Shown here piece by piece: positions 1 through 64,000 of a stretch of DNA of 64,000 nt; positions within the stretch are counted from its first letter, which is position 1; each line of letters opens with the position of its first letter. The position numbers and the translations under genes are program-made. Below the pieces are notes generated by a model. It was not told the DNA's origin, ran no database searches, and worked only from the letters and a program-made list of their open reading frames with translations. Where the stretch lies: contig JAXSMZ010000002.1 of NCBI GenBank assembly GCA_037924335.1, positions 91,255 to 155,254 of the forward strand, written 5' to 3'. Origin of the DNA: Aquificaceae bacterium (lineage in GTDB: Bacteria > Aquificota > Aquificia > Aquificales > Aquificaceae).

Positions 1-1190
1 TTGGGAGTAGCTACGTATCTTTTCTTATGAGGCTTGTGGAGGATGCTTTAAAGAAAAAGCCAAAAGTGCAGAGGTTGGCCGATAAGGTTTCTCATTACTT
101 TGTACAGTTTGTAGTGGTTTTATCCATCGTTGTTTTTACCCTCTGGTATCTCAAGAGTGGGGACATTCAAAAGAGCTTTAGCTTTGGACTCTCCGTCCTT
201 GTTGTATCGTGCCCTTGCGCTTTTGGTATAGCTGTACCCCTTTCCGTAACAGTAGGCCTTCTTAGAGCTTACAGAAAAGGTCTTCTGGTGAAAAATCCTG
301 AGGTTTTCGAAAGACTGAGCGAGCTGAACCTTATAATCTTAGACAAGACAGGAACTCTGACGGAGGGAAAATATAAAGTTACAAAGGCTCAACTCGACAA
401 AGAAGAACACATAAACTTAGCATACTCTCTATCAAAAGTCTCTAACCACCCCTACGCCAAAGCTATAAAAGAGTACTGCAAAGGGTTTGGAGCCAATGAA
501 ATGTCCCTGCACACATGCAAGGAGGTTCCGGGGAGAGGCATTTACTGCGATGAGTACTTCTTAGGTAATCCAAAGGAGATAGGGGTGGACTCTTCAAACT
601 CAACGGTAGTCCTTGCAAAGGATGGAAAACTTCTAGCCTCCTTTCATATTCAAGATAGGGGTATATCGGAGGGAACATATCAAGCTGTGAACTACTTGAA
701 AAAAAGAAACATAAAGGTAGTGATGGTAACTGGAGATAACGAAGATAGAGCTAAAGAAGTTGCAAATCTGCTGGGTATAGAGAGTTTTTATGCAAAAGTT
801 AGCCCAGAAGGGAAGCTTGAACTGCTCGAGCTTTATCAAAAAGAGGGTTATAAGGTTGGTATGGTCGGGGATGGAATAAACGACGCACCGAGCATGGCTA
901 AAGCTTACGTCTCTTTTGCGGTTGGGTCTGGTGCAGATATAACTAAAAAGGTATGCGATATTGTCCTTCTCTCTGGCATAGAAGGGCTGAAGGATGCCTT
1001 TGAGCTTGGTGATAAAACATACAGGCGCATAAGACAGAACATCTTCTGGGCTTTGATCTATAACGTGCTTAGTATACCCATAGCTGGAGGTTTGCTATCT
1101 CTTTATGGCATAGCGTTAAAGCCTGAGATAGCCGGTCTTATGATGGCACTTTCATCTCTCAGTGTGGTACTAAATTCTGTCAGAAGATAA
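1..1190 (+). CDS. Heavy-metal (Cu-type) P1B ATPase, 3' part; frame is open to the window start
   Basis: CPC transmembrane motif, DKTGTLT phosphorylation site, HP motif, GDGINDAP hinge, YN...MALSS. Confidence 0.9.
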   Translation, partial: GSSYVSFLMRLVEDALKKKPKVQRLADKVSHYFVQFVVVLSIVVFTLWYLKSGDIQKSFSFGLSVLVVSCPCAFGIAVPLSVTVGLLRAYRKGLLVKNPEVFERLSELNLIILDKTGTLTEGKYKVTKAQLDKEEHINLAYSLSKVSNHPYAKAIKEYCKGFGANEMSLHTCKEVPGRGIYCDEYFLGNPKEIGVDSSNSTVVLAKDGKLLASFHIQDRGISEGTYQAVNYLKKRNIKVVMVTGDNEDRAKEVANLLGIESFYAKVSPEGKLELLELYQKEGYKVGMVGDGINDAPSMAKAYVSFAVGSGADITKKVCDIVLLSGIEGLKDAFELGDKTYRRIRQNIFWALIYNVLSIPIAGGLLSLYGIALKPEIAGLMMALSSLSVVLNSVRR

Positions 1191-1197
1191 AAATTCA

Positions 1198-1206
1198 TGT
1201 TATAAT
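1198..1206 (+). promoter_or_regulatory. Extended -10 promoter (TGnTATAAT) upstream of rpsP
   Basis: TGTTATAAT about 30 nt before the ATG, followed by an AGGAGG RBS. Confidence 0.55.
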
Positions 1207-1235
1207 TTATAAACTCACTGCAGCAGGAGGTAAAT

Positions 1236-1472
1236 ATGGCTTTGAGGATAAGGCTTGCAAGGTTTGGAAGGACACATCATCCTATATACAGGATAGTTGT
1301 GATGGATGCACGTTCACCAAGAGAAGGAAAGTACATAGATATACTTGGAACATACGACCCTATAAGGAGAGACCTGAGCATTAAAGAAGAAAAAGTAAAG
1401 GAATGGATATCAAAGGGTGCGAAGCTTACAGATCGCACAAAAAGCCTTTTCAAAAATGCAAAAATACTCTAA
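1236..1472 (+). CDS. rpsP: 30S ribosomal protein S16
   Basis: MALRIRLARFGR..PIYRIVV.D.RSPREG..I..LGTYDP signature. Confidence 0.98.
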   Translation: MALRIRLARFGRTHHPIYRIVVMDARSPREGKYIDILGTYDPIRRDLSIKEEKVKEWISKGAKLTDRTKSLFKNAKIL

Positions 1473-1484
1473 AGGAGGTAAAGG

Positions 1485-1724
1485 ATGAGCCAGCTAAGGG
1501 ATATTGTAGAAATAACTGCCAAGTCGCTTGTAGACAACCCAGAGAACGTGAACGTGGTCGAGATCGAAGGAGAAAAGACAGTTGTCATCGAGCTGAGGGT
1601 AAACCAGAAAGACCTGGGTAAAGTTATAGGTAAGCAGGGGAGGATAGCCAGGTCATTGAGAACCATACTCTCAGCTATGGGGAGGAGAACAAACAAAAGG
1701 GTGGTTCTTGAAATACTAGAGTAG
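1485..1724 (+). CDS. khpA: KH-domain RNA-binding protein KhpA
   Basis: LVDNPE..DLGKVIGKQGR KH motif, directly after rpsP. Confidence 0.93.
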   Translation: MSQLRDIVEITAKSLVDNPENVNVVEIEGEKTVVIELRVNQKDLGKVIGKQGRIARSLRTILSAMGRRTNKRVVLEILE

Positions 1725-1733
1725 GCTTCTTTT

Positions 1734-1749
1734 GGGGCTTTGCCCCTTT
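1734..1749 (+). terminator. Probable intrinsic terminator after khpA
   Basis: GGGGC-TTT-GCCCC hairpin followed by TTT, between convergent genes. Confidence 0.55.
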
Positions 1750-1753
1750 AATC

Positions 1754-4552
1754 TTAAAAACTACCACTCGTTCTATCGACTATATCCTTCACAATCTCCC
1801 TCTCCAGGGGTGAACTTATCTTTGGAATTATGGTGCTGAGGACTGATTCTTTAGCACTCCCAAACTTTTCAAGCCTTCTGGCACATCTTATAGTATCCCT
1901 TATAGAGAAGACAAACTCCACTGGCTCCTCCGAAAGTTGCGATTGATAGGCCCTGTAGGCCTTCCTTATGGCGTTGGCTATGCTGAGAAGGTCAAACAAA
2001 AGCCGAACCATCCTCTCCCTTTCTGATGATAAAAGACTTGCACCTCTTTCTGTTTTCACGCCGTTGACCACGTAGTACCAAAGGTAAGTAAAGTCCTCCT
2101 TTGATAGGTCGTTTAGCCCTTTAATCTGGTCCTTGAGTATTATGGCCTCGTCCGGTTGGTAGAAGCTTCCATCTGACTCGAAGGGTGGGTAGTCTATGTA
2201 GAGGATGTCAGCCCTTGACTTTATATCCTGGGGAAGCTCAGAAACTCCCAAGTAGTTTTGTGGGTTCATACCACCCAAAAGTATCACATCTCTCTCTGCT
2301 TTTATAACCTCCCCAGAAGATAGCACGAGGTATCTTCTGTAGTCAAAGAGAGGGTTAAACATCTTCACCAATGAAGGAGGAAGTGTGTTTATCTCATCGA
2401 AGTACACTATGGCACCGGGTGTCTGCAGAGCTTTTACAAGGTCTGAATAAACCTTCTTTGTTCCTCTTTTGGGGTCAAACTCGTACATGTACGTTAAGTC
2501 CTCTTTTTCCATCTTGGAGTTGCAAGGTATTATGTAAAGGGGTCTGTTTGTTAAGGCAGAAAATACCTCCACAAGGAAGTTTTTTCCAACGCCTGCATCA
2601 CCTTCAAGTATGAGAATTCCCTCTCTGTAAAGGAGCTGCTCTTTGATAAGGGATGTAAACTTCTCCAAGTTTCGAACGAACCAAGGGGTCTCTTCGTAAG
2701 ATACAAAGAGGGGAAGCCTATACTCCTGGTAAGAGAAAAGACCGTTTAGATGTCTAAGGTAGTTCTTTATCCATTTTGGTGGATGTTGAAGCTCCTGAGC
2801 CCTTAGTATGTTTATGTACCTTTTGGGTTCTCTTAAAATCCCATCTTCCCTCTCAAAAAAGACCCTTACATAAACTTGCCCATCTTGAAGGTACCTATCC
2901 TCTAAAGAGAGTTTCCAAAGGAATCTCCTTTTGCTACCGATGAATCTCTCAAACTCCTCCTTTCCAAAAACCACCCTTTCTTCGCTCACAACTATACGGT
3001 AGGTGTTTATTAAATTCTCGAGCAACCTCTCATGAACCATTCTGGAAAGCTCTTGGTTGGCGTAAAGCCTCATACTCTCAGGAAGATTTATAAACATTTC
3101 CTTTGTTTGCTTTATTTCGTCTATGCTCTCCATCTCGTCCGTACTTGAACCATGTGCATCCTTGAGCGCATGTCTTACCCTCTCAAGAGCACTTTTTATC
3201 TCTCTTTCAAAATGCTCCATGCAAGCATCCTTCAAGCTCTCCAGCAGTTCTTTTTCCCCTTGCTCTGAGTGCCTTATGCGTTCCTCTATGTGCTTTACGT
3301 CATCTCCAGTGAGCGTAGAGTTCTCCATTTTCTTCTTTACATTCTCCATAAAGAGGTGTAGCTTTTTTCTCCTTATATCTTCTTGAGCGTTGCTTATAAG
3401 TTCCCTTACCCTTTTTATTGGAGCATCGGAGAGTAAAAGCTCCCTGTACTCTTTCATGCTTTCGACCCCTTCTTCCGAGTTCACAGCTTGAAGCTTTCTC
3501 TGAAACTGTGCATAAAGTTTTTCTGCGTTCTTTATGAATTGCCTTTGCCTCTCCTTTGGATAGTAAAAGTCCAAAAGGTTGGAGCCAAACTTGGCAAGGT
3601 AATAAAAGCTACTGCCTTCTACCTCCTTGCGTATGCATGTGTATATGCCCCCATCAGGACTTACCTTTACAAGGGAGTAGCCCAAACCTTCAAGAGTGGT
3701 AACGTGAGATATGCTCCTTAAATCGATCACATCAAGCTTGTTTTCCTGAGCATCTGCCACAAAAGCTATCCTACCATCTGGGGATATATCCACACTGGCT
3801 GGATTTACCTGAATGTCTATCCTTCCTACCTCTTCGTAACGTTCAAGGTCATACAGGACTATCTGGTTTTCATCCCCAAAGAGGGCCATTTTATCAGTAA
3901 GGCAGAAGACTCCAGAGTAAGGTAGTCTCTTTATGAGATTCCCACCTATTCCGTAAATGCTGGATGCTTCTTTACCCCCAAGGAGCAACCTGTTGCCATC
4001 GATGAACCTTACATTTTTCACCTCACCCATGTTGGATTCTTTGTAGTCCAAGGTTCTAAGGCTGACTTCACCACCAAGGGTTACAAGGTATAATCTCTCT
4101 CCTACAACACCAAAGACCAGAGTGCCATTTCTTATATCGAGTCCAGAGGAAGCTCTCATCCCTTCTTGAGATAGCTTGCTCAGCTTCCAACTGCTTGGCT
4201 TCTCTTTCTGTGTTATGCTGTAAATGATAACGGAAGGGGGCATAAGAAGTGCAAGGTAGTTGCCTCTAAAAAGTATATCTGTTACGGTATGTGCTGGTGG
4301 TCTTGGTGGTAACTTATGAAGGGAGCCCTTCCAATCGTAAAGCTGTAGTATACCGTGCCTTCTTCCTACCAGTGTCCAGAAACCGTCCTCTGAAATTCCA
4401 ATGCTTTCGACCCAAAATTCCTCTATTCGTGTATCTCTGTCACTTTCTAAGTTTTCCTCCCAAAGTCTTAGCTCCTCATCCCCAAGCTGTATGACTGTAT
4501 ACTCTCTTCTTTGTTCCTTTTTCTTCTGTAGAATCCTCTGTAAAAAGCTCAT
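1754..4552 (-). CDS. Large AAA+ ATPase (MoxR/dynein-related type) with N-terminal beta-propeller-like region
   Basis: Walker A GDAGVGKN and Walker B VYFDEIN; WD40/YVTN-like repeats (DISPDG, VSPDG) in the N-terminus; start moved to MSFLQ. Confidence 0.75.
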   Translation of the reverse strand: MSFLQRILQKKKEQRREYTVIQLGDEELRLWEENLESDRDTRIEEFWVESIGISEDGFWTLVGRRHGILQLYDWKGSLHKLPPRPPAHTVTDILFRGNYLALLMPPSVIIYSITQKEKPSSWKLSKLSQEGMRASSGLDIRNGTLVFGVVGERLYLVTLGGEVSLRTLDYKESNMGEVKNVRFIDGNRLLLGGKEASSIYGIGGNLIKRLPYSGVFCLTDKMALFGDENQIVLYDLERYEEVGRIDIQVNPASVDISPDGRIAFVADAQENKLDVIDLRSISHVTTLEGLGYSLVKVSPDGGIYTCIRKEVEGSSFYYLAKFGSNLLDFYYPKERQRQFIKNAEKLYAQFQRKLQAVNSEEGVESMKEYRELLLSDAPIKRVRELISNAQEDIRRKKLHLFMENVKKKMENSTLTGDDVKHIEERIRHSEQGEKELLESLKDACMEHFEREIKSALERVRHALKDAHGSSTDEMESIDEIKQTKEMFINLPESMRLYANQELSRMVHERLLENLINTYRIVVSEERVVFGKEEFERFIGSKRRFLWKLSLEDRYLQDGQVYVRVFFEREDGILREPKRYINILRAQELQHPPKWIKNYLRHLNGLFSYQEYRLPLFVSYEETPWFVRNLEKFTSLIKEQLLYREGILILEGDAGVGKNFLVEVFSALTNRPLYIIPCNSKMEKEDLTYMYEFDPKRGTKKVYSDLVKALQTPGAIVYFDEINTLPPSLVKMFNPLFDYRRYLVLSSGEVIKAERDVILLGGMNPQNYLGVSELPQDIKSRADILYIDYPPFESDGSFYQPDEAIILKDQIKGLNDLSKEDFTYLWYYVVNGVKTERGASLLSSERERMVRLLFDLLSIANAIRKAYRAYQSQLSEEPVEFVFSIRDTIRCARRLEKFGSAKESVLSTIIPKISSPLEREIVKDIVDRTSGSF

Positions 4553-4597
4553 GGTATAATCATAGGTTATAAGATCCACCAAATAGTATGATATTTC

Positions 4598-5029
4598 TTA
4601 GCATAGTTTCTCTGGAATGTAAAGATAACCTAAGACTGCTCCCCATATCACGTGGAGCAAGAATAAAGATACATGAAAGCTGTAAGAGGAGTAAATTAAA
4701 GACCTCATAAAAGTAGCTCCACCTTGAGAGGTTAAGAAGGCAAATAGTATAACGCATACATGCCAGATCACTCCAAACACTAATCCTTTTTTCAGTCCCG
4801 AAGTCCCAGGCAACATGCTGTAAACCTTTGGGTTTACAAAAACAAGAGACAGTATGGAAGAGTTTATCGTATGTCCAATAACTACAGCAAGACCTTCAAA
4901 GCCCTCAAACATTCCAAAATGCCTTACTATATCTTCGTACTTTACATAAGTACCAAAGAGTCCAAGGAACCCATCCAACATAATGTCTATACCCATCATC
5001 ACGTATCCAGCAACAAAGGAAGAGAACAA
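4598..5029 (-). CDS. Hypothetical integral membrane protein (about 4 TM)
   Basis: Hydrophobic segments with a GLVFG..W...LLHVIWGAVLG pattern. Confidence 0.6.
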   Translation of the reverse strand: MFSSFVAGYVMMGIDIMLDGFLGLFGTYVKYEDIVRHFGMFEGFEGLAVVIGHTINSSILSLVFVNPKVYSMLPGTSGLKKGLVFGVIWHVCVILFAFLTSQGGATFMRSLIYSSYSFHVSLFLLHVIWGAVLGYLYIPEKLC

Positions 5030-5051
5030 ATAACTCCAGAAATTTACTCCT

Positions 5052-5468
5052 TTAACTACCCCAAGGTACTTTTACACCTCCATGCTTCTCGGAGAGAAGA
5101 TTATCAAGGATCAGTTTTGCTTGATGTTGCACGATAGGGTATCTATGACGTGTGAGTTTTTGAAGAAGACTTAGAATCTCAGGGATTTTCATCAAGGCAA
5201 GAGCCTTGACCATCTCTACAAGAACCATGGGATTTTCTTCTTCTTCCATGATCTTCTCTATGTCTGGCAGAGCATTATAAAGGTTCTTCTTAACTATGGT
5301 ATAAAAAACAGACAGCTTCACTTCTCTTATTGGATGCCTAAGGCCCATTACTAACTTTTTCTCATAAGGTAATCTGTGGAAAAGTGTAAGATCGTACCCG
5401 CAGTGCGGACACTTTTTGTCTTCCTCAGACACCGTATGCCAACAGTTCGGACAGAAGTAAGTGATCAT
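5052..5468 (-). CDS. Zinc-ribbon plus HEAT-repeat protein
   Basis: CPNC..CPHCG at the N-terminus, followed by HEAT-like helical repeats. Confidence 0.7.
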   Translation of the reverse strand: MITYFCPNCWHTVSEEDKKCPHCGYDLTLFHRLPYEKKLVMGLRHPIREVKLSVFYTIVKKNLYNALPDIEKIMEEEENPMVLVEMVKALALMKIPEILSLLQKLTRHRYPIVQHQAKLILDNLLSEKHGGVKVPWGS

Positions 5469-5552
5469 ACCCAAAGTTTAATATATACGCTGGGTGAGAA
5501 CATCTCAACTACTTCATAAGAAGGTTCTTTATTATCTCAGCAACCACATCTA

Positions 5553-7244
5553 TCAAGATGATCCGGACAGATACTTTTTGACCTCCTGCTTCAAACTTGG
5601 GTTTATGCCTAACCTTTTGAGCCTTTGCTCGTCAGCTTCCAAAAACTCGTATAGGTTCTCAAAATTTCTGTATATTAGCTTTCTTTTTACTTCACCTATA
5701 CCTTTTATATGACTAAGAACGTCCTTCATTCCTTCCTTGAGCCTAAGGGACCTGTTGTAAGCAAGGGCAAACCTGTGAGCCTCATCCCTTATCAGTCCAA
5801 ATACCCTGTAGAGAAGCAGGTTATCCTTTAAAGACACCTCCATACCCTTTTCGCTCAGAAGCATCTCCTTCTCCTTTGCAAGGGCAAAGACATGAATGGG
5901 AAGTCCAAACTCTCTTTTTATGCTCACGGCAACATTGAGCTGCGCATAGCCTCCGTCAATAAGCCATGCATCGGGCATAACCTCATCCTTGTACCTTAGC
6001 CTCTTGGCACGCCTTGTGAGAACCTCTCTAAGGGATGAATAATCATCCATCATCTTTGAGCTTTTTATTCTGTACCTTCTGTATCCTCTTTTGTCCATAA
6101 TGCCTCCTTTCCAGACTACGCACGAGCCAACTGTATACTCTCCGTAAAAGTGGGATACATCAAAACCTTCAATGACCTTAGGCATTGGTACATGGAGTTT
6201 TCTCATAAACTCCTCTTCTAAAGCTTTCAGGTCTATGTGATGTCCTACGTTCTTCCTTATTATGTCCTCAATCTCTCTGTCTATTTTTATTAAAAACTCT
6301 GGATTTCCCCTCTTCTTTAGCCACTCTTTTACATCATCAGAGAGTTCAAAGTTGGTTATAACTCTCTCGCTCAGAGGGTTTGCATAGTAAAAGCCAAGAA
6401 GTACCTCTTCCCTCTCTTCTTCTCTCTCTAAGTATACTATCTGTTTATCAACAAGTTTTGATGTTCTTATAAGAAAGATACCGAGCATTTTACCAACTGA
6501 GTAAAAGATGTCTCCATGCCTGAGAGGTATGCCAGAGACCTTCTGACCCTTTGCAAGGTTTTCCAAAGCATATATCTGGTCCCTTATCTGGGCGCATTTT
6601 TCAAACTGTAAGTTCGATGAGTACTCCTCTATAGCCATATAGAGCTCCTCCAGTACGCTTGAGACATCTCCAGAGAGCAAAGACATGGCAGACCTCACAG
6701 CAAGGTTGTATTCCCTCTTTGATATGTAGCCACAGCATGGGGCGGAGCATAGTCCCAAGTGGTAATCCATGCATGGTTCTCTTCTTATGGGCATAGGGTC
6801 GCACGTTCTGATCTTAAACAGTTTGTGGATGAGCTTTTTTATCTTCCTTGCCTTTCCCACGCTAAAGAATGGACCAAAAGCCTTCTCCTGCAAGTCCTTT
6901 CCCCTTGACACCTTAACAGTGGGATAATCTTCTCCTGTTATTACAAGCAGGGGATAGCCGCTACCGTATTTGTGTAGCACGTTATATTTTGGCTTGTGAA
7001 GCTGTATAAGGTCTATCTCTAAGGTGAGAGCTTCAAACTCATTCCTTGTGAGTATCCACTCAACGCTGTCAGAGCCCTTTATAATGCTTCTCTCCTTGTT
7101 ATCTTTTTCCATCTGCCTGAAGTGCTGAAGGAGTCTGTCTTTTATGTTTTTTGCCTTCCCTACGTAAAGCACCCTGCTCGTCTTCTTAAAAAGGTAAACA
7201 CCAACTTTCTCAGGAGCCGTCTGGATAACTTCCAAAGATATCAT
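5553..7244 (-). CDS. uvrC: Excinuclease ABC subunit C
   Basis: GIY-YIG (GVYLF..LYVGKAKN), FEKCAQIRD, IEGFDVSH, IDGG, RDEAHRFA, HhH. Confidence 0.96.
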   Translation of the reverse strand: MISLEVIQTAPEKVGVYLFKKTSRVLYVGKAKNIKDRLLQHFRQMEKDNKERSIIKGSDSVEWILTRNEFEALTLEIDLIQLHKPKYNVLHKYGSGYPLLVITGEDYPTVKVSRGKDLQEKAFGPFFSVGKARKIKKLIHKLFKIRTCDPMPIRREPCMDYHLGLCSAPCCGYISKREYNLAVRSAMSLLSGDVSSVLEELYMAIEEYSSNLQFEKCAQIRDQIYALENLAKGQKVSGIPLRHGDIFYSVGKMLGIFLIRTSKLVDKQIVYLEREEEREEVLLGFYYANPLSERVITNFELSDDVKEWLKKRGNPEFLIKIDREIEDIIRKNVGHHIDLKALEEEFMRKLHVPMPKVIEGFDVSHFYGEYTVGSCVVWKGGIMDKRGYRRYRIKSSKMMDDYSSLREVLTRRAKRLRYKDEVMPDAWLIDGGYAQLNVAVSIKREFGLPIHVFALAKEKEMLLSEKGMEVSLKDNLLLYRVFGLIRDEAHRFALAYNRSLRLKEGMKDVLSHIKGIGEVKRKLIYRNFENLYEFLEADEQRLKRLGINPSLKQEVKKYLSGSS

Positions 7245-7258
7245 CTTTACACAAGTTA

Positions 7259-8581
7259 TTAATCTAACCCGCTTTTAGAACCTATCAAAGATAAAGCTCT
7301 GTCCATCTCCTCCCTTTTCCTCTTTTCCGTTACTGCTATAAGGAGAGTGTCCCTGTAACCCCATCTTTCCAAGGATACTCCAAAGAGAAAGCCATGGTCT
7401 AAGAGCTCTTTACGTATACGGTTGGCTCTGGGGTGCTTGAGGGGAAATTCCCACAAGTGCTTACCGCTGAAGACATCTTCAAAACCTAACTCTAATAGTT
7501 TACTCTTTAGATAAAGGGCCTTTGATATACTCTGATGAGCAACCTCTCTGATACCTTCTTTCCCCAAAAGAACCATGTAAATGGCGTTGGCAATAACCAT
7601 CAAGTTTTGATTGGTACAGATGTTTGATGTGGCTTTCTCCCTTCTTATGTGCTGCTCCCTTGTTTGAAGCACTAAGGTGAAAGCCCTTCTTCCCTCAATG
7701 TCTTCGCCAAGACCAGTGACCCTTCCAGGCATCTTCCTTACGTACTCTTTCTTTGTTGCAAAAAAGCCTGCGTAAGGACCGCCAAAGCTCAAGGGTATAC
7801 CGAGCTGTTGCCCTTCTCCAACAACTATGTCTGCTCCAAATTCACCTGGAGGCTTTAGAAGAGCAAGAGCTATTGGGTCTGCCACAACTACAAAGAGAAC
7901 AGACCTCTCTTTTGCAAGCTTGCCTATTTCTGTAAGGGGCTCAACAAAACCTAAGAAGTTGGGATACTGAACAGCTATAGCATAAGCGTCATCCAAGCTC
8001 TTCTCAAGAATATTCAGGTCAGTATACCCATCATGGTATAAGGGAACCGTTAGAATTTCATCCTTATGCCCCATAAGATAGGTGTGCACAACGCTCTTGT
8101 AGAAGGGATGCACACCTTCTGAAAGTACAACCCTTTTTCCACTCCCCTTTATAGACCTTGCCATGAGTATAGCCTCTGCTAAGGCTGATGCACCATCGTA
8201 AACACCGGCGCTTGCTACATCCATACCAGTAAGCTGACAGATTAGCGTTTGGTATTCAAAAAGGGCTTGAAGAGTTCCCTGTGATGCTTCAGCTTGGTAA
8301 GGAGTGTAAGATGTTAAAAACTCCCCCCTGTTTAGGATCTGCCATATGGCGGATGGCACTATCCTATCGTAGGCTCCAAAGCCAGCAAAGGTTATCAATA
8401 CCCTGTTCTTTGAGGAGATCTTTCTAAAGGTTTCTCTTATCTCCTCCTCAGATAGGGGTAGGTCAAGCTTTGGAGGTATTAGCAAGCCTTTTTCTATATG
8501 TGAAAAGAGGTCCTCAAGGGAAGAAAGGCCTAAGCTTTTGAGTATTTCCTTTACTTCTTCATCCGAATGGGGAATGTACAT
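7259..8581 (-). CDS. gcvPA: Glycine dehydrogenase (decarboxylating) subunit 1
   Basis: TSYTPYQAEASQG, GGPYAG, LQTREQHIRREKATSNICTNQ. Confidence 0.95.
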   Translation of the reverse strand: MYIPHSDEEVKEILKSLGLSSLEDLFSHIEKGLLIPPKLDLPLSEEEIRETFRKISSKNRVLITFAGFGAYDRIVPSAIWQILNRGEFLTSYTPYQAEASQGTLQALFEYQTLICQLTGMDVASAGVYDGASALAEAILMARSIKGSGKRVVLSEGVHPFYKSVVHTYLMGHKDEILTVPLYHDGYTDLNILEKSLDDAYAIAVQYPNFLGFVEPLTEIGKLAKERSVLFVVVADPIALALLKPPGEFGADIVVGEGQQLGIPLSFGGPYAGFFATKKEYVRKMPGRVTGLGEDIEGRRAFTLVLQTREQHIRREKATSNICTNQNLMVIANAIYMVLLGKEGIREVAHQSISKALYLKSKLLELGFEDVFSGKHLWEFPLKHPRANRIRKELLDHGFLFGVSLERWGYRDTLLIAVTEKRKREEMDRALSLIGSKSGLD

Positions 8582-9102
8582 TATTTCTCTCTTTCCTCAT
8601 AACCGAGCTCTTCTTCCGGTAGCGATTCAATGGACTCTTCGTAAGATGGTGTTATCTCCTCTTCCAAAAGCACCTCTTCTCCCTTCTCGTCTTTTATAAC
8701 TTCAACTAGAAGCTCCGCATAATCCTGCGCTGGCATCAGGTCTTCTATCTCTATTGGGTCTGATATCTCTATAACGGCTATCCATCCATCATCGTAAGGG
8801 GACTCATTTATAAGGTGAGGCTCATCAACAAGCTGTTCATTTACCTCCACAACAGTTCCAGATAGCGGGGAGTAAACTGGGGAAATGTTCTTAACAGATT
8901 CTATGTTTGCCATGGTGTCCGCACTTTCAAAGCTCTGTCCTACAGAGGGCAAATCCACATAGACTATATCCCCAAGCTCCTTCTGAGCATAGTCCGTTAT
9001 TCCTACCCAGGCTCTGTTACCCTTAACAAGCACCCACTCATGCTCTTTTGTGTAATACCTATCCGTCCTAACTGTATACTTACCTACAGTTATCTCATCC
9101 AT
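8581..9102 (-). CDS. gcvH: Glycine cleavage H (lipoyl carrier) protein with acidic C-terminal tail
   Basis: YTKEHEW..VGITDYAQ.ELGDIVYV, ESVK lipoyl lysine, INESPYDDGW. Confidence 0.92.
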   Translation of the reverse strand: MDEITVGKYTVRTDRYYTKEHEWVLVKGNRAWVGITDYAQKELGDIVYVDLPSVGQSFESADTMANIESVKNISPVYSPLSGTVVEVNEQLVDEPHLINESPYDDGWIAVIEISDPIEIEDLMPAQDYAELLVEVIKDEKGEEVLLEEEITPSYEESIESLPEEELGYEEREK

Positions 9103-9595
9103 TTTCCAAACCTCCTAAAACTTCATAATCTATTCCATAATCTTCCTTTACCAACCTCATAACTTCTAAGAAGTCTCTCTCTTCGCTTAAAAACCTTTCC
9201 ATTGTTCTGATCACATAATCCAAGTCTATAAGCTTTATCATCGCTATCCCTTTCCAACCAATCTCAGCAACGGATAGTATGTTCTTCCTCCTCTGACTTA
9301 TAAATTTTATTATCTTCTCTTTTGTAGGCAATTCTTTACCGTCAAGGACAAGAACGTCGTTGCCCCTTAGCTTCCTAAAGCCTTTGTATATGCCATAGAA
9401 TAGAGTATCCTTGTCATTTTTTATAAATACAAGGTCGGGGAATTTATCGATGAAGTTTTTCATCTCAGAAGTTATGACAGCATACAAACTGTCCGGTCCT
9501 ATTAGCTTTTTCAGGAGTTTTATATTCTCCTCAAGCCTGCCAACAAAATCTTTATCCCCAAGCAGTTTTGAGTAAAGCACTATCAGAACTCTCAT
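9095..9595 (-). CDS. Hypothetical protein, possibly nucleotidyltransferase-like fold
   Basis: ORF overlapping the gcvH start; likely start MRVLIVLY; weak GIYKGF..L....VLVLDG similarity. Confidence 0.55.
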   Translation of the reverse strand: MRVLIVLYSKLLGDKDFVGRLEENIKLLKKLIGPDSLYAVITSEMKNFIDKFPDLVFIKNDKDTLFYGIYKGFRKLRGNDVLVLDGKELPTKEKIIKFISQRRKNILSVAEIGWKGIAMIKLIDLDYVIRTMERFLSEERDFLEVMRLVKEDYGIDYEVLGGLENG

Positions 9596-9640
9596 AAGTT
9601 GTATAATATTATAAAGCTTTTTACTTCTGTGGAGGTTGAA

Positions 9641-10747
9641 ATGCCCGAAAGGATAAGGATAGCCATAGCCGGCGTGGGTAACTGCGCAAGTTCTCTGATC
9701 CAAGGTATATACTACTACAAAAAAAGGCAGAATACGGACGTTAACGGTTTGATGTTTGAGGATGTTGGGGGTTACAAACCTTGGGATGTGGAGGTTGTTG
9801 CTGCCTGGGACATCGATGAAAGGAAGGTTGGAAGAGATATCTCAGAGGCAATATTTGCACTACCCAACTGTACAGCTGTCTTTGAATCGGATGTCCCAAA
9901 GGCAGGGGTAAAGGTAAGGATGGGGAAAGTGCTTGATGGGTTTGCCCATCACATGGCTGATTATCCAGCAGACAGAAGCTTTGTACTTTCTAAAGAGAAG
10001 GAGGACGAGCTGGAGGATGTGGTAAAGGTTCTCAGAGATACTCAGGCCGATATACTGATCAACTACGTACCAGTAGGGTCTGAGAATGCTGCTAGGTTCT
10101 ATGCGGAGGCATGCCTCAAAGCTGGTGTATCTTTTATAAACGGTATGCCAACCTTTATAGTATCAGACCCAGTTTGGGCTGAAAAGTTTGAGAAAGAGGG
10201 TATACCTGTGATAGGTGACGATATAAAATCCCAGCTGGGAGCTACCATACTCCACAGAACTTTAGTCCAACTCTTTACAGATAGGGGTATAAAGATAGAA
10301 AGGACTTACCAGCTCAACTTTGGAGGAAACACTGACTTTCTCAACATGCTGGAGAGGAGCAGGCTAAAGACAAAGAAACAGTCCAAGACCCAAGCCGTAT
10401 CCTCCCTAATACCTTACGATTTGGAAGATTACAACATACACATAGGTCCTTCAGACTGGGTTCCATGGCTCAAAGACAGGAAGATAGCCTATATAAGGAT
10501 AGAGGGCAGACAGTTTGGAGATGTACCTATGTACGTGGAGCTAAAGCTTGATGTGGAAGATTCCCCAAACAGTGCTGGTTCTATGATGGATGCCATAAGG
10601 TGCTGCAAGCTCGCAAGGGATAGGGGTACAGGTGGTCCCCTTTACTCTATAAGCGCTTACACGATGAAGCATCCACCAGTGCAGTATCCAGACTGGAAGG
10701 CAAGAACCATGGTAGAAGAGTTTATAAGAGGAAAAAGAGAAAGGTAG
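9641..10747 (+). CDS. ino1: myo-inositol-1-phosphate synthase
   Basis: GVGNCASSL, GDDIKSQ.GAT, QLNFGGNTDFLNM, DSPNSAG; GGAGG RBS before ATG 9641. Confidence 0.95.
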   Translation: MPERIRIAIAGVGNCASSLIQGIYYYKKRQNTDVNGLMFEDVGGYKPWDVEVVAAWDIDERKVGRDISEAIFALPNCTAVFESDVPKAGVKVRMGKVLDGFAHHMADYPADRSFVLSKEKEDELEDVVKVLRDTQADILINYVPVGSENAARFYAEACLKAGVSFINGMPTFIVSDPVWAEKFEKEGIPVIGDDIKSQLGATILHRTLVQLFTDRGIKIERTYQLNFGGNTDFLNMLERSRLKTKKQSKTQAVSSLIPYDLEDYNIHIGPSDWVPWLKDRKIAYIRIEGRQFGDVPMYVELKLDVEDSPNSAGSMMDAIRCCKLARDRGTGGPLYSISAYTMKHPPVQYPDWKARTMVEEFIRGKRER

Positions 10748-10748
10748 G

Positions 10749-11030
10749 ATGGACTTAGCGAATTTTATAAAAAATCTTAAAAACTTCGATGGGATGTTAG
10801 GTCAAATAAAAGAAGACCTAAGACAAAAAAAGGAAATGATTGAAAAGAACGGAATAACCATAACCTTTAACGGCTTTGGAGAGATCGAAGACATAGAATA
10901 TTTACAGGATAAGAATATTTCCGAGGTCAAGGACACACTCATAGAGCTTTTGAACCTTGCTCAGGATCTTTCAAGGGATATGATGCTGGAAGCTGTAAAG
11001 AGAAAGTTTGGAGGCATATTTGGCTTTTGA
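10749..11030 (+). CDS. YbaB/EbfC family nucleoid-associated protein
   Basis: Size, ITITFNGFGEI motif and position upstream of recR. Confidence 0.75.
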   Translation: MDLANFIKNLKNFDGMLGQIKEDLRQKKEMIEKNGITITFNGFGEIEDIEYLQDKNISEVKDTLIELLNLAQDLSRDMMLEAVKRKFGGIFGF

Positions 11031-11628
11031 GGATGTTTTCCCAAAACCCTTAAAGGATGCTCTAGAAAACCTAACAAATATACCAACTTATGGAGAGAGG
11101 GGAGCAAGCAGGTTCTTATACAACCTTCTAAAGCTCGGTCAAGAAGAGAGAGTAAACATAATCAATTCCTTAAAAAATGCTGTGGAGAATATAAAGAAGT
11201 GCTCAGAATGCGGGCTTTTAACGGATAGGGATGTATGTTATGTATGCTCCGATGAGAAGAGGAACAAGAGATTCATATGCGTGGTGGAAGAATCGCAGGA
11301 TTCTTTTGCCATTGAGAAGCTCGAAAGGTATACAGGTGTGTACCATGTTCTCGGTGGTAGAATAGCACCCCTAGAGGGCATATCACCCCAAGACCTTAAC
11401 ATTGATAGACTGCTTGAAAGAATAGAAACGTACAGAGCAAAGGAGGTAATAGTGGCTACAAACCCCAACTTGGAAGGAGAAGCCACAGCCAATTACCTTA
11501 TCAAGCTCTTAAGAAAGAGGTTTCCATCGCTAAAAGTCACTAGGATATCTTACGGATTGCAGTTTGGAACCCTTATAGAGCTTGCTGATGAGCTTTCTTT
11601 GGAAAAGTCCATAGAGAACAGAAGATGA
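11020..11628 (+). CDS. recR: Recombination mediator RecR
   Basis: C4 zinc finger, ICVVE, YHVLGG.I.P, ATNPNLEGEATA (Toprim); TTG start after GGAGG. Confidence 0.95.
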   Translation: MAFEDVFPKPLKDALENLTNIPTYGERGASRFLYNLLKLGQEERVNIINSLKNAVENIKKCSECGLLTDRDVCYVCSDEKRNKRFICVVEESQDSFAIEKLERYTGVYHVLGGRIAPLEGISPQDLNIDRLLERIETYRAKEVIVATNPNLEGEATANYLIKLLRKRFPSLKVTRISYGLQFGTLIELADELSLEKSIENRR

Positions 11629-12332
11629 CCATCTTCCCTTTTTAGTATCATCTGCTTCACGCCAGGTTTTAGGAGGCTAACCCTGTAAGGTATACCCATT
11701 TTCAGACTTTCAGCATGCCCTCTTCCAACCAATACAACAACCTTCTTGTCTGGATGATGGCTTAGAATTCTCACAACAGCATAAGCCATGACATTGTCCC
11801 AAGCATTTTGCGCATCAAAAAAGGAAGATGCGTCCATCTTTGGGTGTGTCTCTAAAACCTTTTCAAGCCTTTTCTTCTCCTCCTGCGTTAAGCCTATGAT
11901 TGGATCTGGAATGATGGGATCCTGTACGCTTCCCAAGCCTTTTTCCCTTATCCTCATTAAAAGCTCTGTAGGTAAGTTAAGGGCATAAACCTTTATGTTT
12001 TTTCCCCTTGCGTACCTCCAAATGGGTGCGTAGAGCGATGGGTCAAAGCCCCATCTTTTCCTGTACTCTGTCTTTTCTAACATTTCCTGCTCTGTTATTT
12101 TGCAATCTATGTAATCGTCAAGGTACCTTTGAAAGGGCTGTTGGAACATCTCCATACCTATGGAAAACTTATAACCTTCTTTATAAAAGTACTCAATAAC
12201 CCTAAGCTGAAACTGATGGTCTTCCTCGCTTGTATGCTCCTCTGGAAGGTATATTACATCCACATCATCGAAGGCTTTTACATACTTAATGGCTGATATC
12301 ATAAAAAATATTAGCAAAATTTTAAAAAACAT
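11550..12332 (-). CDS. ChaN-family (heme-binding uptake) exported protein
   Basis: Signal-like N-terminus, VIYL.EEH...DH..Q, IGMEMF, AQ..WD..MA, LVGRGH. Confidence 0.8.
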   Translation of the reverse strand: MFFKILLIFFMISAIKYVKAFDDVDVIYLPEEHTSEEDHQFQLRVIEYFYKEGYKFSIGMEMFQQPFQRYLDDYIDCKITEQEMLEKTEYRKRWGFDPSLYAPIWRYARGKNIKVYALNLPTELLMRIREKGLGSVQDPIIPDPIIGLTQEEKKRLEKVLETHPKMDASSFFDAQNAWDNVMAYAVVRILSHHPDKKVVVLVGRGHAESLKMGIPYRVSLLKPGVKQMILKREDGHLLFSMDFSKESSSASSIRVPNCNP

Positions 12333-12369
12333 GTTAACATAAATATAATATCTCAATAAGGAGGAAAAA

Positions 12370-12621
12370 ATGGCGAAAAGAGGTAGAAAAAAAGGAGGTC
12401 CAAGGTACAAAAGGGTAGTACTTTCCCTTCCAAAAAGACTCTATTATGTACTCAACGGTATAGCCATGGGGGATGAAAGAAGGCTAAACAGACTTATAAA
12501 GGGTATACTGGAGGATAAATTAACCGAATCAACTGTTGCTGAGCTTGAGCTCTACCTTGGGAGAATTGAGGAAGAGGAGGAGAAAGAAGGGGCAACTGAG
12601 GAGGAACAGGCTCAACCGTGA
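12370..12621 (+). CDS. Small hypothetical protein, ribbon-helix-helix-like
   Basis: Strong AAGGAGG RBS; basic N-terminus, RVVLSLP..LY..L pattern, acidic tail. Confidence 0.65.
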   Translation: MAKRGRKKGGPRYKRVVLSLPKRLYYVLNGIAMGDERRLNRLIKGILEDKLTESTVAELELYLGRIEEEEEKEGATEEEQAQP

Positions 12622-13673
12622 TAAGCAAAAGAATAAAAGAACTTGTACCTTACAAGACAGAAACCACAAAGGCTAACATAAGGCTCTCTTCCAACGAAAT
12701 GCCCATTGTGTTCCCAGACTATGTAAAAAGGAGAATATGCGAAGAGATAGCTCAGTTACCAATAAACAGATATCCAGACCCAAAGGCTGATGAGCTTAAA
12801 GAGGTGCTGGCTTACCGCTTTGGTGTAAAGGAAGAGAACTTAGTTTTGGGAAATGGTTCCGATGAGCTAATATACTATCTAAGCATAGCCATAGGTGAGC
12901 TAAACAGGGGTATATACTACCCCGTCCCCACTTACAGCATGTATCAGATATCTGCAAAGATGCTTGGAAGGGAAAGCGTAGAAGTAAAGGTTGACGACAA
13001 AATGGACATAGACTTAGAGAGTTCCCTAAGGACTATAGAAGAAAAAAAGCCTGTCCTTTCCTTCTTCTCTTATCCTAACAACCCTACAGGTAACTGCTTT
13101 AGCACAGATAGAATAGCAAGGGTCAGAGATACTGGGCTTTTCACTGTTCTGGACGAAGCTTATTATCACTTTTCAAAAAAAACCTTTTTAGAGGATGCCA
13201 TAAGTAGGGAAGATACTGTAGTTTTGAGAACCCTCTCAAAAATAGGTATGGCTGGGATAAGAGTCGGTATTTTGATAGCAAAAGATTCCGTAGCTTATGA
13301 GATAAACAAGATGAGACTTCCCTTTAACATAACCTATCCTTCTCAAGTTATAGCCAAGCTTATGCTTACAGAGTTCTATCCCATCATAGAAGAAGCTATA
13401 AACATGGTAGTAAGAGAGAGGGAAAGGCTCTTTCATGAACTCTCAAGGCTGGATGGTATAAAACCCTATCCATCAGAGGCAAACTTTATACTCTTTGAAT
13501 CCCTTCTCCCACCCAAGACCCTTCATAGAGAGCTGATAAAAAGGAATATACTCATCAGAGATGTATCCTATATGCCAAGATTAGAAAGTTGTCTTAGGGT
13601 GAACGTAGGCTTTCCAGAGGAGAACGATGCCTTTCTTGAAGCTCTAAGCCATATTATGAAAACTCAATTATAA
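12618..13673 (+). CDS. hisC: Histidinol-phosphate aminotransferase
   Basis: LSSNE, NRYPD, GNGSDE, PNNPTG, DEAY, RTLSK.G.AG.R.G. Confidence 0.94.
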   Translation: MISKRIKELVPYKTETTKANIRLSSNEMPIVFPDYVKRRICEEIAQLPINRYPDPKADELKEVLAYRFGVKEENLVLGNGSDELIYYLSIAIGELNRGIYYPVPTYSMYQISAKMLGRESVEVKVDDKMDIDLESSLRTIEEKKPVLSFFSYPNNPTGNCFSTDRIARVRDTGLFTVLDEAYYHFSKKTFLEDAISREDTVVLRTLSKIGMAGIRVGILIAKDSVAYEINKMRLPFNITYPSQVIAKLMLTEFYPIIEEAINMVVRERERLFHELSRLDGIKPYPSEANFILFESLLPPKTLHRELIKRNILIRDVSYMPRLESCLRVNVGFPEENDAFLEALSHIMKTQL

Positions 13674-13681
13674 TAGAAACC

Positions 13682-14059
13682 ATGCTGGATACAAAAAAGG
13701 AGAGGCTCATTGAAAGATATTACAGGGACATAGACCAACAAGAGCTGAAGAGACTTTTCCTTAAAAAGTTAAACTCTGTACCCCCTACTATGGAGTACGT
13801 TAGAAACCTAATCATGAACGCAAAGCTTCTCTTCAGGATGATAACAGACCCCAACTTTGAACTAAAAGAGGACACAAAAAAAGACTTCATATCAGCTCTT
13901 CTGTACTTTATAGAGGACAAGGACACCATCCCAGACTGGATACCAATAGTAGGCCTTTGGGATGACCACAAGCTCATCGCTTACGTTAAGGAAAAGCATA
14001 GGGAAGAGATAGAGAAGTACTTCTCTCAGATAAAATACTTTGTGGCCAACTACTTCTGA
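13682..14059 (+). CDS. YkvA/DUF1232 family protein
   Basis: ALLYF....D.IPD.IP.VG..DD motif. Confidence 0.8.
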   Translation: MLDTKKERLIERYYRDIDQQELKRLFLKKLNSVPPTMEYVRNLIMNAKLLFRMITDPNFELKEDTKKDFISALLYFIEDKDTIPDWIPIVGLWDDHKLIAYVKEKHREEIEKYFSQIKYFVANYF

Positions 14060-15036
14060 TGATAAGATTTCTTCTTTTCAGAGTTTTACAAGCCTTACCC
14101 ACACTTTTAGGCGTTACATTCCTCTCTTTTCTTATCATAAAGCTGGCACCTGGAGATTACTTGGACCAGCTCAGGTTAAACCCACAGATATCCCCAGAGA
14201 CGATAGAACTTTTGAAGAGGCAGTATGGACTTGACCAACCCATAATAGTTCAGTACATAAGGTGGCTAAGGTCTGCCATCTTCTTAGACTTAGGTTACTC
14301 TTTTCAGTATCATGCCCCCGTTACAGAGTTAATAAAAGAAAGGGTTGGGAACACTCTTCTTTTGACGCTTACCTCTGCTTTTCTGTCTTGGATATTTGCC
14401 CTGATGCTTGGATTCTTGGCTGGGCTAAAAGAGAACTCCCTCTTGGACAAGGTTATAAAGGCTTACGCTTACATATTTATGTCCATTCCCTCCTTCTTTT
14501 TAGCTTTCATTCTCCTTCTCTTTGCATCCAAAGCAAACATTTTACCCGTGGGTGGCATACACAGCCCTGGGTTTGAAAGCATGAACACCCTTGAGAAGCT
14601 CTTTGACATTATAAAACATCTTCTTGTTCCATCAGCTACTCTCACGCTTGTTTCTACGGCAAGCCTTGTGAGATTGGTAAGGAGTAGCGTCATAGAGTTT
14701 CTAAACAGCCCCACAGCTGTGCTTCTCATCTCAAAGGGAGTACCCGCAAGAACCTTTATAAAACATACTTTCAGAAACGTGATGAACCCCTTTACCACAC
14801 TTATAGGCTATGAGATAGCTGGGCTTCTCTCTGGTGCAGCTTTGATTGAGATCATATTAGATTGGCCAGGGCTTGGATCTCTTATGCTTGATGCTGTACT
14901 CTCCCAGGACCTATTTTTAGTGATGGGGGGCCTTTACATAGGGACCATAATGCTCCTCGTTGGCAACTTCGTAGCCGACATCATGCTTGCTATAATAGAC
15001 CCAAGGGTGAGGGAGCGTGAGATAATTAGGGGCTAA
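14059..15036 (+). CDS. Peptide/nickel ABC transporter permease (OppB/DppB type)
   Basis: LAPGD, YGLDQP...QY..W, DLGYS, E.I.DWPGLG, DPRVR. Confidence 0.9.
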   Translation: MIRFLLFRVLQALPTLLGVTFLSFLIIKLAPGDYLDQLRLNPQISPETIELLKRQYGLDQPIIVQYIRWLRSAIFLDLGYSFQYHAPVTELIKERVGNTLLLTLTSAFLSWIFALMLGFLAGLKENSLLDKVIKAYAYIFMSIPSFFLAFILLLFASKANILPVGGIHSPGFESMNTLEKLFDIIKHLLVPSATLTLVSTASLVRLVRSSVIEFLNSPTAVLLISKGVPARTFIKHTFRNVMNPFTTLIGYEIAGLLSGAALIEIILDWPGLGSLMLDAVLSQDLFLVMGGLYIGTIMLLVGNFVADIMLAIIDPRVREREIIRG

Positions 15037-15067
15037 AATTATAATATTATTAGTTGGAGGTTGAAAG

Positions 15068-15613
15068 ATGAATGATGAAGAAAAATTGTCTCAAGAGGTT
15101 GAGGAAGTCAAAGAAGAATTAAAGGAAGAAGAAAAGAGGATAAAAGAGCTTGAGGAAAAGCTAACCAAGCTGGAACAGGTCGCTCGCTTTGCAAACCAAA
15201 GATACATAGAGCTTCAGAGGGACTTTGAACTCTTCAAAGAAAGGTACAGAAAGGACTTGGAAGAGCAAAAAAAGTTTGGTTATGAGAAGTTTGCGCTGGA
15301 CCTTCTTGAAATAGTTGATAACTTTGAGAGAGCTTTTGTTAGCGCACCAGAAGGGTCGGGTGCTGTCCTTAAAGGATTTGAACTTGTCTACAGAGAACTA
15401 AAAAGGATATTAGAAAAGTATGGAATAAGGGAGATAGAAGCTGAAGGGAAGGAGTTTGACCCTTACACAGCAGAAGCAGTTGATAAGGAATACAATCCAA
15501 ACGTACCATCAAACACTGTCATTAAAGTGCTCAGGAAAGGATACTCTCTGCACGACAGAGTGCTAAGACCAGCAAGGGTCATAGTCTCCATATCAGAAGA
15601 AGAGATAACTTAG
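15068..15613 (+). CDS. grpE: Nucleotide exchange factor GrpE
   Basis: Coiled coil, LL.IVDNFERA, FDP...EAV, KGY.L.DRVLRPARV. Confidence 0.96.
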   Translation: MNDEEKLSQEVEEVKEELKEEEKRIKELEEKLTKLEQVARFANQRYIELQRDFELFKERYRKDLEEQKKFGYEKFALDLLEIVDNFERAFVSAPEGSGAVLKGFELVYRELKRILEKYGIREIEAEGKEFDPYTAEAVDKEYNPNVPSNTVIKVLRKGYSLHDRVLRPARVIVSISEEEIT

Positions 15614-15628
15614 CAAACTTTTTAGAAC

Positions 15629-16126
15629 ATGAAGAGAAGAGCTGGTATATTTATAGACGGTGCTAACTTTTACTTCATACAGAGAAACATCCTGCATCAA
15701 AAGATAGACCTTATAAAGCTCATTGACTTTTTCAAGGAGAGCTACGATGTTTACAACACCTTTTTTTACTTAGCTTACAGGGAAGGGGATGAAAAACAAG
15801 AAAACTTTATAAGGCTATTAGCCTTCAGCGGAGTGACAGTTGTAAAAAAACCAATAAAGCATCTCAAAGATGGGAGTTATAAAGGGAGTCTTGATGTTGA
15901 CATGGCAATTGACATGCTTTTGACAAGGGAAAACTACGATGTGGCCATACTCTGTTCTGGAGATAGCGACTTTGAAAAACTGGTCTGGGTGCTTAGAGAT
16001 TTTGGAAAGGAAGTTATATGCGTGTCAACTAAGGAAAGCTCTGCCGTTGAACTTGTGAACGCATGCGATAAGTACATAGACTTATCTGACATAATACATT
16101 CTATAAAACTTGAGGAAAAGGAATGA
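15629..16126 (+). CDS. NYN domain protein (LabA/DUF88 family)
   Basis: IFIDGAN, KG.LDVDMAID, LCSGDSDF. Confidence 0.88.
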   Translation: MKRRAGIFIDGANFYFIQRNILHQKIDLIKLIDFFKESYDVYNTFFYLAYREGDEKQENFIRLLAFSGVTVVKKPIKHLKDGSYKGSLDVDMAIDMLLTRENYDVAILCSGDSDFEKLVWVLRDFGKEVICVSTKESSAVELVNACDKYIDLSDIIHSIKLEEKE

Positions 16127-17040
16127 ACTTCTTAGTGGTTGGTGTTGGTGCCTTGGGTAGTGTTTTTCTATCCTTTTTGACAAGAGCTGGACACAGAGCA
16201 GTGGGACTTGTGAGGCAAAAAAAACGCATAAAGAGAATAAAAGTGGATGGCATATGGGGAGAGTTTGAGCAGGATGTAAAGACTACAGATAACATCTCTG
16301 AAGTTGACTTTAAACCCCATGTTGTTATCCTATCAGTTAAGAGTTACGATACGGAGGAGGCTCTTCAAAAAGTTGCACCTTTTATAGATGATGCATACAT
16401 AATGCTAGCCCAAAACGGTTATGGCAATTATGAAAAAGCTGTGAACTTCTTTGGGAAAGAAAGGGTTATACTGTCAAGGATAATCTTTGGTGCAAAGCTT
16501 CTGAGTCAAGGTAATGTAAGGGTAACCGTTTGTGCTGACGATGTGGTCATAGGTAATCCTGACAGAGCTATAGATAGGGATTTTCTCAAAGAACTATCTC
16601 AAATACTTAGCCAAGCTGGTATTCCCACAAGGTACGAGGATGAAGTCTATAAATTTCTTTGGGATAAGGTGCTGTACAATTGCTGTTTGAACCCTCTTGG
16701 TGCCTTGTTTGAAGTAAGTTATGGGGAGCTTGTCAGCAATGAATACACAAGGGAGGTCATAGACAAGGTAATAGAAGAAGCCTTTGATGTTCTTCTGGTA
16801 AAGGGGATAGAGACCTTCTGGAAGTCTTCTAAAGAGTACAGAGAACACTTCTATAAAAGACTTGTCCCTCCAACAGCTGAGCATCTACCCTCCATGCTTG
16901 AAGATATTAGAAAAGGGAAAACCGAGATAGATGCTTTAAATGGAGCTATAGTCAAGCTTGCAAAGGATGTATCCTTAGAAGTACCAACCAACGAGCTTAT
17001 AGTTAAGCTTGTGAAGGCAAAGGAGAACTTATTAAAATAA
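16123..17040 (+). CDS. panE: 2-dehydropantoate 2-reductase
   Basis: GVGALG, VKSYD, QNG, W.K...N, SMLED, TEID.LNG. Confidence 0.9.
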   Translation: MNFLVVGVGALGSVFLSFLTRAGHRAVGLVRQKKRIKRIKVDGIWGEFEQDVKTTDNISEVDFKPHVVILSVKSYDTEEALQKVAPFIDDAYIMLAQNGYGNYEKAVNFFGKERVILSRIIFGAKLLSQGNVRVTVCADDVVIGNPDRAIDRDFLKELSQILSQAGIPTRYEDEVYKFLWDKVLYNCCLNPLGALFEVSYGELVSNEYTREVIDKVIEEAFDVLLVKGIETFWKSSKEYREHFYKRLVPPTAEHLPSMLEDIRKGKTEIDALNGAIVKLAKDVSLEVPTNELIVKLVKAKENLLK

Positions 17041-17044
17041 TAGC

Positions 17045-17977
17045 ATGGGAGAAGCTCTGAAGGTACTTGTCACAGGTGGTGCTGGCTTTATCGGGTCCAA
17101 CATAGCTAAGCATTTGGAAAGTGTAGGTTACTCAAAGGTTTATGTTCTTGATGATTTCTCCTCAGGCCACTTTAAGAATCTCATAGGTTTTAAAGGTCAA
17201 GTGATAACTGGGGATGTAAGGGACAAAAACCTATGGGACTGGCTTATCAAAGAGTTTAAGTTCGATGTCATCTTTCACCAAGCGGCCATAACAGACACTA
17301 CCATAATGGACCAGAGGCTGATGATGGAAGTAAACGCTGAAAGCTTCAGAAACGTACTGAAAGCTGCCTTAGCTTGGGGTTCAAAGGTAATATACGCATC
17401 CTCCGCCGGCGTTTATGGAAACACGCCACCACCCATGAGGGAGGATGGTCTCTTTAAGCCAGAAAACATATACGGATACTCTAAGCTTTCCATGGATAGC
17501 ATGGCTAAGGACTTTATGAAGGAGAGAGAGGACATATACATAGTTGGGCTTAGATACTTCAACGTCTATGGTATTGGTGAGAGCTACAAGGGCAGATCTG
17601 CAAGCATGATATACCAGCTTTACAGCAGGATGGTCTCCGGACAAAAGCCAAGACTCTTCAAATGGGGAGAGCAAAGAAGGGATTTTGTTTACATAGAGGA
17701 TGTTGTAAAAGCCAACATGCTCGCCATGGAAAAGAATGTAAAAGGCATATTCAACGTAGGCACAGGTCAGGGAAAGAGTTTCAACGAAGTTGTAGAAATA
17801 TTGGGTGAAAACCTTGGAACAAAACCCGATATAGAGTACTTTGATTGCCCTTATGAGTTCTATCAAAAGCATACAGAGGCAGACCTAAAGAAGGCAAGAG
17901 AAATACTCGGCTATAAACCTGAATTTCCCTTAGAGGATGGTATAAAGGACTATGTGAGAAGGCTCATGTCCCTTTGA
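17045..17977 (+). CDS. rfaD: ADP-L-glycero-D-manno-heptose 6-epimerase
   Basis: TGGAGFIGSN, HQAAITDTT, YASSA.VYG, YGYSK, LRYFNVYG..E..KG. Confidence 0.88.
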   Translation: MGEALKVLVTGGAGFIGSNIAKHLESVGYSKVYVLDDFSSGHFKNLIGFKGQVITGDVRDKNLWDWLIKEFKFDVIFHQAAITDTTIMDQRLMMEVNAESFRNVLKAALAWGSKVIYASSAGVYGNTPPPMREDGLFKPENIYGYSKLSMDSMAKDFMKEREDIYIVGLRYFNVYGIGESYKGRSASMIYQLYSRMVSGQKPRLFKWGEQRRDFVYIEDVVKANMLAMEKNVKGIFNVGTGQGKSFNEVVEILGENLGTKPDIEYFDCPYEFYQKHTEADLKKAREILGYKPEFPLEDGIKDYVRRLMSL

Positions 17978-18680
17978 GCCTCTTCGCACACTCCCACATG
18001 GCTATGGCACCGGCAGAAGCAACGTTGAGAGAGTTTATTCTCCCCCTCATGGGTATGCTAAGAACCGTATGGCATACGTCAAGGACACCCTTTGACACTC
18101 CTTGACCTTCTGAACCAAGAACAAGGGCGCATGGGAAGGGTATATCCACAGAGTCTATGTCCTTTCCACCCCTTTCTATTCCAATGACCCATCCACCCAA
18201 GCTTTTGAACTCCTCAAGATGCTTTGGCAAGCTGGAAACTTTAGCTATCTTCAGATAGAAAACTCCACCGGCTGATGCTTTTACAACAACCTCGTTTATG
18301 GGGCTGGCTCTGTACTTTGGCACAAGAGCTCCAACCCCCCCAAAAACTTCACACGTCCTCAGTATGTTTCCCACGTTCTGAGGGTCTGTTATATGGTCAA
18401 GTACCACGAAGAATCCAACTTTTTGGATAGTTTCTCTGAAGAGCTCAGTAGGTAATACGTAGTTGACTGGACTTATAACGGCAAGTATACCTTGAGTTTT
18501 TTTTGTTTTGGCCAACTGCTCTATCTTCTGTCTTGGTACCTTTTGAATCTTTATACCCCTCTCTTTGCAGAGCTTGACAACCTGATGGGGTGGATGGGAA
18601 TCGTGGGCTATAAGCACTCTCTCCACATCTCTACCAGACCTCAGAACCTCTATCACTGGGTTCTTACCGTAAACTATCAT
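17964..18680 (-). CDS. rlmB: 23S rRNA 2'-O-methyltransferase (TrmH/RlmB family)
   Basis: MIVYGKNPV, LDHITDPQNVG.I.R, LGSEG.G, IPM.G...SLNV; true start 18680. Confidence 0.9.
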   Translation of the reverse strand: MIVYGKNPVIEVLRSGRDVERVLIAHDSHPPHQVVKLCKERGIKIQKVPRQKIEQLAKTKKTQGILAVISPVNYVLPTELFRETIQKVGFFVVLDHITDPQNVGNILRTCEVFGGVGALVPKYRASPINEVVVKASAGGVFYLKIAKVSSLPKHLEEFKSLGGWVIGIERGGKDIDSVDIPFPCALVLGSEGQGVSKGVLDVCHTVLSIPMRGRINSLNVASAGAIAMWECAKRLKGT

Positions 18681-19639
18681 GATACCTGGAAAAGGAAGTT
18701 GATAAGATAGCCAGCTACAATAATGGAGCTTCCTACAATGGTTGCAAAAATAGCTATAAGCCTTGGCTTCATGATCTGTTTGAGTATTATGAACTCGGGA
18801 AAAGATAGAGCTGTAGTTGCCATCATAAAAGCCAGTGCAGTACCAATGGGTACACCCTTTGATATAAGAGCCTGTATAACTGGCAGTATACCAACGGAGT
18901 TTGAGTATAGAGGTATACCAATAAGCGTTGCAAGGGGCACTGCAAGGAGTCCACCGCTTTTTACAATACCTTCTACGAAATCCTGTGGAACATACCCGTG
19001 TATAAAACCACCTATAAATATGGCTACGATTATATATATCCAAATCCTCCCAATTATTTGCTTTACATTATTTATGCTGTGTTCTATCCTATCCTTCATG
19101 GTCATACTCTGCCTACTTTGTGCACCCAGTTTAACTTCAAAAACATAGCTTTCTATTACCCTTTTGGGGTCAAGCCTTCCTATCAAGAATCCTGAAAACA
19201 TGGCAACCAACACACCAAAAAGAAGATAAGCAATGGCAATTTTTAACCCAAAAAGAGATAAAAGCATTCCTAAGGCGATCTCATTTACCATAGGAGATGC
19301 TACTAAAAAGGTAAAGGCTGCACTAAGCGATATACCAGCTTCAACAAATCCAATAAACATGGGTACAGCAGAACACGAGCAGAAAGGGGTCAAAACTCCT
19401 AAAAAAGCTGCAAGGGGCATAGCAATGGTTTTATTTTTTGAAAGTATATCCCTTGTCCTCTCTATAGGAAAGTAGCTTCTTATAAAGGATATAACAAAGA
19501 TGATAATTGTGAGAAGAGTAAATATTTTCAAGCTATCATGGATGAAAAATTCAAGAGCTTCCGATAGCCTTTCCCCCTTTTCCATGCTTAGTAGAGAATA
19601 TACCATGTAGTTTGATATATGTTCATAGATTTCAAACAA
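18677..19639 (-). CDS. arsP: ArsP-family permease (DUF318)
   Basis: TPFCSCSA.P, FLVASPM.N, G.P.Y, GTALAFMMA..ALS.PE. Confidence 0.85.
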   Translation of the reverse strand: MFEIYEHISNYMVYSLLSMEKGERLSEALEFFIHDSLKIFTLLTIIIFVISFIRSYFPIERTRDILSKNKTIAMPLAAFLGVLTPFCSCSAVPMFIGFVEAGISLSAAFTFLVASPMVNEIALGMLLSLFGLKIAIAYLLFGVLVAMFSGFLIGRLDPKRVIESYVFEVKLGAQSRQSMTMKDRIEHSINNVKQIIGRIWIYIIVAIFIGGFIHGYVPQDFVEGIVKSGGLLAVPLATLIGIPLYSNSVGILPVIQALISKGVPIGTALAFMMATTALSFPEFIILKQIMKPRLIAIFATIVGSSIIVAGYLINFLFQVS

Positions 19640-19643
19640 TTAA

Positions 19644-19889
19644 TCAATCCTCCATTAAAAGCTCTTCTATCCTTTGAGGTGCGGGTATTGGTGCTCCAAA
19701 GTGTTTTAATTTACCATCCACTACCAAAAGTGGTGTAGTCATGACGCCGTACTTTAAAACTTCCTTTACATCTATAACTTTTTCCACGGTTGCTTGTAAA
19801 TTTTTAGCCTCTACAATCTTGGATACTATTTGGTAGAGTAGCTCGCAGTTCTTACAGTTGGACGTACTTATTATTTGTACATTTTTCAT
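19644..19889 (-). CDS. Small thioredoxin-like redox protein (MTH895 type)
   Basis: CKNC motif, YGVMTTP.LVVDG. Confidence 0.85.
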   Translation of the reverse strand: MKNVQIISTSNCKNCELLYQIVSKIVEAKNLQATVEKVIDVKEVLKYGVMTTPLLVVDGKLKHFGAPIPAPQRIEELLMED

Positions 19890-19891
19890 GG

Positions 19892-20308
19892 CTATACCCG
19901 CTCCAGAAGTTTCTTTACTCTACTCTTTATTTCATCTCTTATCTTTCTAAAAAAGGCCATCCTCTCATCCTCCGAACCAGAAGCCTTTGCTGGGTCTGGA
20001 AGGTTCCAATGTTCAGTGCGTGCACCTGGAATGTACGGACAATTCTCGGCAGCGTCTCCACACAGAGTTATTATAAGGTCCATTTCAGGGTATGGTATCT
20101 CATCAAGAGGTTTGGAGATCTGTTTTGATATGTCTATACCATCCTCTTCCATAACTTTTATGGCCAAAGGATGAACGTATCCCACTGGATTTGACCCAGC
20201 AGAATACACTTCTACGTTCTTCCCAAAGAGCTTTGCAAAATACTTGGCGTAGCCTTCTGCCATCTGACTTCTTGCAGAGTTACCAGTGCATATAAATCCT
20301 ATCTTCAT
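19892..20308 (-). CDS. arsC: Arsenate reductase, thioredoxin-coupled (LMW-PTP fold)
   Basis: CTGNSARSQMAE, ITLCGDAAENCP, HW.LPDPA. Confidence 0.9.
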   Translation of the reverse strand: MKIGFICTGNSARSQMAEGYAKYFAKLFGKNVEVYSAGSNPVGYVHPLAIKVMEEDGIDISKQISKPLDEIPYPEMDLIITLCGDAAENCPYIPGARTEHWNLPDPAKASGSEDERMAFFRKIRDEIKSRVKKLLERV

Positions 20309-20309
20309 C

Positions 20310-21149
20310 TTAGTACCCAAAAAGCTCTTTATGGAGAAAACCATCAAAGACCTTACAGACGCTTCCTTCCAGAAACACCTCTCTTAGCTCATCATCAAAA
20401 TCTATCTTCAAAACGTCCCCACCTTTTGTTACAACATCTATTGGCTTATCCTTTACCAGCCCCTTTTTATAACTCACAATGGCAGCAGATGCAGCTCCAG
20501 TACCGCAAGCAAGGGTTTCACTCTCTACTCCCCTCTCGTAGGTTCTTATTCTAACACTCTTCCCAGAGGTAACCTTTACAAAGGTGGCGTTTGTCCCATA
20601 GGGTTTGAACTCTTCATGAAACCTTATACTTCTTCCGTATTTTACCACATCAAAGTTTTCAATGTCCTCAACCAGCATTACAAAGTGAGGTACTCCAGTG
20701 TTTATAAAGCTACCATCCAGTTTTTCACTATTTATCCATACTGTCATATCCCTATAGCCATGTGGCTGTGTAAGAAGAACTTTTACCCTTTTACCCTTTT
20801 CTAAAACTCTTGCTTTGACGACACCTACCAAAGTTTCGAATCTTACATCCTCTCCAGTTATACCGTTCTCGTAGGCGAACCTAACGGCACACCTTGAACC
20901 ATTCCCACACATACCAGCAACGGAACCATCAGAGTTAAAAAATTGCCACTTGAAATCGTTCTGTGGGTCATCTGGGTCTTCTATAAGAATGAGTCCATCA
21001 GCCCCAACCCCTGTATGCTGTGCGCAGACTTTTACAACAAACTCCTTCATGCCTATACCAAGAGCTTTTATAAACTCTTCAACTTCTCCCCTTCTGTTGT
21101 CAAAAACAACAAAGTCGTTCCCAGAACCGTGAAGTTTTATAAACCTCAT
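20310..21149 (-). CDS. dapF: Diaminopimelate epimerase
   Basis: K.HGSGNDF, GADG, MCGNG.RC, G.PH, ERGV..ETLACGTG. Confidence 0.96.
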   Translation of the reverse strand: MRFIKLHGSGNDFVVFDNRRGEVEEFIKALGIGMKEFVVKVCAQHTGVGADGLILIEDPDDPQNDFKWQFFNSDGSVAGMCGNGSRCAVRFAYENGITGEDVRFETLVGVVKARVLEKGKRVKVLLTQPHGYRDMTVWINSEKLDGSFINTGVPHFVMLVEDIENFDVVKYGRSIRFHEEFKPYGTNATFVKVTSGKSVRIRTYERGVESETLACGTGAASAAIVSYKKGLVKDKPIDVVTKGGDVLKIDFDDELREVFLEGSVCKVFDGFLHKELFGY

Positions 21150-21177
21150 ACTTTAATTTTAGCTTAAATTATTATTT

Positions 21178-21750
21178 ATGGACAGAAAAGAGGAGATACT
21201 GAGGCTGATAGAGGAGGGTTATAACAACGTAAAGTCTCTTTCTCAGCACTTTGGCGTTTCTCTTATGACAATATACAGGGATGTAAGGGACCTAGAGAAG
21301 GAAGGGAAGATAGTAAGAAAGCATGGAGAGCTAAAGCTTAAAGAGGAAGAAGCCAAAGATGAGAAAGTGGATGTCTGTTTTTACTGTACCAAGCAGGTAG
21401 ACAAGAGGCTTGAGTTTATTTATCATCTAAAGGGGAGGAAGATAAAAGCCTGTTGTGCTCACTGTGGGCTTTTACTGTATAAGGATATAAAAGAGGATGA
21501 TGTGGAATCTTGCATGACTTGGGACTTTATAACTGGAAACCCCATAAGTTGCTACTCTGCCTGGTACGTGGTAGGGTCATCGGCTCTTCCGTGCTGTAGC
21601 CCATCCGCTATAGCTTTTGCCAACAGAGAGGATGCTCAGAAGTTTGCCAAGGGTTTTGGTGGTGCGGTTTTGGACTTTGAAAGGGCCGTTAAGGGAATAG
21701 TCGAGCTTATGAAAAGGGGACAGAGGGTGGAGTTTATAGCAAAAGGATGA
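21178..21750 (+). CDS. DeoR-type HTH regulator with Cys-rich NosL-like domain (YcnK-like)
   Basis: FGVS.MTIYRD..LE HTH; CFYC, CCAHCG, PCCSPS..AF...DA.KF...FGG. Confidence 0.8.
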   Translation: MDRKEEILRLIEEGYNNVKSLSQHFGVSLMTIYRDVRDLEKEGKIVRKHGELKLKEEEAKDEKVDVCFYCTKQVDKRLEFIYHLKGRKIKACCAHCGLLLYKDIKEDDVESCMTWDFITGNPISCYSAWYVVGSSALPCCSPSAIAFANREDAQKFAKGFGGAVLDFERAVKGIVELMKRGQRVEFIAKG

Positions 21751-22349
21751 TGTACATAGCAATACTTCTTATCTTGTTCCTCAGCGCTTGCGCTCCAGTC
21801 CCTAAGCTTGTACCGAGGGAAAGCCAAGTTGTGAAGAAGGAAGACAATGCCCTTCTTTATCAGGAGGATAACGTAAAAGTTCTTGTACGCTCTAACGCAT
21901 GGAAGTATTCCCCATCAGACCTCACAAGCTATATAACACCCATTTACATAGAGGTCAAAAACCTCTCCAACAAAGAACTCATCATAAACAGACAGGACGT
22001 ATACCTAATGGATGAAAAGGGCAACCAGTACAACGCCCTTTCTCCATCGGATGTTGTCTCCGCTGTTGCTGCATGGCCAGACGTGAGTTTCTCTATAGGC
22101 ATGGCTTACTACTCCTCCCCCTTCTGGTTTGGCTGGTATCCTTACTATCCTTACCCAACTGCCAGGAGCTATCCAGACATCGCCAACTACGCCTTTATAT
22201 ACGGTAGCATAGAGCCAGGAGCTGTGTTAAAGGGTTTTGTGTACTTTCAGAAGGTTCCCAAAGATGTAAAGAGTCTGTCTTTAAAACTTGTCTATCATAT
22301 ATCAGGAGAGAGGAAAGCCGTCAGCTTTCCTTTTGATGTGATAAGGTAG
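21747..22349 (+). CDS. Putative lipoprotein
   Basis: Lipobox LSAC after a hydrophobic signal. Confidence 0.75.
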   Translation: MMYIAILLILFLSACAPVPKLVPRESQVVKKEDNALLYQEDNVKVLVRSNAWKYSPSDLTSYITPIYIEVKNLSNKELIINRQDVYLMDEKGNQYNALSPSDVVSAVAAWPDVSFSIGMAYYSSPFWFGWYPYYPYPTARSYPDIANYAFIYGSIEPGAVLKGFVYFQKVPKDVKSLSLKLVYHISGERKAVSFPFDVIR

Positions 22350-22356
22350 TTTTTAA

Positions 22357-22585
22357 CATAAATCTTGCAAGAAGTCTCCATCCTCTATAGGGTGGAGATG
22401 AATTGCAAAAACTTGACAAAGTTCATATGTCAGTCTATAATTATTTGTAGCTCTGAAAACCAAAGAGTTGGGCTCACCCACCTAACGGGTGGTAGGGCTG
22501 GAACGGTCCGAACTGAAGCCTGTGGAGAGGTGAAAAGCCTCCATGAAGCAGGAAGCTCCATCTTCTATAAGATGGAGTAGTTCAC
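22357..22585 (+). mobile_element. Non-autonomous IS200/IS605-type mini-element A (left-end hairpin, promoter, omegaRNA-like scaffold, right-end hairpin)
   Basis: Follows TTTAA; LE TTGCAA-GAAGT-CTCCATCC..GGGTGGAG-ATGAA-TTGCAA; RE GAAG-CTCCATCTT-CTAT-AAGATGGAG-TAGTTCAC; homologous to 38941-39155; excision restores the mscS end RTVYLK. Confidence 0.85.
22413..22441 (+). promoter_or_regulatory. Consensus sigma70 promoter inside mini-element A
   Basis: TTGACA-N17-TATAAT. Confidence 0.85.
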
Positions 22586-22605
22586 ATATACTGTCCTTAC
22601 AGGGA
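22448..22605 (+). ncRNA. Putative TnpB omegaRNA/reRNA (scaffold to 22585 plus about 16-20 nt flank-derived guide)
   Basis: Resembles tnpB 3'-end sequence (GGTAGGGCTGGAACGGTCCGAACT.AAGCCTGTGGAG..GAAGCAGGAAGCTCC..GTTCAC); hairpins co-vary with copy C; ends are inferred. Confidence 0.65.
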
Positions 22606-23596
22606 ATGGTATCTTTATGTTCTCCTCCTCGTATCTCTTTTTAAGCCTTTTTATGAACTCATGTCTTACCAAAAACTGGGCATCAGGGTCCATTACTCTT
22701 AAGATGACGCTAAAGTTTATGCTAAAGTCTCCAAAGCTCGAGTACCTTATGAAGGGTTCAAATTCTGGGTCTGCTCCCTCTACAGTCTTTTGAACCTCCC
22801 TTGCCACATCTACCGTCACGCTTTCCACCTTCTCAAGGTCCGAAGAGTAGCTCACACCTACAGGGATAATCAGAGCCATGGATGGCTCTGGTTTTCTGTA
22901 GTTTACCACCACAGAGCTAACAAGCTTTGAGTTTGGTACTACAACTATGTTGTTGTCCCTCCTTTTTATTACAGTATTCATCCAAGTTATATCCACAACA
23001 AAGCCCTCTTCCCCATCCTCTAACTTTACAAAGTCCCCTATCTCTACCTGTCTCGATGCGATTATATTAAGCCCAGAAAAGAAGTTGGACAAAGTTCCTT
23101 GGAGTGCTAAAGAAATAGCAAGAGCACCTATGCCTAAGGTTGTTATAAAGTGTGTGACTGGAACACCTAAGAAGTTGAGCAAAGTTATCACACCAAGGGC
23201 TATTACGGTAGCCCTTATAAGAGCGTATATCAACGCTGTTGGTGGTAAAGATATGTTGGACTTCTTTATATAAAGTTTTATTAGCCCTACAGTTAGCTCA
23301 GAAGCGGCAAAAGTAAAAGAGAATATCAGCAAACCTTCTATAAGTTTTTCTAAAAGTGATGCGTACCTTGTGTGTTTTTGTAAATATTCGGAAAAATAGA
23401 TAGCCAAGTAGAGTGAAAAAGAGAGGATCCAAAGTACAGATGGTAGCCTTACAGCTCTATGTAGAGTCTCAAATAAAGATACTCCTTTTAGCTTTTTCTT
23501 GAGAATGTGGAAGGTAATATATCGTAAGAAGAGAAGGAAAAAGGAAGAAACAAAGAAAATGAGCAAAGGTGATACATACACTTCCCAGTAATTCAA
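22565..23596 (-). CDS. mscS: Small-conductance mechanosensitive channel
   Basis: LALQGTLSNFFSG, IGDFV, VPNS, GVSY.SD, IPFPVRTVY; the current stop lies inside mini-element A. Confidence 0.92.
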   Translation of the reverse strand: MNYWEVYVSPLLIFFVSSFFLLFLRYITFHILKKKLKGVSLFETLHRAVRLPSVLWILSFSLYLAIYFSEYLQKHTRYASLLEKLIEGLLIFSFTFAASELTVGLIKLYIKKSNISLPPTALIYALIRATVIALGVITLLNFLGVPVTHFITTLGIGALAISLALQGTLSNFFSGLNIIASRQVEIGDFVKLEDGEEGFVVDITWMNTVIKRRDNNIVVVPNSKLVSSVVVNYRKPEPSMALIIPVGVSYSSDLEKVESVTVDVAREVQKTVEGADPEFEPFIRYSSFGDFSINFSVILRVMDPDAQFLVRHEFIKRLKKRYEEENIKIPFPVRTVYVNYSIL

Positions 23597-24252
23597 AAAT
23601 AATACCTCCCCTTTTTATAAAAGACCCTTGCCAGAATATAGCCCACTCCAAAACCTCCAATGTGAGCAAACCATGCAACACCTCCAAACTTAGCAAAGGG
23701 CAAAGTAAGAATACCGTTTATGACCTGAATGATTATCCAGAAACCTATGAAAAAAACGGCAGGAACTTCCATAAAGGTCAGTACAAAGAACACAGGTACC
23801 AAAGAAAGTACCCTTGCATGTGGGAACATCCAAAGGTACGCTCCCATAACTCCGCTGATGGCACCGCTGGCTCCAACCATAGGCACAGATGTCCCACCCA
23901 AAAGGAAGCTAACAAAAGTTTGCAAAAAAGCTGCACCAACACCAGACAATAAATAGAAGGTCAAGTACCTTATCTTTCCAAGCCTGTCCTCTACGTTATC
24001 CCCAAAAACCCAAAGAAACCACATGTTCCCTATAATGTGTAGCCAGCTACCGTGTAAAAACATATGCGTTAAAAGGGTGTAAGGCTTGTGGAAGACTTCA
24101 GCAGGAACAAGTCCATAAGAATAAACAAAAGCGTTCATCCTCTGTTCGTCTAAGCTAACCTCAAAAAGCCACACCAGAGAAGAAACAACTATCAAGGCTA
24201 TGTTCACAAGGGGAAAACTTCTGCTCCTGTTTATATCCCTTATTGGAATCAT
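23593..24252 (-). CDS. Rhomboid intramembrane serine protease
   Basis: HMFLHG.W.HI.GNM, GASGAI, AHIGG. Confidence 0.92.
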   Translation of the reverse strand: MIPIRDINRSRSFPLVNIALIVVSSLVWLFEVSLDEQRMNAFVYSYGLVPAEVFHKPYTLLTHMFLHGSWLHIIGNMWFLWVFGDNVEDRLGKIRYLTFYLLSGVGAAFLQTFVSFLLGGTSVPMVGASGAISGVMGAYLWMFPHARVLSLVPVFFVLTFMEVPAVFFIGFWIIIQVINGILTLPFAKFGGVAWFAHIGGFGVGYILARVFYKKGRYYF

Positions 24253-24426
24253 AGAAATAGTATAAAAAATTTCTTTAATTCTAAATGGCAGTGTCAGGGT
24301 GTTTCAAAAATACGTCCCTGCAGTAAGCACGGGACCATCTTCTCATTTTGAAAAGCCTCATGAAATATTAACAAATTCTTCACCAAAGTATATATTATAT
24401 TCTTTTATATCGCTGGAGGTTATGTT

Positions 24427-26181
24427 ATGACAAGGAAAGGAGCGGATATAGTTATAGAGACTCTTAAGGAAGAGGGTGTTGAACATATATTTGGACACCC
24501 TGGTGGTGCCATAATGGAAGTGTACGATGCCCTTTACAGAGATGGAAGTATAAAACATATATTGACTAGGCATGAGCAGGGGGCTGGCCATATGGCAGAA
24601 GGTTATGCAAAAGCCACAGGAAAGGTTGGAGTTGCCATGTCTACATCGGGACCAGGAGCAACAAACCTTGTTACAGCCATAGCGGACGCTTACATGGACT
24701 CTGTCCCCGTTGTCTTCATAACTGGGCAGGTACCAACTCATCTTATAGGAAACGATGCTTTCCAAGAGGTTGACATAGTTGGAATAACAAGACCTATAAC
24801 AAAGCATAACTTCCTTGTAAAGGATATAGAATCCCTGCCCCTTATAATAAGGGAGGCCTTTTACATAGCAAGGGCAGGAAGACCTGGACCAGTTCTCATA
24901 GATATACCGAAGGATATAACTCAGAAGTTTTCGGATGTTGCCATACCAGACATGGAAAAGGTCATAAATTCCCTTCCAGGTTACAAGCCACACACAGAAG
25001 GAAATCCACAGCAGATAAGAAAGGCTGCAAGGCTAATAATGGAGGCAAAGAGGCCTGTTTTGTACGTGGGTGGTGGAGCCATCCATGCTGAGGCTAATAA
25101 GGAAGTTTTGGAACTTGCAGAACTGATGAACATACCAGTCACCACCACAAACATGGGAAAGGGTGCTTTTCCAGAAACCCATCCCCTTGCACTCCATATG
25201 CTTGGAATGCATGGAACTTACTATGCCAACATGGCTGTTTACAACTGCGACCTCCTTATAGCAGTAGGGGCAAGGTTTGACGATAGAGTAACTGGTAAAG
25301 TGGAGGAATTTGCGCCGCAGGCTACCATTATACACATAGACATAGACCCAGCATCCATATCGAAGAACATAGTTGTTGATGTGCCCATAGTAGGAGATGT
25401 AAAAATTGTCCTTAGAAAGCTTATGGATGAGATAAAGAAGGAAGGTGCCAAGGTGCTTTTCTTAGAGGAAAGAAACAAATGGGTAGAACAGATAGAGAGA
25501 TGGAAAAAGCTACATCCTTTGACCTACAGAAACTCTGACAAAGTCATAAAGCCCCAGTACGTTATAGAACAGATATGGTACGCAACAAAGGGAGATGCCA
25601 TAATAGCAACTGGTGTAGGACAGCACCAGATGTGGTCAGCTATGTTTTACAAGTACTCCTTTCCAAGGCAGCTCATAAACTCCGGTGGGCTTGGTACTAT
25701 GGGGTTTGGTCTGCCTGCCGGCATAGGAGCAAAGATAGGCAGGGAGGATAAAGAGGTCTTTGTGATAGATGGAGATGGCTCTTTTATGATGACCATGCAA
25801 GAGCTTATAACTGCAGTTCAATACCGTGTGCCTGTAAAGATAGCGATAATAAACAACGGATACCTTGGTATGGTGCGCCAATGGCAAGAGCTCTTCTATG
25901 AAAAGCGTTATTCAGAGGTGGACCTTAGCGTACAGCCAGATTTTGTCAAACTTGCGGAAGCGTGCGGTGCAGTAGGCTTTAGAGCCCAAAAGCCATCTGA
26001 GGTGAGGGAAATAGTAGAGGAAGCTCTAAAGGTTCAGGATAAGCCTGTAGTTATGGACTTTCATGTGGACAGGGAGGAAAACGTCCTTCCTATGGTACCA
26101 GCAGGAAAGTCTTACAAGGATATGATACTTGAGGATGGCAAAAAGGGTGTAGAAGCAGATACAATGTATCTTGTAGGTTGA
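24427..26181 (+). CDS. ilvB: Acetolactate synthase large subunit
   Basis: RHEQGA.HMA, TSGPGATN, GMHG, RFDDRVTG, GDGSF, LGMVRQWQ. Confidence 0.96.
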   Translation: MTRKGADIVIETLKEEGVEHIFGHPGGAIMEVYDALYRDGSIKHILTRHEQGAGHMAEGYAKATGKVGVAMSTSGPGATNLVTAIADAYMDSVPVVFITGQVPTHLIGNDAFQEVDIVGITRPITKHNFLVKDIESLPLIIREAFYIARAGRPGPVLIDIPKDITQKFSDVAIPDMEKVINSLPGYKPHTEGNPQQIRKAARLIMEAKRPVLYVGGGAIHAEANKEVLELAELMNIPVTTTNMGKGAFPETHPLALHMLGMHGTYYANMAVYNCDLLIAVGARFDDRVTGKVEEFAPQATIIHIDIDPASISKNIVVDVPIVGDVKIVLRKLMDEIKKEGAKVLFLEERNKWVEQIERWKKLHPLTYRNSDKVIKPQYVIEQIWYATKGDAIIATGVGQHQMWSAMFYKYSFPRQLINSGGLGTMGFGLPAGIGAKIGREDKEVFVIDGDGSFMMTMQELITAVQYRVPVKIAIINNGYLGMVRQWQELFYEKRYSEVDLSVQPDFVKLAEACGAVGFRAQKPSEVREIVEEALKVQDKPVVMDFHVDREENVLPMVPAGKSYKDMILEDGKKGVEADTMYLVG

Positions 26182-26191
26182 GGTGAAGATC

Positions 26192-26767
26192 ATGAGTGAT
26201 ACAGTTGGGAAAGCACAGATAGAGGCTGTAAAAGCTCCAATGCTTAGAGAGGTCAAGAAGGGTCAAACAAGAAAGCACATTATAACCCTTCTTGTCAGGA
26301 ATGAGCTTGGTGTTCTTGCGAGGATAGCTACTCTCATAGCTGGCAAAGGATATAACATAGAAGGGTTGTCTGTAGGAGAAACTCATGAAAAGGGGATTTC
26401 CCGCATGACCATAGAGGTCATAGGGGACGATGTGATTATAGACCAGGTAGTCAAACAGCTTAGAAAGCTCATAGATACCATAAAGGTTAGAGACCTAACA
26501 GATGCATCCCATGTGGAGAGGGAGCTTGTTTTAATAAAGGTTCATACCTCCACACCAAGAGCAAGAGACGAAGTCTTAAGGCTTGTGGAGATATTCAGGG
26601 GGAAGGTAGTAGATGTGTCCCCAAACACTTATACAGTGGAGATAACAGGCACAGAAGACAAAATAAAAGCTTTTATAGACTTGGTTAAGCCCTATGGAAT
26701 AGTAGAAATGGCAAGCACAGGGAAGGTAGCGTTGAGGAGAGAAATATCAGGAAACGAGGAGGATTGA
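26192..26767 (+). CDS. ilvN: Acetolactate synthase small (regulatory) subunit
   Basis: ACT domain N..GVLARI..L....YNIE.LSV, ERELVLIKV. Confidence 0.94.
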   Translation: MSDTVGKAQIEAVKAPMLREVKKGQTRKHIITLLVRNELGVLARIATLIAGKGYNIEGLSVGETHEKGISRMTIEVIGDDVIIDQVVKQLRKLIDTIKVRDLTDASHVERELVLIKVHTSTPRARDEVLRLVEIFRGKVVDVSPNTYTVEITGTEDKIKAFIDLVKPYGIVEMASTGKVALRREISGNEED

Positions 26768-26768
26768 T

Positions 26769-28241
26769 ATGGACGTGATCTCGCACAAGAAAACCTATAA
26801 AGAGATAATGGAGTTTCCAGTTGGAGTGTTTGTTTTTGAGGAGGATTTTGAAAACCTCGGATACATAGGGAAGTATCAGGAAAAAGTCAAAAAGGTTCTC
26901 TCCGTAGAGAACTTCAAAGGGAAGGAAGATACCATTATCAAAGTTCCGACAGTTGAGGATGATAGGGTAAGTGTCTTTTATATAATGGGGCTTGGTAAAA
27001 AAGATAAAGTGGGGCTTGACCAGTACAGGAGAGCTTCGGCCATCTTTGTGAAAAGGCTCAGGAAGGACAATGTGCTTAAAGCTTACCTTTACGCTGGGGA
27101 GGATATGGATCACAGAAAGACAAAGGCCATAACGGAAGGTCTTATCTTAGGAAATTACAGCTTCGATAAGTACAAAACGAAGAAAGATGAGGAAAAACTT
27201 ACAAAGGTGGAAAGCGTAAGCATATACGGAGGGGATGAAGAGGGTATAAGGGTTGGAAGCATACTGTCTGAAGCTCAAAACTTTGCCAGGGACCTTGTAA
27301 ACGAGCCAGGTAACGTGATAAATCCCATAACCTTAGCAGAGATGGCTCAAAAGTTAGCAAAGGAGTACAGTATAGAGTGCAGAGTTTACGACGAGAGAGA
27401 GATCCAAGAGATGGGAATGAACGCCCTTTGGAGTGTAGGGAAAGGCTCTTCAACTCCACCAAGGTTTATACATCTCCTTTACAAACCAGAAGGGGAGCCA
27501 AAGGATAGGATAGTCATAGTGGGAAAGGGGCTTACCTTTGACAGTGGGGGACTGAACATAAAGACTGGCGATTATATGAGAACTATGAAGATGGATAAAT
27601 CTGGAGCTTGCGCCGTACTTGGAATTATGAAGGCTCTATCCTTGCTAAAACCAAACATAGAGGTTCATGGGGTCATAGGTGCTGCTGAGAACATGCCAAG
27701 CGGTAGCGCTTATAGACCTGATGACATAATAAGGGCTATGAACGGAAAGACCATTGAAGTAGATAATACGGATGCGGAGGGAAGAATAACGCTGGCAGAT
27801 GCTCTTTCGTACGCTTCCAACTTAAAGCCATCTTTTATCATAGACTTGGCAACGCTTACAGGTGCATGTATAGTTGCCCTTGGCGAATACACAGCAGGCC
27901 TTTTCACCAACGATGATGAGTTTGGAGACCTCCTTCTGGCAGTTTCAAAGGAAACAGGAGAAAGGCTATGGAAACTACCCATGGATGACAAAAAGCTAAG
28001 GGAAAAGCTTAAAAAAGCTGATGCGGACGTTGTAAACACCGCTGGCAGGTACGGAGGCGCAATAACAGCTGCCATGTTTTTGGAAGAGTTTGTAGGAGAA
28101 GGTATAAAATGGGCTCACATTGATATTGCTGGACCAGCTTACTTTAAGGAGGAGTTCGGATACTACTCAAAAGGTGCAGCTGGCTTTGGTGTTAGAACAT
28201 GTCTTGAGTGTATACTCAGATTAGACAAGGTCAACCCTTAA
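26769..28241 (+). CDS. pepA: Leucyl aminopeptidase (M17)
   Basis: VGKGLTFDSGG, MK.DK.G, NTDAEGR..LAD, ATLTG. Confidence 0.95.
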   Translation: MDVISHKKTYKEIMEFPVGVFVFEEDFENLGYIGKYQEKVKKVLSVENFKGKEDTIIKVPTVEDDRVSVFYIMGLGKKDKVGLDQYRRASAIFVKRLRKDNVLKAYLYAGEDMDHRKTKAITEGLILGNYSFDKYKTKKDEEKLTKVESVSIYGGDEEGIRVGSILSEAQNFARDLVNEPGNVINPITLAEMAQKLAKEYSIECRVYDEREIQEMGMNALWSVGKGSSTPPRFIHLLYKPEGEPKDRIVIVGKGLTFDSGGLNIKTGDYMRTMKMDKSGACAVLGIMKALSLLKPNIEVHGVIGAAENMPSGSAYRPDDIIRAMNGKTIEVDNTDAEGRITLADALSYASNLKPSFIIDLATLTGACIVALGEYTAGLFTNDDEFGDLLLAVSKETGERLWKLPMDDKKLREKLKKADADVVNTAGRYGGAITAAMFLEEFVGEGIKWAHIDIAGPAYFKEEFGYYSKGAAGFGVRTCLECILRLDKVNP

Positions 28242-28952
28242 TATGCTTATGTTGTCTCTTCCCCCTCTTTTAAGCGCCAACAGCAAAAGCTCAGAGGGTG
28301 ATAAAAAAAGCTCATAGTCTTGAGTTGCTTCCCAAAGTCCATCGGAGCATATTAAGAAACTTTTGTAACTGTTGGCTTTCCCTATGTGAACCTCAAACTC
28401 TTCAAAGCTTGGGCTGCCTATCAAGGCAGATGTCAATAAGTGCCTGTTGGGATGAGTTTTTGCTTCTTCTTCTGATATGTAGCCAAGGCGTACAAGCCTT
28501 TCTACCTCTGTATGGTCAACTGTAAGCCTTTGTATTTTCTCATCCTCCAACCCATAAACTCTACAATCCCCCACATTGAAGACAAAAGTTCCTTCATCAC
28601 TCAATACCAGACCAGCCAAAGCAGTACCAAGACCGTATGCATAGGCATTTTCCCTTGCAAACTCTTCCAATCTATCCCTAGCCTTATGTAAAGCACGGAT
28701 TATATCCTCCGAGCCTTTTGGTCTCAGCTCCATCAGAGTTTGAAGTGCAAACCTGCTTGCCATCTCCCCAGCTGCGTGTCCACCAAGACCGTCCGCAACG
28801 GCAAATATAAGATGATCACCCTCCCTTTCGAAGCAAAGGGGTGAGGTCATAACTTCCTCCTGCACTACCATATCGTTCAAAAGCAACGCATCCTCATTCC
28901 TATCCCTCAACTTTCCTCTGTGAGTTATACCGCATACCTTCACCCTATACAT
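28221..28952 (-). CDS. PP2C/PPM-family Ser/Thr protein phosphatase
   Basis: R.RNED, VADGLGGH..GE.AS, NVGD.R.Y, ICSDGL, GGRDNIS. Confidence 0.92.
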   Translation of the reverse strand: MYRVKVCGITHRGKLRDRNEDALLLNDMVVQEEVMTSPLCFEREGDHLIFAVADGLGGHAAGEMASRFALQTLMELRPKGSEDIIRALHKARDRLEEFARENAYAYGLGTALAGLVLSDEGTFVFNVGDCRVYGLEDEKIQRLTVDHTEVERLVRLGYISEEEAKTHPNRHLLTSALIGSPSFEEFEVHIGKANSYKSFLICSDGLWEATQDYELFLSPSELLLLALKRGGRDNISILRVDLV

Positions 28953-29818
28953 TACCCACCGATTACACTCCCTATCCTTACAGTTCCGATGTCTGTAATC
29001 TCCATATAATGCGTCCTTGTGTCATGCCCACACATCCTACAGCCATCTATCCTGAAGAATCTCACCATCTCACCTATTGGCTTTTTATACAGCCTTGACT
29101 GAGAAGCCGTCATCACCAGATCCTTGGAAAGAACTAAGGAGCAATCCACTATGTGACTGACGGCATAACCTCCTGCGGCCTCTGCCGTTAGCTCCTCATG
29201 CCCACTTCTCTTCTGCGACACAAATATGGCTGTCTGATACCACTTTTTCATAAAGTTAAAAAGCTGTCTTACCACAACCCTTGCCAGCATCTCCCTTGCT
29301 TCGTAAAGCCCAGTTACAGAATCTATGATCACATGCTTTACCCTGTAAGTTTTTATGGCATAGGCTAAGGTAGCCAAAAGGTCTGGTATGTTCTCCCTTA
29401 GCTTGGAATGGGTTGCCGCATCTATTAGGACTATCTTGTCCTGCACTTTATCGAAATCCACTTTCATAGCCTTTGCCCTTTGACTCAAGCCAACCGTCAT
29501 AAAAGGGGCTGGCGACTCAACAGTGACAAAAGCTACAACCTCCCCCCTGCTTGCCTGCATTACAGTATACTGCTCTGCTATCAAGGTCTTACCAGTATCA
29601 GAAACTCCCGTTATGTTTGTTACAGAGTAGGCTGGTATACCACCCAAAGGCACTCTTTCCACCTTACCATCCCTGAGCTCAGCATTAAAGAAAAGCCCAT
29701 CCAAACCCTCAACACCAGTAGGAATGCCATACATCTTTGGAGCTTTCTTTACAGCCTCCCCCGCTATCCATATGCTCTCCTCTACAACCTCTGGCTTCTT
29801 CTCTCCCAACTCATCCAT
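28952..29818 (-). CDS. Single-domain KaiC/RAD55-like ATPase
   Basis: GIPTGV.GLD, Walker A GVSDTGKT, IIDSVT, SHIVD, IDGCRMCGHD. Confidence 0.88.
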   Translation of the reverse strand: MDELGEKKPEVVEESIWIAGEAVKKAPKMYGIPTGVEGLDGLFFNAELRDGKVERVPLGGIPAYSVTNITGVSDTGKTLIAEQYTVMQASRGEVVAFVTVESPAPFMTVGLSQRAKAMKVDFDKVQDKIVLIDAATHSKLRENIPDLLATLAYAIKTYRVKHVIIDSVTGLYEAREMLARVVVRQLFNFMKKWYQTAIFVSQKRSGHEELTAEAAGGYAVSHIVDCSLVLSKDLVMTASQSRLYKKPIGEMVRFFRIDGCRMCGHDTRTHYMEITDIGTVRIGSVIGG

Positions 29819-29899
29819 AGTTAAATAGTATAAAAGACTCAACCCTTTGAAAAATTAGAACCTTGAACTTTTAATGCAAGCTAAGTAAATTAATTATCT

Positions 29900-31219
29900 A
29901 TGAAGTACTACATAAGGACCTTTGGATGCCAGATGAACTTTAACGACACAGAGAGGATAAAGGGTTTGCTCAAGAGCGTGGGTTATCAGCAAGCAAACAG
30001 CTGGGAAGAGGCAGACCTTATACTCATAAACACATGCACCATAAGGGAAAAACCAGACCATAAAGTTTTCTCCCATCTGGGGGAGTACAGGAAGATAAAG
30101 GATAAAAACCCAAAGGCTTTGATAGGTGTGTGCGGTTGCTTGGCTCAGAGGATGGGACATGACCTTGTACAGAAAGCCCCAATGGTAGACCTTATGTTTT
30201 CAAGCTTTAACATACATCAGCTTCCTGACCTTGTAAGGCAAGCACAGGAGGGATACAAAGCCATAGCCATCTTAGAAAATCCACCTTCCGATGAAGAAAA
30301 GATGTGGGAGTATCCAACTGTTAGGGATAACGAATACTGCGCTTATGTGACGGTTATGAAAGGATGCGACAAGAGTTGCACTTACTGTGTTGTGCCAAAG
30401 ACAAGAGGAAGGCAAAGGTCAAGAAGCATAGAGAGCATTCTAAGAGAAGTGAAGGAGCTTATAGCCGATGGTGTCAAGGAAGTTCATATTTTGGGACAGA
30501 ATGTCACGGCTTGGGGAGAGGATAAAGGCAGTTATTTCTCTGAGCTTCTTTACAGGATAGCCGAGGTGGATGGAGTTGAAAGGATAAGGTTCACGACAGG
30601 GCATCCAAAAGACTTGGATGAGAGGATAGTAAAAGCTATGGCTGATATACCCCAAGTTTGTGAGCATATACACCTTCCAATTCAAGCTGGTTCTGATAGG
30701 ATCCTGAAGCTTATGGATAGAGGGTACACAAAAGAAGAGTACTTAGAAAAGGTCCAAATGTTAAGAGAGTACGTTAAGGGTATAACCTTTTCAACGGACA
30801 TAATAGTAGGCTTTCCATCGGAAGAGGATGAGGACTTTGAAGAAACACTTGATGTTCTCAAAAGGGTAAGATTTGAACAGGTATTTTCCTTCAAGTTCTC
30901 TCCAAGACCAGATACGCAAGCTTACACTATGAAGGGTCAAGTTTCCGAAGAGATAAAGACAAGAAGAATGGCAAAACTGCTTGAAGTTCAGAAGTCCATA
31001 CTGGATAAGATGGCAAAGTCTTATGAGGGTACAGTTCAGGAGGTACTTATTGAAAGCTGTGAAGATGGAAATAAATTAATAGGAAGGACGAGGACAAACA
31101 GGTGGGTCAGTATGAAAGGTAGACCAGAATTACTTGGTAAAGTTGTGAAAGTTAAGGTCCTGAGGTCTAAGCCTTACAGTATGGAAGGTGAGGTCCTCAG
31201 TCAGGAGGTAAAAAGATGA
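29900..31219 (+). CDS. miaB: tRNA methylthiotransferase MiaB
   Basis: TFGCQMN, NTC.IRE, radical SAM C.K.C.YC, TRAM C-terminus. Confidence 0.95.
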   Translation: MKYYIRTFGCQMNFNDTERIKGLLKSVGYQQANSWEEADLILINTCTIREKPDHKVFSHLGEYRKIKDKNPKALIGVCGCLAQRMGHDLVQKAPMVDLMFSSFNIHQLPDLVRQAQEGYKAIAILENPPSDEEKMWEYPTVRDNEYCAYVTVMKGCDKSCTYCVVPKTRGRQRSRSIESILREVKELIADGVKEVHILGQNVTAWGEDKGSYFSELLYRIAEVDGVERIRFTTGHPKDLDERIVKAMADIPQVCEHIHLPIQAGSDRILKLMDRGYTKEEYLEKVQMLREYVKGITFSTDIIVGFPSEEDEDFEETLDVLKRVRFEQVFSFKFSPRPDTQAYTMKGQVSEEIKTRRMAKLLEVQKSILDKMAKSYEGTVQEVLIESCEDGNKLIGRTRTNRWVSMKGRPELLGKVVKVKVLRSKPYSMEGEVLSQEVKR

Positions 31220-31698
31220 TAGAGATGGTTGTTCATGGAGTAACTTTGGACCCAGTTTCTCAGATGCCCATAGTGGTACTAAAGGCAAAGGAGAATGAAG
31301 AGATAATTCTTCCCATCTGGATAGGTATATTTGAAGCGGACAGTATAGTGAGAGAGATTCAGAATATTGAACCACCAAGACCTATGACCTATGAACTGAT
31401 GAAGGACATAATACAGCAGATGAACGGGTCAGTTGATAAGATAGTAATAAACGACCTAAAGGATAGCACTTACTATGCAGAGATATACCTCAATGTAGGA
31501 GCCAACACTCTTGTAATAGACTCAAGGCCGAGCGATGCTATAAACTTAGCCCTCAGGTTTGAATGTCCCATATACGTTGACCCAGGAGTGCTTGAAAAGT
31601 CAAAAGTACCAAAACCGGAGGAAGAGGAAGAGAAAGAGCAAATTAAAGAATGGTTAGAGAACATAAAACCGGAAGACTTTGAAAAGGGACTAAGCTAA
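31216..31698 (+). CDS. Bifunctional nuclease family (DUF151)
   Basis: LPIWIG.FEA, PRPMT..L, DSRPSDAI.LALR. Confidence 0.9.
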   Translation: MIEMVVHGVTLDPVSQMPIVVLKAKENEEIILPIWIGIFEADSIVREIQNIEPPRPMTYELMKDIIQQMNGSVDKIVINDLKDSTYYAEIYLNVGANTLVIDSRPSDAINLALRFECPIYVDPGVLEKSKVPKPEEEEEKEQIKEWLENIKPEDFEKGLS

Positions 31699-31706
31699 AG
31701 GTATGC

Positions 31707-32357
31707 TCAAAACACTGCTGACCCAATAATAAGGCCATAAAGAAAAATTATAATGGGAAGCATAACTCTACCAAGTATTCCAGTGAACAAAAGCAAGGTT
31801 ATTATAAGAAATCCATAAGTCTCAAACCTGTAGAATGTCTCCCAGTACTTTAAGGAGAAGAAGCTCATAAGAGCCCTTGAACCATCCAAGGGCGGTATGG
31901 GTATGGCGTTAAAAACTGCCAGAACTATGTTTATAAGCACAGACTTAGCAGAAAATATTGCCAAAGGCACAAACACACTTTTCCCAAGAAAATCCAAGTA
32001 ACCTATGTCTATAAGTCTGTACATGAAACCAAAGAGAAAAGCAAGGGAAAGGTTCATTGTAATGCCCGCTATTGATACGAGAAAGGTACCAAGCTTGAGG
32101 TCTCTAAACCTTAAAGGGTTTATGGGTACTGGCTTTGCCCATCCAAAGAGTATAGGAGAACCAAGGAGTATGAACATGGCTGGTAGTATAAGCGTACCAA
32201 AAGGGTCTATATGAGGTAATGGGTTCAGTGTGAGCCTTCCAGACTCCTTTGCTGTTGGGTCTCCCATCCTGTAGGCCATCCATCCATGAGCATACTCGTG
32301 CAGTATAACCGCCATCATTATTGCAGGTACTGTTATTATCGCTTCTCTTATATCCAT
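31707..32357 (-). CDS. Site-2 protease (M50) family
   Basis: HEYAH zinc motif, FN.IPIPPLDG. Confidence 0.9.
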   Translation of the reverse strand: MDIREAIITVPAIMMAVILHEYAHGWMAYRMGDPTAKESGRLTLNPLPHIDPFGTLILPAMFILLGSPILFGWAKPVPINPLRFRDLKLGTFLVSIAGITMNLSLAFLFGFMYRLIDIGYLDFLGKSVFVPLAIFSAKSVLINIVLAVFNAIPIPPLDGSRALMSFFSLKYWETFYRFETYGFLIITLLLFTGILGRVMLPIIIFLYGLIIGSAVF

Positions 32358-32407
32358 GTGAACTATTATAGAACAGGTGGTTAAAAAGCTTATGGTATAA
32401 TCTTCTC

Positions 32408-33157
32408 ATGCTCTCCATAGACCTAAAGGGAAAGGTGGCTCTAATTACCGGTTCTACAAGAGGAATAGGAAGAAGTATAGCAGAACATATGGCTATGGCT
32501 GGTGCGGACGTAGTTATAACCGGTAGAGATGGGATAAAGGCTCAAGAAGTAGCAGAGCACCTTTCTGAGAGGTACTCTGTAAAGGCAATGGGGATAGAGC
32601 TGAGGTTGGATGAGCCTGATTCTATAAGGTCTGGTTATGAAAAGATAGAAAAGCAAATGGGGAAGGTTGATATACTTGTAAACAACGCAGGGATCACAAA
32701 AGACAGACTGTTTTTGAGGATGTCTTTGGAAGATTGGGAAGAGGTCCTGAGGGTTAATCTCACGGGGACTTTTCTAACAACTTCGTTGGCTGTAAAAGGG
32801 ATGCTAAAAAACAGGTGGGGAAGGATAATTAACGTATCCTCAGTAGTTGGGTTTATTGGAAATGTGGGACAGGTGAACTACTCCTCTACAAAATCAGCCC
32901 TTATTGGCTTTACCAAGAGCCTTGCCAAAGAACTTGCCTCAAGGAATATAACGGTTAACGCAGTGGCTCCAGGTTTTATAGAGACGGATATGACTGCCGT
33001 ACTGTCCGAAGACGTGAAGCGGGAGTATTTAAAGAGTATACCCATAGGTAGGTTTGGAAAGCCTGATGATGTTGCGGGTGTTGTGCTTTTTCTATGTACA
33101 GGCTTTGCAGATTACATAACTGGAGAGGTTATCCATGTAAACGGGGGCATGTATTAA
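32408..33157 (+). CDS. fabG: 3-oxoacyl-ACP reductase
   Basis: TGSTRGIG, NNAGIT.D, GQVNYSSTK, VAPGFIETDMT, VNGGM. Confidence 0.93.
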   Translation: MLSIDLKGKVALITGSTRGIGRSIAEHMAMAGADVVITGRDGIKAQEVAEHLSERYSVKAMGIELRLDEPDSIRSGYEKIEKQMGKVDILVNNAGITKDRLFLRMSLEDWEEVLRVNLTGTFLTTSLAVKGMLKNRWGRIINVSSVVGFIGNVGQVNYSSTKSALIGFTKSLAKELASRNITVNAVAPGFIETDMTAVLSEDVKREYLKSIPIGRFGKPDDVAGVVLFLCTGFADYITGEVIHVNGGMY

Positions 33158-33166
33158 CTTTATTCT

Positions 33167-33661
33167 ATGCCCATATGCTATGTATCCTTTGGAAGCAATT
33201 GGGAAGACAGAATAGGAAACATACTAAAAGCCATAAGCCTGTTGAAAAAAATTGGAAAAATAAAGAGCATATCTACTGTTTACGAAAGCGAGCCATGGGG
33301 TGTAGAGAGCCAACCATCCTTTTTGAACGGTGTTTTAAAGCTTGAAACCCATCTGAACCCCATAAGCCTTCTAAGAGCTTTAAAAAACATTGAGGAGCAG
33401 GTAGGAAGAGTAAAAAGGTACAGATGGGGACCAAGGGAGATAGACTTAGACATAGTTCTCTATGAAAACTACGTAATAATGCTTAGTTTTTTAAAGGTAC
33501 CGCATCCACACATGCTGGAAAGGGACTTTGTCCTTTTCCCACTCGTTGAGATAGATAGGGACATTGCATACCCCATAACTAAAGAAAGAATAAAATCCTA
33601 TGCAGAGAGGTTAGAGAACAGGTTAAAGCCTTACTGCTGTATACTTCTTGATAAGGCTTGA
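33167..33661 (+). CDS. folK: 6-hydroxymethyl-7,8-dihydropterin pyrophosphokinase
   Basis: GSN, S.VYESEPWG, FLN, RWGPREIDLDI, PHP.M.ER.FVL.PL. Confidence 0.94.
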   Translation: MPICYVSFGSNWEDRIGNILKAISLLKKIGKIKSISTVYESEPWGVESQPSFLNGVLKLETHLNPISLLRALKNIEEQVGRVKRYRWGPREIDLDIVLYENYVIMLSFLKVPHPHMLERDFVLFPLVEIDRDIAYPITKERIKSYAERLENRLKPYCCILLDKA

Positions 33662-33662
33662 C

Positions 33663-34883
33663 TCACTTTTTACCTTTTACGTACTGTTCCCAGTTCTCTG
33701 GTGTAAAGGGCGATATCTCCCTGAGAAGCTTTATGACCTTTGGAAACTCTTCTATAACATAATCCACGTCCTCTTCTATGTTTTCCCTTCCAAAGCTAAA
33801 GACAAGAGAGCCATTGGCAACCTCTTTTGGAACACCTATAGCAAAAAGGACATGGGATTGTTTTAGTGCCAGAGACACACAGGCAGAACCGGAAGCAGTC
33901 TCTATGCCCATCAGGTCAAGTCTCAGAAGCATTGCCTCTCCCTCTATGAGCTGTATAATAAGGGAAAGATGATGGGGAAGCCTCTGTGTAGGATGTCCTG
34001 TGAATTCTATGTAGTTTACCTTCTCCTCAATAGCCTTTCTTAGTTTATCCCTGTAATTGGAAAGTCTTGTCATTCTGTCCTGAAGTTCCTTCATAGTCAG
34101 TTCTGCTGCTGCTCCAAAACCTACAATACCTGGTACGTTCTCCGTCCCAGCCCTTATTCCCCTTTCTTGAGTCCCCCCTTCTATTAGAGGTCTTACCTTT
34201 ATTCCCTTCTTAGTCCAAAGAGCTCCAACACCTTTTGGTCCATACATAAGATGAGCTGTAAAAGATGCGGCATCTACTCCCCAGTCTTTGACGTCTACGG
34301 GATAGTGTCCAAGGGTAGGAGCGGCGTCCGTATGGAATATAACCTTTGGGTTCTTTGCTTTTGCAGCCTGAACTAAACTCTTTATATCCTGGACTGTTCC
34401 TATTTCTCTGTTAGAGTGTCCTATGCTAACGAGCACTGTATCCTCTCTTATAGCCTCGGAGACCTGCTCTGGATGTATGAGCCCATACTTATCAGGCTTG
34501 ATATAGCTAACTTCCCATCCTTCCCTTTCTAAGCTTTTGAGAGGATGAAGCACTGAGTGATGCTCTATTTCCGTTGAAACTATATGTCTTCCTCTCTTCT
34601 CATAAGCCTTTGTTATCCCCTTTATTGCCAAGTTGTTTGCCTCTATTCCGCCGGATGTAAAAAGGACCTCCTCTGGGGAGTTTGCGTTTACAAGATGAGC
34701 TATCTTCTCCCTTGCTGAGTTTATGGCCTTTTTTGCAGTTTGACCAAAGCTATGAAGGGATGTTGGGTTTCCAAAGTTCTCCCTAAAGTAAGGGAGCATA
34801 GCCTCAAGAACCTCCTCAGCCAAAGGTGTTGTTGCTATATGGTCAAGGTACACAACCCTTTTTCCAGTTTTCTTTATAAACAT
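33663..34883 (-). CDS. iscS: Cysteine desulfurase (IscS/NifS group I)
   Basis: YLD..ATTP, GNP.SLH, EH.SV, GGTQERG.RAGTEN, SGSAC; the expected PLP Lys motif reads FTAHLMYGPKG. Confidence 0.85.
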   Translation of the reverse strand: MFIKKTGKRVVYLDHIATTPLAEEVLEAMLPYFRENFGNPTSLHSFGQTAKKAINSAREKIAHLVNANSPEEVLFTSGGIEANNLAIKGITKAYEKRGRHIVSTEIEHHSVLHPLKSLEREGWEVSYIKPDKYGLIHPEQVSEAIREDTVLVSIGHSNREIGTVQDIKSLVQAAKAKNPKVIFHTDAAPTLGHYPVDVKDWGVDAASFTAHLMYGPKGVGALWTKKGIKVRPLIEGGTQERGIRAGTENVPGIVGFGAAAELTMKELQDRMTRLSNYRDKLRKAIEEKVNYIEFTGHPTQRLPHHLSLIIQLIEGEAMLLRLDLMGIETASGSACVSLALKQSHVLFAIGVPKEVANGSLVFSFGRENIEEDVDYVIEEFPKVIKLLREISPFTPENWEQYVKGKK

Positions 34884-34885
34884 GT

Positions 34886-35908
34886 TTACCTCCTTAAAAG
34901 TTTATCGCTTATAAGCTTTGCAATGCTTAGGAAGGCCTTTGATACTTCCGAATGGGGTTCGCTTTTGACGATCGGAAAACCCATATCAGACCTTTCTGCC
35001 ACTTGGGGGTCTATGGGTATGGAACCCAAAACCTGCAAACCGTAAGATGCTGCAAACTCAAGCACTTTCCCTTTGCCAAATATGTAGTATTTTTTTTCGC
35101 TTTCTGGACATACAAAGTAGGCCATATTCTCTATGATACCAAGGATCGGGATGTCAACCTCCCTAAACATAGCAGTGGCCTTCCTAACATCGGCAAGGGC
35201 AACATCCTGAGGTGTTGTAACAACAACAGCACCGGATATTTCCACATTCTGAGCAAGCGTTAGCTGAACATCACCAGTACCGGGTGGAAGGTCTAGGAGA
35301 AGAATATCCAGCTCACCCCACTTTACATCAAAGAGAAACTGGGTAAGAGCCTTCATAAGCATGGGGCCCCTCCATATGATGGGAGTGTCCTCCGATGGAA
35401 GCAAAAAGCCTATGGAGAGCACCTTTATTCCGTACTTCTCAAGGGGGATTATTCTGTTATTCTCGTCCACGCTTACCCTCTCACCCCTTAGGCCCAACAG
35501 AGTGGGGATGCTCGGACCGTATATATCAGCATCTAAAAGCCCTACTTTATAGCCCATACTAGAAAGGGCTAAAGCGAGGTTTGCAGAGACAGTTGATTTA
35601 CCAACACCTCCTTTACCGCTACCTACTGCTATAAGGTGTTTGACCGATGGGACACGCCTTCTCGTAAAAGCTGCTTGCGAAGCAGGAGGCTCTTCCACAA
35701 ACCTTACGTTTACACTCTTTACATCTGGAACAGACTCAAGAGACCTGTAAGTTCTCTGCCTTATCTCATCTTCCAAACCTCTCTTTGGAAGCCTGTAAAC
35801 TAGCTCAAGGGTAGACCCGATAAGCTTTACATCCTTTACAAGCTCCGAAAGCCTTTTGCCGTCTACAAGCTCCTCCTTGAGTGCATCCATAATGTCCTTT
35901 ACAGCCAT
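34886..35908 (-). CDS. mrp: Mrp/NBP35 (ApbC) Fe-S carrier ATPase
   Basis: SGKGGVGKST, DADIYGPS, WRGPM, DLPPGTGD, IENM.YF.CP; AAGGAGG RBS before 35908. Confidence 0.92.
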   Translation of the reverse strand: MAVKDIMDALKEELVDGKRLSELVKDVKLIGSTLELVYRLPKRGLEDEIRQRTYRSLESVPDVKSVNVRFVEEPPASQAAFTRRRVPSVKHLIAVGSGKGGVGKSTVSANLALALSSMGYKVGLLDADIYGPSIPTLLGLRGERVSVDENNRIIPLEKYGIKVLSIGFLLPSEDTPIIWRGPMLMKALTQFLFDVKWGELDILLLDLPPGTGDVQLTLAQNVEISGAVVVTTPQDVALADVRKATAMFREVDIPILGIIENMAYFVCPESEKKYYIFGKGKVLEFAASYGLQVLGSIPIDPQVAERSDMGFPIVKSEPHSEVSKAFLSIAKLISDKLLRR

Positions 35909-35990
35909 TAAATCCTCCTTTATTTTTGTAATATAATTTATTTTGCAGCATGTGTTTATGAGGATGGTCAAATAACGTAGAGGAGAGGCT

Positions 35991-36854
35991 ATGAATTACT
36001 TGCCCCAGGTTATTAAATATTTGAGTAGCACACAGGATATAGCAGAGATATATATGGTGCCTAAGGCTCCACCCGTAGATAGGAAAGATGAAAAGCTTGT
36101 AAAGGTCATGGATGTTATCCTAAATCCGGAAGATATAAGAGATACCCTTTTGGCTTTGAGAAGCTACGTATCATCCAGCCCAGGTCCTCTTGGCAACGAG
36201 GGAGTCTTTTCCTTTGGAATAAGCAACGTAGGAAGGTTTAAGGTCAGCTATACAGCTCAAAGAGGTAGCTATGCTGTGAATATAGTAAGAACACCTTACA
36301 GTATACCAATGTTAGAAGATCTATGCGAGGATAACAGGCAGGTGAATAAACTGGACGAGATGGTAAGATTGCATAGGTCTGGCATGATCTTAGTTTTAGG
36401 TAAAAACCCACCAAGAGTTAGTACTTTTGTATACTCCTTGCTTCAGCACGTATCCAAACATTATACAAAGGTCATATTAACTCTCGAAAAGCCCATATCC
36501 TTTTTGCTAAAGCATGATAGGTCTTTAGTCATACAGATAGAGGCGGGGACAGACACACCCACCTTTGAAGACGGACTCAGGAGCATATTTTATATGAACC
36601 CTGACGTTGTGTACATAGATTACAGAGGCATTGCTCTTGATAGGAAGATTTTACAAGGGCTTTATCATATCGTACAACTGGACACGTTGGTATTTTTCTA
36701 TCCCTCCTTTATGAACGAGGATACAGTTATGGAAAATCTTAAACAGCACAAGGAACTTATAAAGGCCATTGTGAGAGTCGAAGGGTCAAAGACAGGGGGA
36801 AAGTTAAACATCAGGATCACAGACACAGAACTTCAGGCTTCGGAAAACCATTAA
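35991..36854 (+). CDS. PilT-like protein with degenerate ATPase motifs
   Basis: PilT N-domain (FSF.I..VGRF.V....QRG), ILTLE.PI; Walker A position reads GKNPPRVST. Confidence 0.7.
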   Translation: MNYLPQVIKYLSSTQDIAEIYMVPKAPPVDRKDEKLVKVMDVILNPEDIRDTLLALRSYVSSSPGPLGNEGVFSFGISNVGRFKVSYTAQRGSYAVNIVRTPYSIPMLEDLCEDNRQVNKLDEMVRLHRSGMILVLGKNPPRVSTFVYSLLQHVSKHYTKVILTLEKPISFLLKHDRSLVIQIEAGTDTPTFEDGLRSIFYMNPDVVYIDYRGIALDRKILQGLYHIVQLDTLVFFYPSFMNEDTVMENLKQHKELIKAIVRVEGSKTGGKLNIRITDTELQASENH

Positions 36855-37989
36855 AGTTGGCCGCATAGACGGTAGTATAGGCTCCAGATGAGAGTATATA
36901 AACATAGTCTCCTACTTCTGGTTCTGGAAGGGCTACACCTTTGGCTATAACATCCATGCTGTCGCAGGAGATACCACCTATGGTCCAATCCTTTAGCTCC
37001 CCTTCCCTTTCTACGTAGATGGGATACCTTATTCCACCCAAAGCTTCTGCAAGACCGTTAAAAACTCCTGTGTCTATGTATATCCAATCCTCGTTGTCTC
37101 TTTTAGCTTTTCCTATAACCCTTGCTATCATCAATCCCTGGTCTCCCACCATACCCCTTCCCGGTTCTATCTGTAGCTCGTGTGGGTTGTTTGGGAAAAA
37201 TTTCTGTAAAAGCCCCTTTATGTAGTAAGCTATATCCTCTATACGAAGAGCTTCGTACATGTACTTTATGGGAATCCCACCTCCCATGTTTAGCATCTGC
37301 AGTCTAAACCCCCTCTTTGCAGCCATTGTCCAAAGTTCAGCAGATTTTTTAATAGCTATTAGCCAGTTCCTGTAGTTGTTGCACTGAGAACCCACATGGA
37401 AGGTAATACCGTAAGGTATGAGCCCTTTCTCTCGAACAAACTCAAGAATCTCCAAAGCTGTGTCCGCATTCACTCCAAACTTTCTGGAAAGTGGCCAGTC
37501 GCTTCCCTCGTTGGGAACGGAGATCCTCACATAAACCCTCGCTCTTTTGGCCACTTTTGCTATCTTTTCCACCTCTGCAAAGGAGTCCACGCAGAACCTA
37601 TCAGCTCCAACAGAGTAAGCATGCTCTATAAAGTTAATGGGTTTTACTGGATTGCTGGATATTATCCTCTCTGGCTTTATTCCTAAACTCAGAACTTTCT
37701 GAAGCTCATCTGAGGAAGCCACCTCAAAGCCTGAACTCAACTCAGAGAGCGCCCTAAGTATGTTTATATCGTCATTTGCCTTTACAGCATAGTAGACCTT
37801 AAACTGGGGCATATGGTACTTAAGCTGTGAATACTTCCTTTGAACACCCTTTAGGTCTATGAGAAGGAGTGGCGTTCTCTGAGGCTTTAGGTGATGTATA
37901 AAATGCTCTCTTTCCGAGATGAACTCCTCAAAGTACCTTTTAGCAAAACCAAACTGAAGGTCTCTGTAGTCCAAGGTTTCTTTAACCAT
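36817..37989 (-). CDS. Fold-type III PLP decarboxylase (ornithine/lysine/arginine decarboxylase family)
   Basis: YYAVKAN, GFEVAS, FHVGSQ, LNMGGG, IEPGR, GISCDSMD, GAYT. Confidence 0.88.
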   Translation of the reverse strand: MVKETLDYRDLQFGFAKRYFEEFISEREHFIHHLKPQRTPLLLIDLKGVQRKYSQLKYHMPQFKVYYAVKANDDINILRALSELSSGFEVASSDELQKVLSLGIKPERIISSNPVKPINFIEHAYSVGADRFCVDSFAEVEKIAKVAKRARVYVRISVPNEGSDWPLSRKFGVNADTALEILEFVREKGLIPYGITFHVGSQCNNYRNWLIAIKKSAELWTMAAKRGFRLQMLNMGGGIPIKYMYEALRIEDIAYYIKGLLQKFFPNNPHELQIEPGRGMVGDQGLMIARVIGKAKRDNEDWIYIDTGVFNGLAEALGGIRYPIYVEREGELKDWTIGGISCDSMDVIAKGVALPEPEVGDYVYILSSGAYTTVYAANFNGFPKPEVLCL

Positions 37990-38064
37990 AATAGATGGTA
38001 TATTAATGCAGGTTTATGATATTGCAAGAGTTTTGTTCTATGGGGGCGTGGAAGCCCCTCTTCT

Positions 38065-38532
38065 TTATTTGAGTATGTTTATTACATTCCTCCCCGTCTT
38101 GCTGGCTAGTTCAGCCATGCCACCTTTTAGCATGAAGGCATTGTCAAACCCTATCATTCTCAGAGCCATCGTGACAGGCGCTGCTCTTGTACCCGTATGA
38201 CACACTACTACTATCTTCTTATCCTTTGGAAGCTTTCTGAGATTCTCTTCTTTAAACAGTTCATGCATTGGTATTCTTAGAGCGTTTTTATAAGTTATTC
38301 CAACAACTCCCATCTCCTGAGGCGTCCTTATGTCCAAAATAACAACTTCATCCTTACTCATAAGCTCATGGAGCTGTCTAGAATCAATCTCACACGGCTT
38401 TTTTGCAACTACTTCAGGCGTTAACTGCGAAAACATACCGTCAAACTTCTTGGCAAGGTCGGCATCAAAGCTGTAAGCCTTTCCTACAAATAAGAAGGTC
38501 AAAAAGGCAACGACCAATTTCGCTTTTCTCAT
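38065..38532 (-). CDS. Exported rhodanese-like sulfurtransferase
   Basis: Signal peptide (AYS), ILDIRTPQE, VVCHTGTRA active-site loop, LKGGM. Confidence 0.85.
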   Translation of the reverse strand: MRKAKLVVAFLTFLFVGKAYSFDADLAKKFDGMFSQLTPEVVAKKPCEIDSRQLHELMSKDEVVILDIRTPQEMGVVGITYKNALRIPMHELFKEENLRKLPKDKKIVVVCHTGTRAAPVTMALRMIGFDNAFMLKGGMAELASKTGRNVINILK

Positions 38533-38563
38533 AGCATAACCCCCTTTAAGTTTTAATGGTTAT

Positions 38564-38592
38564 ATCTTAATATAAGAATTCAATTATGTCAA
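38564..38592 (-). promoter_or_regulatory. sigma70 promoter of the rhodanese gene
   Basis: TTGACA-N17-TAAGAT on the minus strand. Confidence 0.65.
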
Positions 38593-38657
38593 GCAAAAGC
38601 AAGGGTGCACTTAACCTCTTGCAATTTTCTCCAGCTGAGAAAGTTTATCCGTTTTAC

Positions 38658-38875
38658 GAAACCTCCACAAGAAGGCTCTCCTTTTCAAAGGAGAGATGAA
38701 TTGTGGAAATATGATTAAAATCATACAACAAAAACAAAGAAAAAATTATTATAATAATAATAATAATAATAATATCCTCTGGTATGCGGGATATAGCATA
38801 CCCTACCGTTGGACTGACGGGAAGTTAAGCCCTGAGGAAGGGAAGCTCCTCATTTTAATGAGGAGAGGAAGTCAC
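38658..38875 (+). mobile_element. Non-autonomous IS200/IS605-type mini-element B (second subfamily, TTAC target)
   Basis: Follows TTTAC; LE CCACAA-GAAGG-CTCTCCTTT-TC-AAAGGAGAG-ATGAA-TTGTGG; TACCGTTGGACTGACGGGAAGTTAAGCC scaffold; RE GAAG-CTCCTCATT-TT-AATGAGGAG-AGGAAGTCAC; excision restores the host frame. Confidence 0.82.
38753..38773. repeat. (AAT)7 microsatellite inside element B
   Basis: Seven perfect AAT units overlapping a TATAAT at 38750-38755. Confidence 0.9.
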
Positions 38876-38940
38876 CTACAACGATGAGAATATCTCCTTC
38901 CTTAATTATTGTCTGCGATGATTGTATGAGCCATTTTTAA

Positions 38941-39155
38941 CACAACTTTTTGCAAGAAGTCTCCGAGATGAATTGCAAAAAACTTGACAAAGAAAGGAAA
39001 ATAAAATACAATATAAAAAGTCCTGATAACCAAAGGAATGGGCTCACTCACCTAACGGGTGGTAGGGCAGGGACTGTCCGAACTCAAGCCTGTGGAGAGG
39101 TGAAAAACCTCTATAAAGCAGGAAGCTCCCACTTCTATAAGTGGGAATAGTTCAC
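38941..39155 (+). mobile_element. Non-autonomous IS200/IS605-type mini-element C (same family as A; 15-nt deletion in the LE hairpin)
   Basis: Follows TTTAA; collinear with element A; ends AGTTCAC. Confidence 0.85.
38984..39012 (+). promoter_or_regulatory. sigma70 promoter inside mini-element C
   Basis: TTGACA-N17-TACAAT at the same position as in A, with a diverged spacer. Confidence 0.8.
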
Positions 39156-39228
39156 CTTTTCAATTATCATATATCCAATAGTACCGAAGGCTAAGACTAC
39201 AAAAAGTAAATCCTTAGATGACTATTCA

Positions 39229-40011
39229 TCACATGTTTTTAAAACCCAGAAGCTCTCTTAGCTTTTCAGCTGGATCCTCACTCCTCATTAGACTGGTACC
39301 TATCAGGAAGGCATCCACTCCCAAGCTTTGGATCTCTTCTATCTCCTGCCTTTTGCTTATGCCACTTTCAGCTATCAAAAAAGGAGCTCCCATTCTCTTT
39401 ATATGAGGTGCCAACCTTTTGGAAAGACTTATGTCCACTTTTAGGGTCTCCAAGTCTCTGTTGTTTATGCCTATGACCCTTGCTCCGTGCTTTAGGGAAA
39501 GCTCCGCCTCTTGAAGGCTAAAGACTTCAACTAATGGCATGAGGGAAAGCTCATAGGAGTAAGCTATGAGGTCTTTTAGCCTTACCTCATCTAGCATACG
39601 GACTATCAAAAGTACTCCATCTGCTCCAAATGCTTTTGCCTCTTCTACCTGAACTTCATCAATGATAAAGTCTTTTCTAAGTATAGGTATGCTGACCTTC
39701 CGTCTTACCTCTTTTATGTCTTCCAGAGATCCTTTGAAAAAGCCTCTGTCTGTCAAAACAGATACAGCCACTGCACCAGCCCTTTGATATATCTGTGCTT
39801 GATCACTTGCAGACACATCCTTTATATCACCAGCAGATGGAGACGCTCTCTTTACCTCTGCTATGACCTTAGTCCCTTCCTTTTTTAACGCATCTTCAAA
39901 GGATGGAAAAACCTCCCTCTCTTCTATAAGCTCCCAGAGCTTTTTTCTGTAATCTCTTTCCCTATTTATCTCTTCCCTCTTTACTTGTGCTATCCTCTCA
40001 AGAAAGCTCAT
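39229..40011 (-). CDS. trpC: Indole-3-glycerol phosphate synthase
   Basis: IAEVKRASPS, SVLTD..FF.GS, LRKDFI, IGINNRDL, AESGI. Confidence 0.96.
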   Translation of the reverse strand: MSFLERIAQVKREEINRERDYRKKLWELIEEREVFPSFEDALKKEGTKVIAEVKRASPSAGDIKDVSASDQAQIYQRAGAVAVSVLTDRGFFKGSLEDIKEVRRKVSIPILRKDFIIDEVQVEEAKAFGADGVLLIVRMLDEVRLKDLIAYSYELSLMPLVEVFSLQEAELSLKHGARVIGINNRDLETLKVDISLSKRLAPHIKRMGAPFLIAESGISKRQEIEEIQSLGVDAFLIGTSLMRSEDPAEKLRELLGFKNM

Positions 40012-40598
40012 TCAGGATAAACCTTTCTGTAAGACCTACCTTCCTTCCTGTATATGGCCTCTACTCCAAAACCTTCGGACTGGAGTTCTTTGTAAACCTT
40101 TCTGGCTTCATCATAGCCCCTTATGGCCAATACTACGCCACACCTTGGGTCTATCTCGTCTGGGATCGGTATTAGCTTTGCTCTCCCTTTGAGGAACTTT
40201 TCAGCCCTTGTTCCTTCCGATATGGCAACAAAGGTTATAAAATAGTCTGGCTTTTTTATGAAAGGGTTTATACGTATTAGGAACTCCCTTATGTGAAGCT
40301 TTACACCCAAGGAATGAAACTTTATCCAGTATATGAGAGACGGCTCTTGGGAGGAAGATGTCTTCTTTATGACAGCTATAGTCTTTTCTCCTTCCTTACT
40401 TAAGCTTAAAAGCTCATTGCCCGTCTGCTGGCACCAGCTCATTATGTCCCTTTCAAAGCCTGGGTCTGTAGACACAACCTGCAAAGCTTGCCCCTCTTCT
40501 AACCTCTTTACATGCTCCGATGTCATAACAATGGGGAGGGGGCACACAAGTCCAGAAAGGTCAAGCACTTTAACTTCCTCTTTTTCTATAACTTGCAT
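40008..40598 (-). CDS. TusA-family sulfur carrier fused to a DUF3343-like domain
   Basis: LDLSGLVCPLP, STDPG...DI..W; C-terminal LIPIP.EI...CG. Confidence 0.75.
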   Translation of the reverse strand: MQVIEKEEVKVLDLSGLVCPLPIVMTSEHVKRLEEGQALQVVSTDPGFERDIMSWCQQTGNELLSLSKEGEKTIAVIKKTSSSQEPSLIYWIKFHSLGVKLHIREFLIRINPFIKKPDYFITFVAISEGTRAEKFLKGRAKLIPIPDEIDPRCGVVLAIRGYDEARKVYKELQSEGFGVEAIYRKEGRSYRKVYPE

Positions 40599-40607
40599 GA
40601 TAGCACC

Positions 40608-41465
40608 TCACACAGCAAGCCTTTCCGTATCTTTTTTAACATTGTCATCAAAACCTACTATATATAAATTTAACAGCTTTGCAGACTTTTCAAGACTCCT
40701 CATCTTATCCTTATCATGGACTTCAAAGGGATTCTCCATATAGAAGACCACATAGGCGCATCCTTTTTCAAAAAAAAGGGGGACATAAAGCGCCGAGTTG
40801 GCAGTATCCACGATGGACTCCCTGTGAGAGATCTCTTTTTTGGGAACTATGGCTATCTTTTTGAGTGAAAATCTCTCCTTTATATGCTTGAGATACTCCT
40901 CCGGTGATGTGTCTTTAAATGCACTCTCCAGTATGAAAGATAAATCCTCCTTCTCCTTTTTCTCTCTTTCAAGGGTTGGTATGTACCTTGTAAGCTCCCT
41001 GTAAGATGACCTTAGTTTTTTTATGTAGTACCTCTCCTTACGTAGGCTTTCCGTCAAATCTGGGGACAATGGAGCTAAGAATAGGGCTAAAAGGAGGGGG
41101 ATATAAAAAGCGTTTGATATGCCACCCATATAAAGAAGGAGGACAGCACTACCCCAGAAGAGAAGGAGAGAAACGGCTATATCCCTGTTTATGTAAAAGA
41201 CAGCTGGCACGTAAAGGGAAAATACAGTCCTTACATCCCCTGAGGTCAAGCAAAGTGCTGGAAGCATAATAACGTCAACGAACTTCTTGAGCTTTCCCCC
41301 CCTTGAAGGGTGAAGGTAGAAGAGTATGGAAAGGCTTATGTAAAGGGTGCTTAGAACAAGGAGGGTGGATTTTGGACCTATGGGCTTACCAAAAGCTATG
41401 AGAACAAAGAAGAGTGCTATAAGAAGCCTTACAGTAAGTAATACAATGTTTACATCTCTAAACAC
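40608..41465 (-). CDS. Hypothetical membrane protein with soluble C-terminal domain
   Basis: N-terminal hydrophobic helices followed by a coiled coil and a globular region. Confidence 0.6.
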   Translation of the reverse strand: MFRDVNIVLLTVRLLIALFFVLIAFGKPIGPKSTLLVLSTLYISLSILFYLHPSRGGKLKKFVDVIMLPALCLTSGDVRTVFSLYVPAVFYINRDIAVSLLLFWGSAVLLLYMGGISNAFYIPLLLALFLAPLSPDLTESLRKERYYIKKLRSSYRELTRYIPTLEREKKEKEDLSFILESAFKDTSPEEYLKHIKERFSLKKIAIVPKKEISHRESIVDTANSALYVPLFFEKGCAYVVFYMENPFEVHDKDKMRSLEKSAKLLNLYIVGFDDNVKKDTERLAV

Positions 41466-41474
41466 AGTAATATT

Positions 41475-41738
41475 TTATTCAACCTCCACCTTTTTGACTC
41501 TATCCTTCTTCTTTTCTTCCTTCCCCTCGACCTTCTTTTCAATTTCAGATACCTTATAGTCCATTAGAGTTTTGAAGACCTTAAGTATTGAAAGTTCAGC
41601 CATGTAGAGATTCTTTATTACCTCTCTCCTTACCTCTTTTGGTGGCAAAAAAAACTCAAAAAGCTTAAGGAAGCTCTTTTCAAGCTCTTTTACTTGCTCC
41701 TCCAAGCTCTCCGGTTTCAACTCCTCCTTCTCTGCCAT
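41475..41738 (-). CDS. Small hypothetical protein
   Basis: Charged helical ORF in operon orientation, ending KKVEVE. Confidence 0.6.
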   Translation of the reverse strand: MAEKEELKPESLEEQVKELEKSFLKLFEFFLPPKEVRREVIKNLYMAELSILKVFKTLMDYKVSEIEKKVEGKEEKKKDRVKKVEVE

Positions 41739-41748
41739 ACTATAAAAT

Positions 41749-42477
41749 TTATTCCTTCATAAGCAGCATAAACTCCCTTATTGCCCTCTCAAGACCAAAT
41801 ATGACAGAGTTGGACACAATTGAGTGCCCAACGTTTAGCTCCTCCACTATTCCAGAAAGTTCTTTTACAAAAGGCTTTACGTTGTAATAGGTGAGTCCAT
41901 GTCCAGCGTAAACTTTCAGTCCCAAGTCCTTAGCTTCAAGCCCAGCTTTTTTTATCCTCTCTATCTCTTCTTTGGCTTCGTCAAAACGATGGTTTGCCCA
42001 AAGGTTCGCATACCTTCCAGTATGAATCTCCACAGCATAAGCTCCAACTTCCTTAGAAGCCAATATCTGACCTCTTTCTGGCTCGACAAACAAAGATACT
42101 TCTATGCCTGCCTTGATAAAGTCCTTTACATACTCTGTAAGGTACTCTTTCATGGCTGATATGTTCAGGCCACCCTCTGTGGTTATCTCCTCCCTTCTCT
42201 CTGGAACTAGAGTCACTCTGTCTGGTTTAACTCTTAATGCTATAGACTTCATCTCCTCTACTGGTGCCATCTCTAAGTTTATAGGTATGATGCAAAGGTT
42301 CTTTATAAGCTCTAAGTCCTTGTCCTGTATGTGCCTCCTGTCTTCCCTCAGGTGAAGAGTGATCTGATCTGCTCCAGATTGTTGAACAATAAGGGCTGCA
42401 AAGACAGGATTTGGTTCAAAAGTCTTTCTAACCTGCCTCAACGTAGCAACATGGTCTATGTTCACACCCAACCTCAT
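41749..42477 (-). CDS. pdxJ: Pyridoxine 5'-phosphate synthase
   Basis: LGVNIDHVATLRQ, HLREDRRHI, TTEGG, AGHGL, ELNVGHSI. Confidence 0.96.
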   Translation of the reverse strand: MRLGVNIDHVATLRQVRKTFEPNPVFAALIVQQSGADQITLHLREDRRHIQDKDLELIKNLCIIPINLEMAPVEEMKSIALRVKPDRVTLVPERREEITTEGGLNISAMKEYLTEYVKDFIKAGIEVSLFVEPERGQILASKEVGAYAVEIHTGRYANLWANHRFDEAKEEIERIKKAGLEAKDLGLKVYAGHGLTYYNVKPFVKELSGIVEELNVGHSIVSNSVIFGLERAIREFMLLMKE

Positions 42478-42516
42478 ATAATGCAATTATAAACAAATAG
42501 AATTAAACTATTATTT

Positions 42517-42822
42517 ATGGACTTTCCAGAGATTGCACTCATACTGATCGTGGCTCTTATATTCCTTGGACCGGAGAAAATGATGGAGCTTGCCACAAAG
42601 CTGGGAGAACTCCTAAGAAAGTTAAGAGAAACGTGGGACGAGCTAAGGTACCAAATGTACATGGAAGAGATAAACAGAAAGGTTATGAAAGAACAAGAAG
42701 ATATGTCCATAGATGATGTAAAGGAGGAGCAACAAAAAGAGGTAGAAGATGATGGAAAAGCAAGAACTTCCCAAGATGCCCCTGACGGAACATCTGAAGG
42801 AACTCAGAAGCAGACTGATTAA
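42517..42822 (+). CDS. tatB: Twin-arginine translocase TatB/TatA-family subunit
   Basis: EI.LILIVALIFLGPEK, amphipathic helix, upstream of tatC. Confidence 0.8.
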   Translation: MDFPEIALILIVALIFLGPEKMMELATKLGELLRKLRETWDELRYQMYMEEINRKVMKEQEDMSIDDVKEEQQKEVEDDGKARTSQDAPDGTSEGTQKQTD

Positions 42823-43504
42823 ATCCATACTTGCTCTGCTTGTAGCTACAGGAGCTGTTTTTTACTTTGCAAGCTATCTGTTTGAAGTGCTTAAAGAACC
42901 AGTCAAGAAGTCCTATCCTAATGTAGAGCTCATAACTCTTTCTCCCACAGAACCTCTCTTTATACTTATCAAGATCTCATTAGTATTTGGATTTATAGTA
43001 GCTTCACCAGCTATACTCTACCAAGTATGGCGATTTGTAGAACCAGCCATGTATCCCAACGAAAAGAAGCTTATTCTACCTTTGACCTTTTTCTCCATAA
43101 TACTCTTCCTTCTTGGAGCAAGCTTTGCGTATTTTGCGGTGCTCCCCATAGCCCTTAAGTTTCTCATAGGAATTGGTTTCTCTCAGCTCGGAGCTACACC
43201 TTTCTTATCCGTTGACATGTACATTTCCTTTTTACTTAAGATGATCATAGGTTTTGGAATAGCCTTTGAGATGCCAATATTCCTGTACCTCTTGCAAAGG
43301 GCTGGAGTGGTCACAGAGAGCCAGCTTAAAAGCTTTAGGAAGTATTTTATAGTTATAGCCTTTACAGTTGGAGCTCTTATAGCTCCAGACGTTACAACCC
43401 AGGTTCTCATGGCCATACCTCTCATGATTCTGTACGAAGCTTCTATAATTGCTGGAAAGCTTGCTGTTAGAAACAGAAAGAAGGCCATTGAGGTAGTCCA
43501 ATAA
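42752..43504 (+). CDS. tatC: Twin-arginine translocase TatC
   Basis: MPLTEHL.ELR.RL, YQ.W.FV.P..Y..EK, FEMP, PD...Q. Confidence 0.95.
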   Translation: MEKQELPKMPLTEHLKELRSRLIKSILALLVATGAVFYFASYLFEVLKEPVKKSYPNVELITLSPTEPLFILIKISLVFGFIVASPAILYQVWRFVEPAMYPNEKKLILPLTFFSIILFLLGASFAYFAVLPIALKFLIGIGFSQLGATPFLSVDMYISFLLKMIIGFGIAFEMPIFLYLLQRAGVVTESQLKSFRKYFIVIAFTVGALIAPDVTTQVLMAIPLMILYEASIIAGKLAVRNRKKAIEVVQ

Positions 43505-44442
43505 TGAAGGTACTTATAACAGGATCTACGGGCTTTGTGGGAAAGTACATAGTGAATAAACTGCTGGAAGAAGGTTATGAAGTTGCATCCGCCGTTAGAA
43601 ACATAAAGAAGCTCCAAAGGCTTTACGGAAACAGTGTAAAGGGATATAAAGTAGACTTTGAGAACGAAGAATCCTTGAAGGAAGCCTTTGAAGACTTCAG
43701 ACCAGACTTTGTTGTACACCTTATAGGCATTCTTTATGAGGAGAGGTCAAAGGGAGTAACCTTTCAAAAAGTGCACTACCTTTATTCAAAAAACCTTTAT
43801 AAGGTGGCAAAGGGTTTTGACATAAAGAAAGTTGTTCATATGAGCACCTTGGGAACAGACGGGTCTTCTCCATCCTCTTATCACAAAACCAAGTACTGGG
43901 CTGAGCAGGAGCTTGTAAACTCTGGTATTAACTACACCATATTCAGACCGTCCATCATACTTGGGCCTGAGCAGAGACTCTTCTATGACATGTGGAAGAT
44001 AACAAAATATATACCAATCGTGGCGCTTCCTGACTTTGGAAGCTATAGGTTTCAGCCGGTAGATGTTAGGGATGTAGCCTGCTGTTTTGTAAAGGCACTC
44101 TCCAACAAGGAGACAGACAAGAAGATATACGAAGTATGCGGAAATAAAAGGGTTAGCTTCAAAAAACTATTGGATGATATGTTTTCACTCCTTGGTAGAA
44201 GGGTCTTACTTTTACCAGTTCCTAAGTTCATCATGTACGTTGGGGGGTTGATTATGGAGAGAATCTTTGAGCCACCACTTTTTAGCTCTGACCAGATGCT
44301 TATGATGTGGAGGGAGAACATATGCGGGTTAAGCTCTGATGTACAAGCCCATGCTGTGGAAAGCGTGTGTGAGAAAGAACCAATAGGCTACGAGGAGTCA
44401 TTAAGGTGGAGCATAGAAGAGTTTTTGAAAAGGGTGAAATGA
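43504..44442 (+). CDS. NAD-dependent epimerase/SDR, NDUFA9-like
   Basis: [35 protein letters not shown]. Confidence 0.82.
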
Positions 44443-45383
44443 AAGAAGATTCTGTTGACCTATCTGTCCATCTCTTTGGAATAACCTTTAAAAATCCCGT
44501 TTGGGTAGCTTCTGGAACCTTTGGGTATGGAGTCGAGGCTACGGAGCTTTATGATGTATCAAAGCTTGGAGCTGTCGTCACAAAGGGAATATCCTTAAAG
44601 CCAAGGGAGGGAAATCCGCCAGAGAGGATAGCGGAAACTCCATGCGGTATGCTAAACTCCATAGGTCTTCAAAACCCTGGAGTTGATGATTTCTTAAAGA
44701 AGATATACCCAGTTGTAAAGGGTATAGACACGCATTTTATAGCCAACGTCTTTGGAGAGACAGAAGAAGAGTATGTAGAGGTTTGCTTAGCTCTTGAAGG
44801 TGCTGATAAGATAGTAGCTTACGAGCTTAACGTCTCCTGCCCTAATGTAAAGAAGGGGGGCATAGCTTTTGGACACGATATGGGGGTTTTGGGTAGGCTC
44901 GTTAGCAAGATAAAGGCAAAAACAAAAAAACCTTTGCTTGTCAAGCTTTCACCAAACGTTGGAGACATAAAGAAGTTTGCCAGAGTGTGCGTAGAAAACG
45001 GAGCTGACGGGTTGGTCCTCATAAACACCCTCTTGGGTATGAAGATAGACATAAGCTCCCAAAAACCTGAGCTTTCCACTTTAACCGGCGGTCTTTCTGG
45101 TCCTGCCATACTTCCAATAGCAGTAAGGATGGTTTGGGAAGCTTACTCAGAAGTAGGTTATTATGTGCCGATAGTTGGAGTGGGTGGCATACACAACGCT
45201 AACTCTGCCCTTGAGCATGTTCTGGCTGGTGCAACTGCAGTTCAAGTGGGAACTGCCAACTTCTTTGACCCATTCACTCCTCTAAAGGTAATAGATGGTA
45301 TAAAAGAATTTATGCTCAGAAAAGGTGAGAAGAAGTTTGAGAACCTTGTAGGGAAAGCTCATAGAGCTCTAATCCGCTTTTGA
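44439..45383 (+). CDS. pyrD: Dihydroorotate dehydrogenase, catalytic subunit (family 1)
   Basis: [40 protein letters not shown]. Confidence 0.94.
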
Positions 45384-46374
45384 CCAAAGGCTCAACATCT
45401 TCCTCCTTTGACAGAACTATGCACCTTACCCATTCATGATGGTGGTAAGAAGCTGGAAAGTGCCTGACGAATATTCCCAGAGTTGGGACTCTCAAAGCTA
45501 CAGCCATATGGTAAGGGCCGCTGTCAGTAGATAGGAAAAGGGAGAATAGCCTCAGGAGTCCTGGTAGCTCAAGTATGTCTGTAGCCCCTGCCAGGTCGTA
45601 CGCTGGTAGTGGATAACCTTCTAAAAACTCATCGTTTATATCCTTCTCAAAATGGGCACCGGTAAGAACAAGAAGGGTTTTTGTTTGCCTTTGGAGCTTT
45701 TCAACAGCTCTTCTTAGAAGCCTAATGTTTGGGCGCTTCCATAGAGCATCCGGTGTACCACAACCTATGTTCAATCCCATAAGCCTTGATTGTTCTGGAA
45801 TCCCAAACCTTTGAAAAAAGCTCTCTCTAAACCTTATGGCTTCTTCCGTCTCTTTTAGCTCTATGGGTGTGCCTTTGCGCTCTATTCCCAGGTACTTTAA
45901 AGCTACAAAGTACCTGTCTGTGTAGTCTAAACTGTTTAAGACCTTCCTTGAAGATGGAGATGACATGCTGTAGAAGAATTTCCTGAAGGGGATCTCAGCA
46001 ATACCCAACGTCTTAATTCTGTACTTGATCCTTGCATAAAGGCAAAGCACGGAGCTTTTGAGTCCATGGGGTTCAAAGTCTATTATGAGTTCTGGCCTTA
46101 TCTTCCTTACCAAAGCATCAAACTCTTCTATAAACCTTTTCCAGTCCTTCATACCTCTTATGCTCTTGTCTATAATATGAAAGGAAGAAAGAAGATGATG
46201 CTTAGACATTAACCTCTCGGAAACATATCCCCTGTCCTTTGTAAGAAAGAGAAGGTGCAGCCGAGCTTTTGGGATTCTGTTCTTTAGAGCTTTCCAGCTT
46301 GCACTTCCCCTTAGCAGATCGCCTATGCCGGCCGAATGACCCATTACCATGAGTATGTCTTTAGGATCTTCCAT
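45316..46374 (-). CDS. Glycosyltransferase family 9 (LPS heptosyltransferase-like)
   Basis: GIGD.L, DLAG.T...[16 protein letters not shown]. Confidence 0.85.
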
Positions 46375-47485
46375 AGTTCTCCACCATCCTAAAATAAAAA
46401 AAGTACAAGGGAAGCAAGGCATCCCAAAAACCTGTAAATAAAGAGCCTATAAACATCAAAGATGGCATAAGAAGGAAGGGCAAAAGAAGAAACTCCTCCA
46501 CTTTGAACCTAAAAAGGAAACTGAAGTATGCGAAAAAGATCCAAAGGATGCCGACGATGCCCAAAATCCCCCTTTCTATCAGTTCGGAGACAAATATAAC
46601 AGATTCATATGTGTTTCCTATGGCTGGCTTGACCTTTAGGCGTTCGCCAGGATTTATGCCATGGCCTATAAAAAGGGGTAAAAGGTCTACCTTTTGCACA
46701 TCCCTTTTTATGACTTCTATACCCGCTCTTAAGTTGTTCAATCTTACGCTGGAGATGGTGTTTAGTGTCTCCTGATTCAACTCTTGGTCGCCAACAAAAA
46801 CCCTGTATAGGACTTGAAATCTTACATCCTTTTGTACAAACAAGTAAGAGAAGGACATACCTATGAGCAGGAAAGATAGCCAGACGGCTATCATGTATCT
46901 GAGCCTTATAAGCCTTCTGATTAGGAAGAAAAATAAGACAAGCGTGATACCCAAGCCTAACATAACAGACCTTCTACTGCTAAAGAAAACAAAGGAGATG
47001 AAAAAAAAGAAAAGCATAAGATGCTTTAGTCTTCTTGTCTTTAAAAAGAGGGATAGGGAGGATAAGGAAAAGAGAGAATAAAAGGTTCCAACTTCGAACC
47101 ATCCACCCCAAAGGGGTGCTGGCTCACCAGTAGTAATAAACCTGTACAGAACTACTGGGGTCAGAGCTATACCTATAAGGATGAGAAGGAGATTAAGCCT
47201 GTAAAGATAGCCTTCATCGGCCTTTACCCTTGAGCCAGCTGGATATAGGAAAAGGAAAAAACTTCTCTCAATGCCTTTGTCCATTAGGTTTGGTGCAAAA
47301 ATAAGCGTTGAGAGAAAGGTGGGTATGGCATAGAGTAAGAGGGGAACCATGAGAATACCTTTCGGTATCTCTCTCCTTCTTATGCAGAAGAGAGAATAGT
47401 AAAGGAGTATCAAGATAAGAGTAGCTTCAAAGAAGGTTATTGAGACAAAGGCAAGTAATGTAAGCAGTAAAACAACCAAGTTCAT
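46361..47485 (-). CDS. O-antigen ligase/polymerase-like membrane protein
   Basis: Multi-TM, SSRRS..LG, R.......G.G, E.GILG; adjacent to the GT9 gene. Confidence 0.7.
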   Translation of the reverse strand: MNLVVLLLTLLAFVSITFFEATLILILLYYSLFCIRRREIPKGILMVPLLLYAIPTFLSTLIFAPNLMDKGIERSFFLFLYPAGSRVKADEGYLYRLNLLLILIGIALTPVVLYRFITTGEPAPLWGGWFEVGTFYSLFSLSSLSLFLKTRRLKHLMLFFFFISFVFFSSRRSVMLGLGITLVLFFFLIRRLIRLRYMIAVWLSFLLIGMSFSYLFVQKDVRFQVLYRVFVGDQELNQETLNTISSVRLNNLRAGIEVIKRDVQKVDLLPLFIGHGINPGERLKVKPAIGNTYESVIFVSELIERGILGIVGILWIFFAYFSFLFRFKVEEFLLLPFLLMPSLMFIGSLFTGFWDALLPLYFFYFRMVENYGRS

Positions 47486-47597
47486 TTATCAATTTTAACA
47501 TTAGTCCTGAGTGTATAAGTCGCAAATAAAAATGTTTTTAAGCCCACCGTGAGGGATGGTGACAGGTAAAGTTTTTTATGAGATAATTGTTTAACCT

Positions 47598-48932
47598 ATG
47601 CTCAAGAAAGTTCTAGTAGCTAACAGAGGAGAGATAGCCGTAAGGGTCATAAGAGCTTGCAAGGAGCTTGGAATATCAGCAGTGGCCATCTATTCAGAGG
47701 CGGATAAGGATTCCATTCATGTAAAACTTGCAGACAGGAGCTTATGCATAGGTCCACCAGAGGCATCAAGGAGCTACTTGGATATACCGAAAATAATGTC
47801 AGCTATAGAGGTCTCTGATGCAGATGGCGTTCACCCTGGATACGGTTTCTTAGCGGAGAACCCTAAATTTGCCGAGATAGTAATGGCAAGCAGAAAAACT
47901 TTTATAGGGCCAAGTCCAGAAACTCTCGCTCTCATTGGCGATAAGATAAAGGCTAAGGAAATAGCCAAGAAGGTTGGTATACCCTTAGTGCCGGGAAGCA
48001 ATGGACCAGTGGACCTACATAAAGCGATTGAAATAGCCAGCACGGTTGGCTATCCTTTGGTCATAAAAGCTTCAGCCGGAGGAGGTGGTAGGGGTATAAG
48101 GGTTGTGTACGACGAGAGAGAGCTTAGAGAAAAGCTCCCCTTGGCCATGCAAGAAGCAAAAGCTGCCTTTGGTGATGATAAGGTTTATATAGAGAAGTAC
48201 ATAATAAACCCAAAGCACGTTGAAGTACAAGTGCTTGCCGACAAGTACGGTAATATCCTTGCCCTTGGGGAAAGAGAGTGCTCCATTCAGAGGAGAAACC
48301 AAAAGCTCATAGAGGAAGCACCGAGTAGCTCAGTAAGCGATAGCAAGAGAAAAGAGTTAGAGGAAGCTACCGTTGAGTTTTGTAAAGCTATAAGGTATGA
48401 GGGGGCTGGAACTGTCGAATTCCTTATGGACCAGGATGAAAGGTTCTATTTTATGGAGATGAACGGAAGGATACAGGTTGAGCATCCAGTCACCGAAGTG
48501 ATAACTGGCATGGACTTGGTACAATGGCAGATAAGGATAGCCAACGGCGAGAAGTTAAGCATAGATAGGGTAAGAAGACGAGGCTATGCCATTGAGTTTA
48601 GAATAAACGCCGAAGACCCAAATACCTTCATGCCTTCCCCTGGGAAGATAGAAGAACTATATATACCTGGTGGTTTTGGCATTAGAGTGGATACGCACAT
48701 ATACTGCGGATACTTGGTACCACCTTACTACGATTCCCTTCTTGCAAAGCTGATAGTATGGGCAGAAGACAGAGAATCCTGTATAAAAAAGGCAAAGAGG
48801 GTCCTTGAGGAGTTTATCATATCTGGACATGGCTTGAAGACAAACATAGAGTTTCACAAAAGGGTTCTGTCCACAAGAGAGTTTTTAGAAGGAAGGCATC
48901 ACACCAAATTCATAGAGGAGATGATGGTGTAA
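47598..48932 (+). CDS. accC: Biotin carboxylase subunit
   Basis: [58 protein letters not shown]; the partner carboxylase cannot be determined here. Confidence 0.85.
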
Positions 48933-49683
48933 GCCTCACAGGTATACCCCTTGAGTGTAGATAATTTTTAAGCTCGGGTATGCTAATCTCTTTGAAGTGA
49001 AAGAGTGATGCTGCAAGAGCAGCATCCGCACCACCTTCTTTGAAGACCTCATAAAAATGCTCCATGCTTCCAGCCCCGCCAGAGGCTATAACTGGTATGT
49101 TTACACTTTCTGACACATGCTTTGTGAGCTCCACATCGTATCCCCTCTTGGTTCCATCCATATCCATGGATGTGAGAAGTATCTCGCCAGCTCCAAGAGA
49201 TTCTGCCCTTTTTGCCCATTCTACTGCGTCAATACCCGTTGGGGTTCTTCCCCCGTTTATGTAAACCTCCCAGCTGTCTCCTTTTCTCTTTGCATCTATG
49301 GCCACCACTATGCATTGGGAACCAAAGTACTTAGCACCCTCTTCTACCAATTTGGGATTTTTAACAGCCTGTGTGTTTATGGATACCTTATCAGCTCCAG
49401 CAAGAAGAAGTTTTCTCACATCCTCAAGGTTTCTTACACCACCCCCGACTGTGAAAGGCATAAATACATTCTCCGCTACGGACTTGACTACCCATAAGGT
49501 TATCTGTCTATCCTCTGAAGATGCTGTTATGTCAAGAAAGACAAGCTCATCTGCACCTTGCTCTTCGTAAGCCATGGCTACTTCTACAGGGTCCCCAGCA
49601 TCCACCAAATTTTTGAACCTTACTCCTTTTACAACTCTTCCCTTGTCCACATCCAAACAGGGTATTATTCTTTTGGCAAGCAT
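48910..49683 (-). CDS. hisF: Imidazole glycerol phosphate synthase cyclase subunit
   Basis: [44 protein letters not shown]. Confidence 0.97.
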
Positions 49684-50957
49684 TATCTTCTCCCTAAGCT
49701 TCTGTAAACATCACCTATGTATAATCTATAATAAATAGGTCTTCCGTGTGGACAAACTTCCCTGTTTTCAAAGTTCATCCATGCCCTGATGAGCTCCTGA
49801 GCCTCATACTCAGATATCTCTTTCCCAGCTTTTATGGAGCTCCTGCAGGAAGATTCTGCGTTATGCGTTCTTTCAAAGCTTAACCTCTCTGAAAGCAGGT
49901 GCTGGTCAAAAAAGTACAGATATTCGCCTATTTTTGCAAGGATCAGTGTGTTGTCCAATATTCCAAGGAGCTCAAAGTGTACAGTGTAAGGGGGTGTATT
50001 CTGAGAAAGAAAGAAGGGATAGCTCTCCCTCTTTTTAAACATTCTACCTATGAGCTCCTTTATCTTGCTCTCTTTGTATATCTTAACTTCCCTCTTTTTT
50101 GGGTGTACGTTCGCATCTACCATATAGGGAGGTATGTCTAAAAACAGCACGCATACCTTTTTGTAGCCAACAGCCCTTCTTACATACTCCACAAGGGACC
50201 TGTTTTGGACACACCTTGAGTTCACAAATACGTGAACCTCTCCCCGCACATTCTCCACAGAAGTGTAAACCTCTATGTTTATGTTATCTACGGAGAGATC
50301 CATCCTGTCGAATTTCATTCCAAAAGTTGTCTCTACTCTATCCTTTCTTTCCTCAAAGGGTGGAAGGTCAAGGAGCTTTCTGCCGTTCGATACAAGAATG
50401 AAATGTACCTTGGGTTGAGAAAGGGCATACTCCTTTATAAGCCTACTTATCTTGTTTCTCTCCGTATCCTCTTTTTTTAGAAACTTTAACCTCACAGGAA
50501 GATTGTAGAAAAGGCTGTAAACTTCCACGCATGTGCCCACTTGCATACCAGCATCCCGCTTCCATGCAACTTTCCCCCCCTCAAGCCCCATCTCAACGCC
50601 AAGCTCATCCTGAAAGAACCTTGACCTTATAACCATCCTGCTGACGTTGGATATAGCATGAAGTGCCTCACCCCTAAAGCCAAAACTCTGAATGTTCATA
50701 AGGTCGCTCATACTCCTTATCTTGCTCGTAGCCCACCTTAAAATGACCTTTTCCATATCCTCCCTGTGTATGCCAGTACCGTTATCCTTTACGCATATGT
50801 ATTTTTTCCCACCATGAAGGACCTCAACCTCAACCCTAGAGCTTCCAGCATCAAGAGAGTTCTCTAAGAGCTCCTTTACGCAGTCTGCAGGACTTTCTAT
50901 GACCTCCCCCGCCGATATTTTCTCTATTACTTCTGAAGGAAGCATATGGACATACAT
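49683..50957 (-). CDS. mutL: DNA mismatch repair protein MutL (compact form)
   Basis: [40 protein letters not shown]...ER, CPHGRP. Confidence 0.93.
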
Positions 50958-50982
50958 GTGGATATTTTAATTGTAAAGGAAT

Positions 50983-51933
50983 ACGTCGGGTGCAAAATTC
51001 AAATAGCGTAGTATCCTTTTATGAAAAAGCATTAGGAGAGGGGCAGATATAATATCTACCCTAACTCTCTAAAGGGAGGCAAAAAAAATGCAAAGGAAAT
51101 TATACCACAACATACTCTCTCAAATGCAAGCCTTCTATGACGCATATTACACTAAGCCAAAAAGAGGAAGAAAGCCAAAAATTTCCTTGCCTCAAATAGC
51201 CACCCTCTTCCTCATGTCCTACATTACCAACACCCCAGTCTTAACTTTGGCAAGACTACTTATCAGCCCTTCTATTAAGTCCTACCAAATATTTAGAAAA
51301 ACTAAAACTAAGCAAGTTTATAGGTTCCTTAGGGACTTCCTTTCATGGAAAACGACTATGATTATATTGTTAAAAACCCTCTCTGGCAAAAAACTTAGAC
51401 TTGTAGTAGACGGGACAATTCTACCTGTTGCTAATGTGAACAGGGCGAGGACACAGAGGATAAAGCGATTTGCAGGCAGGGTATTCTGGGCAAAGAGAAA
51501 GAGGAATATATACAGTCAGCATTACAAGAGGAGGGTAAAGTGGGAGGAGTTATACTATGGAGTGCTTGTAATGGTTTTATGCGATGAAGATGGTGTGGCG
51601 TATGACATATGGTTCAAACCTGGCAGTTGGCATGAGGTGAGGGCGTATAGGGAGAGGAGTGCAAAAAGTTTATGGTTCAGATATTTAGTGAACAATTATG
51701 AGGTTTACGGAGATAGAGGGTATCGTGGTTTAGAGGGAGTGATAATCTGCAAGAGTAGAGAGGACAAGGGTATAAGGCAGGCGGTGGAAGGCGTGATAGG
51801 AGCTGTAAAGAGTTTTAATTCAGTGAGTAGGTGGCGTAAGGGGATAACCTTGCTTAGCTACCTATATGCCTATGCTATTGGTTATAGTTTCTTCAGGAGG
51901 GCATGCCTATGGTCTTAATTTCGCACCCGACGT
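50983..51933 (+). mobile_element. IS982-like insertion sequence, 951 bp
   Basis: Terminal inverted repeats ACGTCGGGTGC(A/G)AAATT at both ends, enclosing one DDE transposase. Confidence 0.8.
51088..51918 (+). CDS. DDE transposase (IS982-like)
   Basis: RGRKPK, VVDGTILPV, YYG, YGDRGY, RQ.VE; GGGAGG RBS. Confidence 0.82.
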   Translation: MQRKLYHNILSQMQAFYDAYYTKPKRGRKPKISLPQIATLFLMSYITNTPVLTLARLLISPSIKSYQIFRKTKTKQVYRFLRDFLSWKTTMIILLKTLSGKKLRLVVDGTILPVANVNRARTQRIKRFAGRVFWAKRKRNIYSQHYKRRVKWEELYYGVLVMVLCDEDGVAYDIWFKPGSWHEVRAYRERSAKSLWFRYLVNNYEVYGDRGYRGLEGVIICKSREDKGIRQAVEGVIGAVKSFNSVSRWRKGITLLSYLYAYAIGYSFFRRACLWS

Positions 51934-51959
51934 ATAATAAAAAGTATAATAGTTTTTGT

Positions 51960-53015
51960 ATGAAAGCCCTTATAATGACTGCCTTTAACCCAGAAACTTT
52001 TAAGGGAGGAATGGAGAGGCTTACCATACATATGGAGGAGCTTTTGAAAGGGGAGGGTTATCAGGTCAGTATACTTCACAAGGACAAAGTAAAGCCTATT
52101 GGGGATTACTTCCCATACTGGATAGGAAGGTATGCCAGCAACAGCGAGCATTATTATGATATTGCCATCTCCAACGGTCTTTATGGACTTGGATTTTTTC
52201 CAGACAGAAGAAGAGTAGGGAGGTTTGTAGCTTGGTTCAGCATGCTTTACTTAGAGTTTTCTGAAGTTATGAAAATATACGAAGGTTTTGAAGATTATCT
52301 TGGAAATAAGTACTTGAATGGGTTTGTGGGAGAAGTGTTTGTTGCAGAAGCTGCAGACTTTCTGGTGGCTGTTAGTGAAAGCGTAAAGGAAGAAATAAAA
52401 AGGTACATAGGTGTAGATAAAGATATAGAGGTGGTTCATAATCCTGTGGATGATACCTTTAAAGTTATGGAAAAAGCTAAACTTAGGAGCTATTTTAACA
52501 TACCAAAGGATGCTTTTGTAGGGCTCTTTGTCGGTAGGAATGACCGTACAAAGGGTTATGATGTGTTCAAAGAAGTTGTCAGTTACACTTACAAGGATGT
52601 ATTTTGGATACAAGTTATGTCAAGCGGCGGTTTTAACAGCATTCCTATGCTCAAGGATATAACTACCTTTGAAGACGTTCCCTTTGAAAAAATGCCAACC
52701 ATCTATAACTTGGCAGATTTTCTCTTTTTCCCTTCAAGGTACGAAGGTTTTGGTCTCAGCATAGTAGAAGCCTTATCCTGTGGTCTTCCAGTCATAACGG
52801 GTAAAGTAGGGATAGCAAAGGAGTTAGAAGATGTTTTAAATGGTTTGACAATGGAAAGTATCAATACAAAGGAGGCTCTTGAAAAGATCAAAGTTCTAAA
52901 GAAGTACAAGAGTTTAAGAGAATACCATAGGCTGTATGTACCTCAAGAAATCCAAAGGAGGTTTTCCATAGACTCATGGAAAGGGAAAATGAAAAAGGTC
53001 CTGTCTTGGTCATAG
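51960..53015 (+). CDS. Glycosyltransferase family 4
   Basis: GGMER, VAVSE, FVGR....KG, PSRYEGFGL..VEAL.CG.PV; real start MKALIM. Confidence 0.88.
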   Translation: MKALIMTAFNPETFKGGMERLTIHMEELLKGEGYQVSILHKDKVKPIGDYFPYWIGRYASNSEHYYDIAISNGLYGLGFFPDRRRVGRFVAWFSMLYLEFSEVMKIYEGFEDYLGNKYLNGFVGEVFVAEAADFLVAVSESVKEEIKRYIGVDKDIEVVHNPVDDTFKVMEKAKLRSYFNIPKDAFVGLFVGRNDRTKGYDVFKEVVSYTYKDVFWIQVMSSGGFNSIPMLKDITTFEDVPFEKMPTIYNLADFLFFPSRYEGFGLSIVEALSCGLPVITGKVGIAKELEDVLNGLTMESINTKEALEKIKVLKKYKSLREYHRLYVPQEIQRRFSIDSWKGKMKKVLSWS

Positions 53016-53935
53016 CTTCACACCCAGACGATGAGGTTATAGGATGTGGTGGTACTATTTACAAGCATACAACCAATGGTGGAAAAGCCTGGCTATGTGT
53101 TGTTACAGATGGGTCTAAGCTTTATGAAAGCACGGATGTTGGAAGAAGAAAAGAAGAATGTCTTTCTTCAGCTCGGCTCTTAGGCTTTGAAAGGGTTATC
53201 TTTATGGACTTTGAGGATGGAAAGCTCATGGAAAACTTGGAAGTGCTGAAAACAAAGCTCAGTGGTTTGGTGAAAGATTTTGAGAGTGTTTTTATCCCAC
53301 ACCCCTTTGACCATCATCCTGACCATATAGCCCTTTCCCTTTCTGTGCTTTCAATATTCCAAGAAAGACCCCTCTTCAAGCTATACCTGTACGGTGTTTA
53401 TAACACTTTCAGATACAACAAAGCTGTGGATGTGACTGACGTTTACGATGTCAAGAAAAAGGCAATGTTATCCTATCCGTACAGTCTTTTAAACCCAGAG
53501 ATATGGATAAGAAGAACTGAAGGATTTATGAGAAGCCATCAGATACATACAATGGAAGACAAGCTCTATGAGACATTTCTATTTATTGATAAACCCATGA
53601 CCATAAACGAGATACTAAGGTTTCTGTCCTATGACCTTTTATGCACAGACCCACAGGAAGCACTTCTGCAGAAGATAAAGGCTACTCAGAACTTAATGGA
53701 AGAACTGATAAAAATAAGGGATCAAGCGAAAAGACAGAAGGAAGAGTTGGACAGTATTGTAAAGGCATTTGAGGGAGAGGTCGAAGCGCTAAGGAATGAG
53801 CTCAGTACACTCAGAGGTTCTGTCTTCTTTAAGTTATACAGTGTGTACCACAAACTTAGAGTTAAGCTTTTCCCAGAGGGAAGTTTAAGATATTTTATAT
53901 ACAAGAGGTTTGTAAGATTTATAAAGGGTGCTTAA
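52976..53935 (+). CDS. PIG-L/LmbE family deacetylase with C-terminal coiled coil
   Basis: HPDDE.IG.GG, R..E, D.HPDH; coiled coil and basic amphipathic tail. Confidence 0.85.
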   Translation: MERENEKGPVLVIASHPDDEVIGCGGTIYKHTTNGGKAWLCVVTDGSKLYESTDVGRRKEECLSSARLLGFERVIFMDFEDGKLMENLEVLKTKLSGLVKDFESVFIPHPFDHHPDHIALSLSVLSIFQERPLFKLYLYGVYNTFRYNKAVDVTDVYDVKKKAMLSYPYSLLNPEIWIRRTEGFMRSHQIHTMEDKLYETFLFIDKPMTINEILRFLSYDLLCTDPQEALLQKIKATQNLMEELIKIRDQAKRQKEELDSIVKAFEGEVEALRNELSTLRGSVFFKLYSVYHKLRVKLFPEGSLRYFIYKRFVRFIKGA

Positions 53936-54517
53936 CTCTTCTGTTAGTTCTTCTACAAAACTTTTAAGGACGATATGCTCTTTGTCCATACCTACAAAAA
54001 ATCTATCTTTTAAAAGTCTAAGGGCTTTGTGGAATGGTCTGTAAGCATCTGCCATCCTCACAGCTTTTATAAGCTCACTGACTAAACTGACTGAATTCAT
54101 ATTATGGTCTAAAACCTTGTAAGGGCAAAGGACCTCTCCTTTTAGGGGAATATAGGAAATCAAAAACAGAGAAAGGTTTAATGGATCCTCTTCTAGTAGA
54201 AAGTTAAAAAGAGATTCCTCTATGCTTGAGAAGGTGTGTAGACCTATATCTTCCTTGATAAAAAGTATCCCTGAAGGAAGCTTACGAACCTTTTCTAAAT
54301 GGTACTCACTTTTGACCACATAAAATATGGCATCATGGTATTCTATCCAAGACAAAAAAGGTTCTTCATAAGTAAACTCAGCTACTGGAAATCCTAAAGA
54401 GTCGTAGAACCTGTGGGGTGATCCCAGTGGCATCCAAATGCTGATGTCCACGTAGTCTTGTAAAAGCCTAACTAAGGCCTCATCATCATCCTCAAAACAA
54501 ACCCAAGCCACCCTCAT
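53885..54517 (-). CDS. Hypothetical protein in the glycosyltransferase operon
   Basis: ORF starting 1 nt after the upstream GT stop; GT-like MRVAWV N-terminus but no catalytic motif seen. Confidence 0.6.
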   Translation of the reverse strand: MRVAWVCFEDDDEALVRLLQDYVDISIWMPLGSPHRFYDSLGFPVAEFTYEEPFLSWIEYHDAIFYVVKSEYHLEKVRKLPSGILFIKEDIGLHTFSSIEESLFNFLLEEDPLNLSLFLISYIPLKGEVLCPYKVLDHNMNSVSLVSELIKAVRMADAYRPFHKALRLLKDRFFVGMDKEHIVLKSFVEELTEELSTLYKSYKPLVYKIS

Positions 54518-54518
54518 G

Positions 54519-55559
54519 CTAACTCGTTATCCTCTCCACCACATGGTCCCAAGAGAGGTTTAAAGAAAGAACCTTCTCATAAGCTTTTTCTCCCATAAGG
54601 ACTGCAAGGCTTTTGTCTGAGGCAAGTTTATCCATAGCCTCTGCTATACTCTTCGGATCTGGCTTTACAACGAATCCGTTCATTCCATCCTCCACAAACT
54701 CTGTTGGTCCACCAGAGTCAACGCACGTGATAACAGATTTTTTGGAGAACATAGCCTCAAGCGTAACGTACCCGTAATCTTCATCAAGGGGAGGAAAAAG
54801 GACTGCAAGGCATCTGGAGTAAAGGTCTATCTTTTCTTTCTCTCCAACTTCACCTAAGTATATGACCTTATCTTCAACCTCTTTTAGCGTGCTGATGAAT
54901 TCTTTTAGGATCTCGGGGCTGTCTGCGCGGCCGCATATAACAAGCTTTATATCGCTCTTCACATACTTCATTGCATCCAAAGCTAAAAAGTGTCTCTTCA
55001 AAGGGCTGATTCTGCTTGGGAAGAGTAAAAACCTTTCGTAGCTTTTGCAGTGAAGTTTCTCTACGTTTGGAGGTGGATGGTAAAGAACCTCGGCATCCAG
55101 ACCTATATACTTTTTTAACCTTTCGGCGACCGTCTTTGAATTGGCAAAGAGTTTTTTTGTATTTCCAAGATGCTTCCTGTCAAGTTCTAAGATGAAGTTC
55201 CTTATCCCATATCCGCCTGGGTCCCTTGGAAGGTCTATAAAGGGTCTATCCCAAAGCTCGTAGGCACTCTTATGAGGATGGATAAGCCAAACTACTTTGT
55301 TATCATGCTCTATGTAGTAGTTTGGGAACCTCATGGCTATGAGCATATCTATACTTCTTCCACTTATATGCTTCAGGTCAAGCATCCTTCTTAGAAGGAT
55401 ATGCTTCATAAGATTTTCAGGGGGATACGAATTGAAGGGTATTCGGAGAAGTTCCACGTTGTGTCCAGCTCTGAGCAAAGCCTCTTTTAAGTTCTCTGTA
55501 TGATACTCAACACCACCCTTTATAAAGAGTATATGGTTCTCTACTATAACTATGTTCAT
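54519..55559 (-). CDS. Glycosyltransferase family 4
   Basis: GG.E, ANS..VA.R, SRI...KR, EDYGYVTLEAM, GGP.E.V.DG.NG. Confidence 0.88.
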   Translation of the reverse strand: MNIVIVENHILFIKGGVEYHTENLKEALLRAGHNVELLRIPFNSYPPENLMKHILLRRMLDLKHISGRSIDMLIAMRFPNYYIEHDNKVVWLIHPHKSAYELWDRPFIDLPRDPGGYGIRNFILELDRKHLGNTKKLFANSKTVAERLKKYIGLDAEVLYHPPPNVEKLHCKSYERFLLFPSRISPLKRHFLALDAMKYVKSDIKLVICGRADSPEILKEFISTLKEVEDKVIYLGEVGEKEKIDLYSRCLAVLFPPLDEDYGYVTLEAMFSKKSVITCVDSGGPTEFVEDGMNGFVVKPDPKSIAEAMDKLASDKSLAVLMGEKAYEKVLSLNLSWDHVVERITS

Positions 55560-58234
55560 ATTCTCTGCAGAATCCTGTAGATCTTTTTAGCCATCCTCTC
55601 AAGGAGAGGATACTTTCTAAAGAACATCTTGTGCTTCAGTCCAAATGATATAAGATTACCTTTCAATCCCCACATTCTCAATTCTTTATAGCAGAGTATT
55701 AAGTCTAAATGTAGATGGTTTGTTTCAGACTTTGAAAGAAAGTTTTTGGGAAGGTCCTTTTTTATCAGAGCAGGAACCCATCTGTATGACTCAGGGGGGT
55801 CATAAAAAAAGGAAGGCCTAATGCTAGATTCAGTGACGTAAACATCTGTAAAGTTAAAGGATATTACTTGGAACTTATCACCTGTAAGGCCAAGCACCGC
55901 TCTGATAACACGCTCTGTGTCATCAGTTTTTATGTACCCATCCGGCATGAAAAGTTTATAATCAGAGAATACTCTGTAGCTGTACGCTTTATAGTTTGAA
56001 TGAGCCTTTTTAATCGCTTCTCTCATGAGTGGGGTCAAGCTATCGAGGGTTCTGGATGCTTTTTCTACGGAAAATCTTTCTCTCACATACTTTAAACCCA
56101 TTTTAGAAAGCCTCTCTCTTAGAGAGTTGTCATTCATTACCTTAACTACAAGGTCTGCGAACTCTTCAGGTCTTTCGGCAACTAGAATTCCCGAGCTCTC
56201 TAGCTCATCAAAACCTTCTACTCCCTTAGGAGTTGTCACCACTGGAACGCCACATTCAAGGCTGTTGAGTATTTTACCCTTTATACCAGAGCCAGACACC
56301 AAAGGAGCTACCGACAGAGAATGTTTTTTGACCTCTCTGTTTATATCCTTAACCCATCCTACAAAATGAACTTTCCCCCTGTAAAGTTCCAACAGCTCCC
56401 TATCCCTGACAAGGTCCTCAAGCTTTAGCTCATCTGTACGGTCGCCTATCACATAGAACTCTATATTTTTATCTTTTTTCAATATATGATGATAAACCTT
56501 GTTGAGAAAGTATTTTATGGCCAATAGGTTGTTGAAGTTCAGAACTCCTCCTATAAAGCAAAGGCTCTTTCTTCTTTCATTTGCCAGAATTTCCTCTGGA
56601 TAGTGTATATTTGAGATGATAAGGGATCTATCCCTGCTCAAACCCAGTTCTTTTACTGCGAATTCTCGGTCTTCTTCTGAGACAAAAATCGCTATGTCTG
56701 AAAGTTCATAAAGTTCTTTTTCTATGCTGAAGATCGCCTTTAGCTCATCGTCGCTTATATCCTTACCTGCACTTTTTGCGCTGAGCATATGTTTGTACAC
56801 GCTGTCCATGGCATCGAAGACCACCGGTATTCCATAGGCTAACTTGGCCCTTCTTGCCAAGCTTAGGGCCTTTCTTAGCCTGTCCAGATCCCACGCTTCT
56901 GTTATCCACAGAAGGTCAACTTCATCCATAAGTTTCAGGTTTTTGTATATGGGAAGCTTTACCTCAAAGTTTTTATAAGATAGGCTCAGCTCTTCTATCT
57001 CCTTCTCCGTCTTGTTTATAAAAAAGCCGTGAGTGTAAACAATATGGACCCCCTTTTCTAAAAGTATCTTTATTATTTGGTAGTTTCTGTTGCAGGAGGA
57101 TGTTTTGGATGGCATCAAAGGAACTTCAGTGTAGTAGAGTATTTTTAAGTCCTTGTAGGTTAAATTGTTTATCTTGGGTTCGCTTGGATTTACAGAAAGT
57201 ATGTACTCTTCAAGCCTTTTTATCTGCTTCTCCCACAGGAAGTTTTCTCTTATGTGATCTGTACATCTTTCTGACATGGGCTTCAGCTTTTCTTTATCTG
57301 ACAAGGCTTTAAGAATGGTGTCTGCAAGGCTTTGGGCTGACAGATGGTCCACCAGAAAGCCCGTCTCCCCGTTTATAAAGGTCTCTGGTAAACCACCGCT
57401 CCTTGTTCCTATAACAGGGCAGCCACAGGCTTGAGCCTCTAAAGAAGACCTTGGAAGAGATTCCTTATAAAGCTCTGGTACTGTGGGAATGATACAGAGA
57501 GCAGATTCGCTGTATGCTTTTATAATCTCCTCTTTTTTTACCTTTCCATGTAGAAAAATGCCCTCTTTGGATTCTGTTATGCTATCTTTCCTTCCCCATA
57601 GGGAAGAATCTCCGTATATATGAAGTTCAAGGTTTGGAATCTGCCTTTTTACTATCTTAAAGGCTTCCACCAGAATATCTATACCCTTTTCTTTGATGGT
57701 GGCTCCAGCAAACATAATTCTGTTTATCTTCCTTTCAGAGATGGGTCTGTATATATTTGCATCTATACCGTAAGGTAATTTGACAAGCTTTTCTTTTTCT
57801 ATTCCCCATTCCAAGTAAGCTTTCTTTTGAAAATCAGATATACATATAACACCATCAACATACTTGTTTATAAAGTATGTACCCACCTGATGGTCTACAA
57901 AGCTCATATCTTGGGGTATAAGGAAATGTCTTTTGATGTTTTCAAAGCTTAGAAGGGTTTTAATAGAATAAGCTTGAACGGAAAGACACGCCTCAAAATT
58001 GATATCCTTATACCTCTGAAAGACGTCATAAAGGCGATAGTCCTCACCATAATCGATAAAGTGGACACCATCTTTTACCTTATTACCACCAACTATCCAT
58101 CCGAAGACGTAAACTTTCCATCCTGCTTTCTTTAACCCTATGGCCGTTTCTACTGTGACAGTTTCTGCACCACCCAAAACGCCATCAACATCAAGGGGGA
58201 ATAACTTATGCACTACAGCTATGCTACCTCTCAT
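55556..58234 (-). CDS. Multidomain glycosyltransferase (two tandem GT4-like domains)
   Basis: GGAE..EKGID..ESLP...LEAQACG in the first domain; APL.SGSGIKGKIL..L..G.PVVTT in the second. Confidence 0.85.
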   Translation of the reverse strand: MRGSIAVVHKLFPLDVDGVLGGAETVTVETAIGLKKAGWKVYVFGWIVGGNKVKDGVHFIDYGEDYRLYDVFQRYKDINFEACLSVQAYSIKTLLSFENIKRHFLIPQDMSFVDHQVGTYFINKYVDGVICISDFQKKAYLEWGIEKEKLVKLPYGIDANIYRPISERKINRIMFAGATIKEKGIDILVEAFKIVKRQIPNLELHIYGDSSLWGRKDSITESKEGIFLHGKVKKEEIIKAYSESALCIIPTVPELYKESLPRSSLEAQACGCPVIGTRSGGLPETFINGETGFLVDHLSAQSLADTILKALSDKEKLKPMSERCTDHIRENFLWEKQIKRLEEYILSVNPSEPKINNLTYKDLKILYYTEVPLMPSKTSSCNRNYQIIKILLEKGVHIVYTHGFFINKTEKEIEELSLSYKNFEVKLPIYKNLKLMDEVDLLWITEAWDLDRLRKALSLARRAKLAYGIPVVFDAMDSVYKHMLSAKSAGKDISDDELKAIFSIEKELYELSDIAIFVSEEDREFAVKELGLSRDRSLIISNIHYPEEILANERRKSLCFIGGVLNFNNLLAIKYFLNKVYHHILKKDKNIEFYVIGDRTDELKLEDLVRDRELLELYRGKVHFVGWVKDINREVKKHSLSVAPLVSGSGIKGKILNSLECGVPVVTTPKGVEGFDELESSGILVAERPEEFADLVVKVMNDNSLRERLSKMGLKYVRERFSVEKASRTLDSLTPLMREAIKKAHSNYKAYSYRVFSDYKLFMPDGYIKTDDTERVIRAVLGLTGDKFQVISFNFTDVYVTESSIRPSFFYDPPESYRWVPALIKKDLPKNFLSKSETNHLHLDLILCYKELRMWGLKGNLISFGLKHKMFFRKYPLLERMAKKIYRILQRI

Positions 58235-58264
58235 AGGTTAGGTTATATTATATAGGACTTAAGC

Positions 58265-58462
58265 ATGAAAGACACTCGTATAAACAAGTACATAAAATCT
58301 CTCATAAGGAATCACAAGTATATGACTACTGAGGACATAATGCTTCTTCTTCAGTACTACTACAAGCTTCCAGTAAACATACCCTCTGTCTATTACAAAT
58401 ACAAGACAGTTATAAAAGAATGCAGAAAAGCAGTTTACAGAGAAAGGAGGAAAAGGAAATGA
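58265..58462 (+). CDS. Small basic hypothetical protein
   Basis: 65 aa ORF whose stop overlaps the lpdA start (ATGA). Confidence 0.6.
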   Translation: MKDTRINKYIKSLIRNHKYMTTEDIMLLLQYYYKLPVNIPSVYYKYKTVIKECRKAVYRERRKRK

Positions 58463-59853
58463 AGTTTGACCTTGTAATAGTTGGAGCTGGTAGTGGTGGA
58501 TACGAAGCCAGCCTTTATGCTCACAGAAGGGGTATGAAGGTGGCTCTGGTAGAGCTCTCTCCAGAGGATGTTGGGGGAAACTGTTTAAACAAAGGCTGCA
58601 TTCCATCCAAGTACATGAGGCATGGAGCTTACATTATAGAGAAGTTTAGCATTATGTCCTCTTACGGCATAATCCCATCTGGTTTTCAGTTGGATATGAA
58701 AAGGTTAAAGCATGGGAGGAATGAGGTTGTAAGAACCATAAGGGAGAATTTTAAAAAGTTTGCTAAGCAACTGGGAATACCCATATTTTACGGCAAGGGG
58801 CTTTTAAAAGATAGGAATACCGTTCATGTTGAGGGACAAGATCTAGACATAAAGGCTAACTTTATACTGCTTGCAACTGGCTCATCTACCGCAAGTCTTG
58901 GAAATCTTTTTCCCGATGGGAAGTACATATACGACACAGACCAAATATGGAATTTGGAAGATTTCCCAAGAAAAGTTCTCATATTAGGAGGTGGGGCTGT
59001 GGGTGTAGAGTTTGCTTATATATTCCGTATGTACGGTGTGGATGTTCTGCTTGTGGAGATAAAGGACAGGATTTTGCCTATCCAAGACATTCCAGAGGAG
59101 TCTTCCAGATACTTGGCAAGAAAACTCAAGAGGTTGGGTGTGGACATAAGGCTCAAAGCCTCTGTGAAAAGCTGGGAAATAGAAGATGGTAAGCTATCTG
59201 TAACATTGAGTGATGGCACTCAGACCCAGGTAGATTTAATACTTTTAGGAGTCGGAAGAAAACCAAATACCATTGGGATAGGTCTTGAAGAGGTTGGCGT
59301 GGAGTTAGACTCAAGGGGTTTTGTTAAAGTGAACTCACACTGTCAGACAACAGTCCCTAACATATACGCCTGTGGGGATATAACTTCTCCGCTTATGCTT
59401 GCCCATAAGGCTATGTACGAAGGTAAGATAGCAGTAAGCCATATGCTTGAAGACTCAAGCTGGATAAGAGAAGAAAGGATAGTTCCAAAGGTAATATACT
59501 CAGCCTATGAGATAGCAAGCGTGGGGTTTACAGAAGACCAAGCGGAGGAAAAGGGTTATGAGGTAAAGATGGGGGTGGTTTCTTTTATATCCAATCCGAA
59601 GGCTATGGATGACAGAGAGAATGAAGGCTTCGTAAGGATAGTAGTAGACCATGAGGGTAATCTTTTGGGTTGCCATATACTTGGTCCTCATGCTGGCGAG
59701 CTATTACACCAATTTTTGCATGTTATGAAGGCTGGTCTTAAGGTAGATTTTCTTTCCAAGTCCATGTACTCCCATCCTTCCCTCTCAGAAGCCATAGGTC
59801 AAGCAAGCATGGAGGTACGTTTTGGTCCTATAACTTGGGCAAAAAGGCATTAG
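58459..59853 (+). CDS. lpdA: Dihydrolipoamide dehydrogenase
   Basis: GAGSGG, GGNCLNKGCIPSK, GGGAVG.E, LAHKA..EG, HPSLSE; AGGAGG RBS. Confidence 0.9.
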   Translation: MKFDLVIVGAGSGGYEASLYAHRRGMKVALVELSPEDVGGNCLNKGCIPSKYMRHGAYIIEKFSIMSSYGIIPSGFQLDMKRLKHGRNEVVRTIRENFKKFAKQLGIPIFYGKGLLKDRNTVHVEGQDLDIKANFILLATGSSTASLGNLFPDGKYIYDTDQIWNLEDFPRKVLILGGGAVGVEFAYIFRMYGVDVLLVEIKDRILPIQDIPEESSRYLARKLKRLGVDIRLKASVKSWEIEDGKLSVTLSDGTQTQVDLILLGVGRKPNTIGIGLEEVGVELDSRGFVKVNSHCQTTVPNIYACGDITSPLMLAHKAMYEGKIAVSHMLEDSSWIREERIVPKVIYSAYEIASVGFTEDQAEEKGYEVKMGVVSFISNPKAMDDRENEGFVRIVVDHEGNLLGCHILGPHAGELLHQFLHVMKAGLKVDFLSKSMYSHPSLSEAIGQASMEVRFGPITWAKRH

Positions 59854-60042
59854 ACTATACAGTTTCTAAAAAGGGTAGAAGGTAGGGAGTTATACGGGTT
59901 TTATCAATGTGTATTTTTTGAAGCCTTGGCACTGCCGGAAGAGTGGCTGAAGGCACTTTGTCTAATATACATGCAGAGAAGCAAGTATTTAAGCTCTTCT
60001 TTAAAATTCTATGATATAAATCATAAAAACCTAAAACATATT

Positions 60043-60570
60043 TTAGATATACGAAAGGCTGTCATCCACTACAACCTTCCCCTCTTCCAGCCTAACCTCT
60101 TTTACCAGAGCCTTCACAAAAGGTATGTAAAACTTTCCCTTGTCTATCTCCAAAAGGTCATAAGGCTTTTGTTCCAAAATGCCGGTTATTTTCCCCAAAA
60201 ACTTTCCACTTTCGCTAAACACCTCAAGCCCTTCAAGTTCAAAGTAATAGTATTCATCCCTTTTCCTTGCTGGAATTTCCTCCTTTGCTAAAAAGACCTT
60301 AGCGCCCCTAAAGCCTTCCACCTGTGGTAGGCTATCATAGCCTTCAAAGTGTAAAATTAATATGTGATTTCCATGTAGCCTTAATGTGGCTATATTAAAG
60401 GGTACATAGCCCTTCTGTTTATGCTTTAAAAAGACCCTTTTTATTCTGTACCAATGCTTTGGGTCAAGGTAGGGTTCCACCTTTAGGTCTCCCCTTAAAC
60501 CATAGGTGTCAAGCACCCTTCCTATTACCACATACTGATTTTCCTCATTGCCTATCCTTTCCCTTTCCAT
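60043..60570 (-). CDS. rimM: Ribosome maturation factor RimM
   Basis: VIGRV...GL.G.LKV, EYY..EL.GL.V, IPFV...V. Confidence 0.9.
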   Translation of the reverse strand: MERERIGNEENQYVVIGRVLDTYGLRGDLKVEPYLDPKHWYRIKRVFLKHKQKGYVPFNIATLRLHGNHILILHFEGYDSLPQVEGFRGAKVFLAKEEIPARKRDEYYYFELEGLEVFSESGKFLGKITGILEQKPYDLLEIDKGKFYIPFVKALVKEVRLEEGKVVVDDSLSYI

Positions 60571-60611
60571 ATTCTAATAGTTTAGTTAAAAACCTTTGAA
60601 GGAGGAGAAAG

Positions 60612-60875
60612 ATGGCTATACCTACTAGAGAAGAAGTAGAAGCTGTTTTGGATGAGATAAGACCAGCACTCAGGTTTGATGGTGGAGATGTGGAGCTTGT
60701 GGATGTACAAGATGATGGAACTATTCTGGTAAGGATGGTGGGAGCCTGTTCTGGTTGTGGTATGTCCGTTTTAACTCTAAAAGCTGGTATAGAAAGAGCT
60801 CTAAAGAGCAAATTCCCAGATATAAAGGAAGTCAAGGATATAAACATGGACATACCCATGACTTTTGGCTTCTAA
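60612..60875 (+). CDS. NifU C-terminal (Nfu) Fe-S carrier
   Basis: IRPAL..DGGDVELV, GACSGC, TLK.GIE. Confidence 0.9.
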   Translation: MAIPTREEVEAVLDEIRPALRFDGGDVELVDVQDDGTILVRMVGACSGCGMSVLTLKAGIERALKSKFPDIKEVKDINMDIPMTFGF

Positions 60876-60888
60876 AGCGTTACCATAC

Positions 60889-61063
60889 TTGACAAAAAGT
60901 TACTTAGGATTAAATTAAATAATTAGAAGGAGGGGTAAAAGGATCCCTTGTGCAAACCCTTGACAAAGAGAAAAAAGGAAGTATAATAGTAAACTCTGTA
61001 AATGAGGGATTTAAAGATCCCTTGCTCAAAAGACTTGACAGATAGGATTCCTTGGTTTATAAT
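60889..61063 (+). promoter_or_regulatory. Three tandem rRNA operon promoters
   Basis: TTGACA-N16-TAAATT (60889), TTGACA-N16-TATAAT (60960), TTGACA-N17-TATAAT (61035). Confidence 0.8.
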
Positions 61064-61151
61064 TAAAATTCTGCTTTGATATGAGGGGTTGAAAGGACCC
61101 CTTGCCTTGCTGGCAATTGAATAAGGAGGAAGGACCCAAAAAGTTGGAATT

Positions 61152-62703
<1,552 letters not shown>

Positions 62704-62760
62704 AAAAGGATCAATTCTTCTAAAGTAAAGGGTCCTTCCTCCTTATTGAGTTGCTCCCCT

Positions 62761-62834
62761 GGGCCTCTAGCTCAGTCGGTTAGAGCGTGCCCCTGATAAG
62801 GGCAAGGTCGGTGGTTCAAGTCCACCGAGGCCCA
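62761..62834 (+). tRNA. tRNA-Ile(GAT), CCA not encoded
   Basis: Cloverleaf with anticodon loop CT-GAT-AA and GGTTCAAGTCC T-arm. Confidence 0.96.
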
Positions 62835-62850
62835 TTATCTGGGGCAGACA

Positions 62851-62922
62851 GGGGATGTAGCTCAGTGGGAGAGCGCCTGCTTTGCAAGCAGGAGGGCGTG
62901 GGTTCAAGTCCCACCATCTCCA
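62851..62922 (+). tRNA. tRNA-Ala(TGC), CCA not encoded
   Basis: Cloverleaf with anticodon loop TT-TGC-AA and a G3:U70 acceptor pair. Confidence 0.96.
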
Positions 62923-62963
62923 TGACATCTTGGCAACTGAATAGGTTTTCCTTCCTTTTGGGT

Positions 62964-64000
62964 GTGCAAGTTAGTAAGGGTCCGAAGTGGATGCCTTGGC
63001 TGCTCGAGGGGATGAAGGGCGTGTTAAGCTGCGATAAGCCGGGTGGAGGCGCAAAAAGCCTTTGAGGCCCGGATGCCCGAATGGGGAAACCCGGCAGGGT
63101 GTTGAGCCCTGTCATCCGCGCAAGCGGAGCCTAACGGGACGAAGTAAAACCTTCTAGTAGTCCCAGGAAAGGAAATCAAACGAGACTCCCCAAGTAGCGG
63201 CGAGCGAAAGGGGACCAGCCCAAACCGTGTGGGTGCCATGGTGGCAGCCTTAGCTCACACGGGGTAGCGGGACACACGCAGAGGGGTCTGCCAGCCTCTC
63301 AGGGAGTTACAAAATTCCTGCTTAGCTGAAGTGAGCTGGAACGCTCCGCCACAGAGGGTGAAAGCCCCGTAGGTTAAAGGCATGGAATCTCCTGGGTGTG
63401 TGTTCCCAAGTACCACGGCCCCCGTGGAAGGTCGTGGGAATCTGGGGGGACCTCCCTCTAAGGCTAAGTACTACGGGCAGACCGATAGCGTATAGTACCG
63501 CGAGGTAAAGGTGAAAAGAACCCCGGAAGGGGAGTGAAATAGAACCTGAAACTTCGGATCCACAATCCAGTGGAAGGGTGTAAAAGCCCGACTGCGTGCC
63601 TTTTGCAGAATGAGCCAGGGAGTTGTCCTCAGTGGCGAGGTTAAGCCGTAAGGCGAAGCCGTAGCGAAAGCGAGTCCGAAAAGGGCGTTCAGTCACTGGG
63701 GGCAGACGCGAAGCGGAACGATCTACCCATGCCCAGGGTGAAGGGTGGGTAACACCATCTGGAGGCCCGAACGGGTCGGTGCTGCAAAACCGTCCGATGA
63801 GGTGTGGGTAGCGGTGAAAAGCCAATCGCGTTCCGTGATAGCTCGTTCTCTCCGAAATAGGTCGACGCCTAGCGTCATCTGTTCCTTCTTGGAGGTAGAG
63901 CCACTGGTTGGGCTAGGGCCTCGAAAGGGGTACCGAACCCTGCCAAACTCCGAATGCCAAGAAAGGTAAGATGGCAGTCAGTCCCCGGGGGATAAGCTCC
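62964..64000 (+). rRNA. rrl: 23S ribosomal RNA, 5' part (runs off the window)
   Basis: GTGGATGCCTTGGC, CCGAATGGGGAAACC, AGTAGCGGCGAGCGAA, GACCGATAGCG..AGTACCG. Confidence 0.97.

What the first reader, a model, noticed from the sequence alone, without database searches (positions are those of the whole stretch)
22357..39155. Family of protein-free, promoter-bearing IS200/IS605 mini-elements that look like mobile stand-alone TnpB guide-RNA cassettes
Seen in the sequence: three 215-229 bp elements (A 22357-22585, B 38658-38875, C 38941-39155) share one layout. Each has a left-end motif (NNNCAA-GAAG..ATGAA-TTGNNN), an AT-rich promoter segment, a structured scaffold of roughly 115-140 nt, and a right-end hairpin ending in TCAC. 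None has a tnpA or tnpB ORF. A and C carry TTGACA-N17-TA(T/C)AAT, with both boxes conserved while the spacer has diverged. Established: IS200/IS605 elements have hairpin ends recognised by the Y1 transposase TnpA, and the TnpB omegaRNA comes from the tnpB 3' end plus right end, with the guide read from the downstream flank. Inference: these elements lost both proteins but kept or gained a dedicated strong promoter for the omegaRNA. They would borrow TnpA for mobility and TnpB to cut empty alleles, and each new insertion would create a new guide.
Basis: partly seen in the sequence, partly recalled or inferred. Interest (0 to 1): 0.92.

Follow-up and report, generated by a model that had tools for sequence, protein, structure and literature searches.

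The report
Guide-RNA mini-transposons keep hidden gene hairpin
Tiny gene-less jumping elements in a hot-spring bacterium carry a promoter and the guide RNA of the transposon nuclease TnpB (a known kind of element), but many have also kept one small RNA hairpin from the middle of the lost nuclease gene, which points to an unrecognised RNA signal hidden inside many TnpB genes.

Summary
All three elements are real, mobile, protein-free IS200/IS605 derivatives (PATEs). Empty sites confirm the ends, and the scaffold is the tnpB 3' end with covarying stems. The promoter is the parent's left-end promoter, kept rather than gained, and B has no clear one. That PATEs encode omegaRNAs used in trans is already in print (Meers 2023).

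The new part: A and C begin, at the predicted transcription start, with a hairpin whose loop (GA-N-A-R-Y-CAA) comes from inside tnpB, the [DE]-[NS]-Q codons just before the RuvC-II glutamate. In 28 non-redundant such tnpB genes this window folds far better than synonymous shuffles (median z -2.9; 14 other windows about 0), with biased codons and compensatory pairs. Eleven of 16 mini-element lineages keep the loop under replaced but still paired stems, and proteobacterial minis with unrelated ends do too.

Best guess: a TnpB loading or cis-coupling signal that minis keep in order to capture TnpB in trans. It is not needed for cleavage in vitro. No RNA data were available, and no intact cognate TnpB or TnpA is in the assembly. 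The scan earlier noted a similar retained hairpin in an archaeal mini (e1-5504048).

The parts
22352..22356 (+). Target motif (TAM) TTTAA of element A, host DNA
   Evidence: empty allele in G006; same motif before other A-type copies
22357..22585 (+). Element A: protein-free IS605 derivative (PATE)
   Evidence: near-identical copies at C4 and C23
22372..22397 (+). A left end: DNA guide AAGT (+16 to +19) and subterminal hairpin 22376-22397
   Evidence: guide/target covariation across families; pairing rule recalled from IS608 work
22413..22441 (+). A promoter TTGACA-N17-TATAAT, at the position of the parent's tnpA/tnpB promoter; predicted start about 22447-22448
22448..22470 (+). A 'ENQ hairpin' (loop GAAAACCAA, 22455-22463), homologous to the hairpin at the [DE][NS]Q codons before RuvC-II Glu inside tnpB
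22470..22585 (+). A omegaRNA scaffold = tnpB 3' end, with right-end guide GAAG (22552-55), hairpin (22556-77) and TCAC end
   Evidence: 93% identity to the tnpB end on C37; covariation; sub-threshold RAGATH-18 match, E 3e-4
22586..22605 (+). Predicted guide of A (right flank; antisense to the 3' end of mscS)
   Evidence: inference from TnpB mechanism; no second TAM+seed site in the genome
38658..38875 (+). Element B: second PATE family (TAM TTTAC at 38653-57; left guide AAGG 38672-75; hairpin 38676-95; AAT microsatellite 38753-73; 5' hairpin 38781-38802; right hairpin 38846-65). No ENQ hairpin and no clear promoter
   Evidence: relatives in G084
38941..39155 (+). Element C: A-family PATE with the left-end hairpin deleted (TAM TTTAA 38936-40)
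38984..39012 (+). C promoter TTGACA-N17-TACAAT; predicted start about 39019-39020
39021..39037 (+). C ENQ hairpin (loop GATAACCAA, 4-bp stem)
39040..39155 (+). C omegaRNA scaffold and right end

Best explanation
A, B and C are non-autonomous IS200/IS605 deletion derivatives, moved as single-stranded DNA by a TnpA from elsewhere (ends and empty sites shown; mobilisation inferred). A and C transcribe, from the inherited left-end promoter, an RNA of about 140 nt plus guide: ENQ hairpin, omegaRNA scaffold, right end, flank (inferred). A TnpB made by a full-length element would use it to cut the empty allele and restore the mini by recombination (known mechanism, inferred here). The ENQ hairpin is an RNA signal that full-length elements of this TnpB clade hide in their ORF (conservation shown). 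Most likely TnpB itself reads it, to couple newly made protein to its own transcript for loading, processing or autoregulation (inferred). Minis keep it at +1 so they can capture TnpB in trans. Odds by layer: PATE with omegaRNA 0.9; hairpin under selection 0.85; TnpB as its reader about 0.5.
For: Empty sites. Same ends on autonomous tnpA+tnpB elements in G007 and G038. Scaffold covariation: 93.3% paired versus 84.6+-0.9, and 36 versus 11.3 double changes. ORF hairpin: median z -2.89, 16 of 28 genes at p<0.05, against medians of -0.21 to +0.48 in 14 other windows; Asn AAC 24 of 27 versus 9.4 expected; Gln CAA 27 of 28 versus 20.5; closing pair complementary in 27 of 28. Covariation 55 versus 20.4, slid controls 31-58% paired versus 74.8%. 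The homologous Asn of xND TnpBs shows no AAC bias, 2 of 14 versus 3.5. In minis the loop stays while stems are replaced yet paired, 56 of 60 versus 33 permuted. A hairpin-blind scan of 178 genomes gave 10 minis, 9 with the loop. The stem starts 5-8 nt after the -10 box in most lineages. The same layout occurs with unrelated ends in Paenalcaligenes and Allochromatium plasmids. L337 still reads as tnpB coding remnant around the loop. Spread across phyla argues for an element-encoded reader rather than a host protein (inference).
Against: Published ENQ-type TnpBs (orthologs 11 and 67 in Nety et al. file S2) are processed to 152- and 102-nt omegaRNAs without the hairpin and are active in a TAM screen, so it is not part of the minimal guide. 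Five of 16 lineages lack it, including G007/G018, whose parent has it. L337 keeps the hairpin but has lost the -10 box, and L367 has no clear -10. Twelve of 28 ENQ genes do not reach p<0.05. The phage tnpB set was partly found with a pattern containing ENQ. This assembly holds no TnpA and only broken or contig-end pieces of cognate tnpB, so the minis may now be orphans. No binding or expression data exist.
Confidence: 0.5

Rival explanations
1. The ENQ hairpin works with TnpA, either as a single-stranded DNA hairpin that aids excision or integration, or as an RNA site through which TnpA controls omegaRNA production. Minis keep it for mobility.
For: The folding strand is also the transposed top strand, so strand cannot separate RNA from ssDNA. 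L337 keeps it without a promoter. TnpA reads hairpins by structure and sequence (passage). One review links TnpA presence to low omegaRNA abundance in IStrons (passage).
Against: The stem base sits at the predicted start site in most lineages. Mean folding energy is -11.0 kcal/mol as RNA versus -4.8 as DNA, with 49 G-U among 552 pairs. Hairpin-less minis also exist at more than one site.
Confidence: 0.2
2. The hairpin is a stability or host-protein site. In the ORF it marks or protects a decay intermediate; in minis it caps the 5' end of the omegaRNA against nucleases.
For: Position at +1. Stems are shorter and more perfect in minis. Dispensable in vitro.
Against: A generic 5' cap needs no fixed loop, yet the loop is nearly constant while stems turn over. 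It occurs in hosts of several phyla.
Confidence: 0.2
3. Neutral decay. The minis are deletion debris, the hairpin is a deletion hotspot or is perfected by template switching, and ENQ is only a protein motif.
For: No intact helper in the assembly. Many other broken tnpB pieces. C has lost its left hairpin. Internal deletions of IS605 elements are common (passages).
Against: Synonymous constraint and covariation in the ORF. Loop conserved in non-coding minis. Keeping one internal piece of about 25 nt needs two deletions. Promoter boxes and spacing are kept while spacers diverge.
Confidence: 0.07
4. The minis are domesticated host regulators, either antisense promoters or fixed guides.
For: A points into the 3' end of mscS and C towards the 3' end of trpC.
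Against: Insertions are strain-specific. Every copy has a different flank. No second target exists in the genome.
Confidence: 0.03

Closest known systems
PATE-like minimal IS200/IS605 elements of Geobacillus stearothermophilus (Meers et al., PMC10055086, passages read) and PATEs of Haloquadratum walsbyi (PMC3119063, passages read)
   Same: No ORF, subterminal hairpins, target motif covarying with the left DNA guide, mobilised in trans. Meers states that PATEs often encode omegaRNAs that TnpB would act on in trans.
   Different: The passages seen mention neither a retained promoter nor a retained internal ORF hairpin. Here a double deletion places an intragenic hairpin at +1.
Standalone omegaRNAs (Altae-Tran 2021, known only as cited in PMC10691335; the original was not held)
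   Same: Mobilised, effector-less omegaRNA loci shown to work in trans.
   Different: By my recall these were demonstrated for IscB; no intragenic RNA module is mentioned in the passages seen.
AmaTnpB mRNA inhibitory region, nt 826-875 (Nety et al. 2023, PMC10278001; parts 2-3 of 5 and supplement rows read)
   Same: A regulatory RNA feature inside the tnpB ORF next to RuvC-II.
   Different: It lies downstream of the catalytic Glu, AmaTnpB lacks ENQ, and it was proposed to act by pairing with the omegaRNA. The ENQ element is upstream, a covarying stem with a fixed loop.
ISDra2 TnpB-omegaRNA (PDB 8BF8, 8EXA, 8H1J)
   Same: Closest natural solved relative of the parent TnpB (E 7e-70); right-end hairpin plus a likely pseudoknot.
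   Different: ISDra2 reads LVREYEIIGTE at this site, not ENQ, so this model enzyme would not reveal the element.

Membership tests
PATE / non-autonomous IS200/IS605 derivative | Subterminal hairpins at both ends, no terminal inverted repeats | tested here: met
   A and B have both; C has lost the left hairpin
PATE / non-autonomous IS200/IS605 derivative | Insertion 3' of a fixed 4-5 nt motif without target duplication | tested here: met
   empty allele of A, joints for B and C; TTTAA or TTTAC before copies
PATE / non-autonomous IS200/IS605 derivative | Left and right DNA guides match the cleavage motifs | tested here: met
   AAGT/TTAA, AAGG/TTAC, AAGA/TTAT and GAAG/TCAC; pairing rule recalled from IS608 work
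PATE / non-autonomous IS200/IS605 derivative | No transposase ORF; ends shared with an autonomous element | tested here: met
   tnpA+tnpB elements with the same ends in G007 and G038
PATE / non-autonomous IS200/IS605 derivative | Helper TnpA present in the same genome | tested here: not met
   no PF01797, no resolvase, no tblastn hit in the 39-contig assembly; repeats may be unassembled
Standalone TnpB omegaRNA | Scaffold homologous to a tnpB 3' end with conserved structure | tested here: met
   A 93% and C 89% to the C37 tnpB end; covariation. For B only motif-level likeness to a tnpB end in G113
Standalone TnpB omegaRNA | Expressed as a discrete RNA | not testable with these tools
   no RNA holder listed
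Standalone TnpB omegaRNA | Intact cognate TnpB in the same cell | tested here: inconclusive
   only halves, one frameshifted, and 3' ends at contig breaks
Standalone TnpB omegaRNA | Guides TnpB cleavage in trans | not testable with these tools
   needs an assay
RAGATH-18 RNA (RF03064) | Score at or above gathering threshold 44.9 | tested here: not met
   31.5 bits for A; 27.8-32.9 for relatives

The most novel reading that the evidence does not exclude
A large TnpB clade carries a second, undescribed RNA module inside its ORF: a covarying stem with a GA-N-A-R-Y-CAA loop at the codons before the RuvC-II glutamate. TnpB recognises it to load onto its own transcript. Gene-less parasites in several phyla have independently spliced this module, by double deletion, to the start of a promoter-driven omegaRNA to hijack TnpB in trans. 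Codon-optimised TnpB editors would have lost it, and adding it to guides could raise activity.
Probability: 0.4. Interest if true: 0.85.

Novelty: new variant of a known kind. Interest (0 to 1): 0.7.

Why it matters
How TnpB finds, loads and regulates its guide, and how protein-less elements compete for it, is open. These minis act as a natural deletion scan. They show what must be kept (ends, promoter, scaffold) and expose one extra piece, an RNA hairpin overprinted on the nuclease's coding sequence. It makes a simple test available, synonymous mutants and a hairpin fused to the guide, and it could matter for compact TnpB editors, whose recoded genes would erase it. The two model enzymes checked (ISDra2, Ama) lack the motif, which may be why it was not seen.

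Tried and rejected
- Rfam at gathering threshold found only rRNA and tRNA in the window; e-value scans gave only sub-threshold hits.
- Collection scans with a loose left-end + scaffold pattern were mostly chance: 11 of 293 loci passed a stricter filter.
- No RNA holder was listed, which is no evidence either way.
- The idea that the hairpin is the 5' end of a long processed omegaRNA was rejected by Nety file S2.
- The idea that it is Nety's inhibitory region was rejected.
- Left boundary one base later (TAM TTAAC) was rejected for A by the G006 empty site and by the guide rule; it stays 1 nt uncertain for C.
- IS607 (serine) mobilisation: no resolvase, and the ends are hairpin type.
- Guides aimed at other host sites: none with TAM + 12-nt seed at up to 2 mismatches.
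- Alignment A5 had a wrong-strand row and was replaced by A6.
- The automatic 'no hairpin' label was too strict (a mismatch next to the loop), so lineages were grouped by hand.
- The closest tnpB ends to the proteobacterial minis that I fetched (Providencia, E. coli) are KNH-type, not ENQ; their parent was not found.
- Plasmid and phage searches with L348 and L367 gave one tnpB end and nothing.
Full report
OBSERVATION. The three elements are present as described. The genome (1.53 Mb, 39 contigs) holds six A-type minis (A, C, and copies on C4, C23, C19 and a truncated one on C20) plus a piece at a contig start. It holds 10 B-type copies with a right end, among 15 pattern hits. Boundaries are confirmed by empty alleles: for A in relative G006, and for B and C in one contig of run X8. 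Seven of the 10 B-type copies have a TG-extended -10 box, but B itself does not. C has lost its left-end hairpin and is probably immobile now (inference).

IDENTITY. The left DNA guide covaries with the target motif: AAGT with TTAA (A), AAGG with TTAC (B), AAGA with TTAT (L337, L367). The right guide GAAG fits TCAC (the pairing rule is recalled from IS608 work). The A and C scaffolds are 93% and 89% identical to the 3' end of a tnpB on C37. Across 15 scaffolds, 93.3% of cells pair versus 84.6+-0.9 in shuffles, with 36 versus 11.3 double changes. Related sequences can inflate this, but slid controls give only 35-52%. Autonomous tnpA+tnpB elements with the same ends occur in G007 and G038. Full-length elements carry a sigma70 promoter in the same place. 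In G007/G018 the mini's promoter is plainly the parent's; for A it is positionally homologous with a diverged spacer. This assembly has 23 TnpB zinc-finger hits but no TnpA and no intact TnpB of the cognate type, only halves and contig-end pieces. G002 and G004 likewise have many copies and no TnpA hit. So far this is a PATE. Meers et al. (PMC10055086, passages) say PATEs often encode omegaRNAs that TnpB would act on in trans. PMC10691335 (passages) cites mobilised standalone omegaRNAs working in trans.

THE NEW PART. Between promoter and scaffold, A and C carry a hairpin with loop GAAAACCAA or GATAACCAA. Minis in relatives have the same loop under different stems. The loop is the [DE]-[NS]-Q codon triplet just before the RuvC-II glutamate of tnpB, and in full-length genes it also closes a long stem. 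Of 73 tnpB records, 45 remained after dereplication at 85%, 28 with the motif and 17 without. In the 28 the 45-nt window has median z -2.89 against synonymous shuffles (16 of 28 at p<0.05). Fourteen other windows have medians of -0.21 to +0.48 (0-4 at p<0.05). The 17 without the motif give -0.66. Asn is AAC in 24 of 27 (9.4 expected), Gln is CAA in 27 of 28 (20.5 expected), and the closing pair is complementary in 27 of 28, including CG to GC, AU and UA swaps. On the 23 plus-strand rows of the 28, 74.8% of cells pair versus 60.3+-1.5, with 55 versus 20.4 double changes. The matching Asn in xND-type TnpBs is not biased (2 of 14). One caveat: the phage query included an ENQ-bearing pattern, which affects how common the clade looks, not the within-clade tests.

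RETENTION BY MINIS. A hairpin-blind pattern over 178 genomes of the phylum returned 10 minis, 9 with the loop; its gap range excludes the shortest, hairpin-less G007/G018 type. By hand, 11 of 16 lineages with the A-type scaffold have it. Left out of that count were L027, L474, L586, L592, L618 (other scaffolds or degenerate) and the minis found with loop-containing queries. In 12 hand-picked loop-bearing lineages, 56 of 60 stem positions pair versus 33 when arms are permuted. The stem begins 5-8 nt after the -10 box in most lineages, so the RNA would start with the hairpin. Three unrelated left ends carry it in this group, and so do minis on Paenalcaligenes and Allochromatium plasmids and in viral contigs. 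L337 still reads DDSQVVVV around the loop, which shows the origin. Several independent double deletions are likely, but exchange of modules between elements prevents an exact count.

MECHANISM. Shown: ends, mobility, scaffold, the origin and conservation of the hairpin. A fixed loop on a free stem suggests a protein site, and its spread across phyla suggests an element-encoded protein. I favour TnpB (cis-coupling or loading in the parent, capture in trans by minis), then TnpA, then a host stability factor. Against a core role: ENQ-type orthologs 11 and 67 of Nety et al. process to 152 and 102 nt without it and cut in vitro; five lineages lack it; L337 has it without a promoter.

LITERATURE. 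Searches for the hairpin found no description, and neither did term searches inside two 2026 reviews (passages only). The inhibitory mRNA region of AmaTnpB is a different element, and ISDra2 lacks ENQ. Also seen as passages: 10.1101/2023.11.20.567912, 10.1101/2023.03.06.531077, PMC3119063, PMC11061315. Subscription papers, the 2021 Science paper, Nety's supplementary figures and bioRxiv supplements were not visible and could bear on novelty.

EARLIER SCAN NOTES. e1-2780167 called a look-alike PATE ordinary. e1-5504048 reports an archaeal mini that kept an internal tnpB hairpin. I saw it after finding and testing this hairpin, could not see its sequence, and do not count it as support.

VERDICT. 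The element class is known; the retained intragenic hairpin is a new variant with a direct test. Interest 0.7.

Noticed in passing
window 22565-22588 (mscS, minus strand): Insertion of A replaced the C-terminal tail of the MscS-family protein: it ends ...TVYVNYSIL here, using codons from A's right end, versus ...TVYLKTVSQHQKGS in G006.
   Followed up: yes
G000:C1:154200-156400, C4:27550-27800, C1:215960-216255: IS605 elements nested in one another; one is inserted right after the ENQ-V-V-V-V-E-D-L segment of a tnpB, another inside a mini just after its promoter.
   Followed up: partly
L446, L477, L493, L587, L588, L590: KNH-type TnpBs mostly read AAC-CAC at the homologous loop (3 of 3; 2 of 3), and the Allochromatium mini has loop GATAACCAC. 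This may be a variant of the same signal.
   Followed up: partly
window 38753-38773: An AAT microsatellite expanded in B relative to its C8 copy.
   Followed up: no
window 38781-38802 versus short B-type copies: B's 5' hairpin and that of the short B-type copies differ by compensatory changes, which suggests selection on the B scaffold too; no parent tnpB was found in this genome.
   Followed up: partly
G000 contigs C6, C9, C12, C13, C17, C28, C29, C38, C2:70158: A third, high-copy tnpB family with a different right end (ending GAGGAACTAT) breaks many contigs.
   Followed up: no
L348:328-416: The left-end region gives a weak match to Listeria sRNA rli43 (E 0.0055, far below threshold). rli43 may contain an IS605-type end.
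   Followed up: no
window 61152-64000: rRNA operon start: 16S, two tRNAs and 23S, with consensus sigma70 promoters upstream.
   Followed up: no

Follow-up and report, generated by a model that had tools for sequence, protein, structure and literature searches.

A gene-less element at the end of mscS in an Aquificaceae bacterium, and a hairpin that it shares with tnpB coding sequences

We analysed a 64,000-nt stretch of DNA, referred to here as the window, from an Aquificaceae bacterium (GCA_037924335.1, contig JAXSMZ010000002.1; genome label G000). Within it, a 229-bp element lies in the last codons of mscS, next to a convergent lipoprotein-like gene:

21747..22349, plus strand: lipoprotein-like gene, convergent to mscS, with a 29-nt overlap with mscS in the empty allele
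22352..22356, plus strand: TTTAA target, or transposon-adjacent motif; host DNA that is kept in empty alleles and precedes other copies
22357-22585, plus strand: the element, 229 bp, between TTTAA (22352-22356) and ATATAC
22565..23596, minus strand: mscS, its last 11 residues swapped for 6 element-coded ones

With the element in place, MscS ends in VRTVYVNYSIL* at a stop codon (22565-22567) inside the right-end hairpin. Cutting the element out in silico gives the minus-strand MscS end FPVRTVYLKTTLSHQKES*. On reading the sequence, a shift of the boundary by one base gives another junction, and there is therefore no target duplication. The Pfam domain MS_channel_3rd is matched to its last position and ends at residue 329 of the 343 in MscS; because the Pfam domains stop before the altered tail, the channel is likely unharmed.

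The boundaries, the TTTAA target, the absence of duplication and the altered MscS end had all been proposed from the sequence alone, and real empty alleles agree with them. In genome G006, which is of the same genus, syntenic and 87-92% identical here, the orthologous mscS locus lacks the element and joins 22356 directly to 22586, exactly as predicted, with an MscS that ends in VYLKTVSQHQKGS*. In metagenome run X8, one 12.6-kb contig with a depth of 64 and 0 ambiguous letters skips exactly 229 bases from 22356 to 22586. The empty joint was found in this one of four metagenome runs; X1 and X5 are filled, and X7 has no coverage of the junction. An exact-match scan of metagenome contigs for the empty junction returned 7 matches, none in an mscS gene, which we ascribe to chance. 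The predicted overlap of the restored MscS end with the lipoprotein gene is also real (29 nt). That gene is present in the X8 contig and deleted in G006, where nearly all of it is lost from the empty site (L076, contig C51) and only some short pieces remain, together with the portion that mscS overlaps. The insertion is strain-specific, and the element-free relative shows the ancestral state.

By its sequence organization, the 229-bp segment belongs to the gene-less derivatives of IS200/IS605 elements (PATEs) and consists of a left end, a sigma-70 promoter, a predicted TnpB guide-RNA scaffold and a right end:

22357..22408, plus strand: left end, with subterminal hairpin 22365-22408 and DNA guide tetramer AAGT at 22372-22375; fold z -4.0
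22413..22441, plus strand: sigma-70 promoter TTGACA-17-TATAAT, 12/12 consensus, predicted start near 22447
22448..22470, plus strand: leader hairpin, 7-bp stem and 9-nt loop GAAAACCAA (22455-22463)
22470..22585, plus strand: predicted omega-RNA scaffold, derived from a tnpB 3' end
22552..22585, plus strand: right end, with guide tetramer GAAG, hairpin 22555-22578 and terminal TTCAC; fold z -4.4
22586..22605, plus strand: predicted guide, in host flank and antisense to mscS, placed by analogy to ISDra2 as given in the available text of PMC10097598

The 229 bp contain only short spurious ORFs and no transposase or nuclease gene. The 25 longest inverted repeats of the window include no terminal inverted repeats of the element, and no terminator-like site was called within the element. 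Full-length relatives have a similar promoter directly after the left hairpin, and the promoter here is likely that of the parent element. The 116-nt scaffold and the 3' end of a tnpB remnant on contig C37 share 94% identity. It includes a RAGATH-18-like core (22519-22554) and a predicted pseudoknot between GAAC (22510-22513) and GTTC (22580-22583). Among 10 aligned sequences, compensatory pairs are present in the scaffold, and the pseudoknot is conserved but without two-sided change. The leader hairpin (22448-22470) follows directly on the promoter; tnpB 3' ends do not have it.

Near-full copies are found elsewhere in G000 on C4 (96%), on C23 (91%) and in the window itself:

38941..39155, plus strand: second, diverged copy, 81% identity; left hairpin collapsed, leader hairpin bulged

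There is also a short copy on C20, one on C19 with a different left end, and pieces at contig edges. The other copies in G000 begin after TTTAA and finish in TTCAC; their leader hairpin is damaged on C4 and missing on C20. Element matches occur in 14 of 41 related genomes. The ends are shared with elements that carry both a Y1 tnpA and tnpB, on contig C8 of G007 (TnpA with a stop) and in G038 (open TnpA, PF01797 E 1.6e-44), and the right end recurs on both. Left-end tetramer and target covary, AAGT with TTTAA 17 times, AAGG with TTTAC 4 times and AAGC with TTTAG twice, with 1 exception, in counts drawn from 60 regex matches, some of which are mis-anchored or due to chance. The exact pairing register of the left-end guide with its target reportedly comes from work on IS608. 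A left-end DNA guide that matches the target is the behaviour described for ISGst elements in the available text of PMC10055086.

Neither a Y1 TnpA, by family or protein search, nor an intact matching tnpB was found in the 39-contig G000 assembly, in which repeats may be unassembled. What matching tnpB sequence there is consists of a 5' part with a frameshift on C16, a part lacking its 5' end on C37, and pieces at the edges of C39 and C1. Markers put the completeness of the assembly at 99.94%, but many of its contigs end in tnpB, so lack of TnpA and TnpB from the assembly does not equal their absence from the genome. Near-identical copies sit at different sites in these 39 contigs without a TnpA, and the system looks dormant in G000.

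Several other element arrangements were noted. At 38658-38875 in the window, 65 bp before the second copy, lies a miniature of a different family (target TTTAC, tetramer AAGG). It contains a run of AAT and has a leader hairpin of its own, whose loop is 8 nt long; C4, C8, C11, C23 and C30 carry related left ends. Nested elements at C35:1-200 and C1:215900-216255 of G000 have a TTTAG-type left end in opposite orientation inside or beside TTTAA-type ends. In G038 (L085), an integrase-type IS gene sits between the left end and tnpA of a complete parent-like element. At the end of contig C23 (1-1365, minus strand), an open 455-aa TnpB lacks the usual RuvC-II E-x-L motif and has another guide scaffold, and it shares the right-end hairpin of the element; homologues are on C24 and in L073. 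We take this TnpB to be, as seems likely, a rearranged type.

To place the element among published systems, here and below, we draw on parts of the cited texts. Like the PATEs of Haloquadratum (PMC3119063) and the Geobacillus ISGst PATEs (PMC10055086), it has no terminal inverted repeats, no target duplication and no gene, and it has subterminal palindromes and ends shared with tnpA/tnpB elements. The mscS insertion is in itself ordinary, a further case of a described kind. PATEs are said often to encode omega-RNAs used in trans (PMC10055086, PMC3119063). What distinguishes the element is the internal tnpB coding fragment that serves as its leader hairpin, which the available text of those two papers does not describe for PATEs. 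Standalone omega-RNAs (PMC10691335) are likewise mobilized guide cassettes without effector or transposase, and act in trans according to work cited there; a 5' hairpin shared with the effector coding sequence, as seen here, goes unmentioned in the available text of that paper. The ISDra2 TnpB omega-RNA (PMC10097598) resembles the predicted guide RNA in its 116-nt scaffold before the right end, terminal pseudoknot and flank-derived guide, and the ISDra2 TnpB structures PDB 8h1j and 8bf8 were matched (E 6e-79). The target, however, is TTTAA rather than TTGAT, and the TnpB clade has ENQ where ISDra2 TnpB has EYE and no ENQ. RNA upstream of the ISDra2 scaffold is dispensable for cutting (PMC10097598). 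RAGATH-18 (Rfam RF03064; ISFba1 IS607 TnpB, PMC11061315) shares with the element a CCTGTGGAG...GAAGCAGGAA core, in a match of 31.5 bits, below the gathering score of 44.9. The ends of the element are IS605-type with a Y1 TnpA, in contrast to the IS607 context of RAGATH-18 (PMC11061315). We considered and rejected an IS607 identity: the partner transposase is a Y1 and not a serine-recombinase TnpA, and the ends are of the hairpin type.

The leader hairpin itself led to tnpB. Its loop corresponds to a run of E/D-N/S-Q codons that immediately precedes the RuvC-II glutamate in tnpB; on C37 a distance of 413 nt separates it from the right end. The folded stretch is more stable than 95% of synonymous recodings in 13 of 22 nearby ENQ-type genes. 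We reduced 127 tnpB ORFs to 71 representatives with <85% amino acid identity, 49 of them ENQ-type and 22 non-ENQ. Among the 49, the Asn codon is AAC in 42 of 48 cases (20.3 expected; the highest of 126 columns), the Gln codon is CAA in every gene (49/49; 32.9 expected), and C is the last base of the preceding codon in 41 of 49 genes (16.1 expected); no such bias is seen in the 8 other conserved Asn/Gln columns. The numbers of genes in which the three closing pairs form, 48, 47 and 35 of 49 (shuffle means 42.8, 38.6 and 18.7), were reached in 0 of 5000 shuffles, which ignore kinship. When the motif columns are left out of tree building, the three pairs change Watson-Crick type 6, 11 and 11 times along the tree, and the reading frame of the motif changes twice.

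Across all representatives, the motif occurs at the pre-RuvC-II site in 55 of 71 genes, compared with 18 hits in 3437 windows elsewhere, and is lacking in 16. The ENQ-type share of this count (46/49) is partly circular, as the loop pattern came from the ENQ codons. Nine of the 22 non-ENQ genes have the motif. In four of these, which fall on two branches of the tree, it is in another reading frame; the remaining five have a loop variant of the form A...C. Furthermore, the sense strand folds better in 43 of the 55 motif genes (control 46%). The hairpin is conserved in tnpB at the nucleotide level. Given the codon bias, the pairing switches, the two frames and the sense-strand folding, this reflects selection on the nucleic acid, most likely as RNA. 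A sliding folding-energy scan does not single out the site (-0.48 vs -1.8 near codon 100), and the folding signal near codon 100 revealed no common structure on inspection. In 70 cases, pairing of the loop with its own guide region was not above that of other loop variants, and no pairing partner was found. Elsewhere in the tnpB alignment, synonymous bias is strong at Leu38 (CTT) and Phe100 (TTC) in reference codons. By eye only, an unrelated TnpB, ortholog 35 in PMC10278001 supplement 2, was seen to have the same 9-nt loop with three C-G/G-C closing pairs in its zinc-finger region, where it overlaps the guide RNA.

We searched 178 genomes with a pattern that combines the loop and the guide core, and obtained 18 matches in 12 genomes, against 5 in the control. 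Fourteen of the 18, in 9 of the 178 genomes and 7 genera, are true gene-less cassettes; their stems differ while the loop is identical, and some hairpins are bulged or decayed. Three scans of viral contigs for loop and guide core gave 23 matches in all, and the reversed-loop control gave 0/12. Ten of the viral matches, which belong to four lineages, combine a stem of 4-12 bp with a guide motif downstream, neither of which the pattern demands, and their retrieved flanks contain no tnpB; the others comprise 12 without stem and motif and 1 with the motif and no stem. The four viral lineages have unlike flanks and perfect stems of up to 12 bp, and several of the cassettes have no evident left end.

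Guide cores were also taken without regard to the hairpin. This set held 119 matches, 39 with only 300-nt flanks, for which the standalone label is weaker; after duplicates had been merged and 4 short-flank rows dropped, 29 standalone and 50 tnpB-attached cores remained. The strict hairpin is present in 2 of the 29, both close to relatives' elements, and about four further standalone cores have what we judged by eye to be bulged look-alikes. Near tnpB-attached cores the hairpin was found in 0 of 50. PATEs without it occur in G007, in G018 and twice in G004. The pattern was absent from 2 Firmicutes genomes, and in 401 genomes of the same phylum it gave 19 matches versus 10 in the control, near background in a set that was not inspected singly. 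In TAM screens in vitro, ENQ-type orthologs 11, 23 and 26 are active on scaffolds whose first base lies past the hairpin (from the available part of PMC10278001 supplement 2). We rejected the hairpin as a required part of the guide, since ENQ-type TnpBs are active without it and only those 2 of 29 standalone guides carry it. Some viral contigs hold several guide cassettes, both standalone and tnpB-attached (L284 and L286 on one contig; L315-L316; L340-L341), and one viral standalone family retains a longer tnpB fragment around the ENQ codons.

Rfam at the gathering level matched only rRNA and tRNA in the window, and searches by E-value produced matches to RAGATH-18 and HgcC below threshold, with none at the leader hairpin. 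A literature search, which included the loop sequence together with TnpB and had subscription papers, figures and the ISGst PATE alignments outside its scope, found the hairpin undescribed. The same holds for the available text of PMC10055086, PMC10097598, PMC11061315, PMC10278001, PMC10691335, PMC13639567, PMC3119063 and bioRxiv 2026.09.22.753285. The PATE with a predicted standalone omega-RNA is already known as a kind; the tnpB coding-sequence hairpin and its reuse by standalone guides appear to be new.

We propose, as the somewhat more probable account, that a PATE at TTTAA in the last mscS codons encodes a predicted standalone TnpB guide, and that the first hairpin of this guide, shared with tnpB, likely helps to load or protect it. 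The PATE most likely reached TTTAA through a Y1 TnpA acting in trans. A transcript starting at 22447 and crossing the right end would then supply a guide RNA, which TnpB made elsewhere could use to cut empty TTTAA sites (homing). The sense-strand hairpin may serve as an auxiliary signal in the RNA to which TnpB or a host protein binds; once bound, it might mark tnpB mRNA for ribonucleoprotein assembly or stabilize the guide precursor. Guide-only elements, which would depend on a foreign TnpB, could gain by keeping it, and some appear to have kept it across two deletions. This binding role, and its use to explain why guide-only derivatives keep the hairpin, is the least secure part of the proposal, and we hold it tentatively, at somewhat short of even chances. 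A bolder version strikes us as possible but rather doubtful: that the coding sequence in a large tnpB clade contains, about midway, a second, concealed RNA module with loop (G/A)ANARYCA(A/C), which would serve as a loading or licensing signal, constrain the residues beside RuvC-II and be repeatedly spliced by deletion onto the 5' end of gene-less cassettes to capture foreign TnpB.

Alternatively, the hairpin could act as single-stranded DNA in excision, circle processing or integration, through TnpA or a host factor, and be kept for mobility. IS200/IS605 transposition does use single-stranded DNA hairpins (available text of PMC10055086), and the motif is kept in mobile PATEs. We nevertheless regard this as unlikely, because in full elements the hairpin is far from both ends (413 nt from the right end on C37), its long stems are rich in G-T pairs with the sense strand favoured, in PATEs it stands at the predicted transcript start, and several of the viral cassettes have no evident left end.

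It is also improbable that the hairpin is a negative control in tnpB mRNA, such as a decoy, pause or decay signal, with which PATEs dampen or titrate TnpB. There is a precedent in AmaTnpB, where an mRNA segment next to RuvC-II inhibits cleavage and the authors leave its conservation open (PMC10278001); like the hairpin, that segment is an RNA feature of the tnpB coding sequence adjoining RuvC-II that affects the RNP. That TnpBs cut without the hairpin also fits. The AmaTnpB segment (nt 826-875), however, follows the catalytic Glu codon in a non-ENQ gene, does not have this 9-nt loop and, in the available text of PMC10278001, is not reported in standalone guides. Nor is the complementarity of loop and guide any greater than for other loop variants.

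We consider it very unlikely that the PATE hairpin is a neutral remnant of one ancestral deletion and the element a plain fossil. Most standalone guides do lack the hairpin, and the G000 copies are decaying with no transposase found, but a constant loop is closed by stems that differ throughout and that resemble different tnpB parents. The four viral lineages with unlike flanks and perfect stems of up to 12 bp also speak against it, and it would leave the conservation inside tnpB unexplained.

Returning to the preferred account, in which the hairpin is a signal in RNA, it bears on the means by which TnpB selects its own RNA and on the way standalone guides compete for TnpB. The role of standalone guides is called unknown in the available text of PMC10691335, and whether mRNA-level control is conserved is asked in that of PMC10278001. 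A nucleotide motif kept across reading frames is a precise and cheap target for mutation. If the account is true, the ENQ motif beside RuvC-II would be in part an RNA constraint, and codon-optimized TnpB editors would lose a native control element.

Finally, the sequence-only reading, in which the leader hairpin did not figure, had drawn attention to the guide as antisense to mscS and matching the empty allele beside TTTAA. The match is true, but it is not special, being a property of every TnpB element (available text of PMC10055086). A special link to mscS found no support: other copies clip or split unrelated genes (C4 clips the end of selA, C14 a convergent gene, and C23 splits a DUF2207 gene), and the guide has no target in G000. 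Among 5510 TTTAA-adjacent sites in G000, none matched it at 16 nt with <=4 mismatches or at 12 nt with <=1; for self-targeting by 12 element flanks in the same genome, the best match had 3 mismatches in 16 nt, and none was found at 12 nt with 1 mismatch. A TldR-type RNA-guided repressor of a host gene was rejected, there being no motif-adjacent target in the same genome. It is extremely improbable that the insertion owes its retention to antisense regulation of mscS by its transcript: a perfect promoter points into mscS and no terminator-like site was called in the element, but the insertion is strain-specific, other copies are at unrelated gene ends, the lipoprotein gene overlapped mscS already, and the filled genome has no target for RNA-guided DNA binding. 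The antisense orientation looks incidental, and we infer that in a compact genome tolerated insertions fall at gene ends. The C4 copy (2101-2326, L055) provides the stop codon of selA and changes only the last residues. The C23 copy (8380-8604; L066:1501-1725) splits the gene for a DUF2207 membrane protein, and an ATG in its right end shares the reading frame of the downstream half (305 aa), which the promoter of that copy might express.
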